Part shown: positions 1 through 64,000 of the stretch, piece by piece
How the letters are laid out: each line of letters opens with the position of its first letter
Position numbering within the stretch: the stretch's first letter is position 1
DNA from: a bacterium
GTDB lineage: Bacteria; Patescibacteriota; Minisyncoccia; Phycocordibacterales; UBA6065
NCBI GenBank assembly: GCA_030680695.1
Contig: JAUXUT010000149.1
Span: 39,801 to 103,800 of the forward strand
Direction: 5' to 3'
Length of the DNA: 64,000 nt
Program-made: the position numbers and the translations under genes
The notes under the pieces: generated by a model
What the model saw: only the letters and a program-made list of their open reading frames with translations
Databases searched by the model: none
Told to the model about the DNA's origin: nothing

Positions 1-2
1 GT

Positions 3-110
3 TCTGTTCGCAGCACCGAGATCACTAAGAAACTCACAGTTTCTGGTATCGAAGTTTCGGCTTCGGCCAAGGCGGCGATAGAAAAGGCCGGCGGCAAGGT
101 ACACGAATAA
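3..110 (+). CDS. rplO: Ribosomal protein L15, C-terminal fragment (5' partial at window edge)
   Basis: Frame-3 translation reads ...KKLTVSGIEVSASAKAAIEKAGGKVHE* with TAA at 108-110, matching an L15 C-terminus; sits immediately upstream of secY as in the spc operon. Confidence 0.8.
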   Translation, partial: SVRSTEITKKLTVSGIEVSASAKAAIEKAGGKVHE

Positions 111-114
111 AGTC

Positions 115-1386
115 ATGAACGTATTCATCGATAAGCTCGCACATGTATTCAGGGACAAAAGCCTTAGGAAAAGGGTCATGTTCGTGCTTTTCGTCCTCAT
201 TGGCTTCAGGCTTCTTACCACTGTGCCTGTTCCAGGCATCGATATCGCACGACTAGGACAGTTCTTGTCTTCGAGCGAGTTCTTCGGACTTCTCAACATC
301 TTCTCTGGAGGTGGTCTTGCAAACCTTTCTATCGTTATGCTCGGCGTGGGACCATACATCACCGCGTCGATCATCATGCAGCTTGTGACCATCATGTCGC
401 CTCGCATGAAGGCCATGTATCAGGAAGAAGGCGAGGCTGGTCGCGCGAAATTCGCACAGTATTCACGCCGTCTTTCGCTTCCTCTCGCTTTCATCCAGGC
501 ATTTTCTTTCATCATCATCCTTCAGAAACAGGCTATCATTCCTGAACTTTCTGCATTCGGCCTTCTCCTTAACGTGACTGTTATCGCCACGGGTTCTATG
601 CTCCTTATGTGGCTTGGCGAGCTCATTACCGAGTTCGGACTTGGTAACGGAACGTCGATTATCATCTTTGCCGGTATCGTAGCGACCCTTCCTCAGCAGC
701 TTCTTGGTCTTGTTGCGACATATGATCCTTCTCAGCTTCCTATGTACGCCGCTATCGCGGTCCTTGCACTGGCCGTAATATACGCGGTCGTATTCATTAC
801 CGAGGCAGAGAGGCCGATTCCTGTCACCTATGCCAAGCAGGTGCGCGGCCAGAAGGTTTACGGCGGCGTTTCTACTTATCTTCCTTTGCGCCTTAACCAG
901 GCCGGTGTGATTCCGATCATCTTCGCGCTCTCGATCCTCCTTATTCCTCAGATGGTCTTCAACTTCCTTTCGACGGCTACTAGCCCTATCCTTGCAAACA
1001 TATCTCGAATTGGACTCAACCTTGTAGACAACCATCTGCTCTATAACTCGATCTATTTCGCCCTTATCTTCGTCTTCACTTACTTCTACACAGCGATTAC
1101 CTTCGATCCTCAGCAGATTTCGCAGAACCTTCAGAAGTCTGGCGCCTTCGTTCCTGGCGTACGTCCTGGCCAGTCTACTTCGGACTATCTTTCAAAGATT
1201 GTCACCAGGATCACCCTTGTCGGCGCACTCTTCCTTGGTGTTATCGCGGTACTTCCGCTCGTCCTACGAACATATACAGGCAATGCAGCGCTTGCCATCG
1301 GCGGTACGGCCCTTCTCATCGTGGTGTCTGTAGTCCTCGATGTTACAAAGAAACTCGACGCGCAGGTATCGATGAGGGAATACTAG
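115..1386 (+). CDS. secY: Preprotein translocase subunit SecY
   Basis: 423-aa polytopic membrane protein with SecY-like sequence; canonical rplO-secY-adk-map order. Confidence 0.95.
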   Translation: MNVFIDKLAHVFRDKSLRKRVMFVLFVLIGFRLLTTVPVPGIDIARLGQFLSSSEFFGLLNIFSGGGLANLSIVMLGVGPYITASIIMQLVTIMSPRMKAMYQEEGEAGRAKFAQYSRRLSLPLAFIQAFSFIIILQKQAIIPELSAFGLLLNVTVIATGSMLLMWLGELITEFGLGNGTSIIIFAGIVATLPQQLLGLVATYDPSQLPMYAAIAVLALAVIYAVVFITEAERPIPVTYAKQVRGQKVYGGVSTYLPLRLNQAGVIPIIFALSILLIPQMVFNFLSTATSPILANISRIGLNLVDNHLLYNSIYFALIFVFTYFYTAITFDPQQISQNLQKSGAFVPGVRPGQSTSDYLSKIVTRITLVGALFLGVIAVLPLVLRTYTGNAALAIGGTALLIVVSVVLDVTKKLDAQVSMREY

Positions 1387-1396
1387 TTAATAAAAC

Positions 1397-1430
1397 GAAA
1401 AAATCCGCAGAAATGCGGATTTTTTCGTTT
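1397..1430 (+). terminator. Rho-independent terminator after secY
   Basis: aaaaaatccgcagaaatgcggattttttcgtttt: GC stem-loop followed by a T-run. Confidence 0.7.
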
Positions 1431-1448
1431 TACGCTACACTTAGCCGT

Positions 1449-2042
1449 ATGAAACAACTCACGGTCGTTTTCTTTGGAAGGACTGGTTCTGGAAAGGGAA
1501 CCCAGGCCACTTTGTTCATGGAGACTCTCAAAAAGGCTGATCCGTCGAGGAGGTCGATATATGTCGAAACCGGAGAACGATTACGTCAGTTTATGACGGG
1601 AGGCAGTTACAGCGCAGACATCGTCAAGAAAACTTTGGACGATGGCAAGCTTCTTGGTGCGTACTTGCCGATATGGATATGGACAGGACTTCTTATTGAT
1701 GAATATACAGGGAACGAGCACCTGGTGTTTGATGGCGTGGCAAGGAGGGTTGAGGAGGCTCATATACTCGACTCGGCGATGCAGCTTTATAGCCAAGGTG
1801 AGAAGCCGAAGATAATCGTTCTTGATGTGCCGGAACCGGAAGTTAAGACTCGCCTTTTGAAACGCGCTCGTCATGACGATGAAGAGGAAAAGATTGCCAA
1901 GAGGCTGGAATCTTACGATACGGACATTGTCCGCTCCATAGCTTATTTTGAGAAGAGCCCGACCGTGGATTTCTTTAAAATAGACGGTCATCAGAGCGTT
2001 GAAGCCGTGCATAAAGACGTGCTCAAGGCCCTTGGAATTTAG
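1449..2042 (+). CDS. adk: Adenylate kinase-like P-loop NMP kinase
   Basis: MKQLTVVFFGRTGSGKGTQA P-loop of the GxGKGTQ type; position after secY; start placed at ATG 1449 because the 1413 start would overlap the terminator. Confidence 0.75.
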   Translation: MKQLTVVFFGRTGSGKGTQATLFMETLKKADPSRRSIYVETGERLRQFMTGGSYSADIVKKTLDDGKLLGAYLPIWIWTGLLIDEYTGNEHLVFDGVARRVEEAHILDSAMQLYSQGEKPKIIVLDVPEPEVKTRLLKRARHDDEEEKIAKRLESYDTDIVRSIAYFEKSPTVDFFKIDGHQSVEAVHKDVLKALGI

Positions 2043-2050
2043 ATAATCAT

Positions 2051-2821
2051 ATGGCTATCAGACTTAAGCGACCGGCGGATATAGAGATATTGCGAGAGGG
2101 CGGCAAGAGGCATGCCGCGATATTGCGCGCCGTCGCGTCGGCGGTAAAGCCAGGTGTGCGAACCAAGGAATTAGATGATCTTGCGGCGGACCTCATCGCC
2201 CAGGGCAGTGATACTGCCGCGTTCCTTGGGTACACTCCATACGGCGCCAAGCGCCCATATCCGGCGAGCCTTTGCGTGTCGGTGAACGACGAGATTGTCC
2301 ATGGTATTCCAAACGAAAATGACCGTATCCTCGTCGAAGGTGATGTTGTTTCGCTCGACCTCGGCCTTGTACACAATGGCATGTATACCGACGCCGCGGT
2401 GACAGTTTCGGTGGGCAAGGCGAGCCGTGATGCCACCAAGCTTTTGAGGGCCGGCAAGGAGGCCTTGGAAAAAGCCATTAAGGCCGCACAGCCCGGCAAT
2501 ACCACTGGCCATATTGGTCAGGCGGTTGAAGAATATGTGAGGCCTTTGGGATTTGGGATAGTACGCGAGCTCGCAGGTCACGGGCTCGGATACAGCGTCC
2601 ACGAGGACCCGTATGTGCCGAATTATGGAAGGGCCGGAGAGGGCGATGAGCTCGTGCCAGGCATGGTTATCGCAATCGAACCAATGCTTAACGCTGGCAC
2701 TGAGGCCATCAAGCTCGATAAGGATGGATACACGTATCGAACCAAGGACGGCAGTCTATCAGTCCATTTTGAGCATACGATTCTCATAACAGAAAATGGT
2801 CCAGAGGTACTAACAAGATAA
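2051..2821 (+). CDS. map: Methionine aminopeptidase type I
   Basis: MAP-like sequence with the pita-bread fold metal-ligand pattern (HGIPN, D..D, HGLG, E..E); operon position after adk. Confidence 0.9.
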   Translation: MAIRLKRPADIEILREGGKRHAAILRAVASAVKPGVRTKELDDLAADLIAQGSDTAAFLGYTPYGAKRPYPASLCVSVNDEIVHGIPNENDRILVEGDVVSLDLGLVHNGMYTDAAVTVSVGKASRDATKLLRAGKEALEKAIKAAQPGNTTGHIGQAVEEYVRPLGFGIVRELAGHGLGYSVHEDPYVPNYGRAGEGDELVPGMVIAIEPMLNAGTEAIKLDKDGYTYRTKDGSLSVHFEHTILITENGPEVLTR

Positions 2822-2832
2822 AAACTAATACC

Positions 2833-3441
2833 ATGACACATCCAAGGCAAGAAAGGACTCTTATTATCATCAAGCCTGACGGAGTGCAACGGTCGCTTGT
2901 CGGCGAAATGATTGGCCGATTCGAACGCATTGGACTTAAGATTGTGGGAATGAAGATGATGCTTGCTGCGCCCGACCATGTTGAAGCGCATTACACCCTC
3001 GATCCACAGTGGCGTGTGAAGACTGGTGAGAAGTCCATCAAGTCATACAAGGACCGTGGCGAGAATCATCCACATGGCGATGACCCTGTTGTTGTGACTG
3101 GCATTATTTTGGACAAGTTGCGTGACTATATGGCTTCAGGACCTGTCATACCGATGGTGTTGGAAGGTGCGCATGCCGTATCCATTGTGAGGAAGCTTGT
3201 TGGTTCGACCGAGCCGTTGTCGTCTGACGTTGGCACCATACGCGGCGATTTCGTTCTCGACTCATATACAATGAGCAACGATGACGAGCGCGCGGTGCGA
3301 AATCTCATTCATGCATCCGGGTCTGTGGCCGAGGCAGAGCAGGAAATCAGGCATTGGTTCACGGAAGAGGAGGTTGCCGGGTATCGTCACATTCAAGAAG
3401 GAATAATTTACGACGATTTGGATCATATTTTGGGAAAGTAG
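2833..3441 (+). CDS. ndk: Nucleoside diphosphate kinase, long form with an internal insertion and C-terminal extension
   Basis: ERTLIIIKPDGVQRSLVGEMIGRFE, IRGDF and NLIHASGSVAEAEQEI motifs of NDK; 202 aa versus the usual ~140. Confidence 0.85.
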   Translation: MTHPRQERTLIIIKPDGVQRSLVGEMIGRFERIGLKIVGMKMMLAAPDHVEAHYTLDPQWRVKTGEKSIKSYKDRGENHPHGDDPVVVTGIILDKLRDYMASGPVIPMVLEGAHAVSIVRKLVGSTEPLSSDVGTIRGDFVLDSYTMSNDDERAVRNLIHASGSVAEAEQEIRHWFTEEEVAGYRHIQEGIIYDDLDHILGK

Positions 3442-3584
3442 GGATGTCTGGAGGGGAGGGCGTCGGCGACGGCGGCGGCGGACAGTCATATAACTTTTTC
3501 ACATACATGGCACATTTGATGAAAAAAGCATCAAATGCGCCACGTATACAAATTTGTATATAAATTTGTATATAACTCGGATAT

Positions 3585-3612
3585 AAAAAAGCCGCCCTGT
3601 GAGGGGCGGCTT
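3585..3612 (-). terminator. Intrinsic terminator serving the minus-strand gene 3653-4087
   Basis: gccgcccctcacagggcggc stem followed by TTTTTT when read on the minus strand. Confidence 0.65.
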
Positions 3613-3652
3613 GAGGTGACCAAAGAACTGGCGGGCAGGTCGGCCGGCGGCG

Positions 3653-4087
3653 TTAACTGCCGGGTGTGCCGGTGGCGCCGTCGGTAGTGACCGTTGCTTG
3701 TGAAGCGATTTTCGTTTTGGCGACGCCGTCGGTGTTTGCGATAATCAGACCGATGGATTGTTGGCTCGGCGTTCGCGGCATAACTTGCTGTTCGCCGAAG
3801 GCCTTGGCCATCTGCTCGGCCGTGGCGCGGACGTAGCCGGCCTGGACGATGCGCTGGTCGATGACGGTCTGGTCGGTGAGTTCGGTCCAGGCGAGGCGAA
3901 TCGTGAGATTCTCGATCGTGGCGACGTAGTCGGTGATCTCGATACCCTCGATGGCCGGCGTCTTGACGGTTTCGGTAGCGACGGACTTCTCGATGGATGG
4001 CGTGTCAACGGTGGTCTGAGCGGCGGCGGTGAGGCCGATACACAGGATTCCGGCGATGGCGATGAGCGGGCGGATGTGCTTTTTCAT
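3653..4087 (-). CDS. Secreted hypothetical protein with signal peptide
   Basis: ORF; start chosen at the internal MKKHIRPLIAIAGILCIGLTAAAQ signal-peptide Met (ATG at 4087) rather than the ORF-track start at 4162. Confidence 0.5.
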   Translation of the reverse strand: MKKHIRPLIAIAGILCIGLTAAAQTTVDTPSIEKSVATETVKTPAIEGIEITDYVATIENLTIRLAWTELTDQTVIDQRIVQAGYVRATAEQMAKAFGEQQVMPRTPSQQSIGLIIANTDGVAKTKIASQATVTTDGATGTPGS

Positions 4088-4509
4088 GGGTTTGTGTGGA
4101 TTTCCCCATAGCCTTTTTCCGACAGGGATAGGGCAGGGGTTCGAAGGCTCTGGTATGGCCATGTGGCCTAGTTAAGCGCTCGAATCCCTGTCCTATCTCT
4201 TTTGGGAACAAAAAATCACCTTTCGGTGTGCTTTACCCTCTACTCTCTATTATACACCCCAGGGGGTAATAAGTCAAGCGCCTCACACTGCAAATATCCA
4301 CATGTTAGACGCGGCGATTATTTCGTTTCATGGTCGGCTGTCCCCATTGCGGGCGCGTCTAACGGGTCTATAATATCAAATAGGGTTGTCTGAAAGATTA
4401 ACTCTATAACATTTTTTTCGGGAGGAACCCCTTTCGTTCGGCCTCGGCCGCCCGTCGGATCCACCCACCTAGTTAACACTAGGGACAATCTTTCGGATGA
4501 CCCCCAGAG

Positions 4510-4534
4510 AAACCGGCTTCGGCCGGTTTTTCTG
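4510..4534 (+). terminator. Intrinsic terminator or attenuator hairpin upstream of gene 4574
   Basis: aaaccggcttcggccggtttttctg. Confidence 0.6.
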
Positions 4535-4573
4535 TTGGTGAGTACATCGTACTCGTCATGATATACTTTCTTC

Positions 4574-4957
4574 ATGCATAAGAGCGCGTATTTTCTTCCA
4601 AACTTCATTCTCCTAATCGTGATTGCAGCGCTCCACTGGATAAGCTCGCTTTTTGGATTCTACGAAAGCACCGAATGGTTCGACATCATGATGCACTTCC
4701 TTGGCGGTGCATGGGTTTCGGGTACGGCTCTCTGGCTCGCGGCGGTTTACTTGCCTGATTCGCGTCTTTACCTAGTCACAGTAAGGAATCTTGTTCTGTG
4801 TGCCATTGTCGTCGGTATCGCATGGGAATTGTTTGAACTCGTCATGGGTTGGACATCATTTGCCATGGAAAATTATTGGGGTGATACGGTGCTCGACCTC
4901 GTCATGGATGTGATTGGAGGATGGACCATGGCTAGGATTCTCAAAAAAATATTTTAG
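4574..4957 (+). CDS. Small four-TM integral membrane protein (possibly VanZ-like; tentative)
   Basis: Four predicted TM helices; C-terminal E..F..D...D..GG pattern. Confidence 0.45.
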   Translation: MHKSAYFLPNFILLIVIAALHWISSLFGFYESTEWFDIMMHFLGGAWVSGTALWLAAVYLPDSRLYLVTVRNLVLCAIVVGIAWELFELVMGWTSFAMENYWGDTVLDLVMDVIGGWTMARILKKIF

Positions 4958-4962
4958 GAACC

Positions 4963-6354
4963 ATGAGCGGCTGCACACTTACATGTTGTGGCGGTGTGGA
5001 TAATGCGACGGGGGCGAATTTTCTCCTCAAGACCCCGAGAGGCAAGTTGCTTGTTGATTGTGGGCTCGTCCAGGGATCGCGTGTAGCCCAGGAAGAAAAC
5101 CGCGACGCCTTTTCATATGACCCAAAGGAAATTCCTGTTCTCCTTATTACCCATGCTCATATGGACCACATCGGTCGTATACCAAAATTGGTGCGAGAAG
5201 GGTTTGAAGGAGTTATATATTCGACCGAAGAGACACGAGACCTTGCGACCGTTATGCTCGCCGACGCCCAGAACCTGATTGCTCGCGAGGCGAGGGAATC
5301 GGGCCGTACGCCTATATACGAGAAGGAAGACGTGGCCAGGGCGCTTTCTCTGTGGAAAGTTGTCACATATCATCAGACGCTTGATGTCGTGCCCGGAATA
5401 TCGGCATTTTGGAAGGACGCGGGACATATTTTAGGCTCGGCTATTATTGAAATTGCCGTAGATCCTGGGACTGGTGCGGATGGCAAGGTTGGCAAGCCAT
5501 TCCGTATTGCCTTTACGGGTGATTTGGGAAATTCGCCGACGCCTTTGTTGCGAGACACTGAATATGTTAATGATGCGGATTATATGGTCATAGAAAGCGT
5601 CTATGGCGATAGGAACCATGAACCAAAGGCCGAACGCGACGAGAAGTTTGCCCGCATATTAAAGGAAAGTCTGCGCGCAGGTGGTACGGTACTCATTCCG
5701 GCCTTTTCGCTCGAACGTACTCAGGTTATGTTGTACAAGCTCAACAATCTGGTTGAAGCAGGGGAATTGCCGAAGGTCCCTGTTTACATGGATTCACCTC
5801 TTGGCAGTCGTGTGACCGAGATTTACCGCAGGCACGTGAAGGATTTCAATATCGAGACACAGAAAGTTATTGCAGGAGGCGACGACATATTTGATTTTGC
5901 GGGATTGCGCATCGTGGAAGACGCCCAGGCGTCGGCCCAGATTCATTCGGTACCGGGTGCAAAAATCATCATCGCCGGTTCGGGTATGTCAGTGGGCGGT
6001 AGGGTGCTCGCCCATGAACGAGTGTATCTTTCTGACCCAAAGGCTACCGTCGTGCTGGTCGGTTTTCAAGTCCCGGGATCAATCGGTCGCAGGATAGAGG
6101 AAAAATCATCCAACATCGTAATTGATGGCCAGAGGGTGAAGGTCCGATGCCGCATCGAGAAGGTCGGAGGCTATTCGTCACACAAGGATTCTAACGGGCT
6201 CGTGGACTTTGTGGCGCATGCCATGCCACGCCTCAAAAAAGTATTCGTTGCTATGGGTGAAAATAAATCCTCGACTTTTCTTGCCCAGAGGATGAATGGG
6301 GAATTGGGGGCGAATGCTGTGGTGCCGGAGAAGAACGTGGAATATCCACTGTAG
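4963..6354 (+). CDS. Metallo-beta-lactamase-fold beta-CASP ribonuclease (CPSF/Ysh1-like)
   Basis: LLVDCGLVQG...LLITHAHMDHIGRIP MBL motifs; ~460 aa as expected for a beta-CASP nuclease. Confidence 0.7.
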   Translation: MSGCTLTCCGGVDNATGANFLLKTPRGKLLVDCGLVQGSRVAQEENRDAFSYDPKEIPVLLITHAHMDHIGRIPKLVREGFEGVIYSTEETRDLATVMLADAQNLIAREARESGRTPIYEKEDVARALSLWKVVTYHQTLDVVPGISAFWKDAGHILGSAIIEIAVDPGTGADGKVGKPFRIAFTGDLGNSPTPLLRDTEYVNDADYMVIESVYGDRNHEPKAERDEKFARILKESLRAGGTVLIPAFSLERTQVMLYKLNNLVEAGELPKVPVYMDSPLGSRVTEIYRRHVKDFNIETQKVIAGGDDIFDFAGLRIVEDAQASAQIHSVPGAKIIIAGSGMSVGGRVLAHERVYLSDPKATVVLVGFQVPGSIGRRIEEKSSNIVIDGQRVKVRCRIEKVGGYSSHKDSNGLVDFVAHAMPRLKKVFVAMGENKSSTFLAQRMNGELGANAVVPEKNVEYPL

Positions 6355-6379
6355 TAATCATCGTGGTATAGTCGGATGC

Positions 6380-7363
6380 ATGGAGACTCTCAAGGACGAG
6401 CTTGCGCGAAAATATGGACTGACCAACGGTGTTAGTTTATGTCGGGCGGAGGGAGGTTTTATCAGTACCAATTACATTGTCGAAACAGCGGGGAAGAAGT
6501 ATTTCCTCAAGCAATATGCCACCAACAAGCTCTCTAAGGTTCAAGTTGTTCATAAAGCCAAGGCATTTTTTGCTTTAAAAGGCCTTCCTGTCATATTACC
6601 TATTGAAACGACTGATGGGGATACAGTGATGAGTATTGGCGACAAACATCATGCACTTTTTCCATTTATCGAAGGGGGTGTCCACTTTAAGCGCGGCGAG
6701 ATACCAGAGACGGCAATCAAGTCTTCGGCGAGACTCTTGGCCGATTTACATCGCACAGGTAAAGAGTGTCCGTTTGTGGCGACCGATGTGATGTCTTATA
6801 AAACAAAAGAGGAATTTATGGAGCGCGTAGACGAGCTCATCTCCATCATATCCAAGATTACGACTCCTTCCACATTCGACACGCTTGCCTTCGAATCTCT
6901 GATGCTCAAAAAATCTTTGGTCGAGCGCGATTATATGCCCCTTTCGGAACTCAAAGGCGAAGATCCGATCCTAATCCACGGCGACTTCCAGGATGGCAAT
7001 ATTTTCTTCGACCGGGAAGGACGCGTACTCAAAGTATTCGATTTTGATAAGGCTCGCATGGGCTTGCGCGCCGGAGAACTTTGGAGGGCAGTGAACTATA
7101 TGTTTCTGAACGGGTTCTTTGATGAACACCGCCTTGCTCAGGCACGTCTTTTTATCTATGAGTATCGGAAGGCGATAGATATAGATAGGGATGAACTGGT
7201 CAACGGACTAGAGGTGTTCTACCAGCGCATTATCAAGAGCCTTTGGATTGAGACTTTCCATTATCTGGACGGTAATACGCGCACCGACGTGCTCCTTGAG
7301 AATCGAACGACGGCATATCTCTCCGATCACAGGAAGCAATTGTTTCAAAGACTTGTCATGTAA
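6380..7363 (+). CDS. APH/choline-kinase family phosphotransferase
   Basis: ILIHGDFQDGNIFF (HGD..N) and VFDFDKAR (DFD) kinase motifs; start moved to the internal METLKDE Met to avoid overlap with the previous gene. Confidence 0.6.
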   Translation: METLKDELARKYGLTNGVSLCRAEGGFISTNYIVETAGKKYFLKQYATNKLSKVQVVHKAKAFFALKGLPVILPIETTDGDTVMSIGDKHHALFPFIEGGVHFKRGEIPETAIKSSARLLADLHRTGKECPFVATDVMSYKTKEEFMERVDELISIISKITTPSTFDTLAFESLMLKKSLVERDYMPLSELKGEDPILIHGDFQDGNIFFDREGRVLKVFDFDKARMGLRAGELWRAVNYMFLNGFFDEHRLAQARLFIYEYRKAIDIDRDELVNGLEVFYQRIIKSLWIETFHYLDGNTRTDVLLENRTTAYLSDHRKQLFQRLVM

Positions 7364-7393
7364 AGCAAAAACCGCCTTACGGCGGTTTTTGCC
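7363..7393 (+). terminator. Bidirectional intrinsic terminator, copy 1 (after the APH-family gene)
   Basis: aaagcaaaaaccgccttacggcggtttttgcc. Confidence 0.7.
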
Positions 7394-7621
7394 TCCAAGT
7401 CCCGTTTGGCGATTGCCTTGCGGCGGACCAGGTTCGTCAGTGATTCAAGGATAGCAGATGCGCTGTTCCTGTCAAATCTATCACGGCCTACGAAGCCGAC
7501 TAAGGGGATTGAACCCTTGGGACTTGGATGACGAACCTAATCCCGTCGCCAGACAGTCGGCTTAGGTATTAAGGTATCAACCATGTCTTGTTGCCGCGAG
7601 ATTTTGAGATAAATTATCGAT

Positions 7622-7652
7622 AAAGCAAAAACCGCCAGGGGCGGTTTTTGCG
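7622..7652 (-). terminator. Bidirectional intrinsic terminator, copy 2 (after rplT), near-identical to copy 1
   Basis: aaagcaaaaaccgccaggggcggtttttgcgg. Confidence 0.7.
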
Positions 7653-7677
7653 GGGTGGATGACTTTTATTTAATTTG

Positions 7678-8022
7678 CTATTTGACCTGCGCTACGACGC
7701 GGTCGAAAACCTCTGGTTGGAACTCGGCGAGGTCCGCGAGGATCTTGCGATCGACAATGAAACCTTGTTTTTTGAACGAGCCCATGAATTTGCTGTAAGA
7801 GATACCCTTGGCATCGAGAGCGGCGTTGATTTTGGTTATGAAGAGATTTCGCTTGTCGCCTTTCTTGTCGCGGCGGTGAGCGAAAGCATACGCACCAGCA
7901 TGAGAAATCGCCTCGTATGCTGCACGTTCGGTGGTTGAACGGCGGAATCGGTATCCTTTAACCTGCTTGAGGATGTTCCTTCGGGTTTTGAGAGCATTAA
8001 CGCCCTTTTTTACGCGTGCCAT
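7678..8022 (-). CDS. rplT: Ribosomal protein L20
   Basis: MARVKKGVNALKTRRNILKQVKGYRFRR... typical L20 sequence. Confidence 0.95.
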   Translation of the reverse strand: MARVKKGVNALKTRRNILKQVKGYRFRRSTTERAAYEAISHAGAYAFAHRRDKKGDKRNLFITKINAALDAKGISYSKFMGSFKKQGFIVDRKILADLAEFQPEVFDRVVAQVK

Positions 8023-8040
8023 GGCAGTTTAGGTTATTGG

Positions 8041-8229
8041 TTAGTTAAGGTTGGAAAGGAAACGAGCCTTTTCCTTGTTAGTCATATGGAAAGCCTGCAT
8101 ACCAGATTTCTTGATCTGGGAGCGGCCGCTTTCCTTGGCGTTGAAGTGGCCCTGGCCAGGTTTGCGCACGAGAACCTTCCCGTTACGGGTGACTTTGAGC
8201 CTCTTCGCGAATGACTTGTTGGTTTTCAT
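8041..8229 (-). CDS. rpmI: Ribosomal protein L35
   Basis: MKTNKSFAKRLKVTRNGKVLVRKPGQGHFNAK L35 signature. Confidence 0.9.
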   Translation of the reverse strand: MKTNKSFAKRLKVTRNGKVLVRKPGQGHFNAKESGRSQIKKSGMQAFHMTNKEKARFLSNLN

Positions 8230-8343
8230 CTCCTTTCTGCTAAATATAGGGAAAAAATAAGAGCCCCTATGACTTGCTGGGCTGTTATTGCGAGTATAGC
8301 AGACTTACGGGCTTTGTAAAGCCCGCGAATCGGGGTGGGGCCG

Positions 8344-8856
8344 TTAGGCGCGCTCGATTATGGTCGACATGCCTTTCGGGCTTTTCTGTGGCCTTTCAGC
8401 GAGCTTGTGGGGGACAGTGATGAGGACGAGCAGGCGATTCATGCGTTCCTCGAGGAACTTCGGGTCCATGTATTTGGATCGGCCGGGGAGGAAAAGGTCG
8501 AGCTTGATGCGCTGGCCGTCGACAAGCCATTCCGAGGCCTTTTTGGCTTTGAGGGCGAGGTCATGATCGCCGGTACCGATTTTCACCTGAAGGGTTTTAA
8601 TCTCGATAACATGAGCCTTGGCCTTGGCCGCCTTGGCTTTCTTGCTTTCGTCGTACGAGAACTTGCCATAGTCCTGGATTTTGCAGACTGGAGGGACTGC
8701 GTTCGGAGAAATCTCGATAAGGTCGAGGCCAAGCTCCTGCGACTTGAGAAGGGCGTCGCCCATGCGCATTACGCCGAAATTCTCGCCCTCAGGGCCGATT
8801 ACGCGCACTTCGGGCGACTTGATCTGGAGATTTATTCTAGTCCTTAGTTTACTCAA
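8344..8856 (-). CDS. infC: Translation initiation factor IF-3; start uncertain and probably non-AUG
   Basis: INLQIKSPEVRVIGPEGENFGVM aligns with the IF-3 N-domain; C-domain is typical; the ORF-track start at 9024 would overlap the upstream sortase gene; candidate starts are TTG at 8856 or ATA at 8835 (the latter 5 nt after AAGGA). Confidence 0.8.
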   Translation of the reverse strand: MSKLRTRINLQIKSPEVRVIGPEGENFGVMRMGDALLKSQELGLDLIEISPNAVPPVCKIQDYGKFSYDESKKAKAAKAKAHVIEIKTLQVKIGTGDHDLALKAKKASEWLVDGQRIKLDLFLPGRSKYMDPKFLEERMNRLLVLITVPHKLAERPQKSPKGMSTIIERA

Positions 8857-8918
8857 TTCTTTGATGTGTTTATTACTGTCGGTCGCTACATGAAAGCATA
8901 TTTCGAGACATACGGCAA

Positions 8919-9560
8919 TCAACTCCTCTCTTGTACGGGGCTGTCTGTAAGAGAGGATCGATCGACTAGCATGTCCGCCATCACCACCAATCGGTGAGAG
9001 TAGCTTTTCGTTTCCTTGTTCCATATCCCTTCGCAGGTGATGAGGTTAAGGTGCGCCTTGCCGTCTGTTGAATTGAATACCTCAGCAGTCGGGTCATGTT
9101 CGCCGTACATCGTGCTCGTGCGAACGATGAACGGTATTACATTTCCATCCTCATCCTCTACATAGATCATGTCTCCAGGCACGAGTTTGTCGAGATCGTC
9201 GAAGATAGCCGGTATCCCACCCTTGAATCCCGCGTGACCGTCGATGACCGCACTCCCTATTTCTCCGGGTCGGGGCCCCAGATAGAACCATCCTGCCGTC
9301 CGCGGCCCGTATGGCGCATCGAGGGCCCCTTGAGGGGTGATGCCGACTTGCTCGATTTTGGTATCGACTCCGATCTTTGGGATGCTCAAATGCACCGGTA
9401 TTCCTGCTGCACGGGCCGTCGTGTCTGTCGTTTGGACCGAGGCGACAGGGGGCGATGCCCTCATCTCATGGGGGACAAGTATCACGAGCGCGGCCAAGGC
9501 AATCCCGATGAGCAGAGCCTTGGTCGCAGAAAGCAGCCCCTCACAAGACAGGGCCCTCAT
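8919..9560 (-). CDS. Sortase-family transpeptidase (class E/F-like)
   Basis: N-terminal TM anchor, conserved His (GHAGF) and an LITCEG motif of the TLxTC catalytic-Cys type. Confidence 0.75.
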   Translation of the reverse strand: MRALSCEGLLSATKALLIGIALAALVILVPHEMRASPPVASVQTTDTTARAAGIPVHLSIPKIGVDTKIEQVGITPQGALDAPYGPRTAGWFYLGPRPGEIGSAVIDGHAGFKGGIPAIFDDLDKLVPGDMIYVEDEDGNVIPFIVRTSTMYGEHDPTAEVFNSTDGKAHLNLITCEGIWNKETKSYSHRLVVMADMLVDRSSLTDSPVQERS

Positions 9561-10708
9561 TAGCGCTTCGAGAACGCTCTCGTAGCCGAGAAGGCGAAGA
9601 TCGAACTCAGGCTAAGCATGATGATACTGAACACAATCATGTTTTTCGGGGAAGTCTCGCCCGAGAGGCCCGCATTCGGGAAAGAAGGCGCGTATGCTCC
9701 AGAGATATCTATCATGATATCTGCGCTCGTGGGCGAAACCGCGTTTACGACAGCCGCCGGGCTGGTGCTCGCTGACGTGGTTTCCACATCGCTTCGTGGG
9801 CCTCGCGTGCTTGAACCGCTTCCGCTCGATCCCGTACCGCTCGAATTCAATGCGAATCCTGGTACGCTCACAGGTGCGATGACGAGCGCTGGAGTGCTGA
9901 TCTGGTTTGCATCGAGAGTCACCTGAGTCTGAGCGAGAGCTCGTCCGTTAAGGACTGCACCGGTCTGGATGATGACCTGGGTTGCGCTTAGGATGGTTCC
10001 GTTGAAGGTGGAGAACGTTCCGAGAGTCGCTCCGGTCCCTCCTCCTACCTGCCAAAAGACATTGCCCGCCTGTGCCCCGCCGACTAGATTGACCTTTATG
10101 CCTGCAGGCACACTGGCTCCCGATGCTATACTGAGATTTCCGGCGATCTGGAATATCCAGACATCGTTTACACCTCCCGAAAGAGTGACGTCCGTCGGGA
10201 TAGAGACATTCGTGCTCCATTTATAGAGTCCTGGGGCGAAGGTTTGGCCTCCGAGGTTTCCGGCAAAAAGCTCTGTGCCGTCAGGAAGTGTCCTTCCTGC
10301 CGCATCGTTATAGGCGGTTACCATGTCGAGCACCGCGGTGTCTACAAAGGTCTTGTTCGAGAGGGGAGGATTGCCTGCGAAACATGTCTGCGATCCGCTG
10401 CCAACATACGCCGCGTTGACGCCGTATATGGTGCCGTTGATCTGAGAACAGAAGACGTCGTTCATCGCTGCCGCCGTTATCGGACTCGAGCCGATGTTGC
10501 CGGTTATAGCCGTAGTATGACCACCCGTCTCCGTTATTCCGGTTTGCGAGAGTATAGTGAAGTTGCTCGCCGACAAGAGATTAATCGCGGACGGTCCTGC
10601 TGCCAGGGCGATGCTCGGAATTGTTACGCCCATGAAGAAAAACACCGCTGTTGCAGCAAGGGCTGCGGTTCGATTCAACTTTTTCATATTCTTACTTTTA
10701 TTCGTCAT
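9560..10708 (-). CDS. DUF3494 (ice-binding-like) surface protein with a C-terminal sorting-signal-like tail
   Basis: Signal peptide; SAINLLSASNFTILSQTGITETGGHTTAITGNIGSSP resembles the DUF3494 N-terminal repeat; C-terminus has a hydrophobic stretch followed by RAFSKR. Confidence 0.7.
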   Translation of the reverse strand: MTNKSKNMKKLNRTAALAATAVFFFMGVTIPSIALAAGPSAINLLSASNFTILSQTGITETGGHTTAITGNIGSSPITAAAMNDVFCSQINGTIYGVNAAYVGSGSQTCFAGNPPLSNKTFVDTAVLDMVTAYNDAAGRTLPDGTELFAGNLGGQTFAPGLYKWSTNVSIPTDVTLSGGVNDVWIFQIAGNLSIASGASVPAGIKVNLVGGAQAGNVFWQVGGGTGATLGTFSTFNGTILSATQVIIQTGAVLNGRALAQTQVTLDANQISTPALVIAPVSVPGFALNSSGTGSSGSGSSTRGPRSDVETTSASTSPAAVVNAVSPTSADIMIDISGAYAPSFPNAGLSGETSPKNMIVFSIIMLSLSSIFAFSATRAFSKR

Positions 10709-10886
10709 TATATTGATGCATGTACAGCTTGGTAACGGTAGGGATCAGAGGTGTCGTTATTCGGTGCATTACATATGATAGCATTTTTACACAAAAATAG
10801 CTTATGATTGTCAATACTAGGACACGCTTTTTAAGAATGCGTTATCGACAGCATATTTAGGGCCTTGGGGCGATGAATCGCGGTCG

Positions 10887-11681
10887 CTAGAGGGCGTTGA
10901 ACGCGCGTTCCTTCATATGTCTTTCGGCCTCGTTGACGATTTTCTCCATCATGGCCACGGCCTCGACGGGGTATTTACCCACGGACGTTTCTTCGGAAAG
11001 CATGACAGCATCGGAACCCTGGAGTATGGCGTTTGCGACGTCGGTCACTTCAGCGCGAGTGGGGAAAGACTTTTCCTTCATAGACAACAGCATTTCGGTT
11101 GCAGTTATGACGGGTTTCCCGGCAGCGTTTGCGACCGCAATGATTTTAGCTTGTGCAAATGGCAGTGTTTCGATGGGAATGTTCGTGCCAAGGTCCCCGC
11201 GAGCAACCATGACGGCGTCTGCCGATTCGACGATTGAATCGATGTCGGCGAGGGCTTCGGCTCGCTCGATTTTGGCGATGAGTTTTTGCGTGCCGCCGAG
11301 CTTTGTAAGAGCCGCACGCGCATCATCGACATCCTGGGCTGATCCAATAAACGAGAGGGCGATATAATCGACGTTTTTCTCGACGCAGAATTTCATGCTT
11401 TCAATATCTTCATTGGTGAGCACCGACGCGCCTTTTTGGTATGTGTGACCGTTCTCGTTCTGGACTCGTGGGCCAGAGAGGTCCGCGATGATTGGTAGTT
11501 TCCTGCCAATCTTATTCTCGACCGACCGAACGGTGTCGATCTGGGCGGACTTTTCAGCGAAATCTCCCCATGCGAAGTTGAGACGTGCGATATCGGCCTG
11601 GCACGCAGTCATAGAAGTAAATACGGCCTCGTTCGATGATGCGGGTCCGATGGTGACGATTATCTGGGCTTTGGATGGCAT
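10887..11681 (-). CDS. pyk: Pyruvate kinase, short form (barrel domain only, 264 aa)
   Basis: IIVTIGPAS, MVARGDLG, KPVITATEMLLSM, PTRAEVTDVANA pyruvate kinase motifs. Confidence 0.85.
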   Translation of the reverse strand: MPSKAQIIVTIGPASSNEAVFTSMTACQADIARLNFAWGDFAEKSAQIDTVRSVENKIGRKLPIIADLSGPRVQNENGHTYQKGASVLTNEDIESMKFCVEKNVDYIALSFIGSAQDVDDARAALTKLGGTQKLIAKIERAEALADIDSIVESADAVMVARGDLGTNIPIETLPFAQAKIIAVANAAGKPVITATEMLLSMKEKSFPTRAEVTDVANAILQGSDAVMLSEETSVGKYPVEAVAMMEKIVNEAERHMKERAFNAL

Positions 11682-11706
11682 GACGTCAGTATATCACTGC
11701 GTGAGG

Positions 11707-12885
11707 CTAGCCGTGCGAATGACCGTGATGCGCACTCGCGTGTTCAAGAGCCCTTTTTTCTGCCTCGATTGTTTCTTCATCAGCTCTTTTTGGCTTCACG
11801 AGCATCAACACAGCAATCATGGTTGTCGCAGGCACAGTAAGGATAAGACCAATCGAACCGACCATGGTTCGGACTATTTCAGTTGCGAATATTTCGCGGT
11901 TCAAGATGAGCCCAGCCGATTCGGATGTATAAGAGAACATGAGAAGAAGGGGAAGAGATGCGCCGACATAGGCGATGGCGAGGGTATTCACGAGGGCGCC
12001 GATGTGTTCGCGACCGATACGAACAGCACGGGCGTATATCGTGCGGCGGGGCAGGTGCGGGGCAACGCGATGCAGTTCCTCTACGGATACAGCTTGGCCG
12101 ATGGCCGCGTCATACATAACACCAAGAAGACCGATCAGTATTCCGCCTAAGAGAAGTCCGGCGAGGTCTATGGTCCCGCCAGAACTGAAGTTGAGGTATA
12201 CCGCCTCGTCTGCGCCGAACCCTGTGAGGCTTGCCCATCCGATAGAAAGTTTTGCGAGTAGTCCCACGAGCGACACAGTGGCAATCATACCTACGACCGC
12301 GGCCGTTGTGGTCTTGTTGAAACCATGTGTCACATACGAACCAAGGACGATGATGAGCGACGATACACCGACAGCCACCAAGACAGGGGAATGGCCAGCC
12401 AGAATACCCGGTATGAGGACGAAGGCAATAACGGCAAATGATCCGGCGAGTGAAAGCAGACCACGCAGACCCTGCTTGCCTCCAAATACAACAGTGGCGA
12501 TTATGAACATAATCGTGAGCAACCAAAGAGCCGTGCCGCGATATGGATCGGCCACGCCGTATTGAATGATGTTACTGTCCCAATGGGTAACGCGTGAAAG
12601 GTAGAACTTGTTGCCTTTGTCGAGCATGACGAGGTCGTTTACAAGTTGAATAATCTGGCCCTTGCTCTCACCTTCGAGTATTTCCGCACGCAGTGTTTGG
12701 ATGTCGTGCTCGACTTCGGTTCCAGGGATGAACTCGACGCCTTCATTTACGACTTCTACGACCCGAGCCTTGAGTTTCTCGTATTTGTCTTGGACGAGTT
12801 CTTGCGCAACCGCCACCATTGGAAAGGTGAAGATGGCGAGGAAGACTATGAAAGCGAGCGCGGCTTTTATGCGCATGATTTGCAT
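11707..12885 (-). CDS. YibE/F-family membrane protein with His-rich C-terminus
   Basis: N-terminal signal plus periplasmic segment followed by polytopic TM region, like YibE/F. Confidence 0.7.
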   Translation of the reverse strand: MQIMRIKAALAFIVFLAIFTFPMVAVAQELVQDKYEKLKARVVEVVNEGVEFIPGTEVEHDIQTLRAEILEGESKGQIIQLVNDLVMLDKGNKFYLSRVTHWDSNIIQYGVADPYRGTALWLLTIMFIIATVVFGGKQGLRGLLSLAGSFAVIAFVLIPGILAGHSPVLVAVGVSSLIIVLGSYVTHGFNKTTTAAVVGMIATVSLVGLLAKLSIGWASLTGFGADEAVYLNFSSGGTIDLAGLLLGGILIGLLGVMYDAAIGQAVSVEELHRVAPHLPRRTIYARAVRIGREHIGALVNTLAIAYVGASLPLLLMFSYTSESAGLILNREIFATEIVRTMVGSIGLILTVPATTMIAVLMLVKPKRADEETIEAEKRALEHASAHHGHSHG

Positions 12886-13274
12886 ATACCAAAGAATTCT
12901 AGGGAATGGTCGGTGATGACGGAAAAGCGTTTGGATTTAATGCCGGCCACCGCGCCTTCGATGGCACATGTGTCGATGTCTTCGACTGTGCCGCACGATG
13001 TACACACGATGTGGTGATGATGGTGGCGTCCGACGGACATTTCATAGCGCACAGCGTCAGGGCCGAGATGCACCTCGCGCACGATACCCGCCTCGACGAG
13101 TGAACGGAGCGACCGGTACAGGGTGCTCTGGTTCGGGACTTTAACTTTTCTTGATATTTCCTTTATCGAGAGGGGATAGCGTTCGGCCACAAGGGCTGCA
13201 ACAAGGCCAATACGAGCCTTGGTGGCCTTCGTTCCCGTTTCGCGCAGCATGTCTGCTATGGCGTGGGTTTTCAT
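12867..13274 (-). CDS. zur: Fur-family metalloregulator, probably Zur
   Basis: HHHHHIVCTSCG...C..C Fur-family metal site; co-oriented directly downstream of a ZIP transporter. Confidence 0.8.
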   Translation of the reverse strand: MKTHAIADMLRETGTKATKARIGLVAALVAERYPLSIKEISRKVKVPNQSTLYRSLRSLVEAGIVREVHLGPDAVRYEMSVGRHHHHHIVCTSCGTVEDIDTCAIEGAVAGIKSKRFSVITDHSLEFFGICKSCA

Positions 13275-13295
13275 ATATGCATTATAGCCGTGCTC

Positions 13296-14099
13296 CTAGC
13301 GAAGCGCCAAGGTCTCTGTGGTTTCGTCGTGGCCGTCTTCCTCGCCTTCGTGTGCATGAGGGGCGACGATTGATACGGCGAGCATAAGGATTAGACCGAG
13401 AGCAGCCGCAGCGACGTGCTTGCCAGCCATGCCGTGGTCACGTATTGATTTGACCGTGTTCGGTACAAGGTCCCTTGCGATGAGATATATGAATCCTCCT
13501 GCTGATACTGAGATGAGGATTTCTTCAGCACCTTCAGTTGATACAAAGATTGCGGCTACTGCCACACCAACAAGGATGGACGATGCAGCGATAAAGCTTT
13601 TGGTCAGAGCTTCCTTGTTGGAATATCCCGCCTCTTTGAGGACGAAGAATTTTGCGGTCTCTTGGACGAGCTCATGAACAAAGATTGCTACGGTCGCGAT
13701 AAGGCCCGCAATCGGACTGGCGATGTAAGCAGGTACAAGTATGAAGCCGTCAGTGACGTTGTGCACCGCATCGCTTGCCAGAAGTCGGCGGGCATCAATA
13801 GGGGTGTGGGTATGAGCCGTGATTTCGTGGTGATGATGGTTGTTGGGGATGAGGCGCGCCGTGATAGCGATAACGGCGGCTCCGATGACGCCTGCAAGCG
13901 CGGCGCGCCAGAACCCGGCATGTTCTATGGCCTCGTATCCAAGCGTCCACACAAGGACGCCAAATACACCAATCGAAAATGAAGCAAGGTAATGGATGTT
14001 ACGAACCATCCATGAAGCAGGGCCGCGGCGAATAAACAGTACACCGACGAGCGAAGGGACCATGATAAGAAGGGCCGAGGCAAATGCAAAATATATCAT
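13296..14099 (-). CDS. zupT: ZIP-family zinc transporter (ZupT-like)
   Basis: HNVTDGF and HELVQE ZIP motifs, His-rich loops. Confidence 0.85.
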   Translation of the reverse strand: MIYFAFASALLIMVPSLVGVLFIRRGPASWMVRNIHYLASFSIGVFGVLVWTLGYEAIEHAGFWRAALAGVIGAAVIAITARLIPNNHHHHEITAHTHTPIDARRLLASDAVHNVTDGFILVPAYIASPIAGLIATVAIFVHELVQETAKFFVLKEAGYSNKEALTKSFIAASSILVGVAVAAIFVSTEGAEEILISVSAGGFIYLIARDLVPNTVKSIRDHGMAGKHVAAAALGLILMLAVSIVAPHAHEGEEDGHDETTETLALR

Positions 14100-14123
14100 C
14101 GCACTATGCTAACAGGGTCAAAA

Positions 14124-14150
14124 TCTAAATGCAAATCATTTGCATTTAGA
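14124..14150. promoter_or_regulatory. Perfect 13-1-13 palindrome upstream of zupT-zur: candidate Zur/Fur box
   Basis: tctaaatgcaaat-c-atttgcatttaga, 24 bp upstream of the zupT start. Confidence 0.6.
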
Positions 14151-14161
14151 TATGTTCTAAT

Positions 14162-14632
14162 TTAGATGGCGAGAAAGTATCCGTCGGCAGTTCGGTAGAT
14201 GCTGAGCGATGCGGGAATACCTCGCACCCAAAGGCCTTTGCGTGGGCCAGCCTGGGTCCATCCTGTATCACGCATATTGGAAGGTTTTACGCTGTACGAG
14301 ATGTCAGCCCAGATTTGGCGATCGGTAGATGTGGCGATTGCGAGTGAGTCGAGAGAATACGCGCTGATGTGAACCTGGCGGCAACCAGACATTTCCATAT
14401 ATCCGTTCATGAGGTTATCAAAGACCGCACGCGCGATGTCCTCGTCGTTCGAAAAATCAGTCGATGTGGCCCGGAGGAACAGGGCAGTGGCGTCGCCCGT
14501 GCATTGGCCGGCGGCTTGTTCCTCGGCGATGGACTGGCCTATGATGCCTTTATGATTCGCGAATCGATATCCTGCGAGAAGGACGATAATAATGGCCGTG
14601 ACGATTAGTATTTTCTTGTTCATAGTTTCCAT
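14162..14632 (-). CDS. Hypothetical membrane-anchored or secreted protein
   Basis: ORF with N-terminal hydrophobic anchor. Confidence 0.4.
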   Translation of the reverse strand: METMNKKILIVTAIIIVLLAGYRFANHKGIIGQSIAEEQAAGQCTGDATALFLRATSTDFSNDEDIARAVFDNLMNGYMEMSGCRQVHISAYSLDSLAIATSTDRQIWADISYSVKPSNMRDTGWTQAGPRKGLWVRGIPASLSIYRTADGYFLAI

Positions 14633-14650
14633 GCGGGGATTGTATCACGG

Positions 14651-15067
14651 CTAGGCGCGCTTTTCGTAGCTTTTTCGTTCAATAGCAATGACGAGAGCAA
14701 GCGCCAGAATAAGGATATTTTTGATGATGTATTGTCCTTCGAGGGAAGGCTGAAGAAAACCAGTCCATGACATAGCAGGCGCGAGGAGCAATGGCCCCGT
14801 CGTCATAGCGACGTGTGGCACCAACAGTATGAGCGCCGCCAATTGGACATGCGGGATAAGGAGAAGTACGCCAATGATGATCTCGAATATGCCCAGACCA
14901 ATGATGAATTGTTCGAATCCGATGAACGGTATGGTTCGAGCGAGAAGATCAGCGACGAGGGGATTTGCCGGGCTTGCATCAAATAGTTTGAGTGCACCGA
15001 ACCATATATAGACCATAGCGAGCGACCAGCGCGCGAAAAGATACATGAACCGTTCCTGTTTTGTCAT
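14651..15067 (-). CDS. DoxX-like small membrane protein
   Basis: Four-TM ORF; start set at MTKQERF. Confidence 0.45.
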   Translation of the reverse strand: MTKQERFMYLFARWSLAMVYIWFGALKLFDASPANPLVADLLARTIPFIGFEQFIIGLGIFEIIIGVLLLIPHVQLAALILLVPHVAMTTGPLLLAPAMSWTGFLQPSLEGQYIIKNILILALALVIAIERKSYEKRA

Positions 15068-15112
15068 GAGCACATTGTAGTACGTGGCTCGGCAATGAGG
15101 CAATGTTAGGAA

Positions 15113-15146
15113 AGAAAAAAGGCCCGCGACCGGAGGTCGCGGGCCG
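15113..15146 (-). terminator. Intrinsic terminator for gene 15151-15657
   Basis: ggcccgcgaccggaggtcgcgggcc stem followed by a T-run on the minus strand. Confidence 0.65.
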
Positions 15147-15150
15147 AAAA

Positions 15151-15657
15151 TCACGCCCCAAGGAACGTCGTCCTCCGGTGCAGGACATCAAAGTGCACAC
15201 CGTGTCCCCAAAGTGGGGAAGGCACAGTGACTACCATATCGAGAGCCTTGCCGATTCGGTAAGGGAGCTCTGTGGCGAGCCCCTTGTGGGTGAAAACGAC
15301 GAGCGTCCTCAACCCGACGAACCGTGAGACCACATCGAATGCGGCTTCAACGTCGCATCTTTCAAAGCTCGAGAAGAGCTCTTCGAATACGGCGTTGCGG
15401 GCAGATCTGTTGATGAGGAGGCCAATGGACTGGATGAAGAACCGAAGGCTCTCCACCGCAGAGATGTCGTGCGACGAGATTACTCCCGTGCCGTCCTGTT
15501 TGACGATGTCTCGTTCGACGAGGTTTCTTGCTCGATTACCGAGCCTCGTCTGCCCATTGGGCGTGATCGATGCCTTTGTACATTCTTCGTGCCGAAGCAC
15601 GATGATGTGCTCGAGCGCGCCTGGGAAGGCGTGCGCGGGCGGGGCAACTTTTTTCAT
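15151..15657 (-). CDS. Hypothetical protein
   Basis: ORF only; no motif recognised with confidence. Confidence 0.4.
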   Translation of the reverse strand: MKKVAPPAHAFPGALEHIIVLRHEECTKASITPNGQTRLGNRARNLVERDIVKQDGTGVISSHDISAVESLRFFIQSIGLLINRSARNAVFEELFSSFERCDVEAAFDVVSRFVGLRTLVVFTHKGLATELPYRIGKALDMVVTVPSPLWGHGVHFDVLHRRTTFLGA

Positions 15658-15717
15658 GAGGAACTATTTTGTGGGTTGAGGGGGTTTGCGTTAAATTGTG
15701 GGGTATATAATTAGGTT

Positions 15718-16011
15718 ATGCAAGAAACAACTGATGACACAAAGAAACCTTGGTTTAAAAGGAAGATATATGGTTGGGGCTGGTATCCTGCAACTTGGCA
15801 GGGATGGCTCGTCACGCTCGCCTATGTGGTGGTGATATTCGCGGCGGCTGCGACGGTGGACGATGGTTCGCCTGCACGTGAAGTTATTTTCACTTTTGTG
15901 CTTCCGTTGGTATTGGCCACAGGTGCGTTCATTCGCATTGCATACCGCACGGGTGAGAAGCCGAGGTGGCAGTGGGGACGGACGAAGAGTGATGAAGCGG
16001 AGCGGAAATAG
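15718..16011 (+). CDS. Small hypothetical membrane protein
   Basis: ORF with two TM helices. Confidence 0.45.
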   Translation: MQETTDDTKKPWFKRKIYGWGWYPATWQGWLVTLAYVVVIFAAAATVDDGSPAREVIFTFVLPLVLATGAFIRIAYRTGEKPRWQWGRTKSDEAERK

Positions 16012-16049
16012 TGTCCTGGGCATTGATTGCATAAACAGAAACAATATCC

Positions 16050-16322
16050 GTGATATCAGACGAAACTAAATCAATCCTTAACAGGATATATAAAAGCGAA
16101 AACAACTGGAAAGCTACGCATCTCGCTGTTTGGCATTTTGATGATTATTTACAAAAGGAATACCTCGAAGAACGAATCTTTCTTAGTGGGGTAGATTCTG
16201 GAACTGCCCATATCCAAAGGTATAAAAAAATAAGCGACGCTGATTTTGTTGTTGATTTTAAACTTCCCGCATCTAAAAGCGGCTTTAAAATATATAAGAC
16301 GAGTGAGTTGAGGAAGTTTTGA
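16050..16322 (+). CDS. Hypothetical small protein, possible partner of the HEPN-motif protein
   Basis: 90-aa ORF in an AT-rich islet; 4-bp overlap with the next gene. Confidence 0.4.
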   Translation: MISDETKSILNRIYKSENNWKATHLAVWHFDDYLQKEYLEERIFLSGVDSGTAHIQRYKKISDADFVVDFKLPASKSGFKIYKTSELRKF

Positions 16323-16735
16323 CATCCAGTGATAATCAACTTGTCTTCGGACATTTAGTGATTTTAATGTCATTGTTTGAGTCTCTTTTGATTTCTATAA
16401 AACCAGATTTTGAAAAGCCTAGTCCGAAAACTGGTTTCTCTCATCGTATTGACAACTTTTTCTCAAGTACTAATTATGGGACGCTTCTAGTTGATAAAGA
16501 AAAAGAAGAGCTTCATTTAGCTAGAGAGACCAGAAATTGCTATATACACAACAATGGAAATATAGACACTCGTTTCGTTACAGCCTATAAAAATGCGAGA
16601 GGGGATAGCCACAGCGATTTTTCAGGAAAAAGTTTGAGTACAGTATTTCCTGAATTATTCAAAGAAATAGAAACCTGGAATGAACTTATTTCGAGTATTT
16701 CAAAAAGGATAGAGGAAGTTTTGTTAGTAAAATGA
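16319..16735 (+). CDS. HEPN-motif (Rx4H) protein, putative toxin/Abi-like
   Basis: RNCYIHN matches the Rx4-6H HEPN motif; AT-rich (~33% GC). Confidence 0.4.
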   Translation: MTSSDNQLVFGHLVILMSLFESLLISIKPDFEKPSPKTGFSHRIDNFFSSTNYGTLLVDKEKEELHLARETRNCYIHNNGNIDTRFVTAYKNARGDSHSDFSGKSLSTVFPELFKEIETWNELISSISKRIEEVLLVK

Positions 16736-16877
16736 CGTAAAATTGTTTTTGTCGGTCACGGATAATTTCCTCGCCGACGCTCGGAAATTTCCGCGACCCC
16801 GGCTCGCGGCCGCGCCTACTGGCGCGGCATCCGCTCCGCCTTTCTACTCCCAGCATCTCTTCTCATTCAGACAATCA

Positions 16878-16910
16878 AAAAGACTGCCGAAGGGCAGTCT
16901 TTTTGATTGT
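16878..16910 (-). terminator. Terminator hairpin downstream of tmRNA
   Basis: aaaaagactgccgaagggcagtctttttgattg. Confidence 0.65.
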
Positions 16911-16912
16911 TG

Positions 16913-17305
16913 TGGAGATGCTGGGAGTCGAACCCAGGTGCACATGATCCTTCTCAACACTTCTACGCGATGTAGCTATTCTTTACCCCGATTAAGGGGT
17001 GTTAGGGCCGAGGGCTCGAGGAATAGCAGAACGCCCTTGACCCGATCCTCGTCGGCCGAAGCCGTTTACCGTGGGGAGAGGAGTCCCCGCGGCTATCCTG
17101 CATCTATGTCGCTGCTTGCCGGCGCGTCAGGAATGCACCGGGGCATCGTCGCTTAGGCTAGAGCGTAAGCGAATGAGAAATCCTTTGCCGCGAAAAACGG
17201 CGATTTGATGGATTTAGCATTTGTGGGTTCGGACAGATTAAAGAGTTATCCGGGCTCTATCGCGCATGAAGAGAAGGGAAGCATATGTCTATGCCTTTCA
17301 TCCCC
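16913..17305 (-). ncRNA. ssrA: tmRNA (ssrA)
   Basis: Minus strand: 5' GGGGATG... pairs with 3' ...CATCTCCA; T-arm CTGGGTTCGACTCCCAG; candidate tag ORF gca aag gat ttc tca ttc gct tac gct cta gcc TAA (AKDFSFAYALA); immediately downstream of smpB. Confidence 0.8.
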
Positions 17306-17341
17306 ATTGTTGTGCCGCCGCGTCGCGCGGCGGCTCGATCG

Positions 17342-17785
17342 CTATTGTTCTTTCAAGGTTCTCTGAATATGACGGTCGGTCTCGCGTTTCTTTATGGCGT
17401 GGCGCTTGTCGAATTGTTTCTTGCCGCGTGCCACTGCAATCTCCATTTTCAGCTTACTCCCCTTATTATACACCCTAACAGGGGTAATTGTCAAGCCAGC
17501 ACCGCCCTCGAGCGAAGCCATTTTGCGCAGTTCAGCCTTGGTAAGGAGGAGGCGAATAGGCCGGCCCTTTTCGGCATCGGCAGGTATATTGGTTGCCTGG
17601 TATGGGGGGATTTCCAGGTTGATGACGAAAGCCTCGCCGCCGCGCACGATGACATGCGAACCGTCGAGCGACGTCTTATGCTTGCGCATGGATTTAACCT
17701 CGTGCCCAGCAAGCTCCATGCCTGCCTCGAAGCGTTCGAGGATATCGTAGTTATATTCAGCTTTACGGCTTTCAGTTCGCGCCAT
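17342..17785 (-). CDS. smpB: SsrA-binding protein SmpB
   Basis: Typical SmpB sequence (GHEVKSMRKH..., ...NLEIPPY...). Confidence 0.9.
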   Translation of the reverse strand: MARTESRKAEYNYDILERFEAGMELAGHEVKSMRKHKTSLDGSHVIVRGGEAFVINLEIPPYQATNIPADAEKGRPIRLLLTKAELRKMASLEGGAGLTITPVRVYNKGSKLKMEIAVARGKKQFDKRHAIKKRETDRHIQRTLKEQ

Positions 17786-17833
17786 TCCGATATGCTATCA
17801 CATCCAGACGCACTGTTCTGATATACTGTTTTT

Positions 17834-19774
17834 ATGTCACCAAACAATTCCAGACACCCACGCACCCCACGACAGAAGAAAGGTTCAACCCCGCCGCTTT
17901 CACCCCTTACAAATATGAGGCGTTTCTTCGGGTCGTTTGGGACGGGCATTATAGTTTTTGTAGCGATCATTGCCTTGTATTCGCTCGTCGCGGATACAGG
18001 TGTGCAGAAACCGACGGTTTCTTTGTCAGAACTCGCAGGTGATGTAGCCACGGGAAATATTTCTTCTATCAGTGTTGATGGTGATTCTCTTACCGCGACT
18101 TATACAGACGGAGTGGAAAAGATTTCCAAGAAGGAAAGGGACTCATCTTTGACCGAGACACTGACAAATTATGGTGTGACACCGGCGCAAATTGCCGCGG
18201 TGTCGATTGATATATCTGATCCGTCTGGATTCGCATATTGGTTTGCGAGCCTTGCGCCGTTTCTCATACCGCTCGTATTTATACTCGTGCTTGTTTGGTT
18301 CTTGTCGCGCCAAATGCGCGGGGCAGGTGTTCAGGCCATGTCATTCGGCCAGTCTAAGGCTCGCATCATATTTCCTGACGACAAGAAACAGCGCGTGACA
18401 TTCAAAGACGTCGCAGGCGCCAAAGAAGCAAAACAGGAATTGTCGGAAATCGTGGACTTCCTCAAGAATCCAAAGAAGTTCCTCGATGTCGGTGCAGTGA
18501 TTCCTAAAGGCATTCTTCTTATGGGTGCGCCTGGAACAGGCAAGACGTTGCTTGCCCGTGCGGTTGCGGGCGAGGCTGGTGTGGCGTTCTTCTCGATATC
18601 GGGATCGGAGTTCGTTGAGATGTTCGTTGGTGTCGGGGCTTCGCGCGTGCGCGATTTGTTTAAGATGGCCAAGGCCGCGGCTCCGGCCATCATATTCGTG
18701 GATGAAATAGACGCCGTGGGCCGGAGCCGCGGCGTGGGAACAGGTGGCGGTAACGATGAACGTGAACAAACGTTGAACCAGATTCTCGTCGAGATGGACG
18801 GATTCGAGCCAAACGAGAAAGTTATAGTCATGGCTGCTACCAACAGGCCAGACGTACTCGATCCAGCTCTTTTGCGACCAGGACGATTCGACCGACGCGT
18901 CACCATCGACGTGCCAGACAGAAACGATCGCGAGGAAATATTGAAAATCCATTCTAAAAAGAAACCTTTCGCCGAGGATGTTAACTTGCGCGTCGTTGCG
19001 GAACGAACCCCTGGATTCTCGGGTGCTGATTTGTACTCTCTTATGAATGAGGCTGCGATATTGGCCGCGCGCGAGGATCGTACACAGGTGTCGCAGTACG
19101 ACCTAATCCGCGCTATCGAGAAAGTTATGCTTGGTCCAGAACGCCAGAGCCATCTTCTCTCGAAAAAGGAAAAGGAAATCACTGCATACCACGAGGCTGG
19201 CCATGCTGTCGTTTCGTCGGTCCTTGAATACGCTGACCCAGTGCACAAGATTTCGATTATATCGCGCGGACGCGCCGCTGGTTATGTTCTTCATTTGCCA
19301 CTCGAAGATAAAAAGCTCCAGTCCAAGAAGGAATTCCTAGACGATATTGCAGTGTCGCTTGGCGGTTACGTCACTGAACGGCTTATGTTTGACGATCTTA
19401 CCACCGGCCCATCGAACGACCTGCAGGTTTCGACGGCTCTTGCTCGCGACATGGTCACAAAATACGGTATGTCAGAAGTTATGGGCCCAATAGCCCTGGA
19501 AGGTGCTGGTGGTAGGACTCTTTTCGGCCGCGGAGTCGAAGAAGGCGAGTATTCAGAACGCGTGGCAGCCGAAATCGACGCTGAAGTGAAGTCAATCATG
19601 ACAACAGCCATGGAACGTGCAAGAAAGACGATTACCGAGCACAGGAAGGCCCTTGATGCCATCGCCGCGCGCCTTATGGAAGCAGAAACCATCGAAAGGG
19701 AGGAGTTCGAGAAGCTTTTGGTGGCTCATGGCATCATCCCTAAGAAGAAAAAGGATATAGAGCATCAGCCATAG
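17834..19774 (+). CDS. ftsH: ATP-dependent zinc metalloprotease FtsH
   Basis: N-terminal TM region, AAA+ [24 protein letters not shown] zinc motif; true start may be the internal Met. Confidence 0.95.
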
Positions 19775-19829
19775 GTGAAACTTTTTGCCCCACTATCACG
19801 TATAATCATAGTGCGGCAGTCATGAGGCC

Positions 19830-20129
19830 GTGCTAACTAAAATTGAACATCAGATGAAACAGTCAGTTTGGGCGAGTCTCGCCCTGGTTGCGGGGTTCGC
19901 TCTTATATCCGGTGCACAGTATGCGGAGGCACAGACGGTCAATACACGAATGGAGCTTCGAGTTCAAGCCAAAGAAATGGGGATTTATGCCTCGACCACA
20001 GGGCTCGAGCGATCCACCACTACTGCTTTGATTGCTCAACGAGTGGCCGAGAGGCCCACAATGGTTAAGCGGTTCGGACTTTTCCTGCGCGAATTCTTCG
20101 GATTCAAGACAGACGCGAGGATAGAATAG
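19830..20129 (+). CDS. Hypothetical secreted protein
   Basis: ORF with signal peptide. Confidence 0.4.
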   Translation: MLTKIEHQMKQSVWASLALVAGFALISGAQYAEAQTVNTRMELRVQAKEMGIYASTTGLERSTTTALIAQRVAERPTMVKRFGLFLREFFGFKTDARIE

Positions 20130-20156
20130 GCCATACAATTGAATATCGTTACACAA

Positions 20157-20190
20157 GGTCCCTGTGCTCTGGCACGGGGACTTTTTATAT
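20157..20190 (+). terminator. Intrinsic terminator
   Basis: ggtccctgtgctctggcacggggactttttatat. Confidence 0.65.
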
Positions 20191-20209
20191 TTATTTTATC
20201 TGCTGACCG

Positions 20210-20911
20210 TTGATATCGGTTGCCACCCGACCTAGCATATGGAACATGAAGCGTCTCACACTAGAAAAAGAAAAAGCCTTGGCCATGCGACGGACAGGCA
20301 TGAGCTATTCCCAGATACGCGCAGAGCTTCGTGTGAGCAAGAGCACGTTGAGCAAGTGGCTTTCCACGCACCCTTTATCACCTGAACGTATACGGGAGTT
20401 ACGCGCCAACAGCGAACAGAGGATAGAGCGATGTCGGAACGCAAAGGCTTTTAAACGAGCACAGAGGCATGAAGACGCGTATGCGGAAGCGAAAGCCGTG
20501 ATAGGTAATCTGTCGGAAAGAGAAATGCATATTGCAGGGTTGTTCTTGTATTGGGGAGAGGGCACAAAGGCATGGCGCGACAGTATTGCTTGCACCAATA
20601 CGGATCCGGCAATGATGAGATTTTTCCTTTTGTGGACTGATTTACTGGGTATACCTCGTTCAAAGCTGAAAGTTAAACTTCATTTATACGCAGATATGGA
20701 TATATCCAAGGAAACACTTTTTTGGTCCAGGGAGCTGAATATACCTCACCTAAGCTTTCGGAAGCCCTATATCAAGAAATCTTTGTTTTCCGGCTTGTCT
20801 TACAGAAATTCCTTTGGCCATGGTACGTGCTCTATTTCATATGGAAACGCACGTATGTATGAGAGGATTATGATGTCTTTGCGATACCTTCGTGAAGTTG
20901 CTTCGCGTTAA
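20210..20911 (+). CDS. HTH-domain hypothetical protein
   Basis: N-terminal HTH (MSYSQIRAELRVSKSTLSKWL); C-terminal GLFLYWGEG segment of unknown family. Confidence 0.4.
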   Translation: MISVATRPSIWNMKRLTLEKEKALAMRRTGMSYSQIRAELRVSKSTLSKWLSTHPLSPERIRELRANSEQRIERCRNAKAFKRAQRHEDAYAEAKAVIGNLSEREMHIAGLFLYWGEGTKAWRDSIACTNTDPAMMRFFLLWTDLLGIPRSKLKVKLHLYADMDISKETLFWSRELNIPHLSFRKPYIKKSLFSGLSYRNSFGHGTCSISYGNARMYERIMMSLRYLREVASR

Positions 20912-20935
20912 GTGTTGGCATAGTATTGAGCGCAT

Positions 20936-21008
20936 GCGCCCTTAGCTCAGTTGGTAGAGCGATCGACTTATACTCGATTGGTCGGGGGTTCGAGTCCCTC
21001 AGGGCGCA
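20936..21008 (+). tRNA. tRNA-Ile with anticodon TAT (UAU)
   Basis: Cloverleaf: acceptor GCGCCCT/AGGGCGC, D-arm GCTC..GAGC, anticodon stem ATCGA/TCGAT with loop CTTATAC, T-arm GGGGGTTCGAGTCCCTC; no encoded CCA. Confidence 0.8.
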
Positions 21009-21023
21009 CACGTTTCAGACCCA

Positions 21024-23240
21024 CTATTCAAAATGAATCCCTTGGCGTTCTCGGCGCTCGATTTCAGCTTTCATGAGAGGGAAGCTTGCCAATGATTCAT
21101 CGCCTTCAATGAGTGCGATTGCCTCTTTGCGCGCGGCTTCAACCATCTTTACGTTCTGAATGGCGTCCATACCAACGTCCGACACACCCCATTGTTTGCC
21201 GCCGTACAACTGACCCATGCCACGTTGTTTGAGGTCGAACTCGGCGAGCTCGAATCCGTTCTTTGCTGTGATAAGGGCCTTTAATCGTCCAACAGTTTTG
21301 TCGCCCTGGCTTTCAGCAAACAGGAAGCAGTATGCCTGGTGATTTGAACGAACGACGCGACCGCGTAATTGATGGAGCTGTGAAAGTCCGAATCGTTCTG
21401 CTCCTTCGATGAGTATTACTGTTGCGTTCGGTACGTTCACACCGACTTCGACGACAGATGTCGCCACAAGCACGTCGATCTTGCCGTTCTTGAATTCCTG
21501 CATGACGCGCTCCTTTTCGGAATCTTTCATCTTGCCGTGGAGAGGCGCAACGGAATATTCTTTGAATATCGATGACGCGAGGCGTTTGGCTTCTTCGATG
21601 ACGGATTTCGCTTGCACGGCCATTTCATTCGCTGGATCTGGCTCGTCTATGCGTGGGCAGATTACGTATGCCTGGCGGCCTTGGGCGAGCTCACGGCGCA
21701 TTTCTTCATACATGCCGTCGCGTTCGGTGTCAGACGATGCCGCCTCGGTGATAATGGTTTTCCTGCCCGCGGGCATCTCGTCTAGAAGTGATATGTCTAG
21801 GTCGCCATATATTGTGAGAGCCAATGTGCGCGGAATCGGTGTTGCTGTCATGGAAAGCAGATGCGGTGTCGTCCCGGGGACATTATTTCGTTCGACGAGC
21901 TTCTGCCTCTGCGAGGTACCGAATCGATGTTGTTCGTCCACGATTGCGTACGCAAGGTTTTTGAATTTCACAGATTTCTGGATAAGGGCGTGCGTGCCAA
22001 TGACGGCGGATATTTCTCCAGACGCCACCCATTTCAATAGTTGTGCGCGAGATATGTCAGTCCAATCCTGACGGACACCGTTTCTGAATGTCGGCACTTT
22101 GGCGGGGAACTTGCGACATCCCGATCCCGTGATGAGGGCGATGCTTACAGGCATGTGGCGGAAGTATTGAATGAATGATTCGAAATGCTGTGTCGCAAGG
22201 ATTTCCGTCGGGGCCATGTATGCGACTTGGAGCGTGCCGAAGTCTTGTCCGCGCGGCCGCGTCGATATGGCGGCATATGCGGTCGTGGCCGCCACGGCGG
22301 TCTTGCCAGATCCAACGTCGCCTTCAAGGAGTCTCGCCATGGCATGGCCTTTACGGAAGTCCGCGAGGATGTCGTCAATCGAGCCTTTTTGGGCTGCGGT
22401 GAGAGGAAAAGGGAATCGCGATATGAATCCGTTCAGAGATTCCTTTGGCGGATCGATGACGAAAGCGGGATCTTTCTGCCAGGCACGGCGCTCGCGCTGT
22501 CGTTCCAGTTGTATGAAGAACACTTCTTCAAATGCGAAACGCTTTCTCGCTGCCATTGCATCGGATTCTTTTATCGGAGCATGTATCCACACAAGGGCCG
22601 AGGCGAGAGTTGGCAAATGATACCGATCGAGCGTGTCTTTCGGTAAAGGGTCACGCATTGTATCTATGATTCCGCTCGCGAGAGCTTTCTTCACGGCGTG
22701 ATATATCCAATTAGAAGTGACGCCGCGCGATTCAGGATACACAGGATAAAGCGTGTGTGCCGGCCCGTCTGCACCGAACAGGGAATCACCGACGCCGTCA
22801 GGAATACGTTCAACCTTTTCAACTTGTGGGTTTGAAAGGTACAGTTCACCAGTTTTTTTACGAGCAGACACCTTGCCTTCGATGCGCACAGTGGTGCCAT
22901 CGGCAATCATTTTGGCGAGATACGGTTGGTTGAACCAGACTGCTTTGATCGAACCTGATCCGTCAGATATGACTCCCTCGCCCATAGGGATTTTGGTGCG
23001 GAAACCCTTTGACGTTTTAAGCTTGCCGATTAATCCGAAGACAACCGCCGTGTCGCCTTGGCGCAGGCTTGCAATCGAATGTGCTGTGGCTGTGTCACCG
23101 TACCGTGTCGGGAAGTGATACAACAGGTCCTCGATGGTCGAGATACCGAGGCGCTTCAAGGCGGCCTTCTGCGGAGCCTGAAGGCGGAAATGCTCTTCGA
23201 CTAGCGAATATGGGTTCATGGGTTCTTTGGCGGCATCCAT
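21024..23240 (-). CDS. recG: ATP-dependent DNA helicase RecG
   Basis: N-terminal wedge/OB region, DVGSGKT Walker A, DEQHRFG, helicase C motifs; 738 aa. Confidence 0.9.
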   Translation of the reverse strand: MDAAKEPMNPYSLVEEHFRLQAPQKAALKRLGISTIEDLLYHFPTRYGDTATAHSIASLRQGDTAVVFGLIGKLKTSKGFRTKIPMGEGVISDGSGSIKAVWFNQPYLAKMIADGTTVRIEGKVSARKKTGELYLSNPQVEKVERIPDGVGDSLFGADGPAHTLYPVYPESRGVTSNWIYHAVKKALASGIIDTMRDPLPKDTLDRYHLPTLASALVWIHAPIKESDAMAARKRFAFEEVFFIQLERQRERRAWQKDPAFVIDPPKESLNGFISRFPFPLTAAQKGSIDDILADFRKGHAMARLLEGDVGSGKTAVAATTAYAAISTRPRGQDFGTLQVAYMAPTEILATQHFESFIQYFRHMPVSIALITGSGCRKFPAKVPTFRNGVRQDWTDISRAQLLKWVASGEISAVIGTHALIQKSVKFKNLAYAIVDEQHRFGTSQRQKLVERNNVPGTTPHLLSMTATPIPRTLALTIYGDLDISLLDEMPAGRKTIITEAASSDTERDGMYEEMRRELAQGRQAYVICPRIDEPDPANEMAVQAKSVIEEAKRLASSIFKEYSVAPLHGKMKDSEKERVMQEFKNGKIDVLVATSVVEVGVNVPNATVILIEGAERFGLSQLHQLRGRVVRSNHQAYCFLFAESQGDKTVGRLKALITAKNGFELAEFDLKQRGMGQLYGGKQWGVSDVGMDAIQNVKMVEAARKEAIALIEGDESLASFPLMKAEIERRERQGIHFE

Positions 23241-23346
23241 AGGGCGTATTGTACCTCAATCATTGAGCCCCACATGTTAAACAAAAAAGAAACGCCCAAT
23301 CATGGACGTTTCTTTTTCTTTCAATGTTCCAATCAGGACAAACAGA

Positions 23347-23619
23347 CTACTTGAGGATGTCTGCAGGGTAGTACGTACCGCCATTTCCAGAAGTCGAGGT
23401 CGCAGAAGGGCACGCAGCGAACTGGCAGTTCGGAGCGACGCGGCCGACATACGATCCGTCCGGACACATTTTCGCATCCATGGTGCAAACCACCTGGTCT
23501 GACGAGTTTGCGTTTTCGTTATCGACATTGTCAGTATCGCGCATGAAATATGCAGATACAGCGATGATAATAACGAGAATTCCGATTATCCAGAGTGCTG
23601 ACTTGGTTGCTGGGGTCAT
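23347..23619 (-). CDS. Small Cys-rich membrane-anchored hypothetical protein
   Basis: ORF with TM anchor and 4 Cys. Confidence 0.35.
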   Translation of the reverse strand: MTPATKSALWIIGILVIIIAVSAYFMRDTDNVDNENANSSDQVVCTMDAKMCPDGSYVGRVAPNCQFAACPSATSTSGNGGTYYPADILK

Positions 23620-23806
23620 AATATTGGGTTAATTACTGCTAGGTTGCTGCTGACTATTATTACGCTACAGTGAACCAATTTCTTTTGCAAGCGATGTGGC
23701 CATTGTATTTGACGCATGTCAGCACCTTACTTTTCAAAAAGAACCCAGACAGCGCACATGCCTAGGTTTTTCAAGCGTCTGCCGATATGATATTGTCTGT
23801 CTTACT

Positions 23807-23895
23807 GGAGACGTGTCAGAGTGGTCTAACGTGCCTCTTTGCTAAAGAGGTGTACCCCTTAAAAGGTACCGAGGGTTCGAATCCCTCCGTCTCCG
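23807..23895 (+). tRNA. tRNA-Ser(GCT)
   Basis: Acceptor GGAGACG/CGTCTCC, anticodon loop TTGCTAA, long variable arm, T-arm GAGGGTTCGAATCCCTC. Confidence 0.9.
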
Positions 23896-24003
23896 CTACA
23901 AAAACTTTCTTTCGGAGTGACCCGAGTACCCCGGATTTCGGCTGAAAATAACGCTCGTATAGAACGTTCGAATCCCAGATAGGTGAGGGGACTAGATACA
24001 GGG
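23894..24003 (+). repeat. Direct repeat DR-A copy 1 (attL-like, abuts tRNA-Ser)
   Basis: About 110 bp repeated at 24859-24966 (~80% identity); first 36 bp also at 47921. Confidence 0.7.
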
Positions 24004-24037
24004 ACGGATAGGGTGTAAATGACCCGGAAACGTATAC

Positions 24038-24066
24038 TTGACTTATACGAGTATTGGGTGTATAAT
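24038..24066 (+). promoter_or_regulatory. Consensus sigma70-type promoter (TTGACT-17-TATAAT)
   Basis: ttgact tatacgagtattgggtg tataat, 120 nt upstream of the 24186 ORF. Confidence 0.6.
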
Positions 24067-24185
24067 ATATAAGTAAAAGTACTTTGAGAGACCGCGGTGT
24101 TTCGGTTGAGTTTGGAAGGAAATAAGCGATTGACTTGCTGGCACAAAGCCACGCGGATCGTAGGTTTCCTCACTAAACTCAACTC

Positions 24186-24680
24186 ATGAACACCATCACT
24201 CAAATCCCTGCTTGGGAAATCATCCGTCTTATCGCGAGAGCTCGTGCGAACTTCGTTCAGACTGTATGGAAAGAACTCAAACGCCAATCTGGCAAGCAAC
24301 CGTCTGAGAACGAAGAAAGCTATATTCGACAGGCTGCGGAAAACTTCGTCGGGCGCACTAGCGTCACGGGCGAGGCGATTGAAGCGGGCGAATACAGCCG
24401 GTCGTGCTCGATCGTTTTTCTGGGGGAGGCCCATAAGCAACTTGCCTACTTCGTGCCCTCCAAACTTCTGCTGCGCGATGTCGTCATTAACGATCAGGAA
24501 AAGGGTAATCTTCACGAGGGTTACTTGGTCACCGTGACCGTGCCCGAAGGCACGGACATCATCGAGTTCGATGGACGGAATGAGCCGCTCTGCCTGAAAG
24601 GAACGGTGTCGGCCGTGTTCGGGACATGCCTCCATGGCGAAGACGGATTCATTGTCTCGAGCTTCAAGCATACGACCTAA
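24186..24680 (+). CDS. Hypothetical protein (sole gene of mini-element E1)
   Basis: ORF with consensus promoter upstream and intrinsic terminator (24731-24758) downstream; the antisense 323-aa ORF is rejected. Confidence 0.5.
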   Translation: MNTITQIPAWEIIRLIARARANFVQTVWKELKRQSGKQPSENEESYIRQAAENFVGRTSVTGEAIEAGEYSRSCSIVFLGEAHKQLAYFVPSKLLLRDVVINDQEKGNLHEGYLVTVTVPEGTDIIEFDGRNEPLCLKGTVSAVFGTCLHGEDGFIVSSFKHTT

Positions 24681-24730
24681 TAGCGGTATCCCGCTCCAGT
24701 TCCTTGAGAGTCTGGCCAAACACTCTCTGC

Positions 24731-24758
24731 AACCCGCATTCGTGCGGGTTTTGTTTTG
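24731..24758 (+). terminator. Intrinsic terminator
   Basis: caacccgcattcgtgcgggttttgttttg. Confidence 0.65.
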
Positions 24759-24777
24759 TCTGGAAAGAAAAACTACG

Positions 24778-24860
24778 TGGGATTCGAACGAAATTTTTAA
24801 AGGGAAGGGGTCATATTTTAAGCCACGCAATTCGCGCCGTTCGAATCGCTTTTAACCCGC
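24778..24860 (+). repeat. Direct repeat DR2 copy 1 (degenerate tRNA 3'-like segment)
   Basis: tgggattcgaacg...tcatattttaagccac...ccgttcgaatcgcttttaacccgc; second copy at 33558-33639. Confidence 0.65.
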
Positions 24861-24966
24861 TACAAAAACTTTCTTTCGGAGTGACCCGAGTACTTCGATT
24901 TTCAGCTTGTTTATTAGTTAGAAAAGAACGTTCGAATCCCAGGTGGGTAGGGAACTAGATACAGGG
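24859..24966 (+). repeat. Direct repeat DR-A copy 2
   Basis: See copy 1. Confidence 0.7.
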
Positions 24967-25226
24967 TAGCTTTTGGTGATTTAGCAAATCTTTCAATTAT
25001 TGTGAAAACAATTCTCGTTGACGCAGTCGATTGTTTTTCTCAGACCTAGGAGAAAATCCACATTGTTATTGTCAACGAAAGTGGTGAGGGATACATAGCA
25101 TGACGCCAAGAAAAATATGCACTCTAAAATGATCTCCTTAGTTCTACTCTCCGGCTCAGAGAGAAGAGACTTGTATCAATAGATGACTCCGAAGTGCGTG
25201 GGAAGTCCAGAGCGGGGTGTTGGCAA

Positions 25227-26357
25227 CTAATCTTTAATGATCCTACTTAAAAAAGGATTAATATTAGTCGCAATGTCATCTGGTATCGTACCGCATTCTC
25301 TTGCAATATTCATAATAGAATTCTGGTCTCTCGCATCACTGCTAATGACTGTAACAGGGCTACCGAGTTTTACATCCTTGATTTCCGTCACATCAATTAT
25401 TGTCGTATTCATACTTACCAAACCGATTATTTTCGCAAAGTTATTGCCAATTTTTACCACGCCTTTATTTGATAGTCGTCTATCAACTCCCGTATCGTAG
25501 CCAACAGGTATTATGGCAATCTTTTTAGCTGAATCTGAAATATATGTCCCGCTGTAACCAACTTTTGAGTTTGGTTCAATATTTTTTAATCCTGATATAA
25601 CCGTTGTCAATTCCAGCACAGGCTTCAAATGAACTAACGAGTCAACTTTTCCATTGCCAGCAAAACCATATAGACCCATTCCAGGGCGAGTCACATTCGC
25701 ACTGATCTTTTCGTTATAGCCATGGCCAGCTGAATTACTTACATGAAAGTATCGGATGTTAGTAAAATTGGTTTTGAAAATATCGACAGCAGAATTCCAT
25801 GCTTCAATTTGGATATTTGTATAAGTCGAATCTGTATTACCTGCATCAGAAAAATGAGAATAAAGTCCTTCTAGTTTAAGAGTCGGTGATTTTTTTATGA
25901 GCTCAATCGATTGAGAGATTTGAGACAGAGAGATTCCTTGCCTATTCATTCCCGTATCAATTTTTATATGCACATTAGTTTTTTTACTTATTCTGCTTTG
26001 CCATTCGTAAAGCATGTCTAGACTCGTAACAGCGAATGATATATTTTTTTGGGTCGATTTGTTTACGGTTTCAGCTTGAATGTATCCAATTACGAGAATT
26101 GGGTTCGTTATTTTGTTCTGCCTGAGAGCTATGGCCTCCTCGTACGAATCAATAATAAAAAAAGGAATTTTTTCTTTACTTAATAATTTTGCAATATCGA
26201 TTAATCCATGGCCGTAGGCGTTGCTTTTTAATACTGGAGCTATGGCAGGTGAAAGTTTTTGAAATTCTTGGAAATTGTGGATAAGAGCCCGTCGAGAAAG
26301 TGATATGAGAGTGTACGGAGTTGATGGAGACTTTAACTTAAATGTGATTTTTATCAT
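25227..26357 (-). CDS. alr: Alanine racemase
   Basis: VLKSNAYGHG PLP-Lys motif, C-terminal VSMNTTIIDVT; low-GC context. Confidence 0.85.
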   Translation of the reverse strand: MIKITFKLKSPSTPYTLISLSRRALIHNFQEFQKLSPAIAPVLKSNAYGHGLIDIAKLLSKEKIPFFIIDSYEEAIALRQNKITNPILVIGYIQAETVNKSTQKNISFAVTSLDMLYEWQSRISKKTNVHIKIDTGMNRQGISLSQISQSIELIKKSPTLKLEGLYSHFSDAGNTDSTYTNIQIEAWNSAVDIFKTNFTNIRYFHVSNSAGHGYNEKISANVTRPGMGLYGFAGNGKVDSLVHLKPVLELTTVISGLKNIEPNSKVGYSGTYISDSAKKIAIIPVGYDTGVDRRLSNKGVVKIGNNFAKIIGLVSMNTTIIDVTEIKDVKLGSPVTVISSDARDQNSIMNIARECGTIPDDIATNINPFLSRIIKD

Positions 26358-26391
26358 TGAGATATTTTGATATTTATACTATTATACCCTT

Positions 26392-27846
26392 ATGTCAAGT
26401 GAACTAAAAAACAACAAGGTTGAAAAAAAGATTACCGGTAGGAATGAGGATTATTCCCAGTGGTATCTCGATATAGTTGCATCTGCCGATCTCGCAGAAT
26501 GGGGCCCTGTAAAGGGATGTATGGTCATCAAGCCTTATGGATATGCATTATGGGAAAAGACGCAGCAAATCCTCAATGAAAAATTCAAGGAGACTGGGGT
26601 ACAGAATGCATATTTCCCGATTTTTATTCCCGAAAAATTTCTCAATAAAGAGAAAGACCATATCGAGGGTTTTGCACCAGAGGTTGCGGTTGTCACTCAT
26701 GCCGGCGGCAAGAAGCTCGACGAGCCTTTGATTGTGAGGCCGACATCAGAGACTATAATGTACGAAACTTTTTCTCGTTGGATACATTCTTATCGAGATC
26801 TGCCATTGTTGATTAATCAATGGGCAAATGTGGTTAGGTGGGAGATGCGTCCCCGCATATTTTTACGTACGGTTGAATTTCTTTGGCAAGAAGGACATAC
26901 GGTTCACGAAACTGAAAGTGAGGCAGATGGACGGGCACGCCAGATGTTGGAAATTTATAAAGATATTGCCGAAAATATTATGGCCATTCCAGTTATTACT
27001 GGAACAAAATCTGATTCGGAAAAGTTTGCTGGTGCGTTTAAGACTTATTCGCTTGAAGCCATGATGCAAGACGGCAAAGCTTTGCAGTTTGCCACCTCAC
27101 ACAATTTGGGACAAAATTTTGCAAAAGCGTTTGATGTTAAATTTCTCGATAAAAACAACACCGTCCAATATGGATGGCAAACCAGCTGGGGGCTAAGCAC
27201 GCGAACCATAGGCGGTCTTATCATGACTCATAGTGATGATAAAGGATTAGTATTGCCACCAAAAATCGCCTCAATTCAAACGGTTATTACAACCATCGTT
27301 CCTTCCGAAAAAGACAGAGAAATGATAAATCAGAAAGCCCAAGAGCTTAACATACTCTTAAAGAAAGCAGGCGTTAGAACCCATGTTGATAGTCGCGATA
27401 TACGCCCTGGTGAAAAATATTATGAATGGGAAAAAAAAGGTGTTCCGATACGTATAGAGCTTGGGCCAAGAGATGTAGCCAGCGATTCCGCCATGCTTGT
27501 TAGACGCGATACTGGGGAAAAGACAAAGACAACCATGAGTTCTCTGGTCGGGGATATCAATTCTCTGTTAAATAACATACAGCAAAATTTGTACGTGCGA
27601 GCACTAGATTATCGCAAAGCAAAGACAAAAAAAGTTGATTCTTGGGATGAGTTTGTAAAAGCGATTGAGGAAGGCAATTTTGTTTTAGCTCATTGGTCTG
27701 GTGAGAAGAACGTCGAGGCTCAGATAAAAGAAGAAACGGGAGCCACTATTCGATGCATTCCGTTTGATCAGACAAATGAGTCTGGAAAATGTATAAAATC
27801 AGGCATGCCTTCTACGGGTCGGGTGATATTTGCGAAGTCTTATTAA
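26392..27846 (+). CDS. proS: Prolyl-tRNA synthetase, archaeal/eukaryotic-like class II type
   Basis: WYLDIV..ADLAEWGPVKGCMVIKPYGYALWE, VRPTSETIMY, NQWANVVRWEMR.R.FLRT.EFLWQEGHT and a C-terminal zinc-binding-like domain. Confidence 0.9.
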   Translation: MSSELKNNKVEKKITGRNEDYSQWYLDIVASADLAEWGPVKGCMVIKPYGYALWEKTQQILNEKFKETGVQNAYFPIFIPEKFLNKEKDHIEGFAPEVAVVTHAGGKKLDEPLIVRPTSETIMYETFSRWIHSYRDLPLLINQWANVVRWEMRPRIFLRTVEFLWQEGHTVHETESEADGRARQMLEIYKDIAENIMAIPVITGTKSDSEKFAGAFKTYSLEAMMQDGKALQFATSHNLGQNFAKAFDVKFLDKNNTVQYGWQTSWGLSTRTIGGLIMTHSDDKGLVLPPKIASIQTVITTIVPSEKDREMINQKAQELNILLKKAGVRTHVDSRDIRPGEKYYEWEKKGVPIRIELGPRDVASDSAMLVRRDTGEKTKTTMSSLVGDINSLLNNIQQNLYVRALDYRKAKTKKVDSWDEFVKAIEEGNFVLAHWSGEKNVEAQIKEETGATIRCIPFDQTNESGKCIKSGMPSTGRVIFAKSY

Positions 27847-27854
27847 CCCACTTT

Positions 27855-29021
27855 ATGCCCTTTAAGGTATCTATACATGATGATCTGTCTATAAAAGATC
27901 TGATAGATATTAAAGATAAGGGAGGGGTGGTGTTAAAAACACCGCATGTCGGCAATATCTACCCTAACAATCTTGCAATTGCGTCTTTAGGTATACCAAT
28001 GCTCTTTTACGATAGGACTTTGGGGGTCAAAGATATAAGTTTTCATCCAGATAAAATTATTATTGGTGGCAGGTCAACGTTAATAGCCGACCCAAACATT
28101 TTAACCACGCATTCAATAGTCAAAAAGCTTCCAGGTTTAGCGTTTAAAGATGCAGCTGTCGGTATGAAGCTGGTGGATTTTCATATGTCCTCATTTAAAC
28201 GTGCGTTACCTCAGGCGGACTGTTTTACCTACACGGAATATATTCAAAATAATAAAAGTCAGATTCTCCAGATTTTAGAAAAAATCACAGAATTTCATCC
28301 ATATTTGTGGAGCAGAGGTGTTGATGAAAGCGGAAAGACTTTTAAATCTCAAGCAAAAAATTGGGACGACATCATTAGGTCGGGAGTCCTGGGGCTTACC
28401 AGTATGAAAAGTGGTTGGATTATACCTAATCCGGTCAGCATCCTTTTTCATGGAACCGTTGATACGCTAAAGGCAAACGCAGAAGATGTGTATCTCTTAT
28501 CGGGTCCAGACATGTATCGATACATAGAGGGATACCAACTCGAACTTAACGAGGCGTACGACTATTTAAGAAAAAGCTTAAAGTGTGAACTTCCTGAAAT
28601 GGTTCGTTGTCATATTATTCCTGTCATTTGCATGAGATTTATCGTTGAGGTTGATTATAGGAAAGTGCTAGATAATTTGGTCGATGCATACTTGAGATAT
28701 GTATCTGTCGATGATGCTATCAGAAAAATACTAAAGAGTGGCGCTCAAAACATGAGCATCGATGGGCACATAAATAAAAAGGATAAAATAAAAGAGGAAA
28801 TCTATTCTTGTATCAAAGGTCAATTTGATGCATTCAAAACTACCATGTTTTATGATGTCGAGGAGGCGGGCAGTTTTAGTCAGTATGATCTCGCCAATAG
28901 TAAGGGACTATACGTTCATCCGTGGGCGGTCAATAGTAAACTAAGCGATGTATCCAAGGCTTATAGTTTTTTATTGAGGTGCTATTTGCTCGTAAGAGAT
29001 AGGCTACAGGAAGAGATGTAG
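27855..29021 (+). CDS. Hypothetical protein (389 aa), unknown family
   Basis: ORF; start moved to the MPFKVS Met to clear proS. Confidence 0.45.
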   Translation: MPFKVSIHDDLSIKDLIDIKDKGGVVLKTPHVGNIYPNNLAIASLGIPMLFYDRTLGVKDISFHPDKIIIGGRSTLIADPNILTTHSIVKKLPGLAFKDAAVGMKLVDFHMSSFKRALPQADCFTYTEYIQNNKSQILQILEKITEFHPYLWSRGVDESGKTFKSQAKNWDDIIRSGVLGLTSMKSGWIIPNPVSILFHGTVDTLKANAEDVYLLSGPDMYRYIEGYQLELNEAYDYLRKSLKCELPEMVRCHIIPVICMRFIVEVDYRKVLDNLVDAYLRYVSVDDAIRKILKSGAQNMSIDGHINKKDKIKEEIYSCIKGQFDAFKTTMFYDVEEAGSFSQYDLANSKGLYVHPWAVNSKLSDVSKAYSFLLRCYLLVRDRLQEEM

Positions 29022-29029
29022 CTACTGAT

Positions 29030-29782
29030 ATGTCAATGGAATATGATCCAATTTTATACGATTCCGATCCAAGGCCTTTTCTTAAAGATGAGATAGAATT
29101 TTACGTGAAACTAGTCAATAAATTAAAAGCTAAAACGATACTAGAGCTCGGTGTAGGAACAGGAAGAATTTTTTCAAAGTTACTTCCGTTGGTTAAATTT
29201 GCCGAGGGGCTTGATATTTCGGAATCAATGTTAACCGCATGCAGAAATAAGTGTTCTGGTAGCATGAACTACAAATTACATAAAGCGAGTTTTACGGATT
29301 TTAATTTGCAAACTACATTTGATTTGATATACCTGCCCTTTAATACTTTTCAACACCTGCTTACGCAGGAAGAGCAAATTGAGTGCTTGATAAATATTAA
29401 AAATCACATGCACGTGGGCAGTCGATTCATCCTTGATGTAATGAATGGCGATAATTTAATTTTTGATTTTGAAAACTGGAAACAGGACTATGTGGGCACT
29501 TTGGCTGAAGGTGGATCAGTTGAGCGCGAACAAAAAACGATTAAAGTAGATTCAAAGAATTTTATCATCCATAAAATATTCAGGTATAAAGAAATTGTCG
29601 CTGGTAAGATTGATAAAATTCTTGAATTTAATGCACAGATGAAAGTAACTCCAAATAAGAAGATGGGGGAAATTTTACAGATGACTGGCTTTAAGATAGA
29701 AGACGTATGGTCTGATTACGCTTTCAGTTATACGTGCGACGCGAAGAAAATAATTTATTGCTTAAAATTAAATGGAGTTTAA
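29030..29782 (+). CDS. Class I SAM-dependent methyltransferase
   Basis: ILELGVGTGR motif I and downstream acidic-loop motifs. Confidence 0.7.
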   Translation: MSMEYDPILYDSDPRPFLKDEIEFYVKLVNKLKAKTILELGVGTGRIFSKLLPLVKFAEGLDISESMLTACRNKCSGSMNYKLHKASFTDFNLQTTFDLIYLPFNTFQHLLTQEEQIECLINIKNHMHVGSRFILDVMNGDNLIFDFENWKQDYVGTLAEGGSVEREQKTIKVDSKNFIIHKIFRYKEIVAGKIDKILEFNAQMKVTPNKKMGEILQMTGFKIEDVWSDYAFSYTCDAKKIIYCLKLNGV

Positions 29783-31070
29783 ACCAACTACTATAAAGCT
29801 AGAAAAAGGACAGGTGGTCACATCAATTTACCATAGTCCATTTGACTACAATCTTCTGTACCTTATTTGTCTCGCAAAAACTGGGTTGAAGGTAAGAATC
29901 ATCCTGGACGATATAGATAATTTGGGAGTGGATAAAAGCTTTCCTGAGGGGCCATATTCTTTCAGTGAAAAGTTTTTTATGAGTAAAACAGAAAGAACAA
30001 ATATTCGAGCCCTGTCACTGATAACCCCAAAACATCTCTTTGCAAATTTGTCGCACCCAAACCTTAAGGAGTTTGACTCGAAAATCGGTATATCCACGTT
30101 CAAAGAAAACATCAGATATAGAGATACTGTTGAGCACTGGATCAGGGATGTTACGAAAGATTTCGGCACTTTTTCTCTTATTGGGCCAGATAGATCGTAC
30201 GCTTTTACCATAGTCGATCATTTTTTTGTTCAAGCAATTAGCGATGCTAAGCAGCAAATAATTGATATCTTGAAAAAATTCCCTGATCATAAAGATAACT
30301 CGATTGAATTTATTGAATGGCTTTTTGATGAAAAAGCCATTTCAATCGGCACGCCTGTCTCTGATTATTTTTTATCAGTGATGCAAAAGATCGTTGATAA
30401 ATTTGATTTGCGCGATACCGTATCAGTAGAAAGGATGTCGGACTCGGGTATTGAAGCGAATACAAAAAAACTTATGGATTCATTTACCAACAAAGATTCC
30501 CTGTGGGAGACGTATAATTATGCGGTGGTAATTGAAGGTAAAAAAAATACGGAGGATTTTCCATTTTACGCCATATCTAAGATGGACGGGAAAAGATTGC
30601 TACCTACTGATAAATACACAAATGATCCTACCAGTTATTTTCTTGCACCGAAGGTGTTGATGCTTAACAATTTTGAAAACCTCGTCTTGCCATATCATGC
30701 AATGGGTAGCATGAATGTCCGCGCCAGACAGGCAATGTATCAAAACAAAGAAATAAATTGCAATCAAATTTTCTGTGACGACGAATGGATGAAACACATA
30801 GGTTCTTTCAATATCAAGGCACAACTCGATACTGAGGAGCAAAAGATATATGATATGGATACAGTAAATTTATCTTCACTAGGAGATTTATTTGCGAAAG
30901 GGAAAAAATCATACGGAGACAGCGTAAATACAGAAGAGGCCTATAAGGGTTGGATAATTACCTCGACTTTCAATGCTATTGATCGCGTCAAATACCCACT
31001 AATTTTTATGGCACTCCTCCAAAAAGAAGTTTTTCCTACAAAAATTCCTATTTTTTACAAATTAGCATGA
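29772..31070 (+). CDS. Hypothetical protein (432 aa), unknown family
   Basis: ORF co-oriented and tightly packed with neighbours. Confidence 0.45.
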   Translation: MEFKPTTIKLEKGQVVTSIYHSPFDYNLLYLICLAKTGLKVRIILDDIDNLGVDKSFPEGPYSFSEKFFMSKTERTNIRALSLITPKHLFANLSHPNLKEFDSKIGISTFKENIRYRDTVEHWIRDVTKDFGTFSLIGPDRSYAFTIVDHFFVQAISDAKQQIIDILKKFPDHKDNSIEFIEWLFDEKAISIGTPVSDYFLSVMQKIVDKFDLRDTVSVERMSDSGIEANTKKLMDSFTNKDSLWETYNYAVVIEGKKNTEDFPFYAISKMDGKRLLPTDKYTNDPTSYFLAPKVLMLNNFENLVLPYHAMGSMNVRARQAMYQNKEINCNQIFCDDEWMKHIGSFNIKAQLDTEEQKIYDMDTVNLSSLGDLFAKGKKSYGDSVNTEEAYKGWIITSTFNAIDRVKYPLIFMALLQKEVFPTKIPIFYKLA

Positions 31071-32374
31071 TGTTGACTCTTCTCGAAAAAACGGCCGCGG
31101 CATTAATTTTAAAATTCAAACCCACGGTCGTGTGCATCACGGGTAGCGTGGGCAAGACTTCAACTAAGGAAGCAATAGCCTCTGCATTATCGACCTCCTA
31201 CACAGTCAGAAAGACTTCCCGAAATTATAATAATGATTACGGAGTACCGATAGCCGTTATCGGAGGATTTGAATCAGAAGAGGGCTATTTGGCATTACTT
31301 ACGATACTTGGCTACGGTTTATGGCAATTATACTTTCGATCAAGATTTCCACAGATTTTAGTCATAGAAGTCGGTGCCGGAAAATTTGGAGAAATCGAGA
31401 GAATCTCCCGATGGCTAAAACCTGATATGGTCGTAGTGACCAATCTCCCAGATGTTCCATCCCATCTTGGTGTTTTCGGGTCAAAAGAGATGATTATTAA
31501 GGAAAAGAAATTTCTTGTCAGTGCAATGGATAAAGAAGGAATTTTGATAATCGATAAAAACGAAAGAAATGCGAGGTATTTTTACGAGGATTTCTCCGGT
31601 AAAATTGTATTTTTTGATGCAGATAAATTTATTGAAGGCAGTAAATATACTATTGTGTATGAAGATCGAAACGATTTTAATTATCCGCTCGGTTTTAAAT
31701 TTGAGGTTGAATTAAACAACGCTGTAGACAGAAAATCCGTGACTTTTGAAGGATTTTTGGGTATTCAAAATATGAAGGCTGTTGGAATAGCGGTTTTGGT
31801 CGCTAAACAGTTAAATTGTCGAGTAGAAGATACTTTGCAAGGTATAAAAAAATATAAACCTGAGTGCGGACGCCTCAGAATAATCCCAGAGCTTAATGGA
31901 AAAATAATAGTGCTCGACGATACGTTTAATGCTTCGCCACGCGCGATTGAAAACTCATTAAGAACGCTTCTATCTTTGGAATTAAAAAAAAGCCAACGAC
32001 GGATCGCTGTTTTGGGAGATATGCTTAATTTTGGAAAAGAGGTAGAAAAGATTCACAGACAAACTGCCACGGAAGAATTACCACAGGTCGATATTCTTAT
32101 AACGGTAGGAAACATATCAGTTGTCTGGCAAGAATTTAATAGAAATAAATACCATTTGAACAAGCATTTTAAAAATGCGACTAACGCCGCTCGGTATATA
32201 GAGAAATTTCAAAAAGAAGGCAATATTATCCTTTTTAAAGGAGGTCATTTAACACGTCTTGAGAAAGCGGTTGCCATTCTAACTGGATGCCCCTCCGAGT
32301 ATCTTGTTCGACAAGAGAAGTACTACGAGATACACGAACTCGATCTTAATCCAATATCCGCCGACAATGAATAA
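31067..32374 (+). CDS. Mur ligase family protein, MurF-like (D-Ala-D-Ala-adding-enzyme-like)
   Basis: VVCITGSVGKTSTKEAIASAL P-loop, VTNLPDVPSHLGVFGSKE, GRLRII...IVLDDTFNASP and AVLGDMLNFG motifs of MurF or the CphA C-domain. Confidence 0.7.
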   Translation: MMLTLLEKTAAALILKFKPTVVCITGSVGKTSTKEAIASALSTSYTVRKTSRNYNNDYGVPIAVIGGFESEEGYLALLTILGYGLWQLYFRSRFPQILVIEVGAGKFGEIERISRWLKPDMVVVTNLPDVPSHLGVFGSKEMIIKEKKFLVSAMDKEGILIIDKNERNARYFYEDFSGKIVFFDADKFIEGSKYTIVYEDRNDFNYPLGFKFEVELNNAVDRKSVTFEGFLGIQNMKAVGIAVLVAKQLNCRVEDTLQGIKKYKPECGRLRIIPELNGKIIVLDDTFNASPRAIENSLRTLLSLELKKSQRRIAVLGDMLNFGKEVEKIHRQTATEELPQVDILITVGNISVVWQEFNRNKYHLNKHFKNATNAARYIEKFQKEGNIILFKGGHLTRLEKAVAILTGCPSEYLVRQEKYYEIHELDLNPISADNE

Positions 32375-33356
32375 ATACAAATCAAAAATTACTCCAATTT
32401 TGTTGAAGTTGGCCGAAAAATACAACGCTGAATTTCATGTAATGGATCACGATTCTGACGCTGGTTATATCGTAGGGCAAGATCACAGCAGACATTATTT
32501 TTCCTATGGAACACTGGATTTGAATAATGATGCCGCTACTGATTTTGCGAGAAGTAAGATTCTATCCTCTGAAGTCGTTTCGGCGATTAGGATCAGGGTT
32601 CCGAAGGAAAAGATGGTTAAATTCTCAATAAATTTAAAGGCCCCTATCATTAGTGTTTTGGAGGAAATCGGAACACCCGCGATAATAAAACCAGTACATG
32701 GAGCACAGGGAAAAAATATATTTAAGATAGATTCCTTAAATAATTTTGAGCTAGTTATTAAGAATAACGATTTGAGGGATGATTTAATCATTCAAGAATA
32801 TATTGACTCTCCAAATGAGATCAGGGTCGTTCTTTTAGACGGTGAAGTAATACAGGCATATAAGAGAGATTATGCGTGTGTTATCGGCGACGCGGTAAAA
32901 ACGATAAAAGAATTGATCGAAGAAAAGAATAAATATTTTCAGAACAGACAACGTAATACTGTTATCGATACAAATGACACCCAGATAGCTGTCATTCTTC
33001 AGCAACGTGGATACGATTTGAATTACATACTACAAAAAAATGAAAGACTAAATATTTCTTATGGGCGTAATTTATCGAGAGGCGGAGAGTATGAGTTTAT
33101 TACCAAGCTCAGTCCGATAATCATAGAAGTTTCTAAAAAGATTGCTGAGGCCTCCGCTCTGAGGCTGGTGGGCATTGATTTGTTTGTTGTGGGAGATCTT
33201 GACCATGTAGAGAGCGAGAATCAAATTATCTTCATAGAATATAATGCATCACCAGATATGGAGAATAATTTCTATTATGATGCTGGCTACGAACAACAAT
33301 TATTTTTGATATATGAAAAAATCTTTAGTGGAATGTGCAAATATTCCTTATTGTAA
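32367..33356 (+). CDS. ATP-grasp ligase, cyanophycin-synthetase-N-domain / RimK-like
   Basis: IIKPVHGAQGKNIF; VIGDAVKTIKELIEEKN...LNISYGRNLSRGGEYEF...LVGIDLFVV...IFIEYNASPDME; ATGA start-stop overlap with the MurF-like gene. Confidence 0.65.
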   Translation: MNKYKSKITPILLKLAEKYNAEFHVMDHDSDAGYIVGQDHSRHYFSYGTLDLNNDAATDFARSKILSSEVVSAIRIRVPKEKMVKFSINLKAPIISVLEEIGTPAIIKPVHGAQGKNIFKIDSLNNFELVIKNNDLRDDLIIQEYIDSPNEIRVVLLDGEVIQAYKRDYACVIGDAVKTIKELIEEKNKYFQNRQRNTVIDTNDTQIAVILQQRGYDLNYILQKNERLNISYGRNLSRGGEYEFITKLSPIIIEVSKKIAEASALRLVGIDLFVVGDLDHVESENQIIFIEYNASPDMENNFYYDAGYEQQLFLIYEKIFSGMCKYSLL

Positions 33357-33557
33357 GTAAGTGGTGACGGTCAGCGAATACATCGATCCGTATTCAGGAA
33401 ACTTGACGCAATCTATTTCGAGCACAGCCCTGAGGCGGTCGAGAGCGCACAAAAAGCTGGCGTTGCCTCATATCTTTATGGCCACATCAAAAAAAGACTT
33501 GATTGCGCTAAAGACTTTTTTGATTCGAGCTTGTAGAGCCTGTGGGCGAAGGTTATC

Positions 33558-33639
33558 TGGGATTCGAACGGAATCTCGGAGAGGCGTATTCATATTTTAA
33601 GCCACAAAATCCGCTCCGTTCGAATCGCTTTAAACCCGC
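33558..33639 (+). repeat. Direct repeat DR2 copy 2 (E2/E3 junction)
   Basis: See DR2 copy 1. Confidence 0.65.
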
Positions 33640-33762
33640 CTTGACAATTTAGTATCGGCGTGACCCTATTACTCGCGAGAGTAGTGCGACCCACGAACCT
33701 GCTAGATTGTACAAAACACCAAGAGAATTCTCTTGGTGTTTTGTTGTTTATATAATTATGAA

Positions 33763-34449
33763 ATGGATTTTGAGAAAGCTATTAAAATTATCACTAAACT
33801 CCTCAATAAAGAAAAGCCCAAAACATTTAGCAGTTCTTGGATTTCCTCTTGCTCTCCTAGGGTATATCACTACGTTCGTACTAACTTCAGGACTGAAAAC
33901 GATTACATAGACTGGGACAAGGTCACAGCAGCACTCGATCCCGAGTACGCAAAGCGCTGGGTGCGTTACAAACGCAAAGTTGCCAAGCCATACGAGAATC
34001 AGACTGAGGTGGATATCATACTTACGAAATACAAAGACAAACTCTACACCTTTGTCGCCTTAGTTAATGACGATGACAAAGAAAAAAGAAATCAGCTCAT
34101 CATCGCTCTCGTCAGAATCGCCCAGAAAGGAAATGTTCTCGCTCAACAAGAACTTACGAAGTGGTTGAAGTACGTCGTCGATGATTGGGTTGATAAATAC
34201 TACCCGCTATTTAAATGGAAAGGATACACGGACGACATCGAAGACAAGATCCATGGGTGTATTCGCTGTTACAAGTACACAGGATCGTTTCTTGGCTACC
34301 TATTCAAAACACTCGAGTACTCTGGTCGTGGCATACGACCACTTCAAGCATGGTCGCTTGATAAGAATGTCGGTGATGACGGAGCGACAATGATTGATTT
34401 TATAGCTCAAGATACAGAGACGGGAGAGGTGAAATTGTTCGGGAGGTAA
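33763..34449 (+). CDS. Hypothetical protein
   Basis: ORF with terminator-like hairpin and TTGACA-like element upstream; alternative start at 33733. Confidence 0.4.
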   Translation: MDFEKAIKIITKLLNKEKPKTFSSSWISSCSPRVYHYVRTNFRTENDYIDWDKVTAALDPEYAKRWVRYKRKVAKPYENQTEVDIILTKYKDKLYTFVALVNDDDKEKRNQLIIALVRIAQKGNVLAQQELTKWLKYVVDDWVDKYYPLFKWKGYTDDIEDKIHGCIRCYKYTGSFLGYLFKTLEYSGRGIRPLQAWSLDKNVGDDGATMIDFIAQDTETGEVKLFGR

Positions 34450-34468
34450 TTATTGGTACTAGTTCTGT

Positions 34469-35311
34469 CTAAATTATCCTCCCATCAATTTCGTGGAATA
34501 AATTGCTGACCATGATAAGGCGACCGAGTGCATCGTGATGCGGAAGCTGATCTTCATCGCCGTGACTAAGATTATTCCTCCACCAGTGCATGATGCCCAT
34601 AGTGGTAAGTTTGAAGCCGAGTTGCTTATTGATCTCCTGCGGTGTTGATAGAGCGTTGAACTTTATTTTCGGGTTCTGCTCACTGAAAACAGCCGCCATC
34701 AAATCAGACCCTTGCTTATCATGAGTGCTTGTAAGGTCTTGGATCGTCTTCTCGAACCTTTCAAGGGCTTTCCGCACTGACTCGTTGATATGACCCTCGA
34801 TGAACATTTTTTTGCAGTCAGGCAGAAGCGATGGATGAAGAACAAACGCATCAAGTATTTTTTGAATCGCTATCGGAGGTGGCACTGTCCTCGGTCTTTC
34901 CTTTGGAAGATTCATTGCTACAATTTCTGATTCAAGATCAATATTGAGAGCCTTAAGTCGGGTTGAAAGTTCGAGTGCTTCAGCTTCCAATACAGGATCG
35001 CCTTTCTCGTGTCGCTTTTCTATTGCCTTCGGTAGCATCTCCCGCACGAGGATTTTTATTGTTCTTGGCTTCTGGCAATAAAGATTTCGCAAGAACTCAT
35101 AGAAAGACTCCTTCTTGTTGGCTGCTTTCGTAGGAAGATATTTCGACAAACCCCTTTCTTTTGCAATTGTCGTCAAAGAAAAGGAACTTCGGAATCCTGA
35201 AAGAGCGATGAGCTTTCCGAGCTGTTCTGCCAGTGCACGGATCGCCTGCGCTTGCGGTGCTGTGACGGTCACTCTTTTCTTTGCAATCTTTTTCTTGGTC
35301 TTCTTTTTCAT
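34469..35311 (-). CDS. Abi_C/HEPN-like protein (TIGR02391-like)
   Basis: C-terminal MHWWRNNLSHGDEDQLPHHDA containing an Rx4H HEPN-type motif of the Abi_C kind; Lys-rich N-terminus. Confidence 0.5.
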   Translation of the reverse strand: MKKKTKKKIAKKRVTVTAPQAQAIRALAEQLGKLIALSGFRSSFSLTTIAKERGLSKYLPTKAANKKESFYEFLRNLYCQKPRTIKILVREMLPKAIEKRHEKGDPVLEAEALELSTRLKALNIDLESEIVAMNLPKERPRTVPPPIAIQKILDAFVLHPSLLPDCKKMFIEGHINESVRKALERFEKTIQDLTSTHDKQGSDLMAAVFSEQNPKIKFNALSTPQEINKQLGFKLTTMGIMHWWRNNLSHGDEDQLPHHDALGRLIMVSNLFHEIDGRII

Positions 35312-35314
35312 AAA

Positions 35315-35845
35315 TTATTTGGTTGTATGGACGTGGAATCCGCAGGCTCGGCAAATGCCGTTGATGTTCGCATCTCCATTTACATGGAATTCGAAATTTT
35401 CTTTGCCACAAACGGAACAGACCACTCGGCCACCAGTGCGTTTCGTTGCATCAATCGTATCCAGTATGTCTCTCACATTCAGAACATATTTGTTCACCTG
35501 TTCTCGATCATTCAAGTACCCCTGTACCCAGAGGTTCGTGGTGATCCGCCCCGCCGATGTTTCCTTGTAGTGAATCTTTCCCTCGTTCAGCAGCTTCTCC
35601 CAGTACTGCCGTGTCTTGCCATATTCTCTAGCCACATCGCCAGAAGACATGAGTGAGGCGTTGTGGGGAATATATCCTTGGCTTTCCATGTTTTCTACGC
35701 AGGCTCGGATACCTTCAGCGAGCGCATTCTCTTTTTCTTCTTTAGAAAACTCTCCTGTTAGATCAAGTCCAAGGCTCAAAGTGCCGCCACTGCTCGTGTT
35801 GGCGTGCCAATAGAATTTTCGTTTGTCGTCTTTGGGTGCAGACAT
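35315..35845 (-). CDS. HTH plus C-terminal zinc-ribbon protein (possible recombination directionality or regulatory factor)
   Basis: GDVAREYGKTRQYWEKLLNEGKI HTH-like segment; CSVCG...CRACG ribbon; lies just downstream of the serine recombinase. Confidence 0.4.
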   Translation of the reverse strand: MSAPKDDKRKFYWHANTSSGGTLSLGLDLTGEFSKEEKENALAEGIRACVENMESQGYIPHNASLMSSGDVAREYGKTRQYWEKLLNEGKIHYKETSAGRITTNLWVQGYLNDREQVNKYVLNVRDILDTIDATKRTGGRVVCSVCGKENFEFHVNGDANINGICRACGFHVHTTK

Positions 35846-35983
35846 GCCAGAAGTATACGCTTATAGGTTTCTAAATGCAACCAACTATCTGATACGCGTG
35901 GTATATCAGATCGTATTAGTTTGTATCAGATCAATACGGCTATAAGGTATGTAGCCGATTATGGCGGATTGTAGCTGAAAGGT

Positions 35984-37333
35984 TTATTCCGTCACCAAGG
36001 TCAGAGTCTTGTCCTTGTAGATGATTCTCGATCGCAGATTCGCTAACAGCTCCCGCTTCTCGCTCGTCATACCTTCCTTGAGAATGTACTTGGCATAGTT
36101 GCGGATATCGGTATCCTTGTCGGTCTTGATCTTTTCCGTTGCTCCAAGCACCGATCTCTGGAATATATTGTATCGGTTGATCTCTTCCTCAAGCTTCTGC
36201 CTCATGCCAAGCTCGTTGATGTTCACCTTGTCGAGAATTTTCAGAAGCTCCGTGATGAGTTCCTCCTCACGGATATATTTGTTCTTGCAATTTCTGTCTC
36301 TTGCTCGTGAACATGAGTAGTAGATGTAGCGGTTGGCACCACCATCTTTCAATTGCTTCCATTTCTCCTCCGCCGATATTCCACTCTGGCAATATCCGCA
36401 GGTAAATAATTTGGTGAAGGCAAACTCTTTCGTCTCTCGCACGATCTGATCACGCTTCAGTTGTGCTTTCACTTTTTCAAACAATTCCTGCGTGATGAGT
36501 GGCTGATGTTTTCCTTGATACCAGTTGCCACTCTCCCTCGGTCTCTCAAAGATTCCGTAGTAGAAGGGATTCTCAAGTATTCGATAGACTCCACTTAAGG
36601 TCAGTGGCTTGTTGCCTCTGGTGTAGAAGTTCAGCTCGAACCTCATCCAGTTGTAGACCTTCCGTCCACTCCATTGCTCGTATGCGACTTTCTCAAACAT
36701 CTTTTTGATGGTCGGCGCTCTTTGCGGATCGACAAGCACCTGTCCTTTCTTATCCATGTGCTTTTGGTTTAGATATCCAAGGGGCGCCGTTCCGACCCAT
36801 AGTCCCATCTCGCATCGCGTTCTAAGTCCTCGCTTCACGTTGATGCCTCGGTTGTCGTTTTCCAATTTCGCTTGAGAACAGAGAATCATCAGCATGAATT
36901 TGTCGTTCGGGCTGTTCGTGAATCTCTGTCCGTAGGTGCGGATGTCCTGCAAATAATTTCCATCCATGAGGTCGATGACTTTCCCGAGATCGCCTGCGTT
37001 TCTTGAAATACGGTCTGGTGCCCATGTTAGTATTCCGTTGAATTTTCCTTGCTTGATCTCATCCACGATCTCGTTGAAGACGGGGCGTTGCCCAGTCTCC
37101 TTGGCCGAGTGCGACTCTCGCTTCATGGTCACGATCTCCAACCCCTCACGCTCGGCAAGCTGAAGCATCTCATTGATTTGGCTATCTATGGAGAGGACTT
37201 GCCGTTCCTCCGATTCCGTCGACTTTCTTGCGTAAAGGCAGTATTTCACCTTTACGGGGCTTGCTACTTTGGCCGCAGTCCCTAATGGCTCTGGTCCTTG
37301 TATTCTTGTCATACAACACAAGGAATGACGCAA
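35984..37333 (-). CDS. Large serine recombinase (integrase)
   Basis: N-terminal resolvase catalytic domain YARKSTESEE...SIDSQ, recombinase domain, C-terminal Cys zinc ribbon and coiled coil. Confidence 0.85.
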   Translation of the reverse strand: MRHSLCCMTRIQGPEPLGTAAKVASPVKVKYCLYARKSTESEERQVLSIDSQINEMLQLAEREGLEIVTMKRESHSAKETGQRPVFNEIVDEIKQGKFNGILTWAPDRISRNAGDLGKVIDLMDGNYLQDIRTYGQRFTNSPNDKFMLMILCSQAKLENDNRGINVKRGLRTRCEMGLWVGTAPLGYLNQKHMDKKGQVLVDPQRAPTIKKMFEKVAYEQWSGRKVYNWMRFELNFYTRGNKPLTLSGVYRILENPFYYGIFERPRESGNWYQGKHQPLITQELFEKVKAQLKRDQIVRETKEFAFTKLFTCGYCQSGISAEEKWKQLKDGGANRYIYYSCSRARDRNCKNKYIREEELITELLKILDKVNINELGMRQKLEEEINRYNIFQRSVLGATEKIKTDKDTDIRNYAKYILKEGMTSEKRELLANLRSRIIYKDKTLTLVTE

Positions 37334-37426
37334 CTCGCCCCAGGAGTCCAGAGCGCCCCAAGAACCCAGAAGTTGGTAGCTTTTGCCTGTGGAAAACCCG
37401 AGAGGTGGTTAAGGAAGTTAACCGAT

Positions 37427-37667
37427 ATCGGTAAAGCTCGTTAACCAGAACTGGTTAACTTTGTTAACACACAAAAGAAAGAGAAAGATAGAGAAACTTA
37501 GTATTAGGCGGAGGGTGTGGATAAAGTGGTTTAGTAAGTAGACTAGTCTAAAATTCAGACCACTCTTGGTCTATTAAGTAGACCGCAAGTGGTCTACAAG
37601 GTAGACATACAAAATCTAGGAAACAAAGGGAAACCTAGTATTAGGGTTCAGGTGTGGATAAAGGGTC
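37427..37667. repeat. Cluster of inverted and direct repeats 5' of the serine recombinase gene (candidate att/regulatory region)
   Basis: Palindromes aaccgatatcggt and gttaaccag-aa-ctggttaac; inverted repeat gtagacc...ggtctac; ~30-bp direct repeats tagtattagg...gtgtggataaag at 37498 and 37635. Confidence 0.5.
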
Positions 37668-37976
37668 AAAAGCGACGATCTCTTTCCTCAACTTTTCAAA
37701 GTCCCTGAACACACGGTTGTATATTCTAATCACTTTTCTTTTGTGCTTCTTGGTATCAGAACTCTCAAGAAAATCGACGAGGTCATCGTCGATGAAGGAA
37801 GCTAAAGAAATGTACGAACCTACCAGTAGCCTGATCCGCTCCTTGATCGCCATTTTCAGATGCTGTTTGGATTCAGGCAACTTCGAGATACGGTTAAAGT
37901 GAGTAGGGCCTGTCGGCTCATGATATTTGAAATGCTTGCTCGTATTTATTATTGCTTCGATGTCATCATCTTTCAC
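37641..37976 (-). CDS. Hypothetical protein
   Basis: ORF only. Confidence 0.3.
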   Translation of the reverse strand: MKDDDIEAIINTSKHFKYHEPTGPTHFNRISKLPESKQHLKMAIKERIRLLVGSYISLASFIDDDLVDFLESSDTKKHKRKVIRIYNRVFRDFEKLRKEIVAFDPLSTPEP

Positions 37977-38192
37977 ATCCTAATGGATGACGCTGACGCT
38001 ATTAATTGTCTAGGTTGTATTAGATATAAAAAAGGAACCCTCAAGCTTGTGGCCTGAGGGTTCACGGAGAGGTAGGGTTCTTATTCTCTTAGACTTGTCT
38101 TTTGTGGATCAGCCGAAGCGGATCAACTACTAACAAATCGGAATTATCCCTTTATGAAAAGCGGATGCTTTTCAACCTTGTCCGTTGTGTGA

Positions 38193-38414
38193 CTACTTGA
38201 TCGAGTCGAGTTCGGCCATCGTTTTATCGAAGGCGTCCTTGATCATGATCTTCGCGAATTCAGCCAGTTCGGGAGCGGGAATGCCGAGGTTCTTGGCCTC
38301 GTTGGCGATCTCGCGCTTGATCTCTTTCGAGTTCAGGCGGATGCCATCTTGACCCATCTTCCTCTGCAATGCGAGCATTGCGATCTGACCGATTCTTTCT
38401 GTGCTGAGTGACAT
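38193..38414 (-). CDS. Small hypothetical protein
   Basis: ORF only. Confidence 0.3.
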   Translation of the reverse strand: MSLSTERIGQIAMLALQRKMGQDGIRLNSKEIKREIANEAKNLGIPAPELAEFAKIMIKDAFDKTMAELDSIK

Positions 38415-38720
38415 AATGTATGTCTCCTTTCAATGAACTAACATGCCTTTGCGTAAGGCAACCGGTTGATTACTAGGATTTCATCAACAGGTACAGTATA
38501 TCACCTCTTATCACTCTTGTCAAGAGCTAAAATTCGTGTTGTTGGTTACCGACTACACAAAAAATTGAATGTAAGCTAGGGTACAAAATGCCCCTCAAAA
38601 GGCTTCAAAAAGGTCGAAGAAACTGCTAAAATAGCAATAATTATGTAAATACCTCCTACTGGATTTTATTACCACTACAAACACGATCCGAATGGTCCAT
38701 TCAACGACTATTCTTATGAG

Positions 38721-38948
38721 GTGATTGGCACTGCTCGTCACACAGAGGAAAAGACGTTCACTGTGCTGTATCGACCTCTATACGAAAATGATTGGTTCAA
38801 ACCTGCTACCTACCAAGCAAGGCCGCTAGAAATGTTCAACGAAAGTGTCACGAAAGATGGCAAGGCGATTCCTCGTTTTCAGCAGATAACCGATCCAGAG
38901 TTAATTGCAAAACTCGAAAAGATGCGAGATCAAATTTATGGAAAATAA
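38721..38948 (+). CDS. DUF1653-family small protein; conserved N-terminus extends upstream without an ATG
   Basis: In-frame upstream read-through gives PPTGFYYHYKHDPNGPFNDYSYEVIGTARHTEEKTFTVLYRPLY...RPLEMF, the DUF1653 pattern; the open frame begins at 38649 (ATA) after a TAA. Confidence 0.5.
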   Translation: MIGTARHTEEKTFTVLYRPLYENDWFKPATYQARPLEMFNESVTKDGKAIPRFQQITDPELIAKLEKMRDQIYGK

Positions 38949-39489
38949 TAAAGAGCAAAATATAAAAATACTAAAAGCAATTCCAGAAGACGCTCTGGGT
39001 ATTACGACTGTTCTATATAAAACCTGGCTCGATACATATCCAAACGAAGAAATTGGCATCACCAAGGAAGATGTTGAGGAAAGTTATAAAGACCACTTCA
39101 TGGAGGAGCGAGTGAAAAAGCAACAGGAGAATATTGCAAATGCTCCAGCGAATCAACTGCGACTTGTTGCAAAATCTGGTGATCAGATTGTTGGAGTCTC
39201 AACGATGATTCGTAATGAAAATAATAATCAGCTAAGGACAATTTATGTTCTCCCTGAATTTCAAGGAAGGGGCATCGGTCAAATGTTGTGGAAAGAAGCG
39301 CAAAAGTTTTGTGATTCGACAAAAGATACTATTGTTCAAGTTGCTACCTACAACAAAAATGCCATATCTTTTTACGAAAAATTAGGTTTTACAGATACTG
39401 GTAAAAGATGGTCCGATGATAAATGGAAGATGAAGAGTGGTGCAACTATTCCAGAAATGGAGCTAATCATAAAAGTAAATAATTTATAA
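38938..39489 (+). CDS. GNAT-family N-acetyltransferase
   Basis: LRTIYVLPEFQGRGIGQMLW acetyl-CoA-binding motif A. Confidence 0.7.
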   Translation: MENNKEQNIKILKAIPEDALGITTVLYKTWLDTYPNEEIGITKEDVEESYKDHFMEERVKKQQENIANAPANQLRLVAKSGDQIVGVSTMIRNENNNQLRTIYVLPEFQGRGIGQMLWKEAQKFCDSTKDTIVQVATYNKNAISFYEKLGFTDTGKRWSDDKWKMKSGATIPEMELIIKVNNL

Positions 39490-39493
39490 ACGT

Positions 39494-40846
39494 ATGCCCT
39501 TAATGACTTATGACGAATATCAAAAGAATCGACACAAAACTCCCTATCTTCTTACGATAAGAGCGGGTTCAAATTTTCTCTATTATTTTGGAGAACGCCA
39601 CTCATTTAATCCAGAAGACACCCAATGGGTTGAAGAAAAAGAATTTTGGGACAAGTTTTTGTCTGACACAGAAAATCAGAAAAGAATCGTCTTTGTTGAA
39701 GGCGGTAAGCGACCAGATGAAGTAGACGAAAAACAATCGATTCTCAAACATGGTGGAATGGGTCTCACGACATATTTCGCACATCAAGCAGGCATAGAGA
39801 CATATTCACCTGAACCAGATGAAAAATGGGAACGCTCTGAACTGGAAAAAGAATTTACGAGAGAACAAATCCAGTGCTATTACTTCTCTCGTGTCGTTCA
39901 TCAATGGGGTCGCAAGCAAAATCCAAAACCAGTATTTGAAGAATATATAACACACTTTCTAGAGGGTGATAAAAAAGAAAGTGGGTGGAGTGATTTTGAT
40001 TTCTCACTTGAATCAATGAAGAAGATTTATGTCGATATTTTTCATACTGCTTTTAATGAGAATAATACTGATTTTTTCTATAGTGTAGTTAATCCTGTCG
40101 AGCTGAAGACGATTGTTAACAAAGTATCTCGCGCCTCAAGCGAAATACGCGATAAATATATCGTTGGAAAAATAGAGGAATATATCAAACAAGAATACTC
40201 AATCTTCGCTCAATACGGATGCAGCCACGTTGTAATGCAGGAACCTCTATTAAAGGAAATTTTTTCAGAGTCTCAAAAAGATTGGTCAGACTACTACAAG
40301 GCAACCAAAGCAAAACCTCCACGCCCCTTGTTGGTGAAGGCGTTTGAATATGTTGCCGAGAAAAATAAGGCAATCGATATTGGCGGTGGTGCACTCAACG
40401 ATACGAAGTATCTTCTTAAACAAGGCTTTGATGTTACCGTGATCGATAAAAGCCCTCTCATGGAACAAGAGGCTAAGAATATTCCGAGTGACAGGCTGCA
40501 TGCTTTCACTGTCGGGTTTGAAGATTTCGATTTTTTAGAGAATGAATATGATCTCGCGTCCGCAATGTATGCTTTGCCATTTATTGATCCCGCTCATTTC
40601 GATTCCATCTTTACCAAAATAAAAAGTTCTCTCAAGACAGGTGGCATATTCTGCGGTCAGTTTTTTGGAGAGCGTGATGAGTGGTCAACGAATCCAAAAA
40701 TGACTTTTCACACAAAAGAGCAAGCGGAAAATCTACTCAGCGATTTAGAGATCATTTCTTTCAAGGAAGAAGAAAAGGAAGATAAAACAGCCAAGGGCGA
40801 TATGAAGCATTGGCATATCTTTCACATAATCGCTCGGAAAAAATAA
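39494..40846 (+). CDS. Fusion protein: unknown N-domain plus C-terminal class I SAM methyltransferase (TehB-like)
   Basis: AIDIGGGALNDTKYLLKQGFDVTVIDKSP motif I; about 270-aa N-domain of unknown function. Confidence 0.55.
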   Translation: MPLMTYDEYQKNRHKTPYLLTIRAGSNFLYYFGERHSFNPEDTQWVEEKEFWDKFLSDTENQKRIVFVEGGKRPDEVDEKQSILKHGGMGLTTYFAHQAGIETYSPEPDEKWERSELEKEFTREQIQCYYFSRVVHQWGRKQNPKPVFEEYITHFLEGDKKESGWSDFDFSLESMKKIYVDIFHTAFNENNTDFFYSVVNPVELKTIVNKVSRASSEIRDKYIVGKIEEYIKQEYSIFAQYGCSHVVMQEPLLKEIFSESQKDWSDYYKATKAKPPRPLLVKAFEYVAEKNKAIDIGGGALNDTKYLLKQGFDVTVIDKSPLMEQEAKNIPSDRLHAFTVGFEDFDFLENEYDLASAMYALPFIDPAHFDSIFTKIKSSLKTGGIFCGQFFGERDEWSTNPKMTFHTKEQAENLLSDLEIISFKEEEKEDKTAKGDMKHWHIFHIIARKK

Positions 40847-40848
40847 TA

Positions 40849-41835
40849 TGGAAGCCATTTTACAAAAAATAACAGATCAATACGGACTTCGACTACAGCA
40901 TCTACAAAAAGTAGACCAAGGTTTTTTGACTGATAATCATATCCATCACGGATGGAGCGACCAAGTATTTTTTAAAGAAGTACAGGTTTAAAAATGTAGA
41001 GAAAATTAAGGAAATCCATTCCGTTAAGAAATATTTCTCAGACGGAGGGATTTCTGTCATCATGCCGATTAACACGAAAGACGGGAATAGCTTCTTCGAA
41101 CTAGAGGAAAGCTTTTATGCTCTATTTCCTTTTATCGATGATCGGCAAATGCAAGGCGAACAAATTACAAACAAAGCGGTTATCTCCTTGGCTGAAACCT
41201 TGGCAAGAATGCACCTCTTGGGTCGGGATGCCAAAATACCAGTAAGTGATTCTTTCAAGATGTGGGACAGGCAAAAGAGACTATCTGCCATTGAACAGAT
41301 TTTGGAGAAGATAAGCCAAATAAAAAATAAATCCGATTTTGATATTCGAGCCGAAAAGAACATTCTTTTCAAGAAAAATATTATTGAGTCGAAAAAAGAG
41401 GAGTATGAAAACTTGAAATTCAATAATGATCACTTGATACATGGTGATTATATGATCCAAAATGTGTTCTTTGATGGAAACGATAATGTTTCCTACGTTT
41501 TTGATTTTGAGAAAACGCAATACGCACCGCGATTTTTCGAACTATTCCGAGCAATGATTTATAGTTCATTTTTCGATAAGGAAATTACTGAAGCAATGGT
41601 GGCGCGCACAAAGCTCTTTTTGGATTCGTATCTCGAAATATATCCCGCAACTAAAGAAGATCTCGTAGAGAATTTTGAGATGTATTATTTGAGATCAGCC
41701 CATTCCGTATGGGTAGAAGAAGAGCACTATTTGAGGAATAATGACAGAGTTGATGAGCTCCTGAAAAGTGACATCGTACGAGTTAATTATCTGACGAATA
41801 ATTTAGAAAGCCTGAAGCTATTTTTGTTTAAATAA
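40849..41835 (+). pseudogene. APH/choline-kinase-family phosphotransferase, frameshifted paralog of gene 6380-7363
   Basis: N-terminal fragment MEAILQKITDQYGL...FFKEVQV stops at about 40990; the frame resumes (...SDGGISVIMPINTKDGNSFFELEESFYALFPFID) and aligns to the chromosomal YFLKQ...LFPFIEG paralog; C-part has HGDYMIQNVFFDGN and VFDFEKTQY. Confidence 0.5.
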
Positions 41836-41836
41836 T

Positions 41837-42178
41837 ATGAAAACCTGGACTCTGCGATTTCGAGTGATAGATAAAAAGAACTTTGATGAGGTTAAGAACG
41901 GATCAAAGCCTATTGAAACTCGTGCCGCAACTGTGAAGTATCAACCAATTGAAGTTGGCGACACACTTCTCTTTGTTTGCGGAAAGGAACGTCTAGAGAA
42001 AAAGATTACCAAGAAGCATCACTTTGGAAGTATTGATGCAATGATTAAGAAGATTCCTTACAAGGAAATTATGCCTTCTGTGGAATCTGTCGAGGAAATG
42101 AAGAAGGCTTATTCCTCATATTCTGGATACGATGAAAAGATAAAGGAGTTTGGCATTTTCGCCTTTGAACTTGAATAA
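41837..42178 (+). CDS. ASCH-domain protein
   Basis: Small PUA-like ASCH pattern (FDEVKNGSKPIETRAAT....IEVGDTLLF). Confidence 0.5.
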   Translation: MKTWTLRFRVIDKKNFDEVKNGSKPIETRAATVKYQPIEVGDTLLFVCGKERLEKKITKKHHFGSIDAMIKKIPYKEIMPSVESVEEMKKAYSSYSGYDEKIKEFGIFAFELE

Positions 42179-42182
42179 ACAT

Positions 42183-42842
42183 ATGAATGTTATTGAATCT
42201 GTAAAAAAGCTAAATTTTCCTTCAGATGAATATATTGTCGTCGGCACCGGCATCATGGCCGTACTCGGTTTGAAAGAGTCTCATGATATCGATATTGTCG
42301 TGTCACCTAGACTGTTTGAGCTGTCAAAATCTAATGGCTGGCTAGAAACGCCATATACCTATCCAGATAAAATCGGTCAGATCTATCTGAAAAAAGATGA
42401 TATGGAACTTTACCTCGATGTGAATTGTGGGCAGTTCAATCCAACGCTCAATGAACTTCTTTCAAGAAAGGAAGTATTCGACGATATAAACTTTATAAGT
42501 TTCGGTGACTTGTTGCGATTCAAAAAGGAATATAATCGACCAAAAGATGCCAAGGATATAGCTCTTATAGAAAAGCATCTTGCGGAACAGCTTAAGAAAG
42601 AAGGTTTTGCCAGTGTCTATGAATGGACAGATGTGCCTAACACAAAATATTCCGAACATGCTCACAAAGGTAAAGTCTCATTCTTCGTGATTCGCGGATC
42701 TGTGACATTTTCGGGAAATATAACCAAAACAGTAAGCACGGGAGAACGATTTGATGTTCCCGTCGGAGCAAATCACTTTGCTGTCGTTGGCCCTGAAGGT
42801 TGTGATTGGGTTGTTGGAGAAGAAGTTGAGGGAGATTCTTAG
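42183..42842 (+). CDS. Two-domain hypothetical protein: nucleotidyltransferase-like N-part plus cupin C-part
   Basis: C-terminal HAHKGKVSFFVIRGSVTF...GANHFAVVG cupin motifs; N-part has HDIDIV. Confidence 0.4.
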   Translation: MNVIESVKKLNFPSDEYIVVGTGIMAVLGLKESHDIDIVVSPRLFELSKSNGWLETPYTYPDKIGQIYLKKDDMELYLDVNCGQFNPTLNELLSRKEVFDDINFISFGDLLRFKKEYNRPKDAKDIALIEKHLAEQLKKEGFASVYEWTDVPNTKYSEHAHKGKVSFFVIRGSVTFSGNITKTVSTGERFDVPVGANHFAVVGPEGCDWVVGEEVEGDS

Positions 42843-42843
42843 C

Positions 42844-44940
42844 TCATATCCCAATATACGGAAACTGCGGTAAGTCATCCTCCCCAAAATCCTCCTGTTG
42901 CGTTGGCCTCTGAATAATTCTCTTGTCTTTGGCAATCGTCAGAGCAAGTGCGTCAGGAATGGATGAATCAATACCTTCTTCCATCAATGTCTCTCGGTCA
43001 GTCATCTTTCTCTTGCTGTTGGTATCGGTGTAAACCATGTAAAGCAAATCATCGAATAAATATCGCCCCACAAGCTTTCCGATTCGGAGCCATCCTGCCA
43101 ATTTTGAGTATGCTCTAGCCCAGTTGTCGGCAAACAAATTGTTCTCGAATTGAGGTTGCTCGTTCATCGTAATTCCATATCGCTGGCGGTTTCCATATTT
43201 GTTTACGTTGAAATGCCCGACCGCAAGCTGTCTCAACAAGTTACATAATTCCTGCCCTCGATCTACATTATCAATAAATATGTTCTCATCCGATATCGGC
43301 ACGTCATGTATCTTTGCGAGTTCGATAACTTTTAAAGCCATTGTTGTCGCATCTTGAATCGGCTCATGATACAAAACCTCGGCTGCATTCTCGCCTCTAA
43401 GCACGATAGTTGAGTGAGTCCTGTTCTTGTCAGCCAATACCACTCCCAATCTTTTGTCTCCAAAACACGAAACCCTTTCCTGATAGCTATCGTTCAATAG
43501 TCTTTCGTCAAAAAGTGCATGATAGCCTTTAGGTATATTCGATTCCTGATCCACGACACTTGATACGAGAATACAGAACGCATCCGAAAGGTCGTCGTGC
43601 TTTTCCGTACCGAATCCCACGAGTTGTTCAATCAGCTTCTCTGCACCATATCGGGGGAAGAGTACCGTGCCAGACTGAATATGGTGTGAGACGAGAGAAA
43701 GTCTTGCACGCTTGTCTGACCCTTGCGTTCTATACTCCTTCGCAGGAAAGTTCTCGGATTTCAGATGGTCGATGATTGATTTTTGGTATCCTACGTTCTC
43801 GATCCAAACATGGGCATTTCCGAGAGTTTTTGAAAGTGACTTAATCTTCTCGATCGTCTTCGGAAAATCCATTCTCTCGTTCACAAGATTAGGTAGAATA
43901 TAAATCTTCAACGCTTTCTTCCTGCCGTATATCTTTCCCGAAACCATCGCTGTGTAGTCCGCATTGTCCTTCTCGCTGATTGCAGGATCGATACCAGTCG
44001 CTGTAAATCTGCACGCATCACTTGGCAGAGAATCGTAATAGCGAATCCATTCAGGTCTGATCACCTGATCGTCATCGGCAATGATCTGAAGCATGTACTC
44101 TCGTTGCCATGCTTGGAGGCTTGGTACGGATTTTCGTAATGTCTCAACTTCGGCGTCCGTTCTATACTTGTCTTTCCATAATGGCTGATTGTTCTCGTCG
44201 AGGAAGGGGTACGCCTTTGCAATGCCGTCCATGCGACCTTCTAGAATAGCCTTCTTCAATCGCATGATAATCGAGTCATTGTGGAGCTTCGTACCAATAA
44301 CAATAAGTCTCGTGTCCTTGTCTCCCAATGGAATAATATCTCCCATGAGCCAGTTGAACATTTTGTCTCGGCTTTCCTGCGTTTTCACGATATCCAAATC
44401 TTCCAAGTCATCTGCGATGATAAGATCGGGTCTGTGAGCACCGTGCTTGATTCCACGAATCGAGTTGTCGATAGAGGCTACCGTTACTCTTGCTCCGTAC
44501 TTAGGAAGTACGATCGACACTGCACGCCATTCATCATTAGGTTCCTCGAATGGTCCGAGGTCTAATCTTAGAAGTCTGTTATGTTCAAGTTCCAGTTTAA
44601 TGTTCGCCAAGTACTGCCTTGCTTGGCTTTCGGTCTTTGCAATAATCAAAACAAATTTCCTTTGCTGCATTCCAAGAATAGACCAGATGGCGTAGGAAGT
44701 ACCCATGATAGTGGTCTTGCCCGATCCTCGAAAGGCTTCGATGACCATAGTCTTGTGAGTTGCCTCTGTCAGCTCAAATAATTCCTTATGAAATTGCGCT
44801 GTTTTGTATTTAACATAATGCGAGAAGTAGATATGGAAGAACCAGTAATGACATGCTCTGGTCGTCGCACGTCTTACTCGCTGATTCTTCACGATCTCAT
44901 CAATCTTCTCAGCCGATACTTCGGAGTCGTGGTTATGCAT
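42844..44940 (-). CDS. Terminase large subunit-like ATPase/nuclease
   Basis: Walker A FRGSGKTT, Walker B-like LIIADDLEDLD, C-terminal RNaseH-like TGIDPA...DYTAM; follows a terS-like gene. Confidence 0.6.
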   Translation of the reverse strand: MHNHDSEVSAEKIDEIVKNQRVRRATTRACHYWFFHIYFSHYVKYKTAQFHKELFELTEATHKTMVIEAFRGSGKTTIMGTSYAIWSILGMQQRKFVLIIAKTESQARQYLANIKLELEHNRLLRLDLGPFEEPNDEWRAVSIVLPKYGARVTVASIDNSIRGIKHGAHRPDLIIADDLEDLDIVKTQESRDKMFNWLMGDIIPLGDKDTRLIVIGTKLHNDSIIMRLKKAILEGRMDGIAKAYPFLDENNQPLWKDKYRTDAEVETLRKSVPSLQAWQREYMLQIIADDDQVIRPEWIRYYDSLPSDACRFTATGIDPAISEKDNADYTAMVSGKIYGRKKALKIYILPNLVNERMDFPKTIEKIKSLSKTLGNAHVWIENVGYQKSIIDHLKSENFPAKEYRTQGSDKRARLSLVSHHIQSGTVLFPRYGAEKLIEQLVGFGTEKHDDLSDAFCILVSSVVDQESNIPKGYHALFDERLLNDSYQERVSCFGDKRLGVVLADKNRTHSTIVLRGENAAEVLYHEPIQDATTMALKVIELAKIHDVPISDENIFIDNVDRGQELCNLLRQLAVGHFNVNKYGNRQRYGITMNEQPQFENNLFADNWARAYSKLAGWLRIGKLVGRYLFDDLLYMVYTDTNSKRKMTDRETLMEEGIDSSIPDALALTIAKDKRIIQRPTQQEDFGEDDLPQFPYIGI

Positions 44941-45370
44941 GTTCTGTGACGGTTAGACCGAGAGCTTCACGAACCATCTTTTCTTCCTGTGGTGTGAGTG
45001 CTTCTTCCTCTGCGGTCTTGGTGGTAAGTTCGACCTTGTTTCGATACTTAGGGTGATGCTGACGAAGCCAGAGTTGGATAGCTGGGAAGTTTTTCTCTTT
45101 AATCAGAGTGATCAATTGTGATTCGCTCAAATCATTGATCATCTCCTCGCCATCCTGCATTGCCTCGTCAGTCGCTTTCTTGAATTTCTCATCGTCTCGT
45201 CGCCATCGGTAGTATGTGCTTCGCCCGATGTTCGATCGCTCGCAGGCGATCTGCACGATCGGTATCTTTCTTAGTTGTTCCAAGACAACTTTCTGCTCTA
45301 CCTTGTTCCTTTTTAGAGTTGATTCTCTTTTCATAGTTTTATTGCTTTTAAATTTGTTAATTTTCCCCAT
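44933..45370 (-). CDS. Terminase small subunit-like HTH protein
   Basis: HTH (RSNIGRSTYYRWRRD); 8-bp overlap with the terL-like gene. Confidence 0.45.
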   Translation of the reverse strand: MGKINKFKSNKTMKRESTLKRNKVEQKVVLEQLRKIPIVQIACERSNIGRSTYYRWRRDDEKFKKATDEAMQDGEEMINDLSESQLITLIKEKNFPAIQLWLRQHHPKYRNKVELTTKTAEEEALTPQEEKMVREALGLTVTEHA

Positions 45371-46089
45371 CTAGTAATTGCTGTCTGCACATACTCTGGA
45401 TCAAGCTCAATAGCGATGCATACTCGCTTGGTCTGCTCGCATGCCAAGAGGCATGTCCCAGAGCCAAGGAAGGCATCGTAAACAACATCGCCAATGCGAG
45501 TGCTGTTCAGAATCAAATGCCGTATCAATGGCACAGGCTTGGTCGTCGGGTGGAACGGGCTTTTGTTAGGCTTTGGATGAACGATGACGCTCTTATCCTT
45601 CGATTTCAGGAACTCGTGCGTGCCGTACCAACCGTATGCGATAAGTTCGTGCATCGGTGCGTAATCCATTCTTCCGACGACTGCTTGGGTTTTCACCCAC
45701 ACGATGAGTTGAGCAAACTTGCATCCAATACTTTTCATTCCATCTCGCAAAGCAAATATCATCTTGTCCGAGTTGAAGATGTAGAGGGCGTTCTTCTTTT
45801 CGAGGAATGGTGTGACTGCTCCGAGCCAGTCCTCGGTGAATTTTTTGTATTCTTCGTCAGATTGTAGATGATCGTTCTCGATCTTCTTGTCTTTCAACAG
45901 TGCTTTGAAATTCTGCTTGCTTTCGGCAACGGCGACACCGTACGGAGGATCGGAAATAATGGCTTTGATTTTGTGTTTGCCTACAACTTTTGCAACAAAC
46001 TCCTTGTCTCTCGAATCGCCACAAGCAATCACATGTTCGCCTAACTGAAAAATGTCCCCAATCTTAATTGAGTTTAGTGACTTTTTCAT
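45331..46089 (-). CDS. DNA methyltransferase (N6-adenine/N4-cytosine, DPPY class)
   Basis: IISDPPYG motif IV, FLGSGT SAM motif; start set at MKKSLNS. Confidence 0.75.
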   Translation of the reverse strand: MKKSLNSIKIGDIFQLGEHVIACGDSRDKEFVAKVVGKHKIKAIISDPPYGVAVAESKQNFKALLKDKKIENDHLQSDEEYKKFTEDWLGAVTPFLEKKNALYIFNSDKMIFALRDGMKSIGCKFAQLIVWVKTQAVVGRMDYAPMHELIAYGWYGTHEFLKSKDKSVIVHPKPNKSPFHPTTKPVPLIRHLILNSTRIGDVVYDAFLGSGTCLLACEQTKRVCIAIELDPEYVQTAITRWGKLTNLKAIKL

Positions 46090-47350
46090 GTGGTGTGATT
46101 TGCTTAAAGCGGTTGATAATGAGCTGGCAGAATATCGGCTCCATCTCACAGAGATAAGCTGTGCGTTTCAGTTGTTCGCATGCAGACAGGATGCTTCCTG
46201 ATCCGCCTGTAACGTCGAGAACAATATCGCCAGGTCTTGAACACCTACGCAATGCCTTTTCGTGAAGTGTTGGTGGTTTCTGGGTAGGATGTGCGTACTC
46301 TTGAGAAGGTAGTCGCTTCACAAGCCAGATGTTAAGCATGTCCGAGATATCCTCAACTAATCTGTTGCCAGTCGTGGTTTCCTTGTTCAGGACTTCATTG
46401 AGATTCTTAACTTTGTCAGAGAGATATGGCTTGCCACGAGTTCCGTATACGCAGTATTCAGTGACTTTGTTGAAAGCAACTTGCGGTGTTGGGGAAGCGT
46501 TGTCTTTGACCCAGAGACACAGTCGTTTGGAATCAGTGCCGAGTTCTCTGTACAGTTCCTGAAAAAGCCAGACATATCGCTCGTCGCACCAGAAGAAAAC
46601 GTGAGCGTCTGGTTTGGTCACGCTCAATGCATTTTGGATAAGTGCCTTTGCGAATGTTTTGTATTCATCATCAGTCTTGCTGTCGTTTGTAGTTCCGCCA
46701 TACTTCGCCTTGTTGCCGACTCCTTTGTCGTATGAGAGTCCAATGTTATATGGTGGATCTGTATTAATCATGTCTGCAAGATTTCCGTCCATGAGGAACT
46801 TGATCATGCTCTGATCTGTCGAATTGCCGCAGAGCAATCGATGACGACCGAGCGCGAAGTAGTCGCCGAATTTAATATCAGTTTCCTTTATCTTCTCCAG
46901 TTCTTTTTCCTCGTCGAAGTTGTCATCTGTCACTTCGAGATTGTCATCGAATATATTTGTCAGATCGCCTGAATCAAATCCTGCCGTAAGCAAAGTGTCG
47001 ATATCGAAGTCGCTTGCGAGGATTTCCCAATCCCAAGAACCGCCAGAGCGATTGCTTGTAAGTAAGTACTGCTTGAACTCCATGACTGATAATTTTCTAT
47101 TGGGAATACGGACTTCGATTTCTTCCTCTCCTCGACCCATGAGTTGTAGTGCCTTAATGCGCTGATGACCTGCGACTATCTTTCCGTCTGTATTTATTGC
47201 AGGCAGCTCTGCAAGATTGAACTTCTTGAGGGATTCCTTTAAATCCTCCATCTGCTTGTCAGTGATCTTCCTCGGATTCTTCTCGTATGGAAGCAGATCA
47301 TTGACTCTGCGTTTTTCGGTGCGCCACACCAGTGGTTCTAATTTGGACAT
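46064..47350 (-). CDS. ParB-like nuclease domain fused to a DNA methyltransferase
   Basis: N-terminal ParB/Srx-like (LLPYEKNPRKI...GHQRIKA), INTDPPYN motif IV, VTGGSGS SAM motif. Confidence 0.75.
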   Translation of the reverse strand: MSKLEPLVWRTEKRRVNDLLPYEKNPRKITDKQMEDLKESLKKFNLAELPAINTDGKIVAGHQRIKALQLMGRGEEEIEVRIPNRKLSVMEFKQYLLTSNRSGGSWDWEILASDFDIDTLLTAGFDSGDLTNIFDDNLEVTDDNFDEEKELEKIKETDIKFGDYFALGRHRLLCGNSTDQSMIKFLMDGNLADMINTDPPYNIGLSYDKGVGNKAKYGGTTNDSKTDDEYKTFAKALIQNALSVTKPDAHVFFWCDERYVWLFQELYRELGTDSKRLCLWVKDNASPTPQVAFNKVTEYCVYGTRGKPYLSDKVKNLNEVLNKETTTGNRLVEDISDMLNIWLVKRLPSQEYAHPTQKPPTLHEKALRRCSRPGDIVLDVTGGSGSILSACEQLKRTAYLCEMEPIFCQLIINRFKQITPHEKVTKLN

Positions 47351-47920
47351 ATATTTTCTTCGTTATTAATAATGGGCACAGTATGCGTTCTTAATTCGAG
47401 CAGAAGTGTAGGAATTGCTTTTCTGCTCTTGGCACTATGGTAAATCCCAAAAAGTGACAAATCGTGGTGCATTACTTTTGCCTCCTACAATGCTACTCGT
47501 GAAAAAATGCAAAAAGGTGTGCATTACTTTCGCCACCCAGAATCGTATGCTGGCCAACGCATCCAATTAGTGGGTATTGAAATCGTATCGGGCCAAAAGC
47601 CTCCTGTCTGGGGGAATTACCTGGCAAGAAATAGATATAAAAATTAGTCCAGTGATCCTCTGAAAATATGCAAAATCAAAATGGCACACTGCTTTGGCAC
47701 AGTGTGCTGTTTCAATACCTCTAAAATACCCTTATGTGGCTTGGTGGATGATATCTAAACCGCCTTGCAAACACTCATTTGAAACACTGCCCCTGCGTGT
47801 GCCAAATTGTGCCAATTTGGAAAAACTAGACCCCGACCCACGAACTTCAAATTGGTCAGTCCGAATATGCTAAAATACCCTTACAAGGTCTTACTTGTGG
47901 GGTACTTAACCCACGATGCC

Positions 47921-47956
47921 CGCTACAAAAACTTTCTTTCGGAGTGTCCCAGGTAC
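47921..47956 (+). repeat. Direct repeat DR-A copy 3 (right boundary of the island)
   Basis: cgctacaaaaactttctttcggagtgtcccaggtac; GC content rises immediately after. Confidence 0.65.
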
Positions 47957-48063
47957 GTCGACTCTCACCTGAAAACAACATCCCAATCCAGCGTCACAAT
48001 CTCAGATGGCTTCGGAACCAGATGTGGACAGGTTTTACCACTACCACACGTTATACTTACCTT

Positions 48064-48447
48064 ATGAAAAACAAATACGTAGACGGATTCTTGCTTGTCA
48101 TCCCAAAAGACAAGGTCGCCGAATATAAGAATATGGCTGAGCTGGGAAGGTAAGTATGGATGAAGCACGGGGCGCTGGATTACAAGGAATGCATGGGAGA
48201 CGATGTGCACCCTAAAGGCATGGGCATGAAGCCTCGTTCATTCATGAGCGCCGCAGATGCGAAAGACGATGAAACGGTCTGGTTCTCGTTCATAGTATTC
48301 AAGTCGCGCGAACATCGTGACGAGGTCAACGCGAAGGTCATGAGTGACCCTGCCATGAACGATCCAGAGATGAAGAACATGGCGATGCCGTTCGACGCGA
48401 AACGCTTCTGCTACGGCGGCTTTCAAGTTGAAGTAGGTTCAGAATAA
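48064..48447 (+). pseudogene. DUF1428-family gene interrupted by an in-frame TAA (pseudogene or recoding candidate)
   Basis: MKNKYVDGFLLVIPKDKVAEYKNMAELGR*VWMKHGALDYKECMGDDV... is one continuous frame with a TAA at 48151-48153 where family members have Lys. Confidence 0.5.
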
Positions 48448-48483
48448 GCGGCCTATCACGGCCCAATCTGCTATTATCAATCG

Positions 48484-50331
48484 GTGAGCGACCAACCGAC
48501 ATATAGACACGCATTTTTCGAGATAACGCCTCTTCCTGACAAGGCTGTGTCAGTCATGTCGTCTCGCACAGGGAAGCAGGCGGTGCTTTCGCCGCGAGAA
48601 GCCGGCATACTCTTGTCCTGCAGCTCGTTCGACACCATCGACACCCACGCGCTGTCATATGCTGCCAAATTCGGGTTGCCTGAAGGATTCGTGCGCGAAT
48701 CGCTTTCCCTGTTCGTCGATCAGGGCTTCCTCGTGAGCAAATCGGAGTTCGTGGAGGCGATACGTCAGAACGTGGCGTCCGCAGGCATAGTCCCCGAAGA
48801 CGCAGCATCCGAAGCTATAGGCGTCATCGCTATCCCGACAACCGACCGGCCCGATGAACTATCTCGATGTATCGCGAGCATCCTGCGCAATCTTTCCGCG
48901 CATGGTCGGACACCCCTGATCGTCATCGCGGACGGCTCTGTGGGCGAATCTCTCGAGACGAATAAGCAAGAGGTCGCGAGGTTCAAAGGTATGTACGCGG
49001 GCGAGATCCTGCATCTCGACCTTGATACGCGAGAAAAGATGGCCGAACGCCTCGCTAAGGCGAGCGGCGTAGACAGTTCGCTCGTCAGATACGCGATCTG
49101 CGGCGAGGGCGACACATCGATCAGGACCGGGGCCCTGCGCAACGCCGCTCTTCTGTCTGCGGCCGGTAAGAAGATGATCTTCGTAGACGATGACGTCATA
49201 TGGGACCTCCATGTCGCCCCTGGATCAGAAGGCCTCGCACCGGTCGAACGCCTCGCCCTCACAAGCGCTCCTCCGCGGCAGACGTGGATATTCGATTCGT
49301 ACGACGAGGCGACGGCGACTTTCCCGAAGGTCGAGCTCGACTATCTCGCCGCGCACGAAGCATTGCTCGGCAAACGCGCCGCAGGCGCAATCGCCTCTGC
49401 GGTCGCCGAATCGTCGTTCATCGACGAGCCCGGCGCATGTTCCGATTCATTCGTCCGCAAGCTCGAAGCTTTGCCGCGCGATGACGGAATGGTAGTCACA
49501 ACTTATTCCGGCGCTGTCGGGCATTCATGGATGCGCGTCCATGCCCCGACCATGACATATGGGCCGAAAGGGGATCATCACATCTGGTCTTCTGACGAAG
49601 AGACGTACAAGAAAAGAAGGAAGAGCCCGTTCATCGGACGCGTGTCCGAAGGATACGCCCTGTATGACGGACCCAACTGCGTGTCGTTCAATATGGGCAT
49701 CGACGCGCGGGAAGAGGTCCCGCCCTTCACCCCGACCTATCGGAGCCAGGATGCTGTGTTCGGATATGCTCTCTACTGGGCGCGTCCGTGCGATTGGAAC
49801 GGCTTCGTCCCAGTCCTTGTCGAGCATCGACGGCACGAGGAACGCGCGCCGCGAACAGACCCTGTCGAGTCGTTCACAACCGTTGGTAAGATGGTCATCC
49901 ATGCACTATCCGCAGTGCGCAAATCCCTCATCGAGCAGGGCCGACCGGCCACTTTGGCACATATGGGCATGGAATTGTCGCGCATGGCGCGAGAAGATAG
50001 AAAGACTCTGATACAGGCAACAGAGAAAGAATGCGCCCGCAGACTCTATGGATTCGCGGAATATTGTCGGTCGATAGCCTCTCAGCACCCCGAAGGGCCA
50101 GCATATTGGCAGGCAGGGGTCGAGGCCGCAAAGCTCAAAGCGCAGGGTCTGGGTGACGATATAGGCAAAGCTCCGATCTTCTGGGATGTGCCAGAATGGG
50201 CGAAGCAGCAGAGAAGCGCCTGGAACAGCTTTGCGGATGTGTTTGGACGCTATGGCGAGCTTCTCGCGGCGTGGCCGGCGATATTTAGCTCAGCTCAGAG
50301 CACGAACCGGCATAGTTTCCCTGGGCGCTAG
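48484..50331 (+). CDS. Large hypothetical protein with a GT-A (family-2 glycosyltransferase)-like N-domain; high GC (~65%)
   Basis: GVIAIPTTDRPDELSRCIASIL...LIVIADGS and FVDDDV (DxD-like); composition unlike both the core and the island. Confidence 0.4.
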   Translation: MSDQPTYRHAFFEITPLPDKAVSVMSSRTGKQAVLSPREAGILLSCSSFDTIDTHALSYAAKFGLPEGFVRESLSLFVDQGFLVSKSEFVEAIRQNVASAGIVPEDAASEAIGVIAIPTTDRPDELSRCIASILRNLSAHGRTPLIVIADGSVGESLETNKQEVARFKGMYAGEILHLDLDTREKMAERLAKASGVDSSLVRYAICGEGDTSIRTGALRNAALLSAAGKKMIFVDDDVIWDLHVAPGSEGLAPVERLALTSAPPRQTWIFDSYDEATATFPKVELDYLAAHEALLGKRAAGAIASAVAESSFIDEPGACSDSFVRKLEALPRDDGMVVTTYSGAVGHSWMRVHAPTMTYGPKGDHHIWSSDEETYKKRRKSPFIGRVSEGYALYDGPNCVSFNMGIDAREEVPPFTPTYRSQDAVFGYALYWARPCDWNGFVPVLVEHRRHEERAPRTDPVESFTTVGKMVIHALSAVRKSLIEQGRPATLAHMGMELSRMAREDRKTLIQATEKECARRLYGFAEYCRSIASQHPEGPAYWQAGVEAAKLKAQGLGDDIGKAPIFWDVPEWAKQQRSAWNSFADVFGRYGELLAAWPAIFSSAQSTNRHSFPGR

Positions 50332-50791
50332 ATTGGACGCGGGCGACACCCTTGCTGTCGACGCACCAATATGTGCCGTTCGAGAGGCGAACGGACGCAG
50401 TGAAGTCCTTTCTGTCTACTGTGACGGTGCATCGTCCCGTGCCATTCGCGGTCGTAGGATAGTTGCTCGAGAGCATGAAAGAGCGGATCGAGGCGCTTGC
50501 GAACATATTCGTCGCGCATCCCATGCCTATGGTTGCGGTTGCGCCAGAACCAGATGATTCATTGCCAGCAACTGCCGGTCCGTAGGTCATCTGACCAGTG
50601 GTGTCGTAATATAGCGCTGCTGCCGCACGTAGGTTCGAGAGTTGCTGTTTGGATTTTGTGTCATTCGCCTTCTCGCGAGCGGAGCGTAGGGACGATAGGA
50701 CGACCGACGACAAGAGGCTTATAATCGATATGACCACAAGGAGCTCTATGAGGGTAAATCCGAGCACCAGCTTTCGCTTGTAGTCCTTCAT
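50285..50791 (-). CDS. Type IV pilin
   Basis: Prepilin leader ...KLVLGFTLIELLVVISII (G|FTLIE class III signal); C-terminal Cys pairs. Confidence 0.75.
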   Translation of the reverse strand: MKDYKRKLVLGFTLIELLVVISIISLLSSVVLSSLRSAREKANDTKSKQQLSNLRAAAALYYDTTGQMTYGPAVAGNESSGSGATATIGMGCATNMFASASIRSFMLSSNYPTTANGTGRCTVTVDRKDFTASVRLSNGTYWCVDSKGVARVQSSAQGNYAGSCSELS

Positions 50792-51187
50792 TATTCTGAC
50801 CATTGTCCTTATATACTATCACAAACCGTTGTGCGCGGTCTTCATAAGCCACTTCACCCCACCAAAACAACACGGCCGGCGCTTGCCTTTTGCGAGCATA
50901 TCAATACCTTTCTTGATGCGGCGTACGCGAGTCTCGGCGAGCTTGGCCGTGACGATCCAAAGAATCCATTCCTGTCGGGCGAGCGGCGTGATGTCGTCCC
51001 ATGTTGCGTGCGCGCGGGGAAGCGGCAAGGGCCTTTTGTAGGTCTATCGGCGTTTTAGTTGGCATCTTCATGTCGTCATGATAGCCCACATTGCCCGTCA
51101 GCGCATATATAAACTAACGATATATATTTATTGTTTTACGATAAGTGATGTGCTAGTATAAATTCGTTATTAATTAAGCAATCAGAT

Positions 51188-51655
51188 ATGAAACGAGGCT
51201 CAACCCTTTTCTTGAAAATAGTCGTCTGCGTTCTCGCACTTATCGCGCTTGCCGTGCTTACCTTTGCCATGTGGCTCACGTATAACGTTGAGGGCGGCGG
51301 CGCAGAGTATCGCCCGATCGTCATCGGAATGTTTGTTGGCGCGATTCCATTCTTAATTGCGCTCTGGCAGTCGATGAAGCTCCTTATTCTTATAGAGAAA
51401 GGTACAGCGTTTTCTGACCTTGCGGTCGATGCTTTGAAGAAGATTAAATATTGCGGCATCGCCATAAGTATTATTGTCGTGCTCGGCTCGCCATATATAA
51501 TCGGCGTAGCCCATGAAGATGATGCCCCAGGCGTGGTCTTGATCGGACTCATCATTGCCTTCACCTCAGCTGTAATTGCGACGTTTGCCGCGCTTTTGCA
51601 AAAGCTTCTCAAGAACGTCATTGATATCAAGTCCGAGAATGAGCTCACCGTCTAA
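51188..51655 (+). CDS. DUF2975-family membrane protein
   Basis: Four-TM ORF immediately upstream of a YozG-like XRE regulator (classic pair). Confidence 0.55.
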   Translation: MKRGSTLFLKIVVCVLALIALAVLTFAMWLTYNVEGGGAEYRPIVIGMFVGAIPFLIALWQSMKLLILIEKGTAFSDLAVDALKKIKYCGIAISIIVVLGSPYIIGVAHEDDAPGVVLIGLIIAFTSAVIATFAALLQKLLKNVIDIKSENELTV

Positions 51656-51665
51656 GCGAACCACT

Positions 51666-51869
51666 ATGCCCATCATCATCAACATAGACGTAATGCTCGC
51701 CAAACGAAAAATGAGTCTCACGGAACTCACAGACAAGGTCGGTATCACTATGGCTAATTTGTCGATACTCAAAAACGGCAAGGCCAAGGCGGTTAGGCTT
51801 TCGACTCTCGAGGCGATATGTAAGGCGTTGAATTGTCAGCCGGGAGATGTTCTGGAATATCGAAAGTAA
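51666..51869 (+). CDS. XRE-family HTH transcriptional regulator (YozG-like)
   Basis: MPIIINIDVMLAKRKMSLTELTDKVGITMANLSILKNGKAKAVRLSTLEAICKALNCQPGDVLEY. Confidence 0.7.
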   Translation: MPIIINIDVMLAKRKMSLTELTDKVGITMANLSILKNGKAKAVRLSTLEAICKALNCQPGDVLEYRK

Positions 51870-51882
51870 CGATTACCTAATA

Positions 51883-52419
51883 ATGGACACAAATATGTTT
51901 AATAAGAGAACTATCTTGATCACGCTCGCGCCGCTTTTGTTGCTCATCATTCCGCTCGTTGGTGTTTTCTCGAGCCAGGAGTGGCAGTGGGGTATCGAGG
52001 ACTTTGTTTTGATGGGAGTTATTCTTGTTGGTTGTGGGTTTGCGTATGCGTTCATATCAAGGTATGGAAATTTCACATATCGAGCCGCTGTTGGTATTGC
52101 GGTCGTGGCATCGTTCCTGATTGTCTGGGTGAACATGGCTGTCGGCATCATAGGCAGTGAAGACAACGCGGCGAACCTCATGTACTTTGCAGTTCCGTTT
52201 ATTGGGTTGATCGGCGCGGGCATATCGCGATTCGAGCCGCGTGGCATGTCTTGGTCTGCATTTGCCGCAGCCATAGCCGTTATCCTTATTCCAGTTATTG
52301 CCGCGTTCGGCATAGGCGTCACGTTTGAGCGGGATCTCGTGCAAATCGTTGGCCTTTCATCTTTTTTCGCGTTGCTTTATGCGGTGTCAGCATACCTGTT
52401 CAGGATGAAATTGGGTTAG
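51883..52419 (+). CDS. Hypothetical polytopic membrane protein
   Basis: ORF with 5-6 TM helices. Confidence 0.45.
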   Translation: MDTNMFNKRTILITLAPLLLLIIPLVGVFSSQEWQWGIEDFVLMGVILVGCGFAYAFISRYGNFTYRAAVGIAVVASFLIVWVNMAVGIIGSEDNAANLMYFAVPFIGLIGAGISRFEPRGMSWSAFAAAIAVILIPVIAAFGIGVTFERDLVQIVGLSSFFALLYAVSAYLFRMKLG

Positions 52420-52493
52420 GTAATGAGCGTCAGCAACAGCGAGGGCCCCCATTCGTGAGAACGGCCCGAGAAGTATTAACCCAACTAAACACC

Positions 52494-52646
52494 ATGCTCA
52501 GCACAATCGCCATCATCCTGCTCGTGCTCTGGTTACTCGGAGTCGTCAGCTCATACACTGTCGGCGGATTCATCCATATCCTTCTCGTCGCCGCGGTGAT
52601 TATGTTCCTGGTGCGCATCGTGCAGGGAAGGAATCCGGTCGCATAA
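52494..52646 (+). CDS. lmo0937-family small membrane protein
   Basis: MLSTIAIILLVLWLLGVVSSYTVGGFIHILLVAAVIMFLVRIVQGR. Confidence 0.5.
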   Translation: MLSTIAIILLVLWLLGVVSSYTVGGFIHILLVAAVIMFLVRIVQGRNPVA

Positions 52647-52698
52647 TACAGGCGGCAGATTTTTTCGGACGGGACCCCGCGCATGCGGGGCTTCGTCT

Positions 52699-53397
52699 TC
52701 AGTATCCGATTGATACCAGAAGCACGTTGCGCGCGCCGCCCGAAAGGGCGGCGCGCTCCGCTTCTCGCAATGTCGCACCAGTCGTCGCTACATCATCGAG
52801 GATTATTACGTCCCGTCCGCGTACAATTTCGCATCCTTTTTTATCAGCACTCATACTCGCCCCAAAAGATCCTTTCATGTTTGCCGCACGTTCTGTTTTG
52901 TCCATCCCGACTTGGTCTTCGGTCTCGCGCGTGCGACACAGAGCATTCTCTATATATATAAATGTTCTGCCACCAGTGTTTTTTCCGTCGATTTGATCCA
53001 ATTCTCTGCATATCAGTTCGCATTGATTCCAACCACGTTCACGTCGTCGCTTTTTTGTCATCGGCATTGGTGCAAGAATAGGCAGTGATCCGTCGGGCGA
53101 CGAGGCGGCGAATCTGGCGAGATGTTCACACACCTTTATATAAGTCGCTTCTGCTAGTGTGCGCACGACACGACGATTCATATTGGTTTTTATCTCGACG
53201 ATGGCTGCCTTGGCGAGCCGTGCGCGATAGGGAAAGGCAACAACCAGACCATCAACCGGCAGCGACCGAGGCTTGGCCGATTCCTTGTCCAGCGCAATTG
53301 CCTCAATGAGGCCCTTAGGAGTCATGGACTCAAGTTCGCGCACACCTTCATAGGGCGGCATTATGCAGTCGAGTATCATTTTGAGGATGCGCATCAC
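52699..53397 (-). CDS. comF: ComF/GntX-family phosphoribosyltransferase-domain competence protein
   Basis: C-terminal PRT motif VIILDDVATTGATL; adjacent to the pilus cluster. Confidence 0.7.
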   Translation of the reverse strand: MMRILKMILDCIMPPYEGVRELESMTPKGLIEAIALDKESAKPRSLPVDGLVVAFPYRARLAKAAIVEIKTNMNRRVVRTLAEATYIKVCEHLARFAASSPDGSLPILAPMPMTKKRRRERGWNQCELICRELDQIDGKNTGGRTFIYIENALCRTRETEDQVGMDKTERAANMKGSFGASMSADKKGCEIVRGRDVIILDDVATTGATLREAERAALSGGARNVLLVSIGY

Positions 53398-53429
53398 GAC
53401 ATGATATACTTCATATACGAGACATTGCC

Positions 53430-54545
53430 ATGGGATTCCTTCAAAATTTGTTCAAGAATCAAGAAGACAGCGTTATCGGCGTCGATATCGGTGCTTCTTC
53501 TATAAAAGTGGTTCAACTGCGCAAAAAAGGCGGCAAGGCCATACTTGAAACGTATGGCGAGCTCGCTCTTGGGCCTTATGCTGGCGTCGAAATTGGACGT
53601 GCCACAAATTTACCGGCCGAAAAAGTCGCAGCCGCGCTTGCCGACGTTATTAAGGAGGCCAATGTGACCGCCTCGACTGCAGTTATGTCCATTGCCGCGT
53701 CATCGAGTCTGCTCTCGTTCATTCGTATGCCGGATATGGATCGCAAGCGCCTCGACGATATGATTCCTATCGAAGCGAGAAAATACATACCGGTACCGAT
53801 TACAGAGGTCGCCATCGACTGGTTGCCAATTCCAAAGGAAGAAAATTCATTCTCGTCATTCGAGAAGCCTTCTATACCAGGATCAGGTCCAAAAGAAAAA
53901 ACCATAGAGATAATTCTCGTTGTTATACACAACGACGTTATTGCCCGCATGACACAGATAAGCGAGCTTGCAAGACTCGCAACACAATACTTCGAGGTTG
54001 AGGTGTTCAGCTCGATACGTTCTGTTGTCGATATCTCGACTGAAAGTCATCTGCTTTTCGACATGGGTGCAGGTTCGACTAAACTTTACATAATCGAACG
54101 AGGCATTCTTCGAAGTTCACACATGGTCAATCGTGGATCGCAAGACATAACACTCGCCATCTCGCGCTCGCTCGGTCTGCCCGTCGGCGATGCTGAAAGG
54201 GTGAAAAGGACTGTTGGTATATCTGCAGAGCCAGATAACAAGGCATTGGCAGAAGTAATATCCCTCAACCTCGACTATATATTTACTGAAACGAATCGGG
54301 TCATTGCTGCTTACCAACAGAAGCATCGCAAAAACATATCAAAAGTCATACTCACTGGCGGCGGATCGCTTCTCAAAGGCTTTCTTGATGTCGCACGTAA
54401 GCGATTAGAGACCGAAGTGGTGATGGGGGATCCGTTCTCGAAGACCGAGGCTCCGGCATTTCTTGAACCAGTCCTTCGAAACGCGGGTCCCGAGTTCGCG
54501 GTGGCCATCGGGGCGGCATTGCGCAAGCTTGAAGAGATGTCATAG
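53430..54545 (+). CDS. pilM: Type IV pilus assembly protein PilM
   Basis: Actin-like ATPase fold with VIGVDIGASSIKVVQL N-terminus; first gene of pilMNO. Confidence 0.85.
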   Translation: MGFLQNLFKNQEDSVIGVDIGASSIKVVQLRKKGGKAILETYGELALGPYAGVEIGRATNLPAEKVAAALADVIKEANVTASTAVMSIAASSSLLSFIRMPDMDRKRLDDMIPIEARKYIPVPITEVAIDWLPIPKEENSFSSFEKPSIPGSGPKEKTIEIILVVIHNDVIARMTQISELARLATQYFEVEVFSSIRSVVDISTESHLLFDMGAGSTKLYIIERGILRSSHMVNRGSQDITLAISRSLGLPVGDAERVKRTVGISAEPDNKALAEVISLNLDYIFTETNRVIAAYQQKHRKNISKVILTGGGSLLKGFLDVARKRLETEVVMGDPFSKTEAPAFLEPVLRNAGPEFAVAIGAALRKLEEMS

Positions 54546-54600
54546 ACATTTGGGGATAGCGTCCCTATGCGCATGGTAGTATAATCTTAAGGTACCGACC

Positions 54601-55227
54601 ATGGATCCTCGAATGCAAACATCGTTCATACCGAAGAAACCTATCGTCGCATCGCCGAGGATGGGCGATACTTCGGCCCCAATAAATCTCCTTTCGCTTT
54701 TGGCGACTGTGCTATTAATTGTTGCCGTCGCTCTTTCTGGTGGCGTCTATTTCTATAAGAATATTCTTATTAAACAGATTGAGGCTGACAAAGTATTTCT
54801 CGAGCAGGCCAGGGAAGCTTTTGAGCCTGAAGCCATAAACAGCATAGTTCGCCTCGATTCTCGCATTGAGACCGCAAAGAAGCTTTTTGCATCGCATGTT
54901 GCAGTGACGCCTCTCTTTGACTTCTTGTCTTCTATAACTCTGCCATCGGTTCGATTCAGGGACTTCAGTTTTTCATATGTGAGCCCAACCGAAATCACTG
55001 TGTCAATGCGCGGCCAGGCCCAAAGCTATGCGACCGTCGCACTCCAGTCCGATGTTTTTAATCGTCAGACAAAAGGCCTCTCAGGAACAATTGTCAGTGA
55101 CATGGCCCTTGATCCGTCAGGGCTTGTGAACTTCTCGGTTACAACCAAAGTGAATCCTTCTCTCGTATCGTACAAGACTTCTATTTCGGCCCCAGTGTCT
55201 GCTTCACCTAGCACCCAAACACAATGA
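54601..55227 (+). CDS. pilN: PilN-like pilus assembly protein
   Basis: Single N-terminal TM, coiled coil, position after pilM. Confidence 0.55.
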   Translation: MDPRMQTSFIPKKPIVASPRMGDTSAPINLLSLLATVLLIVAVALSGGVYFYKNILIKQIEADKVFLEQAREAFEPEAINSIVRLDSRIETAKKLFASHVAVTPLFDFLSSITLPSVRFRDFSFSYVSPTEITVSMRGQAQSYATVALQSDVFNRQTKGLSGTIVSDMALDPSGLVNFSVTTKVNPSLVSYKTSISAPVSASPSTQTQ

Positions 55228-55754
55228 ACATCGTATCAATAATCATGGTGTTGGCATCCTTCGGACTCTTCTTTGCCTATGTTGATCCAACTTACAGCGA
55301 GATAAAGACACTGTCAGCTGAAAGGACGGGTCTCCAGCTCATGCTCGATAACTCCAAAGAGCTCCAGGCTGAGCGAGATAAGTTTCTCGAGATATATAAC
55401 GGTGTTACCAGCACCAACCGTGAACGTCTTCTCAAGGCTTTGCCGGACAATATCGACAACGTTCGCCTTATCATAGATATCGACGAGGTCGCCAAGAAAT
55501 ATGGCATGCGCATAAGGAATTTCAGCGCGAATTCGTCTGAGGAAAGCAAGGTGGTGGGCGATAGTTCTAAGGCGCATGGCACTTTGACCTTGTCTTTCAC
55601 AACCACGGCCACTTACAACACTTTTCTGGCGTTCCTAAAATCTTTGGAACAGAGTCTCCGTGTGATAGATATATCGTCGATATCTTTCACGGCGAGCGAC
55701 ACCAATCCGCTCCATGATTACAGTGTTACGATAAAGACCTATTGGCTCAAATAA
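55224..55754 (+). CDS. pilO: PilO-like pilus assembly protein
   Basis: N-terminal TM plus coiled coil; 4-bp overlap with pilN. Confidence 0.55.
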   Translation: MNIVSIIMVLASFGLFFAYVDPTYSEIKTLSAERTGLQLMLDNSKELQAERDKFLEIYNGVTSTNRERLLKALPDNIDNVRLIIDIDEVAKKYGMRIRNFSANSSEESKVVGDSSKAHGTLTLSFTTTATYNTFLAFLKSLEQSLRVIDISSISFTASDTNPLHDYSVTIKTYWLK

Positions 55755-55755
55755 T

Positions 55756-56097
55756 ATGAAAGAGTCTACTTCAAACAAGAGTCTGGCCATCTTCCTCATC
55801 ATTCTCGTCGCCATCGGCGTGGCTGGATATTTCTATACCACCCGGGACCGGTCATCTGATCAACTTCTCGTTGGTGTGCCTGTAAACACGACCGCGATCG
55901 GAAGCGATCTTTTGAAGGCTCTTGGCCAACTCAACACCATTCGTCTCGATGTCAAGATTTTTGAAGACAAAGTTTTCATGAGTCTTAACGATATAGGAAC
56001 CAAACTCACGCCGCAGACCCCAGGCCGACCGAATCCGTTTGCCCCAATAAACACCTCCGCTATAGTATCTCCAGCCGCTACCACAACCTCCAACTAA
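55756..56097 (+). CDS. Small TM-anchored pilus assembly protein (PilP-like?)
   Basis: Position in the operon and N-terminal anchor only. Confidence 0.35.
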   Translation: MKESTSNKSLAIFLIILVAIGVAGYFYTTRDRSSDQLLVGVPVNTTAIGSDLLKALGQLNTIRLDVKIFEDKVFMSLNDIGTKLTPQTPGRPNPFAPINTSAIVSPAATTTSN

Positions 56098-56109
56098 GAG
56101 TAACAACAC

Positions 56110-57822
56110 ATGAGCATACTCGACTCACTCGTACAGAAGAAGCTCATAGATAAGAAGGAAGCCGCATCGGTGTCAGAAGAGGCGCGTCTGACGGGCGAGA
56201 CGCTCGAACAGGTCCTAAAGAAGAAAGGTGTTAAAGATATGGATGTGCTCGAAGCCAAGGGCGAATATTTAGGCATCCCAGTCAGGTCACTCAAGGACCA
56301 AAACATTCCGTTCGATATATTGAAATACATCCCGGAAGAATCAGCTCTTCATTATCGATTCATACCAATTGCGGTAAGAGATAATGTTCTTGAGGTTGGA
56401 GCTGTTGATCCGGATGATATCGAAGTCCGCGACGCTCTCAACTTCATTGCCGCCAAAGTCGGCATGCCTTTCAAGGCATTTCTTATATCAGAAGAAGATT
56501 TTTCAGAGGCCATTGGCTTGTACAAAGGTCTGTCTGGCGAGGTGACCCGTGCTCTCGACGAGCTCGAGACCGACATTGCTGGTGTCGAAATCGAGCCAAG
56601 TGCAGAGATACACAAAAGTGAGTCCAAGCAGGGAACCACTATCATCGAAGACGCGCCGGTAACAAAAATTGTGGCGACGATATTGCGCTATGCGGCCGAA
56701 GGCCAGGCATCTGATATTCACGTTGAACGCCTTGTAGACAAGGTTCGTGTGCGTTTCCGTGTCGATGGAGACCTTCATACTTCGCTCGTACTTCCAGTCA
56801 AGGTTCATGATGCTGTGGTCGCTCGTATAAAAATACTCTCGAACATGAAGCTCGACGAGAAACGCAAACCACAAGACGGGCGATTCTCTGCTCGCATTGA
56901 AGGGCGCAAGATAGATTTCCGTGTGTCCACATTCCCAGCTTATTACGGTGAGAAGGTGGTGATGCGAATTCTCGATTCCGAAAAAGGCGTTCGTTCGTTG
57001 GATGAGATTGGATTCTCGCCAAGGAACCTCGAGGCGATTCGCCGTGCAATGGCCCGTCCATACGGATTAATTCTCATATCTGGACCAACAGGATCCGGAA
57101 AATCTACGACACTTTACGCCATGCTAAAAGAAATTAACGATGAGTCCAAGAACATCTTATCTCTCGAAGACCCGATTGAATACAACATGGAGGGCGTTTC
57201 ACAGTCACAGGTAAGGCCAGAAATCGGATATACATTTGCATCTGGACTACGCACAACCCTTCGACAGGATCCAGATATCATCATGGTGGGAGAAATTCGT
57301 GATAAAGAGACGGCGGCACTGGCAATCCAGGCGGCCCTCACAGGACATCTCGTCCTTTCAACCATTCACACCAACAACGTCTTTGGTGTCGTGCCACGCC
57401 TTATTGACATGGGTGTAGATCCCTACCTTATCGCGCCGACACTTATTCTTTCTATGGCCCAGCGCCTTGCAGCTAAAATTTGCGAGGGTGGGGGAGAGAT
57501 TACGGTCGAAGGTGCTCTGGCTATGCAGGTCGAGAAACAGTTCGCTGACTTACCAGCTGAGTTCAAGAAAGACATTGTCATTCCGGAGGTCGTGTACGAG
57601 CCAAAACCATCAGGCGTCTGTCCTAACGGCGTTCGCGGTCGAATGGCAGTGGCGGAAGTACTCGAGAAGGATCGTGAGCTCGAGCGCCTTATCCTTTCTA
57701 ATGCAGGTGAGGAGGTTATATATAAGTATGCTCGAGGCAAGGGCATGTTATCAATGAAGGAAGATGCCATGCTGAAGGCGTTCAGGGGCGAGATACCGTG
57801 GGGAGAAGTGAACAAGCTCTAG
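56110..57822 (+). CDS. pilB: Type IV pilus assembly ATPase PilB (GspE family)
   Basis: N-terminal GSPII_E_N domain, Walker A ISGPTGSGKSTTL, Asp and His boxes, C-terminal Cys cluster. Confidence 0.9.
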   Translation: MSILDSLVQKKLIDKKEAASVSEEARLTGETLEQVLKKKGVKDMDVLEAKGEYLGIPVRSLKDQNIPFDILKYIPEESALHYRFIPIAVRDNVLEVGAVDPDDIEVRDALNFIAAKVGMPFKAFLISEEDFSEAIGLYKGLSGEVTRALDELETDIAGVEIEPSAEIHKSESKQGTTIIEDAPVTKIVATILRYAAEGQASDIHVERLVDKVRVRFRVDGDLHTSLVLPVKVHDAVVARIKILSNMKLDEKRKPQDGRFSARIEGRKIDFRVSTFPAYYGEKVVMRILDSEKGVRSLDEIGFSPRNLEAIRRAMARPYGLILISGPTGSGKSTTLYAMLKEINDESKNILSLEDPIEYNMEGVSQSQVRPEIGYTFASGLRTTLRQDPDIIMVGEIRDKETAALAIQAALTGHLVLSTIHTNNVFGVVPRLIDMGVDPYLIAPTLILSMAQRLAAKICEGGGEITVEGALAMQVEKQFADLPAEFKKDIVIPEVVYEPKPSGVCPNGVRGRMAVAEVLEKDRELERLILSNAGEEVIYKYARGKGMLSMKEDAMLKAFRGEIPWGEVNKL

Positions 57823-57852
57823 AATCGACGTGATATAATCATTGATACAAAT

Positions 57853-58245
57853 ATGGAAAATAAAGGAAAAGTTCTCATAGTTGACGACGACAAGTTCCTC
57901 CTCGGGATGTACTCGTTGAAGTTCTCGAATAATGGTTACGATGTCGACACTTCGGTTGGATCTGTTCCAGCTCTCGAGAAACTGCGAGATGGGGCAAAGC
58001 CAGATATCGTCTTGCTCGACATCATCATGCCGCACATGACCGGCCTTGAGCTTCTAAAGACTATGCGTGATGAAAACCTCGCCCCTGGAGCGATTATCGT
58101 GATGCTCACAAACCAGAGCGCGTCGTCTGATATCGAAACAGCAAAGGAATTGAAGGTAGATGGTTATATCGTTAAGGCTGCGACTATTCCATCCGAGGTT
58201 CTTCGCGAGGTAGAGAAAATCGCAGCGGCAAAGAACGGCAAGTAA
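57853..58245 (+). CDS. Response regulator, receiver domain only (CheY/PilH-like)
   Basis: KVLIVDDD...DIVLLDIIMP...K motifs. Confidence 0.8.
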   Translation: MENKGKVLIVDDDKFLLGMYSLKFSNNGYDVDTSVGSVPALEKLRDGAKPDIVLLDIIMPHMTGLELLKTMRDENLAPGAIIVMLTNQSASSDIETAKELKVDGYIVKAATIPSEVLREVEKIAAAKNGK

Positions 58246-58263
58246 GGGCTTTAAAATATCATC

Positions 58264-59328
58264 ATGGCAAACGATTATAAAAAAGAGTTCGAAGAGCTCG
58301 TGGGTGTGGTGGTTAAGGAGTCCGCATCGGACCTTCACATCTCGACAGGGCGCTATCCGACTATTCGTGTCGGCGGCTTCCTTATACCGCTCATGAACAA
58401 GAAGACCATCACCGAAGAGGATACCGAAGGCTTCATGTCCGTCGTTATTACTCCTGAGGATCGCGCGCTCTTTCTTAAGAACAAAGAAATAGACTTTTCA
58501 TACAGCACCAAGGAGGCACGTTTTCGTGGCAACGGATTCTTCCAGCAAGGAACGATTTCATTTGCTTTTCGTCTCATTCCAAAACAAATAAGGACCTTCG
58601 AGGAGCTCAACTTGCCGAAGGCAATCGAACAGTTCTGCGACATGCAACAGGGCTTCTTCCTTGTTGTGGGTCCAGTGGGACACGGCAAGACCACCACTTT
58701 GGCTGCTATGGTCGAACGCATCAACCAGACCCGCGCTGAACATATTGTCACCATCGAAGACCCAATCGAATATATATACGAGCAAAAGAAGTCTGTTATT
58801 GACCAACGTGAGGTGCGCATAGACACCCATGACTTTGCGGCCGCACTTCGATCAATATTCCGTCAGGACGTGGATGTGATACTCATCGGCGAGATGCGTG
58901 GCAATGACACCATGGCAACCGCGGTGACCGCAGCAGAGACCGGACATCTCGTTCTCTCGACTTTGCACACTAACAACGCGGCACAGACTATAAACCGCAT
59001 TATTGACTCGTTCCCTGGCTCGCAACAAGATCAGATCCGTATTCAACTATCGAGCACACTTTCAGGCATATTCTCACAACGCCTCGTGCCGCGTATATCC
59101 GGTGGGCTTGTTCCGGCATATGAGCTCCTCATCACGAACCCAGCTGTGCAGAATCTTATCCGTGAGAAGCGCGTACACGAGATAAATACCGTAATCGAAA
59201 CTGGCGCCGAGCTTGGTATGATTGACATGAACCGATCTCTCGCTGACCTTGTAAGAAGAGGGGAGATAACCGTCGAGAACGCCTACCTGTATTCGCCTAA
59301 TCCTAAGATTCTCGAACGCCTCATCTAG
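58264..59328 (+). CDS. pilT: Twitching-motility retraction ATPase PilT
   Basis: Walker A GPVGHGKTTTLAAM, ~350 aa, lacks the N1 domain. Confidence 0.9.
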   Translation: MANDYKKEFEELVGVVVKESASDLHISTGRYPTIRVGGFLIPLMNKKTITEEDTEGFMSVVITPEDRALFLKNKEIDFSYSTKEARFRGNGFFQQGTISFAFRLIPKQIRTFEELNLPKAIEQFCDMQQGFFLVVGPVGHGKTTTLAAMVERINQTRAEHIVTIEDPIEYIYEQKKSVIDQREVRIDTHDFAAALRSIFRQDVDVILIGEMRGNDTMATAVTAAETGHLVLSTLHTNNAAQTINRIIDSFPGSQQDQIRIQLSSTLSGIFSQRLVPRISGGLVPAYELLITNPAVQNLIREKRVHEINTVIETGAELGMIDMNRSLADLVRRGEITVENAYLYSPNPKILERLI

Positions 59329-59342
59329 TATTTCGAACAGCT

Positions 59343-60557
59343 ATGCCACTATTCAACTACAACGCAATAGATCAAGCAGGATCAGAATCGAAGGGATCAA
59401 TCGACACGATATCTCTCGATGTCGCGATTGCATCATTGCAACGACGCGGATTGGTTATTAAATCAATTGACCCTGCAGACGCGACCGGTTCCATTTTCTC
59501 GAAAGAGTTCGCCCTATTTTCTGGTGTATCGTCGAAAGACGTGGTCGTTTTGTCTCGTCAGCTCTCAACGCTATTCGAGGCACAGGTTTCCGCATTACGC
59601 ATTTTCCGTCTCCTTGCTTCCGAATCCGAAAATCCAACACTTGGAAAGGCGCTCACCCAGGTCGCTGACGATCTTCAGGCAGGATCATCTATATCAAAGG
59701 CACTTTCCAAACATCCAAAAATCTTCTCCGATTTCTATGTGAATATGGTGAAGTCTGGCGAGGAATCAGGAAAGCTCGATGAAATATTCGTGTTCCTTGC
59801 AGATCACCTCGATCGAACGTATGAAGTTAACTCAAAAGCAAGAAATGCTCTCATATATCCAGCTTTCGTTATATTCACTTTCGTGGTGGTGATGGCTCTG
59901 ATGCTCACTGTTGTTATTCCAAAAATCAGTACGATACTCACTGACTCTGGACAGGACATACCTCTTTATACCCAAGTGGTCATCGGTCTATCGCAGTTTT
60001 TGGTGAGCTACGGCTTGTTCATAGTAGTCGCCTTCATCGTTGGTGGATTCTTCCTGTGGCGATTCCTTGGTACAGAGGCGGGCAAGTTGTCGCTCGATTC
60101 CGCCAAGATCAATACTCCTTTCGTGAGGAATCTTTATCGCAAGCTCTACCTTTCGCGCATCGCCGATAACATGAATACCATGCTCTCATCTGGTATACCT
60201 ATGGTGCGCGCACTCGAACTTACTTCTGGTGTGGTCGGAAACAGCATATATAAACGCATTCTCGATGAAGGGACCGAGGCGGTAAAGGGAGGACGAACGG
60301 TTTCAGATGCTCTTGGTAACAGGAAAGAAATACCAGGCATCATGATTCAGATGATTAAAGTAGGTGAGGAATCCGGTGAGCTCGGAAAGATATTGAAAAC
60401 CTTGTCTGCGTTCTATCGCCGTGAAGTGGTGAACGCTGTCGACACACTCGTCGACCTCATTGAACCTGCTATGATCGTTCTCCTTGGCCTTGGTGTGGGA
60501 TTCCTGCTCGCATCTGTGCTCATTCCGATATACAACATCTCATCAAATATCTCGTAA
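59343..60557 (+). CDS. pilC: Type IV pilus platform protein PilC (GspF family)
   Basis: Duplicated GspF domain, three TM helices. Confidence 0.85.
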   Translation: MPLFNYNAIDQAGSESKGSIDTISLDVAIASLQRRGLVIKSIDPADATGSIFSKEFALFSGVSSKDVVVLSRQLSTLFEAQVSALRIFRLLASESENPTLGKALTQVADDLQAGSSISKALSKHPKIFSDFYVNMVKSGEESGKLDEIFVFLADHLDRTYEVNSKARNALIYPAFVIFTFVVVMALMLTVVIPKISTILTDSGQDIPLYTQVVIGLSQFLVSYGLFIVVAFIVGGFFLWRFLGTEAGKLSLDSAKINTPFVRNLYRKLYLSRIADNMNTMLSSGIPMVRALELTSGVVGNSIYKRILDEGTEAVKGGRTVSDALGNRKEIPGIMIQMIKVGEESGELGKILKTLSAFYRREVVNAVDTLVDLIEPAMIVLLGLGVGFLLASVLIPIYNISSNIS

Positions 60558-60563
60558 GTACAT

Positions 60564-60589
60564 GGGCCGCCCGGGAGGGCGGTTTTTTG
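60564..60589 (+). terminator. Intrinsic terminator after pilC
   Basis: gggccgcccgggagggcggttttttg. Confidence 0.7.
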
Positions 60590-60771
60590 TTATCCCCAGT
60601 ACTCTTAGGCATCAAAATAAGCATTTTGTATAATAGGGATACCGATTATACAGATTCGGTCGCTTCCCGGCCCGCCCAAGCGCTTGCAGTCCAGGTGCAA
60701 CAAGACGGGTTCGAGCATTTGAGCGGAGCGGGGAATCGGTTTAAAAGATTAATAACTTAATTCATATAATA

Positions 60772-61179
60772 ATGAATTCCAAGATAAAGGGTTTCACCCT
60801 CATCGAACTCCTTGTGGTCATCGCGATCATAGGAATCCTCTCGTCGGTCGTACTCGCGTCCCTTAACAGCGCACGATCGCGTGGTGCTGATGCTGCAGTC
60901 AAGTCTAATCTCGCCAACATTCGTGCGCAGGCTGAGATTTTCTATGATTCGACCAACAATAGCTACACCAACCTATGTTCGAATCCTACGGTCTTTAACA
61001 TGGTAACAGCAGCGGCAAGCGCTGGAGGATCGGCACATTGTGTTGCTTCAACCACGGGTCAGGGATGGGTTGTCAGCGCTAATCTAAAGAACCCTACTGT
61101 GACCAACGGAAAGTGGTGTGTTGACTACACTGGTGCTGCAAAGGAAGTCACCGCTACGACTAACGCGATGTGCATCTAG
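60772..61179 (+). CDS. pilA: Type IV major pilin candidate
   Basis: MNSKIKGFTLIELLVVIAIIGIL class III signal, C-terminal Cys pair; own terminator 61197-61230. Confidence 0.8.
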   Translation: MNSKIKGFTLIELLVVIAIIGILSSVVLASLNSARSRGADAAVKSNLANIRAQAEIFYDSTNNSYTNLCSNPTVFNMVTAAASAGGSAHCVASTTGQGWVVSANLKNPTVTNGKWCVDYTGAAKEVTATTNAMCI

Positions 61180-61196
61180 TCTCACACTAGAGCATC

Positions 61197-61230
61197 GAAA
61201 AAAGCCACCCGTTGCGGGTGGCTTTTTGTC
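61197..61230 (+). terminator. Intrinsic terminator after the pilin gene
   Basis: aaaaaagccacccgttgcgggtggctttttgtc. Confidence 0.7.
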
Positions 61231-61248
61231 TGTTAGAATAGATGGTAT

Positions 61249-61701
61249 ATGAAACAGAAAGGTTTTACCCTTATTGAACTCCTTGTAGTTATATCGATCA
61301 TCGCCCTACTTTCGTCTGTCGTTCTGTCAGCTCTCGGGTCGGCACGATCAAAGGCAGCCGACAATGCGGTCAAAGTCGCCATGAATCAGTTGCGTGTACA
61401 AGCCCAGGTTTATCGAGATCAGAATAACAATGCCTCTTTTGGCACGAGTGTGAATCAGGCCCCGGCTGCCGGTAGCATATGCACCTCTGGTGTTTTCGGT
61501 GACCAACGTTTCCAGCTCATACAGACGAACATTCTCGCGAACGCAGCTGCTGGTGCATCGATAACATGCACGACTGATTCGATTGGAAACCAATGGGCTT
61601 TATCTGTATCGGCTTTGAGAGGAGGTGGCACATGGTGTATCGATAACTCACAGGGCTGGTTTAAGGCTGGCACAACCAACACGAGTGGACGTTGTCAATA
61701 A
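61249..61701 (+). CDS. Type IV pilin (second)
   Basis: MKQKGFTLIELLVVISIIALL; Cys pairs. Confidence 0.8.
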   Translation: MKQKGFTLIELLVVISIIALLSSVVLSALGSARSKAADNAVKVAMNQLRVQAQVYRDQNNNASFGTSVNQAPAAGSICTSGVFGDQRFQLIQTNILANAAAGASITCTTDSIGNQWALSVSALRGGGTWCIDNSQGWFKAGTTNTSGRCQ

Positions 61702-61712
61702 ATCTAACGACC

Positions 61713-62135
61713 ATGCAAACTCCCAAGCGTTCCGGATTCACCCTCGTAGAACTCCTCATTGTTGCCGCCATCATCGGCATACTTGGGTCTATCGTCGTCG
61801 CGTCGATCAGTGGATCGAAGGAGAAGGCTCGTGATTCGCGCCGTGCCTCTGATATGCGCGAAATTCAAATCGCCCTCGCTTTGTATTACGACGTGAATAG
61901 GGTGTATCCAGATTCACTGGCGACTTTGGCAGAAGTTAACCAAAGATTCTTGCCTTCTGTGCCGAAAGATCCTTATACAGGTGCTGATTATGAGTATGTT
62001 GCTGCGGCAGGTTTCAAGAATTACTGCATCGGCGTTACATTTGAGGGATCGAAGCCTTCGGATTTACCCGACACTTCTGACTGTACGCTTTCCGGTGGTT
62101 CGACAGCAAATTATAAAGCAAGTCCACAACGATAA
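61713..62135 (+). CDS. Type IV pilin/pseudopilin (third)
   Basis: ...KRSGFTLVELLIVAAIIGIL; start may be 61692. Confidence 0.7.
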   Translation: MQTPKRSGFTLVELLIVAAIIGILGSIVVASISGSKEKARDSRRASDMREIQIALALYYDVNRVYPDSLATLAEVNQRFLPSVPKDPYTGADYEYVAAAGFKNYCIGVTFEGSKPSDLPDTSDCTLSGGSTANYKASPQR

Positions 62136-62140
62136 AATAT

Positions 62141-62959
62141 ATGCACGGAGACTATCTCGTATTCGCAATCCTTTTCATCTTCGGAGCCATCATCGGTAGT
62201 TTCCTCAATGTGGTGATATTGCGTTTTGGTACAGGTATGCCGATAGCAACTGGCCGTTCTAAATGTTTCTCGTGTGGAAAAACTTTGTCTTGGTACGAGC
62301 TCGTGCCGATTCTTAGTTTCGTTGTTCAGTGGGGAAAGTGTAGATCTTGTGGGGCGCGACTCTCGGTCCAGTATCCGATTGTTGAGCTTGCAGGGGCAGT
62401 GGCATTACCGCTCGCATATGTATCAACGACGGTTGTTTCTGGATTGACGCAGTCCCTTATACTTTTTGCGCTTCTCGCCGTTCTTCTTTTTATCTATATC
62501 GTTATTTTTGTCTACGATTTGCGCCACAAGCTCATTCCTGATGCCTTTTCTTATACTGCGGCTCTTGTTGCCCTTGCCATGATTGCGGTGAAGGGCTGGG
62601 CTTCTGGTTTCATTGATTTGTATGCAGTCATTGCGGGTCCAACATTCTTTCTTTTCTTCTTTGCTTTCTGGTATTTCTCGCAGGGAAGGTGGATGGGTCT
62701 CGGTGATGGCAAGTTGGCCTTGTCAGTTGGATGGGCGCTTGGTATTGGGGCGGGCACGGCGGCGCTTCTTTTTGCCTTTTGGATCGGGGCTATTGTCGCC
62801 TTGCTCATTATGGTTTTGCAGAGGACCGGTGTATTCAAAGGGCCAGCACTAGGATTAAGAAGCGAACTACCATTTGGGCCGTTCATTGTTATCGGATTCG
62901 TGCTTTCCCTCGCCGCACCAAGCCTTTTCCCATATCTTATGTCGCTTTTGGCGGTATAA
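62141..62959 (+). CDS. pilD: Prepilin peptidase PilD (A24 family)
   Basis: N-terminal CxxC...CxxC zinc motif (CFSCG...CRSCG) plus polytopic peptidase domain. Confidence 0.85.
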   Translation: MHGDYLVFAILFIFGAIIGSFLNVVILRFGTGMPIATGRSKCFSCGKTLSWYELVPILSFVVQWGKCRSCGARLSVQYPIVELAGAVALPLAYVSTTVVSGLTQSLILFALLAVLLFIYIVIFVYDLRHKLIPDAFSYTAALVALAMIAVKGWASGFIDLYAVIAGPTFFLFFFAFWYFSQGRWMGLGDGKLALSVGWALGIGAGTAALLFAFWIGAIVALLIMVLQRTGVFKGPALGLRSELPFGPFIVIGFVLSLAAPSLFPYLMSLLAV

Positions 62960-62969
62960 TGGATGGAGC

Positions 62970-63569
62970 ATGAAGAAAGTTACGAACATCAAAGGGTTCA
63001 CTCTCGTCGAACTTCTTGTATCAATATCTATATTCACGGTTATAACATCGGTCGCGGTGTTTAATCACGCCCAGTTCAACGGCAGCGTTCTCCTTACTAA
63101 CCTTGCTTATGAGATTGCGCTGTCAGTTCGCCAAGCACAGTTCTATGGCATTACTGTGCGTCAGAGCACAGTTATGCCAGGGGCGTTCGATTCGGGTTAT
63201 GGTATACGTTTCGATTTAGGCGAGTCCGTCACTCGATATAGTCTTTATGAGGATCGTTTGCCACAGAACCATGTTTATGACGGTGCTGGGGAGCTCTTGG
63301 AGTCTTTCCAAATCCAGAAAGGTAATCGTATATCGAAGATATTGGTGACATCTGGGTCGGGATCACCTGTGACGGCGAATATTGTCGACATTTCGTTCAT
63401 ACGACCAAATCCTGACACATACATTACGGTCGGGGGAAACACTTCCATTTTTTACTCGAAAGCAGAGATATGCGTTTCGTCACCACAGGGCTCGAGCCGC
63501 ATCATTGTGGTCGAAGCGACTGGTCAGATATCAGTTACGATAGATCAGACTGATAAATGCAGCAGCTAA
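62970..63569 (+). CDS. Pseudopilin (FimT/GspH-like minor pilin)
   Basis: MKKVTNIKGFTLVELLVSISIF class III signal; start is internal to the ORF-track ORF. Confidence 0.7.
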   Translation: MKKVTNIKGFTLVELLVSISIFTVITSVAVFNHAQFNGSVLLTNLAYEIALSVRQAQFYGITVRQSTVMPGAFDSGYGIRFDLGESVTRYSLYEDRLPQNHVYDGAGELLESFQIQKGNRISKILVTSGSGSPVTANIVDISFIRPNPDTYITVGGNTSIFYSKAEICVSSPQGSSRIIVVEATGQISVTIDQTDKCSS

Positions 63570-63571
63570 TC

Positions 63572-64000
63572 ATGACTAATTCAGATAAAAACAAAGGATT
63601 CACACTTGTCGAGGTACTCGTCGCTGTTTCGATATTCGCTATGGTGATGCTTGTTGCTACCGGGGCAGTGTTCAGCATCGTGGAGGCGAACAAGAAGACA
63701 CATTCGCTCAAGTCCGTTATGACCAACTTGAATTTCGCGCTTGAAAGCATGGCCCGTGATATGCGTGTTGGTAGTCAGTATTCATGCTCCGGCGAATGCG
63801 ACCCTGATTTCGGAACGGATGTATTTTCATACAAAGCTAATCGTAGTGTTGATGGAGATGGTGTTTACGATCCGGAAAGTTCGACCGATCGTATCGAATA
63901 CAGCTTGGATAACGGGAGGATCTTCAAGTACATTACGGGATTGTCAGCTTATCCAATAACAGCCGAAGAGATTCATATAGAGTCCCTTCGCTTTTACGCA
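63572..64000 (+). CDS. Pseudopilin (minor pilin), 3' partial at window end
   Basis: ATG at 63572; MTNSDKNKGFTLVEVLVAVSIFAMV class III signal; frame is open to the end of the window. Confidence 0.6.
   Translation, partial: MTNSDKNKGFTLVEVLVAVSIFAMVMLVATGAVFSIVEANKKTHSLKSVMTNLNFALESMARDMRVGSQYSCSGECDPDFGTDVFSYKANRSVDGDGVYDPESSTDRIEYSLDNGRIFKYITGLSAYPITAEEIHIESLRFYA

Follow-up and report, generated by a model that had tools for sequence, protein, structure and literature searches.

A probable DUF3494-sortase surface-display cassette with a relaxed LPXTG-type sorting signal in a Patescibacteria bacterium

The two adjacent genes described here probably serve together as a cassette for surface display in an ultra-small bacterium of the Patescibacteria (CPR), in which a sortase would anchor a DUF3494 protein in the canonical manner through a relaxed LPXTG signal, a reading to which we assign a probability of about 0.8. 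Both genes lie on the minus strand of the 64-kb stretch of DNA that was analysed (the window; Table 1) and have a single base in common, 9560 (...CGC TAA TG...), which belongs to the sortase ATG (9560-9558) as well as to the stop codon of the substrate gene (9560-9562). An earlier note on this DNA had recognized the one-nucleotide overlap but had read it the wrong way round, placing the DUF3494 start on the sortase stop. On the minus strand, it is the sortase ATG that falls on the DUF3494 TAA, so that the DUF3494 gene is the upstream one. The pairing is plausibly a dedicated one, in view of the probable translational coupling and of the DUF3494 protein being the sole candidate substrate in this 64-kb part of a genome of ~650 kb: a scan of the six-frame ORFs of the window for a motif, a transmembrane segment (TM) and a basic tail returned that protein alone and no further substrate.

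Reasoning from canonical sortase biochemistry, the product of the upstream gene would be exported by Sec and carry its DUF3494/Ice_binding head, a beta-helix, on a Ser/Thr/Ala/Pro-rich stalk of ~70 residues. Its sorting signal would comprise FPNAG, a 9-residue spacer, a helix and TRAFSKR, the last two keeping the precursor in the membrane. The downstream gene, probably translationally coupled, would supply the class F-like sortase with its N-terminal membrane anchor. Cys176, assisted by His109 and Arg190, would cut at Ala346/Gly347, the scissile bond predicted by analogy, and generate a thioacyl intermediate, whose transfer to an amine of a peptidoglycan precursor would link the beta-helix covalently to the cell wall. 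As to peptidoglycan capacity, the window encodes an alanine racemase and a Mur ligase.

Table 1. Positions of the gene pair and its features in the window
Feature	Position	Strand	Basis
Promoter-like TTACCA-17-TATAAT upstream of the pair	10707..10735	-	consensus, 10/12 matches
Substrate gene, DUF3494/Ice_binding (PF11999) secreted surface protein, 382 aa	9560..10708	-	ORF and Pfam
Signal peptide, ~residues 1-37	10598..10708	-	basic n-region, hydrophobic core, ALA/AG cleavage-type site, read from translation
Ice_binding (DUF3494) domain, predicted beta-helix, residues 52-270	9899..10555	-	Pfam envelope
Ser/Ala/Thr/Pro/Gly-rich low-complexity stalk, residues 271-340	9689..9898	-	composition
Sorting motif F-P-N-A-G, LPXTG-type, residues 343-347	9668..9682	-	codons TTC CCG AAT GCG GGC
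C-terminal hydrophobic helix MIVFSIIMLSLSSIFAFSA, residues 357-375	9584..9640	-	Kyte-Doolittle maximum 2.4
Basic tail TRAFSKR, residues 376-382	9563..9583	-	translation
Sortase gene, class F-like, 213 aa	8919..9560	-	ORF, Pfam, NCBIfam and AF2
N-terminal membrane anchor of the sortase, ALLIGIALAALVILV, ~residues 7-29	9474..9542	-	hydrophobic segment; AF2 helix 7-27
Catalytic His109 codon CAC	9234..9236	-	invariant in 26 sortases
Catalytic Cys176 codon TGC, in HLNLITCEG	9033..9035	-	invariant in 26 sortases
Catalytic Arg190 codon CGA	8991..8993	-	invariant in 26 sortases

The sortase and the DUF3494 protein

Classification of the enzyme by HMM, a check proposed in the earlier note, places it among the sortases and not in an unrelated family. 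It matches PF04203 (Pfam; sortase superfamily, peptidase C60) with an E-value of 1e-20 and 74.2 bits (cut-off 26.6) over profile positions 1-124 of 125, and its best NCBIfam model is class_F_sortase (NF033748; 117.3 bits, E 4.6e-34, against a curated cut-off of 166 bits), far ahead of class E (30 bits), class C (23.8 bits), GN and D. Ten CPR sortase homologues likewise score 102-134 bits on the class F model, under the curated 166-bit cut-off, and NCBI records nonetheless call them, and the window enzyme (P0121), 'class F sortase'. Judged by these profiles, the enzyme appears nearest to the class F sortases. The motif LITCEG, previously taken as TLxTC-type, is indeed contained in HLNLITCEG, and in the 26-sequence alignment the window sortase has all invariant and nearly invariant residues of the family. 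Its hydrophobic N-terminus is equivalent to the sortase anchor present in homologues; this anchor is kept in the 213-aa reading and lost from the 181-aa NCBI model, which starts at Met33.

The AF2 model of the enzyme (pLDDT 80.5) shows a predicted sortase fold, the eight-stranded beta-barrel. Foldseek searches against the PDB gave 110 matches at E<=0.001, the best 50 of which are all sortases with a probability of 1.00; the top matches are class C pilin sortases and SrtA of C. diphtheriae, with E-values nearly tied with those of class E and class D. Sequence searches of the PDB yielded weak matches only (E ~1e-4); the entries concerned are Thermobifida fusca sortase E according to the fold search, and a solved class F structure was found by neither the sequence nor the fold search.

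The substrate protein matches PF11999 (Ice_binding; Pfam) with an E-value of 6.6e-59 and 199.5 bits over profile positions 1-207 of 208, and scores 226 bits on the NCBIfam equivalog IBP_CFB, whose cut-off is 400 bits. NCBI has an identical protein, P0001, under the name 'ice-binding family protein', and the domain shares 70-81% identity with many Patescibacteria homologues. As anticipated earlier, the protein starts with a signal-peptide-like segment, seen by eye in the translation as MKKLNRTAALAATAVFFFMGVTIPSIALA followed by AG at the cleavage-type site, and AF2 predicts a helix over residues 13-28. Translation may begin at the second ATG, at 10687, giving 375 instead of 382 aa; this start is chosen by NCBI and Logan gene calls alike, and the first ATG is overlapped by the -10 box of the promoter-like sequence. 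The latter is a weak candidate identified by consensus match only, as shuffles gave 1.6 +/- 1.4 such sites and the actual sequence three. AF2 models the substrate poorly as a whole (mean pLDDT 59). As regards the right-handed beta-helix and flanking alpha-helix of the DUF3494 fold, a long helix is predicted at 116-137, beta-strands at 160-265 are confident and residues 30-126 are of low confidence; the Ice_binding head is confidently modelled only at about residues 140-265. In the stalk, 72 residues include S17 A10 T7 P7 V7 G7, and pLDDT falls below 50 over 284-351.

The sorting signal and its variation among homologues

The C-terminus of the substrate reads ...APSFPNAG-LSGETSPKN-MIVFSIIMLSLSSIFAFSA-TRAFSKR, with a spacer of 9 residues and a hydrophobic segment of 19, and AF2 predicts a helix over 354-381 in a block with pLDDT 67-83. 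The tripartite architecture attributed to it in the earlier note is thus present, as FPNAG, spacer, hydrophobic helix and basic tail with the stop codon directly after, although the segment quoted at the time began one residue late and left out F343, the first residue of the motif. It had also been stated that neither LPXTG nor LAXTG occurs; both are literally absent, but an LPXTG-type pentapeptide is there, FPNAG differing by L>F and T>A while keeping positions 2 and 5. The six-frame ORFs of the window, 40,053 residues in all, contain two instances of the pattern [LF]P.[TA]G, which corresponds to ~0.001 expected per 20-residue slot. On the isolated native tail, PF00746 and TIGR01167 gave no match even at E<=10, and after an in silico F>L and A>T double substitution they matched with E 0.011 and 0.21, respectively. 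Annotation therefore overlooks the native tail, since the LPXTG-anchor HMMs do not see FPNAG and PF00746 sees the doubly substituted version.

Comparison of the C-terminal tails of the best 120 DUF3494 homologues showed that those with a C-terminal TM have [LF]P[ND..][TA]G at the position of FPNAG, and PSFPNAG is found in all four closest substrates (67-100% identity). An alignment of 56 substrates (A2) shows no variation at G347 and next to none at P341 and P344. The C-termini of the DUF3494 proteins adjacent to sortases, whose alignment had been suggested as a check, share a conserved [LF]Px[TA]G upstream of a hydrophobic helix in 53 of 55 cases, with a basic tail in most. Among these 53 motifs we counted LPNTG 24 times, LPNAG 11, FPNTG and LPDTG 4 each, LPATG 3, FPNAG and LPDAG once each and others 5 times, so that position 4 is Ala in 13/53 and position 1 is Phe in 5/53; T>A and L>F are each found singly beside the same kind of sortase. 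FPNAG appears to be one allele of the signal that the sortase clade uses throughout, a relaxed [LF]-P-x-[TA]-G with P-x-L-P-N-T-G as its consensus, and not a new recognition motif. Hence, of the 'dedicated sortase-substrate pair with a possibly novel motif' proposed earlier, the sortase-substrate pair stands and the novelty does not, FPNAG aligning with LPNTG, FPNTG and LPNAG.

With Ala as the scissile residue, FPNAG could be processed less well or not at all. The motif might then be an uncleavable remnant of LPNTG; the C-terminal helix would keep the protein in the membrane, and the sortase would have other substrates or none. Two of the five motif positions, including the residue of the acyl-enzyme bond, do deviate from the clade consensus in a tail invisible to LPXTG-anchor HMMs, and decayed tails that keep the motif and have lost the TM exist in the relatives L016, L062 and L077. 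Such decay nevertheless seems unlikely to us, because FPNAG is unchanged in four orthologues only 67-76% identical overall, which argues for purifying selection, because Ala4 and Phe1 recur among the adjacent substrates at the frequencies given above with the TM intact in nearly all of them and the basic tail in most, and because the sortase retains its catalytic triad and is intact, its gene overlapping that of the substrate. Moreover, LPNAG is borne by proteins on staphylococcal surfaces, as in the SasH-like, predicted cell-wall protein recovered by surface shaving (PMC7137321).

Slightly less credible still is the idea, corresponding to the novel motif of the earlier note, that the sortase of this sub-lineage co-evolved to favour FPNAG over LPNTG. 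It would fit with the presence of PSFPNAG in the four closest substrates and with their sortases (those of the window, P0123 and P0124) forming the closest group, at ~50-60% identity. However, when mutual information (MI) per alignment column was computed for 54 sortase-substrate pairs against a 300-permutation null, neither the T/A choice (maximum MI 0.342, 95% null 0.448) nor the L/F choice (maximum MI 0.342, 95% null 0.362) was associated with any sortase column above the null, and a specificity switch in the sortase was rejected on these grounds. In addition, the window enzyme keeps every invariant and nearly invariant family residue, the same substitutions are scattered in other lineages beside ordinary family members, and the ~4 FPNAG cases belong to one lineage, in which a lineage-specific change is inseparable from shared ancestry. 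Finally, a class C-like sortase that polymerises DUF3494 subunits head-to-tail to a pilus-type fibre, either before anchoring or in its place, has in its favour the class C and SrtA entries heading the Foldseek matches (nearly tied with classes E and D) and the occurrence in several relatives of a further, longer sortase-like gene next to the pair, but is very improbable given the NCBIfam scores (class C 23.8 bits vs class F 117), the absence from the window of a second sortase or second pilin-like substrate, the lack of an identified pilin-motif lysine in the substrate and of a C-terminal TM in the sortase sequence.

Gene order in other Patescibacteria

The anchoring cassette proposed here is not confined to the window. 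Retrieval by sortase gave 80 Patescibacteria loci, 66 of them with >=1.5 kb of upstream DNA, and adjacency was defined as a PF11999 gene ending <=700 bp upstream of the sortase on the same strand. An adjacent PF11999 gene was found in 55/80 loci, and in 52/66 where the upstream DNA suffices, with a gap of <=100 bp between substrate and sortase in 36/66. A neighbour profile built from close homologues had called about half of the neighbours 'other'; Pfam identified 8/10 of these as PF11999 and the profile was then iterated, all 56 neighbour proteins being PF11999 by Pfam. In the closest FPNAG orthologues with long enough contigs (P0002 and P0004) the sortase gene overlaps the substrate gene by 4 nt, and in P0110 a single 566-aa ORF joins Ice_binding and Sortase. 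The stalks of relatives contain DUF7507 (35/56), SpaA_2 (8/56) or DUF11 (6/56).

A broader interpretation, which we put forward tentatively and hold at somewhat less than even odds, is that these loci represent an undescribed module spread across a Patescibacteria clade, in which, in ~80% of such loci, a divergent class F-like sortase gene directly follows that of a DUF3494 protein whose relaxed signal is P-x-[LF]-P-N-[TA]-G. This branch of sortases would then have the DUF3494 proteins as its principal natural substrates, and these would probably be a main wall-anchored adhesin of the episymbionts, not antifreeze proteins. On weaker grounds for the window protein itself, adhesion to a host cell or a surface, and not antifreeze action, might be the role of its head domain. 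In the literature searched, we found nothing on DUF3494 with a sortase, nothing on ice-binding proteins in the candidate phyla radiation, and only general fibrillar-adhesin and nanocage papers on ice-binding with sortase. The clade-wide DUF3494-sortase cassette is of mild interest and was absent from the literature searched. The Pam pili of CPR bacteria (2026 preprint) are built of donor-strand-exchange pilins and are unrelated to the DUF3494-sortase pair.

Known systems and biological meaning

SrtF of Propionibacterium/Cutibacterium acnes is a characterised class F sortase (NF033748) and is LPXTG-specific (review PMC8225981), while what class F sortases of actinobacteria do physiologically is reported to be unknown (PMC13251363). 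With class F, its best-scoring class, the window enzyme shares the His-Cys-Arg triad, the TLxTC-type LITCEG, the N-terminal membrane anchor and an LPXTG-type substrate signal; it differs in coming from Patescibacteria and not from Actinobacteria, and in that its gene lies directly behind that of a specific substrate. The sorting signal has in common with the LPXTG signal (PF00746, TIGR01167) the succession of pentapeptide, short spacer, hydrophobic helix and basic tail at the very end of the protein, together with Pro2 and Gly5, whereas Phe1 and Ala4 occur together in the window tail, both HMMs miss it in its native form, and the clade has a conserved Pro three residues ahead of the motif, often with [FLIV]-P-P behind.

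Monzon & Bateman (PMC8286594) have described fibrillar-adhesin-like proteins in which the head is Ice_binding (PF11999). The window protein resembles them in its PF11999 head, stalk and cell-surface anchor, but is a minimal form with one head domain and a low-complexity stalk devoid of folded stalk domains. DUF3494 ice-binding proteins with PEP-CTERM tags are known from Gammaproteobacteria (PMC9957290), and likewise combine the head domain with a signal for protein sorting at the C-terminus and a dedicated processing enzyme; there, the enzyme is an exosortase in diderms, in contrast to the sortase, peptidoglycan and monoderm-type envelope proposed here.

The claim of a novel motif matters little, as the signal is a two-substitution LPXTG variant that fits textbook sortase anchoring. 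Of some value is that wall-anchored proteins of CPR bacteria are probably under-annotated, since standard LPXTG-anchor HMMs detect one of the 56 Patescibacteria signals (PF00746 at 1e-3) and miss the window protein. The arrangement of a DUF3494 gene followed by a sortase gene in 52/66 species-level loci suggests that a class F-like sortase branch has a defined natural substrate, and class F-type sortases, for which roles are reported unknown, would gain such a substrate if the module reading is true. The wall-anchored 'ice-binding' fold is widespread in CPR genomes from groundwater, peat and lake, a distribution that favours the view of a frequent role in adhesion over freeze protection and that could be of relevance to the attachment of these epibionts.

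Arrangement of the gene pair and its surroundings

The DUF3494 substrate and the sortase are encoded by two minus-strand ORFs whose junction reads ...AAG CGC TAA TGA GGG..., the final A of the substrate TAA being the A of the sortase ATG, so that both genes overlap by a single base (position 9560). This stop/start arrangement on the minus strand places the DUF3494 gene upstream and the sortase gene downstream. The pair itself, described in the earlier note from the sequence alone, is real, although the order of the genes had been reversed and the Phe of the motif overlooked. The overlap suggests translational coupling of both genes and, together with an ORF scan that found no second ORF with a comparable sorting signal within the 64-kb window, makes a dedicated sortase-substrate pair plausible across that stretch. 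The first substrate ATG is overlapped by the −10 box of a promoter-like site, and both public gene calls chose the second ATG (10687), at which translation may start to give 375 aa; the choice between 382 and 375 aa leaves all other results unchanged. A Logan contig from SRR13727517 and a 649,430-bp NCBI contig (MAG) encode proteins identical to substrate and sortase; in the NCBI records these are named 'ice-binding family protein' and 'class F sortase'.

Features of the window around the gene pair
Feature	Position	Strand	Remarks
infC	8344 to about 8871	minus	IF3_N E 2.2e-27, IF3_C E 1.1e-08; directly downstream of pair
rpmI		minus	directly downstream of pair, with infC
rplT		minus	directly downstream of pair, with infC and rpmI
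Sortase gene	8919-9560	minus	ORF, 213 aa
Substrate gene	9560-10708	minus	ORF, 382 aa
Pyruvate kinase domain ORF	10887-11681	minus	PF00224; 264 aa; directly upstream of DUF3494 gene
tmRNA	16912-17305	minus	
tRNA-Ile	20936-21009	plus	anticodon TAT (UAU)
Alanine racemase	25227-26357		
ORF in low-GC stretch	27789-29021		no Pfam match
ORF in low-GC stretch	29772-31070		no Pfam match
Mur ligase or Mur-ligase-like gene	31067-32374		in low-GC stretch
RimK-type ATP-grasp gene	32304-33356		overlaps Mur-ligase-like gene
Hypoth_Ymh protein	34469-35311	minus	
Large serine recombinase	35984-37333	minus	
ORF, 698 aa	42844-44940	minus	no Pfam match
N6/N4 DNA methylase	46064-47350	minus	
Type IV pilus cluster	53430-60557	plus	
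PilM	53430-54545	plus	
PilB-like ATPase	56110-57822	plus	
PilT-like ATPase	58264-59328	plus	
PilC	59343-60557	plus	

Among the neighboring genes, infC probably uses a non-ATG start codon, since no ATG lies in frame close to where its IF3_N domain begins; at locus L001 (10714-11226) the Logan gene caller instead placed a 170-aa ORF without Pfam match on the opposite strand, probably a miscall. The pyruvate kinase ORF is far below the typical length of this enzyme. GC content falls to 0.37-0.40 in 26000-34000, a stretch that also carries ProRS and a methyltransferase, and in 38000-42000, versus ~0.50 elsewhere in the window. The recombinase, Hypoth_Ymh, 698-aa and methylase genes may together mark an integrated mobile element. 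A tRNA-Ile with a UAU anticodon is an uncommon bacterial way to read AUA.

The sorting signal and its sortase

Residues 52-270 of the substrate match PF11999 Ice_binding (E 6.6e-59, 207/208 profile positions), while the NCBIfam equivalog IBP_CFB gives 226 bits, under its 400-bit cut-off. A Sec signal peptide is suggested by the shape of the N-terminus (MKKLNRTAALAATAVFFFMGVTIPSIALA|AG), and residues 271-342 are of low complexity, rich in Ser, Ala, Thr, Pro, Val and Gly, and disordered in the AlphaFold model. The C-terminus then runs from AP-S-F-P-N-A-G through LSGETSPKN and MIVFSIIMLSLSSIFAFSA to TRAFSKR.

Comparison of the last 70 residues of the best 120 DUF3494 homologues showed that tails with a hydrophobic helix at the C-terminus share [LF]P[N/D..][T/A]G at the matching site (SLPNTGFPP, DFPNTGFPP, SFPDTGFSP, GLPNAGI), and PSFPNAG is present in all four closest proteins (67-100% identity). 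FPNAG thus occupies the LPXTG position, with Leu replaced by Phe and Thr by Ala. Across 56 aligned sortase-adjacent substrates, conservation outside the head domain was confined to P341, P344 and G347, which gives the extended consensus P-x-[LF]-P-N-[TA]-G; the chance expectation of [LF]P.[TA]G is ~0.001 per 20-residue slot of the window. Ala at the fourth motif position has a precedent in an LPNAG-bearing predicted cell-wall protein detected by surface shaving of Staphylococcus haemolyticus (PMC7137321). The native tail matched neither PF00746 nor TIGR01167 even at E<=10, but the in silico changes F>L and A>T alone took it to a PF00746 E-value of 0.011; annotation therefore overlooks the signal for a trivial reason.

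The sortase matches PF04203 (E 1e-20) and, among the NCBIfam classes, scores best with class F (117 bits, E 4.6e-34), followed by E (30), C (24), GN (20) and D (15). Its class F score does not reach the curated cut-off (166 bits), nor do those of 10 CPR homologues (102-134 bits); we therefore label it class F-like, a divergent branch closest to class F. In all 26 aligned sortase homologues, His109, Cys176 (HLNLITCEG) and Arg190 are conserved without exception and the N-terminus is hydrophobic. The AlphaFold model (pLDDT 80.5) consists of an N-terminal helix (7-27) and a beta-barrel; solved class C, E and D sortases match it at probability 1.00, with no solved class F structure among the matches listed. 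The NCBI gene model (P0121, 181 aa), beginning at Met33, would lack the membrane anchor. With its ATG overlapping the substrate stop, the 213-aa reading fits the family and agrees with the homologues and the predicted helix.

A specificity switch in the enzyme was also considered. When 54 sortases were aligned and paired with their substrate motifs, mutual information per column, computed without regard to phylogeny, did not exceed the permutation null, neither for T/A (best column 0.342, permutation 95% maximum 0.448) nor for L/F (0.342 against 0.362, a weak comparison of only 6 cases), and so gave no sign of such a switch. One relaxed motif is the most economical reading, and the possibly novel recognition motif of the earlier note is not supported.

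Conservation of the pair across Patescibacteria

Scanning the sortase alignment against one genome per GTDB species yielded 451 relatives, whose best 80 loci belong almost all to Patescibacteria (Paceibacteria, Parcubacteria, Minisyncoccia, Adlerbacteria, Jorgensenbacteria and others). A first profile detected an Ice_binding gene <=700 bp upstream in 37 loci; because 8 of 10 'other' upstream substrates checked by Pfam proved to be PF11999 too, the profile was iterated, and all 56 resulting proteins were verified as PF11999. In 55 of these best 80 loci the sortase is preceded by a same-strand PF11999 gene that ends <=700 bp away. Counting just the loci whose upstream sequence extends 1.5 kb or more gives 52/66 (79%), with a gap of <=100 bp in 36 of the 52, and the two closest FPNAG orthologues on long enough contigs show a 4-nt gene overlap. 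The motif is present in 53/55 adjacent substrates, as LPNTG (24), LPNAG (11), FPNTG (4), LPDTG (4), LPATG (3) and, once each, FPNAG, LPDAG, LPSTG, LPTTG, LPRTG, LPKTG and LPETG. This conserved adjacency supports the sortase-substrate pair of the earlier note.

Several variants accompany this arrangement. The 566-aa metagenomic protein P0110 joins Ice_binding and Sortase domains in one ORF, either a natural fusion or a read-through/frameshift artefact of an adjacent pair. At loci L016, L062 and L077 the adjacent PF11999 genes keep LPNAG without an intact hydrophobic helix and basic tail, which may reflect frameshifts, assembly errors or genuine decay. A second, longer sortase-like gene (278-397 aa), absent from the window, lies beside the pair in L010, L012, L015, L025, L061, L064, L071 and L083; the L083 gene (3036-3974) joins a sortase to a PG_binding_1 domain. 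Across many Patescibacteria lineages the Ice_binding head keeps 70-81% identity, versus only ~45-63% for the partner sortases, and it shares ~50-70% with proteins labeled Methanoregula, Desulfosalsimonadaceae and Pseudomonadota. Either the head is conserved to an unusual degree for a surface protein, or it is horizontally mobile.

Proposed anchoring and surface role

Following the established sortase pathway, the precursor would be exported by Sec and kept in the membrane by its C-terminal helix and basic tail; Cys176 would attack the Ala346-Gly347 bond, and the amine of a peptidoglycan precursor would resolve the acyl-enzyme. Sortases act through a His-Cys-Arg triad and a thioacyl intermediate (reviewed in PMC8225981). 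The alanine racemase and Mur ligase genes of the window are consistent with a peptidoglycan wall.

Substrates of relatives contain extra stalk domains (DUF7507, SpaA_2, DUF11), an architecture shared with fibrillar adhesins, among which PF11999 is a listed adhesive head (PMC8286594). In a second Patescibacteria architecture a PG_binding_1 (PF01471) end, ...FGPITRAYLSAHY, replaces the sorting signal (L011, L052, L060, L064, L076 and L080; database proteins P0083, P0087 and P0101), which suggests that the same head is attached to the wall non-covalently there instead of through a covalent bond. The stalk domains and these variants alike indicate a role at the cell surface; our preferred guess for the beta-helix head is adhesion, ice binding being the alternative.

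More than half of CPR genomes are known to carry sortase genes (Meheust et al. 2019, PMC6744442), and 'sortase motifs' on surface proteins of CPR bacteria have received general mention (PMC5220378). Class F sortases have been characterized only in P. acnes, where they are LPXTG-specific; reports give their physiological roles as unknown, and Actinoplanes with four class F genes deleted showed no phenotypic changes (PMC8225981, PMC13251363). No link of DUF3494 to sortases or CPR bacteria was found in the searchable non-subscription literature. The interest of the finding lies in a clade-wide DUF3494-sortase cassette and in the blindness of LPXTG-anchor models to Patescibacteria signals.

Follow-up and report, generated by a model that had tools for sequence, protein, structure and literature searches.

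The 64-kb stretch of DNA analyzed here (64,000 nucleotides, hereafter the window) comes from a Paceibacteria-like member of the candidate phyla radiation, represented by a metagenome-assembled genome (MAG) of ~650 kb. It probably harbors a hotspot for integration, located at the very 3' end of tRNA-Ser(GCT) and occupied by a tandem array of three elements of the large serine recombinase (LSR) family. The array is best read as comprising one intact element (E3), one decayed element (E2) and one mini-cassette (E1), and comparison with relatives suggests that a large serine recombinase was responsible for their insertion; enzymes of this type are not known to use tRNA genes for landing.

Layout and repeat anatomy of the tRNA-Ser(GCT) locus

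The three foreign segments lie in series directly 3' of the tRNA gene, the RecG-linked position of which is kept across dozens of Paceibacteria loci, and are set off by repeats (Table 1). The order of the junctions is tRNA/X-Y (J1), Y'Z/X-Y (J2), Y'Z/X' (J3) and P/X (J4). A 35-nt block, X, starts at 23896 and has copies at 24860 (34/35 identical) and 47923 (31/35). Its 28-nt core, CTACAAAAACTTTCTTTCGGAGTGACCC, is found at these three positions with 0, 0 and 1 mismatches, with no further copy within the 64 kb and 0 matches in 100 shuffles. X opens a longer repeat, X-Y, the first two copies of which are 79% identical; the recurrence of a ~110-bp repeat, placed at 24859 in a preliminary description of the locus, stands, but the third copy, previously limited to 36 bp, continues with weak similarity to ~48028 (nhmmer E = 1.4e-13). 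This third copy is the native chromosomal trailer (B'), which the array now separates from its tRNA, and tRNA-Ser(GCT), still intact, provides the B half, on the left, of the proposed integration site.

The composite repeat Y'-Z is 69% identical between its two copies and 77% identical across an 85-nt core. At both sites it contains CCGTTCGAATCGCTTTxAACCCG, a mimic of the tRNA 3' end, in agreement with the T-loop-like sequence noticed earlier. The Z part of copy 1 (24811-24859) resembles the tRNA T-loop and 3' end and terminates in CCCG, and no tRNA was called in this copy by ARAGORN or Rfam. Three features add to the preliminary description. The CGTTCGAATCCCAG motif recurs in inverted orientation at 24777 and 33557 and in direct orientation at 23965 and 24929. 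Directly after the second Z, at 33640, comes X', a diverged X-like block 66% identical to X. At the other end of E3 lies the conserved P arm, the final 23 nt of which are co-linear with the T-arm and 3' end of the tRNA. The repeats, with X at 23896, 24860 and 47923 and Y'-Z at 24741 and 33521, serve as element boundaries, as had been proposed. Rather than forming a dispersed family, X was restricted to tRNA-Ser 3' ends or element arms in 81 loci of related genomes and in a metagenome scan.

Of the four junctions, J3 (E2/E3) and J4 (E3/chromosome) are confirmed by independent Logan contigs. Contig L100 corresponds to window positions 24864-33740 at 100% identity, extending from the second X copy (X2) across the entire E2 to a point 100 nt inside E3, where it stops at a perfect palindrome. 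Contig L101 (37.6 kb) leads from the LSR gene across the right junction of E3 to DUF1428, ComF and type IV pilus core genes. J1 and J2 fall inside the X repeat and are resolved by the MAG assembly only. The earlier claim of three adjacent, separately bounded foreign segments is supported. The low GC content ascribed to the whole array holds for E2 (0.38) and E3 (0.43), but not for E1, which at 0.50 is at the level of the flanks (0.50-0.51).

Table 1. Features of the tRNA-Ser(GCT) locus, in window coordinates
Feature	Position	Strand	Remarks
tRNA-Ser(GCT)	23807-23895 (end 23895/6)	+	ARAGORN; Rfam RF00005, 48.2 bits
E1	23896-24859	.	0.96-kb mini-cassette
X-Y copy 1	23896-24009	+	left arm of E1; X (23896-23930) directly 3' of tRNA
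CGTTCGAATCCCAG in Y of X-Y copy 1	23965-23978		Y also carries ACTAGATACAGGG
E1 promoter-like site	24038-24066
E1 ORFan	24186-24680	+	164 aa
E1 terminator-like hairpin	24731-24750
Y'-Z copy 1	24741-24859	+	right arm of E1; inverted Y motif 24777-24790
E2	24860-33639	.	8.8 kb
X-Y copy 2	24860-24970	+	left arm of E2; 34/35 in X, 79% over X-Y
E2 start-less gene remnant	25044-25202	-	small gene (111-114 aa) found upstream of LSR gene in E3 and L092
E2 alanine racemase (Alr)	25227-26357	-
E2 ProRS	26392-27846	+
E2 unknown	27789-29021		410 aa
E2 SAM methyltransferase	29030-29782
E2 unknown	29772-31070		432 aa
E2 MurF-like ligase	31067-32374
E2 cyanophycin-synthetase-like ATP-grasp protein	32304-33356
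Y'-Z copy 2	33521-33639	+	right arm of E2; with X' makes junction where E3 starts
E3	33640-47922	.	14.3-kb LSR element
X', P' (left) arm of E3	33640-33700	+	CTTGACAATTTAGTATCGGCGTGACCC, hairpin, then GCGACCC
E3 238-aa gene	33733-34449	+
E3 Hypoth_Ymh/HEPN-like	34469-35311	-
E3 176-aa gene	35315-35845	-
E3 large serine recombinase (LSR)	35984-37333	-	full length; 442 aa by independent gene call
E3 low-GC cargo block	~37.4-42.8 kb		5.5 kb; DUF1653, GNAT, methyltransferase, APH, ASCH, 230 aa
E3 111-aa gene	37641-37976	-
E3 TerL	42844-44940	-
E3 TerS-like	44933-45370	-
E3 DNA methylase	45331-46149	-
E3 ParB-methylase	46064-47350	-
P (right) arm of E3	47829-47922	+	GACCCCGACCC ... GCTAAAATACCCTTA ... 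GGGGTACTTAACCCACGATGCCCG; conserved
X copy 3 and diverged Y-like tail	47923-48028	+	chromosomal genes follow, joined by Logan contig L101

Gene content of the three segments

The gene content of the elements agrees with that described before. E1 is a one-gene mini-cassette that shares arm types with E2, and a homologue search with its ORF returned only the ORF itself. The ends of E1 are 79-84% identical to those found in two related loci (L082 and L085), each of which has a different ORF; the shared ends include the promoter-like region and the terminator, and the ORF is swapped from about the start codon. Its native GC and the recurrence of E1-like units at this position across several lineages mean that E1 may have long been fixed here and may not be mobile.

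No recombinase was found among the genes of E2, which form a cargo operon and were identified with Pfam and NCBIfam. This absence, already reported, is secondary, and E2 did not originally lack a recombinase. E2 is 78% identical at the nucleotide level, over 8.2 kb, to contig L092, in which the matching block has a 114-aa gene and an LSR gene as neighbors. The start-less remnant in E2 aligns in tblastn with the L092 114-aa protein (69% over 42 aa) and with window ORF 37641-37976 (43% over 51 aa), and comparison of the two sequences by eye indicates a ~75-nt deletion that takes out the start codon. The remnant marks the loss of E2's own LSR module.

The LSR of E3, proposed here as the integrase of this element, presents the Resolvase (67 bits), Recombinase (51 bits) and Zn_ribbon_recom (38 bits) Pfam domains, all over their cut-offs, and its nearest solved relative is SPbeta SprA (9dxh). 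It is the sole recombinase detected in the window, as the preliminary description had stated: a Pfam search of the 59 window ORFs, covering E1-E3 and the tested flanks, returned no tyrosine recombinase domain. The LSR-TerL-TerS-MTase-ParB/MTase order is contiguous in L089, and none of nine E3 ORFs matched capsid, portal or tail families in PHROGs. E3 is probably an intact LSR element of phage origin, a designation that does not imply a complete prophage.

Serine recombinases and element arms in relatives

Orthologues of the E3 LSR (67-80% identical) are present in L087-L090 and L053. In L087, L088 and L053 the gene (77-80% identical) lies 0.9-2.9 kb from tRNA-Ser and is convergent with it, as in the window. 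Homologues of X' are located directly 3' of tRNA-Ser(TGA) in L087 and L088, of tRNA-Ser(ACT) in L053 and of tRNA-Ser(GCT) in L057. On the viral contig L090, a homologue of the E3 P arm is fused to a P'-type arm, and the joint separates the ParB-methylase side from the LSR side; this is an intact, unintegrated attP, with the X' homologue as its right half. Both ends of E3 have homology to attL, attP and attR elsewhere. The P arm of E3 can be aligned with those of L090 (attP), L002 and L082, and short elements in L002 and L082 also have a P arm followed by X at their right ends. A remnant of an LSR C-terminus (81% over 37 aa) persists in the L002 element, and Pfam detected no tyrosine recombinase in the three ORFs of this element that were tested. 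LSR homologues at 30-80% identity converge on a t(m)RNA 3' end in 8 of the 12 loci with usable context, namely tRNA-Ser five times, tRNA-Thr, tRNA-Asp and tmRNA, and LSR genes or remnants were found together with the same arm types in six loci.

Since orthologous LSRs adjoin tRNA-Ser followed by a homologue of the left end of E3, an intact attP is present in L090, and LSR or LSR-module remnants persist in E2 and in the L002 element, the relatives point to the LSR as the integrase. The serine recombinase at a tRNA site, earlier considered an oddity, is therefore the main result and not an inconsistency.

The content of the tRNA-Ser site differs among relatives (L002, L057, L082, L083, L085); neither E2 nor E3 was located there in any relative examined. 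The identical X-Y type follows tRNA-Ser in L084, L085 and L086. Similar cassette arrays lacking an LSR, made up mostly of cassettes of one to three genes, are also present at this tRNA in three of the relatives, L057 (three cassettes), L082 and L085, and three L057 junctions present a homologous Z arm followed by X'.

Integration model, alternatives and comparable systems

In the proposed mechanism, attB would have the T-arm and 3' end of the tRNA as its B half and the trailer X as its B' half, and each attP would repeat this layout at equal spacing, with a T-arm mimic ending in CCCG as its left half and an X-like right half, (T/A)TCGGnGTGACC followed by a hairpin. The LSR would cut and rejoin within the CCG shared at the tRNA end and would therefore leave the tRNA intact, making true target duplication unnecessary. 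The repeated X and Z blocks would not represent a core that was duplicated, but the similar-looking arms of elements inserted in succession. We infer the exact crossover position, the movement of E1 and E2 by the same or a related LSR, and the order of insertion, with either E3 entering Z/X or E2 and E1 arriving later at the tRNA-proximal junction; both histories yield the observed arrangement. Mobilization of LSR-less cassettes in trans is, at most, conceivable. Several observations weigh against the LSR reading. Most cassettes in relatives are devoid of an LSR, and L092 presents no X-Y or Y'Z arms inside its 14-kb contig. The attP and attB sites seem co-linear with equal motif spacing, unlike characterized LSR sites; canonical LSR attP and attB share little past the crossover dinucleotide. 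On either side of E1 and E2 stands the direct repeat X, 34/35 identical, and such repeats are commoner with tyrosine-recombinase or Xer-type integration than with canonical LSRs. A tyrosine recombinase may also be encoded elsewhere in the ~650-kb genome.

An unlikely alternative is a hotspot lacking a dedicated site-specific recombinase, in which X-Y and Y'-Z are conserved expression or termination modules 3' of the tRNA, cargo is exchanged among strains by homologous recombination in these modules and only E3 is integrative. The conservation of the E1 ends around a replaced ORF in L082 and L085, the native GC of E1 and the missing recombinases of most cassettes would all fit this scenario, but E2 shares the E1 arm type and is yet foreign and derived from an LSR-linked element, Z mimics the tRNA 3' end at the exact spacing of LSR-element P arms, and L057 has three successive attP-like Z/X' junctions. 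More doubtful still is the insertion of E1 and E2, perhaps also E3, by a tyrosine integrase that was lost or is encoded elsewhere in the genome, with X as identity core and the LSR as unrelated cargo or acting internally only. Near-perfect 35-nt direct repeats on either side of E1 and E2 speak for it, as do attP-like arms with three CGTTCGAATC copies around the junction, which resemble arm-type binding sites, and the tandem accretion common among tyrosine-integrase elements. The preliminary description had seen a standard signature of att duplication, a diagnosis that we do not retain: it is the trailer X that is duplicated and not the 3' end of the tRNA, and the tRNA-like part is strongly diverged (~5/12 nt after the T-loop, by hand count) next to a trailer that is 34/35 identical, the opposite of the expectation for a displaced tRNA 3' end. 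Moreover, no Phage_integrase match was obtained in the ORFs of E1-E3, the tested flanks or the three tested ORFs of the L002 element, and it is LSR genes or remnants that accompany the same arms in six loci. It is very improbable that low-GC contigs of other populations were joined into the MAG at a shared X, as its metagenomic origin, the occurrence of X in several species and the ending of k=31 Logan contigs at X1 and X2 might suggest, given that L100 and L101 span the ends of E3 and that related genomes have similar arrays.

The locus can be compared with several known systems. With tyrosine-integrase islands (P4-like, Islander-type) it shares the tRNA 3' end location with a preserved tRNA, tandem accretion, occupancy that varies between relatives and foreign GC, but its associated recombinase is an LSR and its repeated block a trailer rather than a tRNA 3' segment. 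Integron cassette arrays likewise place short cassettes of one to few genes in series beside a fixed anchor, each bounded by a recombination-site-like repeat; in contrast, the present array has no IntI, folding gives no attC-type hairpin signal (z = -0.56), E1 carries a promoter-like site and a terminator of its own, and cassettes reach 14 kb. Serine-integrase prophages (SPbeta SprA, A118, phiC31, Bxb1, TP901-1) are similar in their three-domain LSR architecture, an integrase gene near one element end, phage-type packaging and methylase genes, as in E3, and the attL, attR and attP logic, recovered here by comparing relatives. They differ in that characterized serine integrases use protein-coding or intergenic sites, whereas attP and attB here look homologous over ~60 nt, and the nine E3 ORFs compared with PHROGs yielded no capsid, portal or tail match.

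The Ccr large serine recombinases of the staphylococcal SCC/SCCmec and of the Enterococcus cassette chromosome act at the rlmH/orfX 3' end. These systems resemble the present locus in LSR-driven integration, in having the 3' end of a conserved housekeeping gene as the site and in the continued function of that gene (PMC11470126, PMC6222049). The anchor differs, being a tRNA gene instead of rlmH, as do the single LSR in place of a CcrA/CcrB pair (the SprA relationship does not imply Ccr orthology), the T-arm mimicry of the element arms, the CPR host and a trans mobilization that is only putative here. With att repeats at each cassette boundary, tandem arrays mixing recombinase-bearing and recombinase-less cassettes, and accessory or defence genes as cargo, the array seems best read as similar to composite islands of the SCC type, with a tRNA as its anchor.

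Layout of the array

The DNA directly 3' of tRNA-Ser(GCT) consists of three adjacent units, a mini-cassette (E1), a larger unit (E2) and an element that carries a large serine recombinase, or LSR (E3), and is probably best explained as a tandem array of LSR-family elements. Gene content is as first described, and the earlier statement that everything between the outer repeats is low in GC does not extend to E1 (0.50, versus 0.50-0.51 in the flanks). The 28-nt core of the trailer block X occurs three times (0, 0 and 1 mismatch) and nowhere else in the window, and was absent from shuffled sequences; over the whole 35-nt block, the second copy matches the first at 34 of 35 positions, the figure for the third being 31/35. 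X is the start of a 114-nt extended repeat, X-Y, which is 79% identical between copies 1 and 2 and 67.5% identical to the third copy. The two copies of a second repeat, Y'-Z, in which Z mimics a tRNA 3' end, are 69-77% identical.

All four junctions (J1 to J4) share one layout: a T-arm/3'-end-like segment ending in CCG is followed by an X-like segment, carrying (T/A)TCGGnGTGACC 15-28 nt past the boundary, and then by a short hairpin, the stem sequence of which varies from copy to copy. The tRNA end (GGGTTCGAATCCCTCCGTCTCCG), Z (CCGTTCGAATCGCTTTAAACCCG) and the right arm of E3, or P arm (GGGGTACTTAACCCACGATGCCCG), are co-linear, and the motif CGTTCGAATCCCAG occurs on either side of the junctions in inverted copies, Y' and Y. 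Upstream of X, matches to the tRNA are limited to the 9-nt T-loop and the final CCG, and the well-conserved repeat begins past the tRNA. The att duplication at a tRNA 3' end that the preliminary description had invoked, classically the work of tyrosine integrases, is hence not supported, since the 3' part of the tRNA is not the direct repeat.

Features of the array and its surroundings, in window coordinates
Feature	Position (strand)	GC	Remarks
Ice_binding-like protein	9560-10708 (-)		382 aa
Low-GC stretch	16000-16911	0.34-0.38	0.8 kb, small ORFs
tmRNA	16912-17305 (-)
tRNA-Ile(UAU)	20936-21009		anticodon TAT
tRNA-Ser(GCT)	23807-23895
X core copies	23896, 24860, 47923		28 nt
J1			real tRNA (left), X-Y (right)
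E1	23896-24859	0.50	mini-cassette
Y'-Z copies	24741-24859, 33521-33639
J2			Y'Z (left), X-Y (right)
E2	24860-33639	0.38
Remnant of 114-aa gene	25044-25202		no start codon
E2 cargo shared with L092	25053-33325		JGI contig
Seven-gene block of E2	25227-33356
J3			Y'Z (left), X' (right; 66% identical to X)
E3	33640-47922	0.43	probable ends; 14.3 kb
X'	33640-33700		left arm (P') of E3
Palindrome	33715-33744		30 nt, perfect
Hypoth_Ymh protein	34469-35311 (-)		TIGR02391
LSR	35984-37333
Block between LSR and TerL	37400-42843	0.39	5.5 kb
TerL	42844-44940 (-)		698 aa
P arm	47829-47922		right arm of E3
J4			P arm (left), X (right)
DUF1428 gene	48066-48447		broken near 48153-48160

Three contigs of the Logan assembly of SRR13727517 are relevant here, each matching the window at 100% identity: one that ends at the tRNA (L001), one that covers 24864-33740, spanning J3 (L100), and one of 37.6 kb that runs from the LSR gene over J4 into DUF1428, ComF and pilus genes (L101). 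J1 and J2, both inside the 34-nt identical X, are supported by the MAG assembly alone. L100 ends at the perfect palindrome (AACACCAAGAGAATTCTCTTGGTGTT...) just inside the left end of E3, before its first ORF, which breaks this k=31 assembly and may be a terminator or operator.

The E3 recombinase and its probable targets

The LSR of E3 is the sole recombinase in the ORFs tested, and all three of its characteristic domains score above their cut-offs: the catalytic domain (PF00239, 67.1 bits against a cut-off of 23.3, residues 33-177, motif YARKSTESEERQ), the Recombinase domain (PF07508, 51.1 bits) and the zinc ribbon (PF13408, 38.2 bits), the match to which is followed by about 88 C-terminal residues. 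Its closest solved relative is SPbeta SprA (E = 8.8e-10), to which it aligns over residues 34-393. Searches with Pfam for a tyrosine recombinase (Phage_integrase) returned none at E <= 0.01 in the ORFs of E1-E3, and none at E <= 0.001 in 20 flank ORFs outside the array.

Orthologues of this LSR, with 67-80% identity, were identified in four IMG/VR contigs (L087-L090) and at a locus adjacent to RecG (L053). Homologues of X' directly follow tRNA-Ser(TGA) in L087 and L088, tRNA-Ser(ACT) in L053 and the RecG-linked tRNA-Ser(GCT) in a further related locus, L057 (ATTGACAATTTAGTATCGGTATGACC...GTGCGACCC, versus CTTGACAATTTAGTATCGGCGTGACCC...GTGCGACCC in the window). The LSR genes of L087, L088 and L053 are convergent with the tRNA, at a distance of 0.9-2.9 kb from its end, and the window gene, 2.3 kb from J3, has the same orientation. 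In L090 a P-arm homologue is joined to an arm of the P' type, with the ParB-methylase on one side and the LSR on the other, and this contig therefore contains an intact attP; it was the only return of a P-arm pattern search in viral contigs. Given the tRNA contexts of the orthologues, the X' homologues and the L090 attP, E3 is very probably an LSR element with its ends at 33640 and 47922, and the same comparison limits the exchange point to the CCG(C) common to tRNA end, Z and P arm, where dyad symmetry around a central CC can apparently be read by eye. Putative attL, attR and attP sequences could thus all be recovered by comparison alone.

More distant LSRs (30-37% identity) at other RecG loci converge, within about 0.5 kb of the alignment end, on t(m)RNA genes, namely tRNA-Ser(GCT) twice, tRNA-Thr, tRNA-Asp and tmRNA. 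Among the 12 loci with usable context, the LSR is convergent on a t(m)RNA in 8, the orientation being always convergent, and chance adjacency is roughly estimated at a few percent per locus. One LSR family and more distant LSRs of the same bacterial group are located at the 3' ends of tRNA-Ser, tRNA-Thr, tRNA-Asp and tmRNA genes.

Besides the LSR, E3 encodes TerL (PHROG E = 6.5e-80), a TerS-like protein, a DNA methylase and a ParB-methylase, and the corresponding genes directly follow the LSR in L089. The nine E3 ORFs scanned, a set other than the LSR and the annotated cargo, contain no PHROG capsid, portal or tail family, and for this reason E3, in which the integrase seems intact and both att sites are present, is better described as phage-derived, an element or a remnant, than as a demonstrated complete prophage. 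A scan of viral contigs with TerL yielded no confirmed match. The protein is longer than in relatives (485-510 aa in L089 and the related L091): its terminase match covers residues 18-466, and a C-terminal extension of about 230 aa has no match. The LSR and TerL genes are adjacent in L089; in the window they are separated by an island within the island, encoding DUF1653, GNAT, a 450-aa methyltransferase, an APH-type kinase, ASCH and a 230-aa protein, part of the GNAT gene being 79% nucleotide-identical to a gene of the JGI contig L092. The Hypoth_Ymh protein of E3 gave weak PADLOC matches to PD-Lambda-3_B and to a HEPN-type Argonaute-associated protein, and its gene may serve in defence or abortive infection; across the uncharacterised proteins of E1-E3, PADLOC gave only weak methyltransferase and HEPN-type matches.

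Occupancy of the site and the proposed origin of E1 and E2

One metagenome scan with X returned five contigs, and in all of them, as in the genome locus L002, X directly follows tRNA-Ser or a Z or P arm. X is therefore not a dispersed repeat, and the genome-wide family that the preliminary description had raised as an alternative is not seen; a scan of viral contigs gave 0 matches to X. The tRNA/X-Y arrangement is present in L084, L085 and L086, and L085 and L082 also contain an E1-like unit ending in Y'Z. The site holds a 2.3-kb element between tRNA and P/X-Y in L082, a 2.9-kb element between tRNA and P/X in L002, a mini-insert of about 160 nt in L083 and, in L057, three cassettes of 1-3.8 kb bounded by four junctions (tRNA/X', Z/X', Z/X' and Z/B'). 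Neither E2 nor E3 was found at this tRNA site in L002, L057 or L082-L086. The expectation that one tRNA site would be variably occupied among relatives is borne out by the differing content of L002, L057, L082, L083 and L085: occupancy is strain- or species-specific and arrays are common. No truly empty tRNA-Ser/X/core-gene site was recovered, every relative having at least a mini-element or an E1-like unit.

Neither E1 nor E2 encodes an LSR. The E2 cargo is 78% nucleotide-identical to L092, where it adjoins a 114-aa gene and an LSR 57% identical to that of the window, and E2 retains a remnant of the 114-aa gene, which is homologous to the 111-aa ORF immediately upstream of the E3 LSR. On the strength of this LSR-linked cargo and remnant, E2 is taken to be a decayed LSR element. 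The short element of L002 retains a C-terminal LSR fragment. The E2 cargo, compared with L092 and L096-L098, comprises an alanine racemase (TIGR00492, 276 bits) and a type-I ProRS (TIGR00408, 604 bits; 1H4Q, 2e-169), both bona fide, as well as conserved proteins of 410 aa and 432 aa without assigned function, a SAM methyltransferase, a MurF-like ligase and an ATP-grasp protein resembling cyanophycin synthetase. A six-gene core, from ProRS to ATP-grasp, recurs in other CPR contigs beside a type I R-M system (about 52% amino acid identity) and in L092 beside the LSR (77%). A peptide or an aminoacyl-derived compound is a possible product of the operon, in which case ProRS might supply a precursor or be a resistance copy.

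E1, whose arm types are those of E2, contains a single 164-aa ORFan, which matched only itself in the homologue search, together with a near-consensus promoter-like site and a terminator-like hairpin (24038-24750). In L082 (reverse-complemented, 2497-3164), identity to the window is 79-84% over the 290 nt upstream of the ORF and over the terminator/Y'Z region, the ORF itself (75 aa) is unrelated to that of E1, and homology ends at about the start codon. It is as if one ORF had been exchanged precisely for another within a conserved expression context, an observation that keeps alive both homologous recombination for E1 and cassette exchange.

In the model that we favour for the array as a whole, an LSR would catalyse exchange at the last bases of the tRNA, leaving the tRNA intact and supplying a new trailer, hairpin included. 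The E3 attP joint is expected to read ...GGGGTACTTAACCCACGATGCCCG/CCTTGACAATTTAGTATCGGCGTG..., the site remaining after E3 excision ...GTTCGAATCGCTTTAAACCCG/CTACAAAAACTTTCTTTCGGAGTGTCCC..., and circles of E1 and E2 would carry a Y'Z/X-Y joint. P' arms resemble X, and P arms the tRNA end, so that each insertion would leave at least one target-like junction; this would explain the arrays. E3 may have entered at Z/X, or first at tRNA/X, with E2 and then E1 arriving later at the tRNA-proximal junction; the two histories fit equally.

The chances that E1 and E2 were moved by an E3-type enzyme are about even. Two features count against the LSR model for these units: a 34/35 direct repeat, which is atypical of canonical LSR sites, and co-linear attP and attB with equal spacing, which are unlike characterised LSR sites. 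Their movement by a tyrosine recombinase encoded elsewhere in the genome, or by plain homologous recombination, is possible. A tyrosine integrase hidden among the no-match ORFs was rejected, the 410-aa and the 432-aa protein both being part of the conserved operon; PDB sequence searches with both gave nothing useful. A Xer/dif-type (IMEX) array was likewise discarded, X having no dif-like dyad as read by eye and cumulative GC skew no terminus-like turn at the site. Z is not a pseudo-tRNA on either strand (nothing by ARAGORN or Rfam; minus-strand fold z = 0.01), and X-Y is not a structured RNA (RNA fold of 23896-24010, z = +1.8; Rfam at E <= 5 gives tRNA only).

A broader extension of the LSR model, which we regard as tentative and rather unlikely, is that t(m)RNA 3' ends in Paceibacteria serve as anchors for a serine-recombinase cassette system, which moves recombinase-less cassettes in trans. 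An LSR clade with an attP mimicking tRNA T-arm and trailer would regenerate a usable target with each insertion, and recombinase-less cassettes of 1-9 kb, often one ORFan with its own promoter and terminator, would accumulate and exchange. If real, such a system would be a functional serine-recombinase counterpart of integrons or SCC, and a main route of gene flux in these reduced genomes.

Related systems and genomic setting

The closest analogue is the composite SCC island, in which LSRs insert at a conserved gene 3' end, att repeats mark the borders and tandem cassettes often have no recombinase (PMC11470126, PMC6222049). The array is similar in having an LSR and four junctions of one layout at a conserved gene 3' end, and differs in its anchor, tRNA-Ser here and rlmH in SCC. 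Unlike an integron, it has no detected tyrosine recombinase (IntI), and the Y'...Y inverted repeat was rejected as an attC-like or cruciform site: the 23-nt arms pair, yet the whole ssDNA fold of the junction (24765-24970) is no better than that of shuffled sequence (z = -0.56). An island array is thus ordinary in principle, and what is unusual is the enzyme-target pairing and the host group. Targeting of tRNA genes has been regarded as a defining trait of tyrosine integrases. A 2020 survey of 2,168 genomes described S-Ints as 'not known for targeting tRNA genes', with serine-integrase t(m)RNA use unreported, and predicted such use for only 14 of 297 serine integrases (~4.9%), experimental proof lacking (PMC7192596). 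Our literature search found no paper on serine-recombinase prophages or elements in CPR bacteria or Patescibacteria. If confirmed, the pairing would mean that tRNA preference is not mechanistically tied to tyrosine recombinases; it would also describe how accessory genes enter very small CPR genomes, supply compact (~440 aa) serine integrases whose natural target is highly conserved, and draw attention to a mobile and conserved operon of seven genes (ProRS, Alr, MurF-like ligase, ATP-grasp, methyltransferase and two unknowns).

The host belongs to the CPR (Patescibacteria); its RecG shares 72-73% identity with that of MAGs labelled Paceibacterota or Taylorbacteria, and the E1 and E2 proteins match at 100% NCBI MAG proteins with locus tags Q8L64_03705 and Q8L64_03730 (contig of 649,430 nt). 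Core genes occupy the left flank (SecY, Adk, Map, Ndk, IF3, pyruvate kinase, FtsH, SmpB, tmRNA, tRNA-Ile and RecG) and the right flank (ComF-like and type IV pilus genes), and the RecG/tRNA-Ser(GCT) neighbourhood is kept in dozens of related MAGs. A tRNA-Ile(UAU) adjoins RecG in the window and in nearly all related loci (L002-L053); this tRNA is unusual in bacteria, where AUA is mostly read by a lysidine-modified CAU tRNA. According to ARAGORN, many related Paceibacteria have a tRNA-Ser(ACT) beside tRNA-Ser(GCT) (L012, L013, L015, L017, L020, L021, L027, L028, L033, L037, L039, L052, L053 and others), which the window does not; a serine tRNA with A34 would be unusual, and in L053 it is the tRNA at which the E3-type element sits.

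The low-GC stretch immediately 3' of the tmRNA is possibly a further decayed insert; a search for a direct repeat there found none. The tmRNA trailer consists of a terminator hairpin and then the reverse complement of the tmRNA 3' end, a design also seen after tRNA-Ser in L006, L007, L012, L073 and L083, and the tmRNA of L005 has an LSR gene convergent on its 3' end. The core region also encodes a protein with a strong Ice_binding-like domain (PF11999, 6.6e-59). Past J4, the DUF1428 gene is broken by a frameshift or stop, and an independent Logan contig has the identical split, with genes called at 69 and 95 aa, so that this is a real pseudogene or recoding site and not a MAG-specific sequencing error.

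Follow-up and report, generated by a model that had tools for sequence, protein, structure and literature searches.

Organization of the locus

Seven intact open reading frames occupy positions 25227-33356 of the window, the whole 64,000-nucleotide stretch of bacterial DNA that was analysed. The initial annotation had described tightly packed genes in a low-GC block, and this description held: the reading frames keep the boundaries first assigned to them, and GC is 0.35-0.41 over 25-34 kb against ~0.50 to the left and ~50% for the genome, placing the cassette block 10-15 GC points under its surroundings. The alanine racemase gene alr (25227-26357, minus strand; TIGR00492, 275.7 bits, cut-off 168) is divergent from an operon of six plus-strand genes. 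The operon begins with proS (26392-27846), encoding an archaeal/eukaryote-like prolyl-tRNA synthetase (ProRS; TIGR00408, 604 bits, cut-off 437), and continues with unk1 (27855-29021; 388 aa), a class I SAM-dependent methyltransferase (29030-29782; Methyltransf_25/31/11), unk2 (29772-31070; 432 aa), a Mur ligase that is a MurF paralogue (31067-32374; TIGR01143, 207.5 bits, cut-off 288.6) and an ATP-grasp ligase of the CphA G-domain/GshAB/RimK group (32367-33356; TIGR02068, 110 bits). The start of unk1 is the one used by its homologues, not that of a 410-aa reading frame beginning at 27789.

Successive genes from proS to the ATP-grasp gene are separated by 9, 9, -11, -4 and -8 nt, negative values denoting overlaps, and the junction of the last two genes, with its 8-nt overlap, is ATGAATAA. 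A candidate promoter matching 10 of 12 consensus positions (26357-26385, plus strand; TTGAGA-17-TATTAT) lies 6 nt 5' of the proS ATG. Downstream, a perfect 17-bp hairpin and the T-rich tail behind it resemble a terminator (33711-33744, plus strand), and a Logan contig identical to the cassette likewise stops at this hairpin. The core cassette contains no exporter or transporter gene, and PADLOC returned no defence-system matches. No RiPP precursor gene was found, as intergenic gaps do not exceed 9 nt and no small open reading frame is conserved at either cassette end across loci. A graspetide- or daptide-like RiPP cluster was rejected, given the lack of a conserved precursor peptide and a match to the daptide methyltransferase model of 58 bits (cut-off 175).

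The cassette within a composite island

The integration target of the island is tRNA-Ser(GCT) (23807-23896, plus strand; ARAGORN, Rfam), which at its 3' end overlaps copy 1 of a core att-like repeat. The best-conserved core, CCGCTACAAAAACTTTCTTTCGGAGTGACCCGAGTAC, occurs at 23893, 24856 and 47919. Copy 1 (23893-23930) forms the left end of the island, copy 2 lies with a tRNA-like remnant in the left repeat of the cassette (24778-24894), and copy 3 (47919-47979), 82-87% identical to the other two, forms the right end of the composite island. In pairwise alignments, 23875-24003 matches 24839-24966 (80% over 130 nt, E 3e-25), 24856-24907 matches 47919-47970 (87%, E 1e-11), and the left repeat of the cassette matches its degenerate right repeat at 33558-33673 (75% over 120 nt, E 1.6e-16). 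Thus the att-like repeats that had been reported to bound the element are real (24778-24894 and 33558-33673), but the island itself ends further right, at the core copy at 47919. The three core repeats, together with a return of GC to 0.53-0.60 from 48 kb on, indicate a composite island of ~24 kb, with the cassette as its left module.

A large serine recombinase is encoded at 35984-37333 (minus strand; Resolvase, Recombinase and Zn_ribbon_recom). Along its entire length it shares 58.6% identity with the recombinase located directly upstream of the cassette in L003-L005. Other mobile flanks vary by locus and include a Y1 transposase and an rve IS element. The locus therefore combines the features of a tRNA-targeted integrative element, namely direct repeats covering the 3' end of the tRNA gene, and a site-specific recombinase. 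At the level of sequence, the cassette is a horizontally mobile operon, and the serine recombinase is the probable mobiliser of the element.

Conservation of the cassette among CPR bacteria

Conserved co-occurrence in other genomes had been set beforehand as a test of a functional association among these genes. The six genes proS, unk1, methyltransferase, unk2, MurF paralogue and ATP-grasp recur in the same order at no fewer than ten independent loci of CPR bacteria, and this order is kept at every locus with readable context, indicating that they form a real functional unit. The encoded proteins are 36-83% identical between loci, and the metagenome-assembled genomes that carry them are labelled Saccharibacteria, Parcubacteria, Moranbacteria and Kaiserbacteria. 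The GC content of the cassette is 0.33-0.37 at every locus and that of the flanks 0.33-0.50; the flanks differ from locus to locus and often contain mobile-element genes. Among 185,579 species-representative genomes scanned for relatives of unk2, just 3 were found to carry the cassette, and unk2 accounts for only 31 clusters among 5.8 billion proteins. The distribution of the cassette is patchy and mobile.

Although alr had been counted as a component of the system, it proved to be accessory and outside the conserved core: it adjoins the cassette in 4 of ~10 loci (the window, L006, L015 and L019) and is missing at L003, L007, L021 and L022. The Kaiserbacteria variant, L016, has an additional Ddl gene directly upstream of the MurF paralogue (TIGR01205, 284.7 bits against 245.65), a PhyH-type dioxygenase and, upstream, an APH kinase. 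At L015, a methyltransferase and a cyclodipeptide synthase are encoded 5 kb downstream.

Properties of the encoded proteins

ProRS is present in all cassette loci, invariably as the first gene of the operon. It matches the Pfam models tRNA-synt_2b, HGTP_anticodon and ProRS-C_1, aligns over its full length with Thermus thermophilus ProRS (1h4q; 567 bits) and keeps the catalytic motifs and the C-terminal Tyr, so that the enzyme looks canonical; its active-site motifs carry no visible resistance signature. No second proS, murF or alr gene lies within the 64-kb window. Because the island appears to be a recent acquisition, the ProRS that it carries is presumably an additional, non-housekeeping copy.

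The best model for the Mur ligase is murF (TIGR01143), although the score is below the cut-off (the L016 copy scores 166.9 bits). Members of the cassette clade are at least 52% identical, and their next relatives, at ~33-37%, are MurFs of CPR dcw clusters; the dcw-cluster MurFs of two CPR loci (L017, L018) are merely 33-34% identical to the cassette protein. When 30 cassette and 89 dcw-type MurFs of CPR bacteria are compared, 58 positions never vary, including G25-S31, E100, H132, K146, D283-P290, K390 and R396, and the P-loop and DDxxNxSP motifs are retained, also in an alignment with 3zl8. Judged from these alignments, the cassette Mur ligase, encoded in a mobile cassette and outside the dcw cluster, is a diverged MurF paralogue that has kept its catalytic motifs. 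The sub-cut-off score and 21 clade-specific fixed substitutions suggest that its substrate may have changed. Its short N-terminus was considered as a sign of an unusual substrate and dismissed, being normal for CPR MurF.

The ATP-grasp ligase matches TIGR02068 over the G domain only, followed by RimK models (55.6 and 71 bits); its PDB relatives are 8fxh, 3ln6 and 7lg5, with CphA1/CphA2-type structures among the best matches. It belongs to a discrete family of 4-5 representatives, beyond which identity falls to 25-28%. Assignment to the Ddl/Van family was rejected, since all Ddl scores are below cut-off (Dala_Dala_lig_C, 16.5 bits; Ddl NCBIfam models, 16.6-27 bits). The methyltransferase has 9sot, CcbJ (4hgy), CypM (7wzg) and DesVI/TylM1 as its best PDB relatives; the last three are natural-product amine N-methyltransferases and its closest solved relatives, and the cassette enzyme is probably an amine N-methyltransferase as well.

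Neither Unk1 nor Unk2 has a Pfam or NCBIfam match at E<=0.01, and no member of either family has a Pfam match at E<=10. Both had been described as lacking any recognizable family, a view that requires revision: Unk1 and Unk2 both have the BshC/class I aminoacyl-tRNA-synthetase fold (BshC/class I LysRS-like), with a Rossmann core, connective peptides and a helical C-terminal part. This assignment strengthens the earlier suggestion of an amide-bond-forming system. The assignment is to a fold; membership of the BshC sequence family was rejected, as BshC models gave no match in Pfam or NCBIfam, and no glycosyltransferase or deacetylase that would represent bshA or bshB is encoded at any cassette locus. 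In Unk1 the first beta-strand leads directly into the residues T-P-H-V-G-N, of which H31 and G33 are invariant; the tetrapeptide HVGN is identical to that of 1irx, and Unk2 has HSPF at this position. An hhalign comparison of each protein with 1irx was negative, and no KMSKS motif was identified in Unk1. At 388 aa, compared with 523 aa for class I LysRS, Unk1 has no room for an anticodon-binding domain. Unk2 is confined to the cassette. Genes of a sister clade of unk1 stand in a conserved group of three in four loci, together with a glutamate-racemase-like gene and one for an M19 dipeptidase; three of these loci have murA nearby. The arrangement links the family to D-amino-acid and wall metabolism.

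A model for peptide ligation and its alternatives

The gene set suggests a pathway, not described before, for ribosome-independent joining of amino acids, D-alanine among them. Its gene content, folds, conserved synteny, mobility and paralogy are established from the sequences; what the enzymes act on, in which order, and what they make is inferred in the model that follows. The explanation that we tentatively favour, over which considerable doubt remains, is that the operon may encode a stepwise, ribosome-independent peptide-ligation pathway built around a second MurF, with a wall precursor as the preferred acceptor. The MurF paralogue would add a D-Ala-containing dipeptide, drawn from the alr/Ddl functions of the cassette or the host, to the carboxylate of a stem-peptide-type acceptor, and the ATP-grasp enzyme would form one more carboxylate-to-amine bond through an acyl-phosphate. 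Unk1 and Unk2 would each couple an amino acid to an amine, via an aminoacyl-adenylate or from aminoacyl-tRNA; the dedicated ProRS would supply activated proline, and the methyltransferase would cap a free amine. If the acceptor were the cell's own peptidoglycan precursor, the operon would be a wall-remodelling module with a logic like that of van, murF2 and fem-type modules. Arguing for this model are the conservation of the operon at ten or more independent loci, its low GC at each of them, the mobile-element genes in its flanks, the dcw-cluster identity of the nearest non-cassette MurF relatives with their 58 shared invariant positions, the recruitment of D-Ala supply genes (alr in four loci, Ddl in L016), the link of the unk1 sister clade to a MurI-like gene, an M19 dipeptidase and murA, and a core that has neither an exporter nor PADLOC defence matches.

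Almost as probable as wall remodelling is that the pathway makes a free peptide metabolite and that ProRS serves it as supplier or immunity gene. We know of neither proline nor N-methylation in peptidoglycan stem peptides, so a metabolite pathway better accommodates a ProRS that is always present and an N-methyltransferase of the natural-product type. It is possible, if somewhat doubtful, that the product is a free N-methylated peptide or peptide conjugate containing proline and D-Ala, perhaps a ProRS inhibitor or stem-peptide mimic, and the operon a small gene cluster for its biosynthesis, in which ProRS would provide Pro-tRNA to the synthetase-fold transferases, serve as the producer's resistant target copy, or both. 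The leading position of proS, the relationship of the methyltransferase to CcbJ, CypM and DesVI/TylM1, the dioxygenase and APH kinase of L016, the methyltransferase and cyclodipeptide synthase of L015 and the patchy, mobile distribution are consistent with such a cluster. It is opposed by the absence of an exporter or transporter from the core, by the canonical ProRS active site and by the alr, Ddl and MurI links, which point to wall metabolism; furthermore, MurF-type ligases are, to our knowledge, without precedent in natural-product pathways. Rather unlikely, in our estimation, is a bolder version in which Unk1 and Unk2 represent a new class of aminoacyl-tRNA-dependent amide-forming enzymes that use Pro-tRNA from ProRS and a further activated amino acid, and the product, built jointly with the MurF paralogue and the ATP-grasp ligase, is a free N-methyl-prolyl peptide ending in D-Ala-D-Ala that mimics the stem peptide. 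If true, such a mimic would serve an episymbiotic CPR bacterium as an antibiotic, as a decoy or for manipulating its host, and the coupling of the aaRS to the BshC fold would suggest that the activated donor long sought for BshC is aminoacyl-tRNA.

The RimK scores of the ATP-grasp ligase and the presence of a translation enzyme, ProRS, raise the prospect of macromolecule modification (RimK-like C-terminal addition to a protein, GluQRS-like aminoacylation of a tRNA nucleoside, or methylation of the translation apparatus), with ProRS sharing a translation-related role. We consider this improbable: the MurF paralogue, alr and Ddl would have no place in it, the similarities to CphA/GshAB ATP-grasp and BshC/LysRS-I exceed those to RimK and GluQRS, and no conserved tRNA gene or candidate target protein occurs in the cassette. 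It is very unlikely that the genes are ordinary housekeeping genes, the genome's sole alr, proS and murF, in a low-GC patch. All three enzymes appear catalytically intact and the window holds no second copies, but the tRNA-associated repeats and nearby recombinase, the drop in GC, the rarity of the cassette and of unk2, and the identity of only ~33-36% to the dcw-cluster MurFs usual in CPR speak against it; moreover, the lineage needed a ProRS before the island arrived. The cyanophycin-like reading of the initial annotation fared worst, and a split cyanophycin synthetase or other non-ribosomal polyamide synthase, in which the ATP-grasp enzyme would stand for the CphA G domain and the Mur ligase for the M domain, is extremely unlikely. 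The G domain of cyanophycin synthetase is the best curated model for the ATP-grasp enzyme, and CphA1/CphA2-type structures are among its top matches, but its 110 bits are far under the cut-off of 850, the Mur ligase scores 207 bits with murF and 21.6 bits with the CphA M domain, the CphA N domain is absent from the cassette, the separate genes reverse the CphA domain order, and a polymer synthase would leave four other conserved genes unexplained.

Comparison with known systems

In agreement with the initial annotation, no described system was found that matches this gene arrangement. CPR bacteria (Patescibacteria) are ultra-small and are considered episymbionts of minimal metabolism. Very few modules dedicated to biosynthesis or wall remodelling are known from them, and this conserved mobile operon, encoding as many as five ATP-dependent bond-forming enzymes, would be one. 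It also defines two new protein families with the class-I-synthetase/BshC fold, one of which, Unk1, reaches beyond the cassette through the sister clade that adjoins a glutamate-racemase-like gene in other CPR lineages. A product that inhibits an aaRS or mimics a stem peptide would be of antibiotic interest.

Like Alr/Ddl/MurF stem assembly and the murF2 van-type clusters, the cassette has a MurF-family ligase with all catalytic motifs, physically linked to alr (and in one variant to ddl), coupled to an ATP-grasp ligase and presumably carried as a mobile accessory copy beside the dcw-cluster MurF usual in the phylum. In contrast to van-type clusters, the core lacks VanH, VanX, a Ddl-family D-Ala-D-Lac/Ser ligase and a two-component regulator, and its ATP-grasp enzyme belongs outside the Ddl family, in the CphA/GshAB/RimK group. 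A van-type glycopeptide-resistance cluster was rejected, as the VanH, VanA/B/C-type ligase, VanX and VanRS families are absent from the cassette and its neighbours. ProRS, the two synthetase-fold proteins and the N-methyltransferase have no precedent in wall-precursor synthesis.

CphA1/CphA2, GshAB and RimK, to which the cassette ATP-grasp is most similar, extend a C-terminal carboxylate by one amino acid via an acyl-phosphate. The cassette enzyme differs in being a stand-alone protein of 329 aa that scores far under every curated cut-off, and its partner Mur ligase is MurF-like, unlike the CphA M domain.

BshC and MshC-type ligases resemble Unk1 and Unk2 in size, in lacking an anticodon-binding domain and in their presumed chemistry, the addition of an amino acid to an amine. 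Unk1 and Unk2 differ from BshC in having no sequence-level similarity to it (no Pfam or NCBIfam match), in a context without bshA/bshB, and in occurring as two different copies in one operon together with an aaRS. BshC is the closest structural relative of the two proteins, and its actual reaction is not known to have been reconstituted. The donor substrate of BshC itself is not established (PMC5790435), and its mechanism is therefore not transferable to Unk1 and Unk2. A natural operon in which the BshC fold accompanies a tRNA synthetase suggests a hypothesis on that donor that can be tested.

Finally, natural-product clusters provide a precedent for an extra aaRS accompanied by aaRS-fold aminoacyl transferases, AcmD/AcmF in the ascamycin and SbzA in the SB-203208 pathway (PMC12945691). 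The transferases of those Streptomyces clusters are paralogues of the same aaRS (AlaRS-like, IleRS-like), whereas those of the CPR cassette are BshC/LysRS-I-like and its aaRS is a class II ProRS; additionally, the cassette has a MurF paralogue and an ATP-grasp ligase, and no nucleoside-sulfamate genes. In both cases a full-length, apparently functional aaRS, presumably an extra copy in the cassette too, stands beside synthetase-fold proteins that lack a tRNA-charging architecture, and a dual role of the aaRS in supply and immunity is plausible for the cassette as well.

Results

Organization of the cassette

Seven intact open reading frames occupy positions 25227-33356 of the window. The leftmost, alr (25227-26357), lies on the minus strand and is identified by TIGR00492 (276 bits; cut-off 168). 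The other six genes are on the plus strand and begin with proS (26392-27846), encoding a full-length prolyl-tRNA synthetase (ProRS) of the archaeal/eukaryote type (TIGR00408, 604 bits; cut-off 437). This is followed by unk1 (388 amino acids; start at 27855, chosen as in its homologs), a gene for a class I SAM methyltransferase, and unk2 (432 amino acids), with unk1 and unk2 matching no family. The last two genes encode a Mur ligase (31067-32374), for which the best model is murF (207.5 bits; cut-off 288.6), and, 3' of it, an ATP-grasp protein that scores highest with the cyanophycin-synthetase G domain (110 bits; cut-off 850), then with Ngg, RimK and GshAB. Spacing between successive plus-strand genes is 9, 9, -11, -4 and -8 nt, and the junction between the murF-like and ATP-grasp genes reads ATGAATAA. 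A promoter-like site is present 6 nt upstream of proS, and the sole strong terminator-like hairpin on the plus strand lies 3' of the cassette, at 33711-33744. The GC content of the block is 0.35-0.41, versus approximately 0.50 leftward. Window 24864-33740 is matched without a difference by an 8877-bp Logan contig (run SRR13727517). The ATP-grasp stop codon is followed, up to the right repeat, by a GC-richer stretch of about 200 bp (33357-33557); it holds no open reading frame of at least 80 amino acids and is possibly what remains of a gene that came with the cassette.

The cassette is part of a composite island at a tRNA-Ser gene

The tRNA-Ser(GCT) gene ends at 23896; its 3' end already contains, from 23893, the start of the first copy of a core repeat, CCGCTACAAAAACTTTCTTTCGGAGTGACCCGAGTAC. 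The repeat recurs at 24856 and 47919 (E-values 1e-10 to 3e-25), with a degenerate copy at about 33635, and 24778-24894 matches 33558-33673 at 75% over 120 nt (E 1.6e-16). GC content is 0.37-0.47 up to 48 kb and then rises sharply to 0.53-0.60. The repeat positions and this profile identify the cassette as the leftmost module within a composite island approximately 24 kb long. The att-like repeats that the initial annotation described are real, but the cleanest pair encloses this larger island and not the cassette alone. The first two repeat copies are separated by a 964-bp element of about 50% GC (23897-24860), whose single open reading frame (164 amino acids, 24186-24680) has no Pfam match.

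To the right of the cassette, the island encodes a HEPN-like Ymh protein (Hypoth_Ymh/TIGR02391; 34469-35311) and then a large serine recombinase (35984-37333). The Ymh protein gives weak PADLOC matches to the HEPN-type defense components Aga_HEPN and PD-Lambda-3_B, and is possibly an island defense or abortive-infection gene. A second low-GC module (38905-42842) comprises genes for a GNAT protein, a 450-amino acid protein with a C-terminal SAM-methyltransferase domain, an APH-type kinase and a 230-amino acid protein of no assigned function. The right end of the island (42844-47350) encodes a helicase-like protein of 698 amino acids and an adjacent pair of N6/N4 DNA methylases (45331-46149 and 46064-47350); no restriction enzyme is evident beside them in this interval.

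Two RNA genes were noted in the left flank. A tRNA-Ile gene with the anticodon TAT (UAU) is located at 20936-21009; such a tRNA is unusual in bacteria, in which AUA is normally decoded by a lysidine-modified CAU tRNA. The GC content of the left flank, otherwise approximately 0.52, drops to 0.40 in one local kilobase that contains a tmRNA gene (16910-17305; tag peptide AKSIKSPFFAAKDFSFAYALA); smpB is near this gene in the Logan gene calls.

Conservation and mobility of the cassette

The cassette is rare. Among 5.8 billion proteins, unk2 has only 31 relatives (clusters at 90% identity), all from metagenomes or from genomes assembled from metagenomes (MAGs) of Patescibacteria (CPR), and a scan for such relatives in 185,579 species-representative genomes found it in three, two of them MAGs of Saccharibacteria and the third a MAG of Kaiserbacteria. 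A phage or plasmid origin was rejected, as no unk2 relatives were found in IMG/VR or PLSDB and no unk1 relatives in the INPHARED phage collection.

The order proS, unk1, methyltransferase, unk2, Mur ligase, ATP-grasp is kept at all loci whose context is readable (the window and the homologous loci L003-5, L006, L007, L014/15, L016 and L019/20 through L023), bearing out the earlier proposal that these genes form one unit. Identities to the window proteins are 52-83% for ProRS, 35-65% for unk1, 38-65% for the methyltransferase, 36-60% for unk2, 32-71% for the Mur ligase and 38-65% for the ATP-grasp protein. The inclusion of alr as an integral part of the system did not survive this comparison, since just four loci (the window, L006, L015 and L019) have alr beside the cassette. 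One copy is interrupted: in L021, unk1 is split by a frameshift (8075-9248) that represents either decay or a sequencing error, and the remaining five genes are intact.

Cassette GC content is 0.33-0.37 at all loci, versus 0.33-0.50 in the flanks, which are unrelated from locus to locus and frequently contain mobile-element genes, such as a serine recombinase with HTH_17 (L003), a Y1 transposase (L007), an rve-type IS element (L019) and type I restriction-modification genes (L022). Full-length identity between the window recombinase and the one adjoining the L003 cassette is 58.6%, suggesting joint transfer of recombinase and cassette.

In the Kaiserbacteria variant (L016), three genes have been inserted, encoding an alr-like remnant, a Ddl and a PhyH-type dioxygenase. 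The Ddl gene is directly upstream of that for the Mur ligase and its product passes TIGR01205 (284.7 versus 245.65), and an APH kinase gene (5297-6241) lies just upstream of the cassette. The Saccharibacteria locus L015 has, at 14744-16028, a gene for a 186-amino acid methyltransferase directly upstream of a cyclodipeptide synthase gene (TIGR04539, 98.8 bits), 5 kb downstream of the cassette; this methyltransferase is 60% identical to the methyltransferase half of the 450-amino acid protein in the window. The GNAT, methyltransferase and APH genes of the second island module, the L015 methyltransferase/cyclodipeptide synthase pair and the L016 APH kinase could be loosely linked accessory functions.

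unk1 and unk2 are two new protein families

The initial annotation had found no recognizable family for either protein. Sequence-model searches were indeed empty: neither matched Pfam or NCBIfam at E<=0.01, no member of either family matched Pfam at E<=10, and sequence-profile searches of the PDB gave no match. Structure, however, assigns both a predicted BshC/class I synthetase-like fold. Comparisons with hhalign were negative between unk1 and unk2, detecting no sequence similarity, and between each and class I LysRS (whose sequence was checked against 1irx); a Foldseek search of unk2 against the PDB returned nothing significant. The apparent kinship of the two proteins with each other and with synthetases is one of structure only and concerns their fold rather than family membership.

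In unk1, T-P-H-V-G-N directly follows the first beta-strand, H31 and G33 are invariant across 53 sequences, and HVGN is the exact HIGH-type motif of P. horikoshii LysRS (verified against 1irx). Class I synthetases also carry a G-x-D motif, the position of which appears, from secondary structure, to be taken in unk1 by an invariant S-G-P-D that follows a later strand. At the corresponding places unk2 has H-S-P-F and M-S-D. BshC itself adds cysteine onto an amino sugar, in a reaction that has never been reconstituted and whose activated donor is unknown (PMC5790435).

Homologs of unk1 also form a second clade (32-38% identity), found in Uhrbacteria and others. Its members form a trio with genes for an M19 dipeptidase and a glutamate-racemase-like protein (TIGR00067, 119-135 bits, just under cut-off) that is conserved in four loci with differing flanks (L009, 10001-12900; L011, 10001-14572; L027, 6001-8928; L028, 6001-8917). 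L011 has two unk1-like copies, one on each side of the dipeptidase/racemase pair, and murA is nearby in three of the four loci. A distant family member (L013, 6869-8673) adjoins an Asp-type racemase gene. The unk1 family is therefore repeatedly tied to D-amino acid metabolism, and the trio is an uncharacterized small CPR operon linked to D-amino acids.

The cassette Mur ligase is a diverged MurF paralog

The Mur ligase clade of the cassette comprises approximately 30 clusters of at least 52% identity; beyond these, identity falls to 30-37%, in over 1500 CPR proteins of equal length. Two of these relatives were looked up (L017, 8001-9299; L018, 8001-9308), and both are in mraZ-rsmH-ftsL-PBP-murF clusters of the dcw type; the cassette ligase is therefore a diverged MurF paralog. 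A comparison of 30 cassette with 89 dcw-type sequences shows 58 invariant positions, all catalytic motifs among them, and 21 differences that are fixed and clade-specific. The cassette enzyme has its P-loop at residue 26 and is without the N-terminal domain of solved MurFs. This absence was considered, and rejected, as a sign of a non-UDP substrate: the dcw-cluster CPR MurFs (about 430 amino acids, P-loop at about residue 26) equally lack the 65-80 residues or so that form this domain in all solved MurF structures, and because the short architecture is common to them it is uninformative on substrate.

The ATP-grasp family is small and discrete, with 4-5 representatives at 50% identity before a fall to 25-28%. 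Among solved structures it is closest to a RimK-domain/CphA2-type protein, GshAB and CphA1, and it scores just 16-27 bits with Ddl models. The Mur ligase scores just 21.6 bits with the cyanophycin M domain; with the ATP-grasp protein at 110 bits against a cut-off of 850, these model scores led us to reject the cyanophycin-like synthase that had been one of the initial readings.

ProRS and methyltransferase

The cassette ProRS aligns end to end with that of T. thermophilus (567 bits), its motifs and C-terminal Tyr being conserved and some zinc-binding cysteines lost. The closest solved relatives of the methyltransferase are amine N-methyltransferases, among them CypM, DesVI/TylM1 and CcbJ, the last responsible for N-methylation of the prolyl unit in celesticetin. 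A role as an AZE synthase is not supported by these PDB relatives.

Discussion

The conserved unit consists of one aminoacyl-tRNA synthetase, two proteins of predicted synthetase fold, one Mur-type ligase, one ATP-grasp ligase and one N-methyltransferase, to which some lineages have recruited genes for the supply of D-Ala and D-Ala-D-Ala. We propose that it would specify a stepwise, ribosome-independent peptide-ligation pathway with the second MurF at its center. As to the acceptor, we tentatively favor a peptidoglycan precursor, because the ligase is a MurF paralog with its catalytic motifs retained, because the cassette has taken up alr and Ddl, because the sister clade of unk1 adjoins a glutamate-racemase-like gene, and because the core cassette has no exporter. 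The main rival, a free peptide or peptide conjugate as acceptor, is possible though slightly less probable. It draws on the natural-product type of the N-methyltransferase, the dioxygenase and kinase of L016, the cyclodipeptide synthase near the L015 cassette, and the invariable presence of ProRS, which could supply Pro-tRNA, serve as an immunity copy, or both, as there is precedent for with AcmD/AcmF and SbzA (PMC12945691).

Modification of a macromolecule is an unlikely role. That these are ordinary housekeeping genes is very improbable, given the conservation and mobility of the cassette and the family tests of its members; no second copy of alr, proS or murF lies within the 64-kb window, and the cassette copies are taken as probable extra copies because the island was recently acquired and the cassette is rare. 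The same conservation, mobility and family tests make a cyanophycin-like polymer synthase the least probable of these readings. Two further candidates were rejected: anti-phage defense, as PADLOC gave no defense-system match for the cassette and only a generic methyltransferase-domain match, and a RiPP cluster, as no conserved precursor open reading frame was found.

The literature searched contained no description of this gene combination, in agreement with the initial view that the arrangement corresponds to no described system. The enzyme superfamilies are already known, and the unit would fall among ATP-dependent ligase pathways and the remodeling of wall precursors; the pairing of an aminoacyl-tRNA synthetase and BshC-fold proteins with a MurF paralog is unprecedented.
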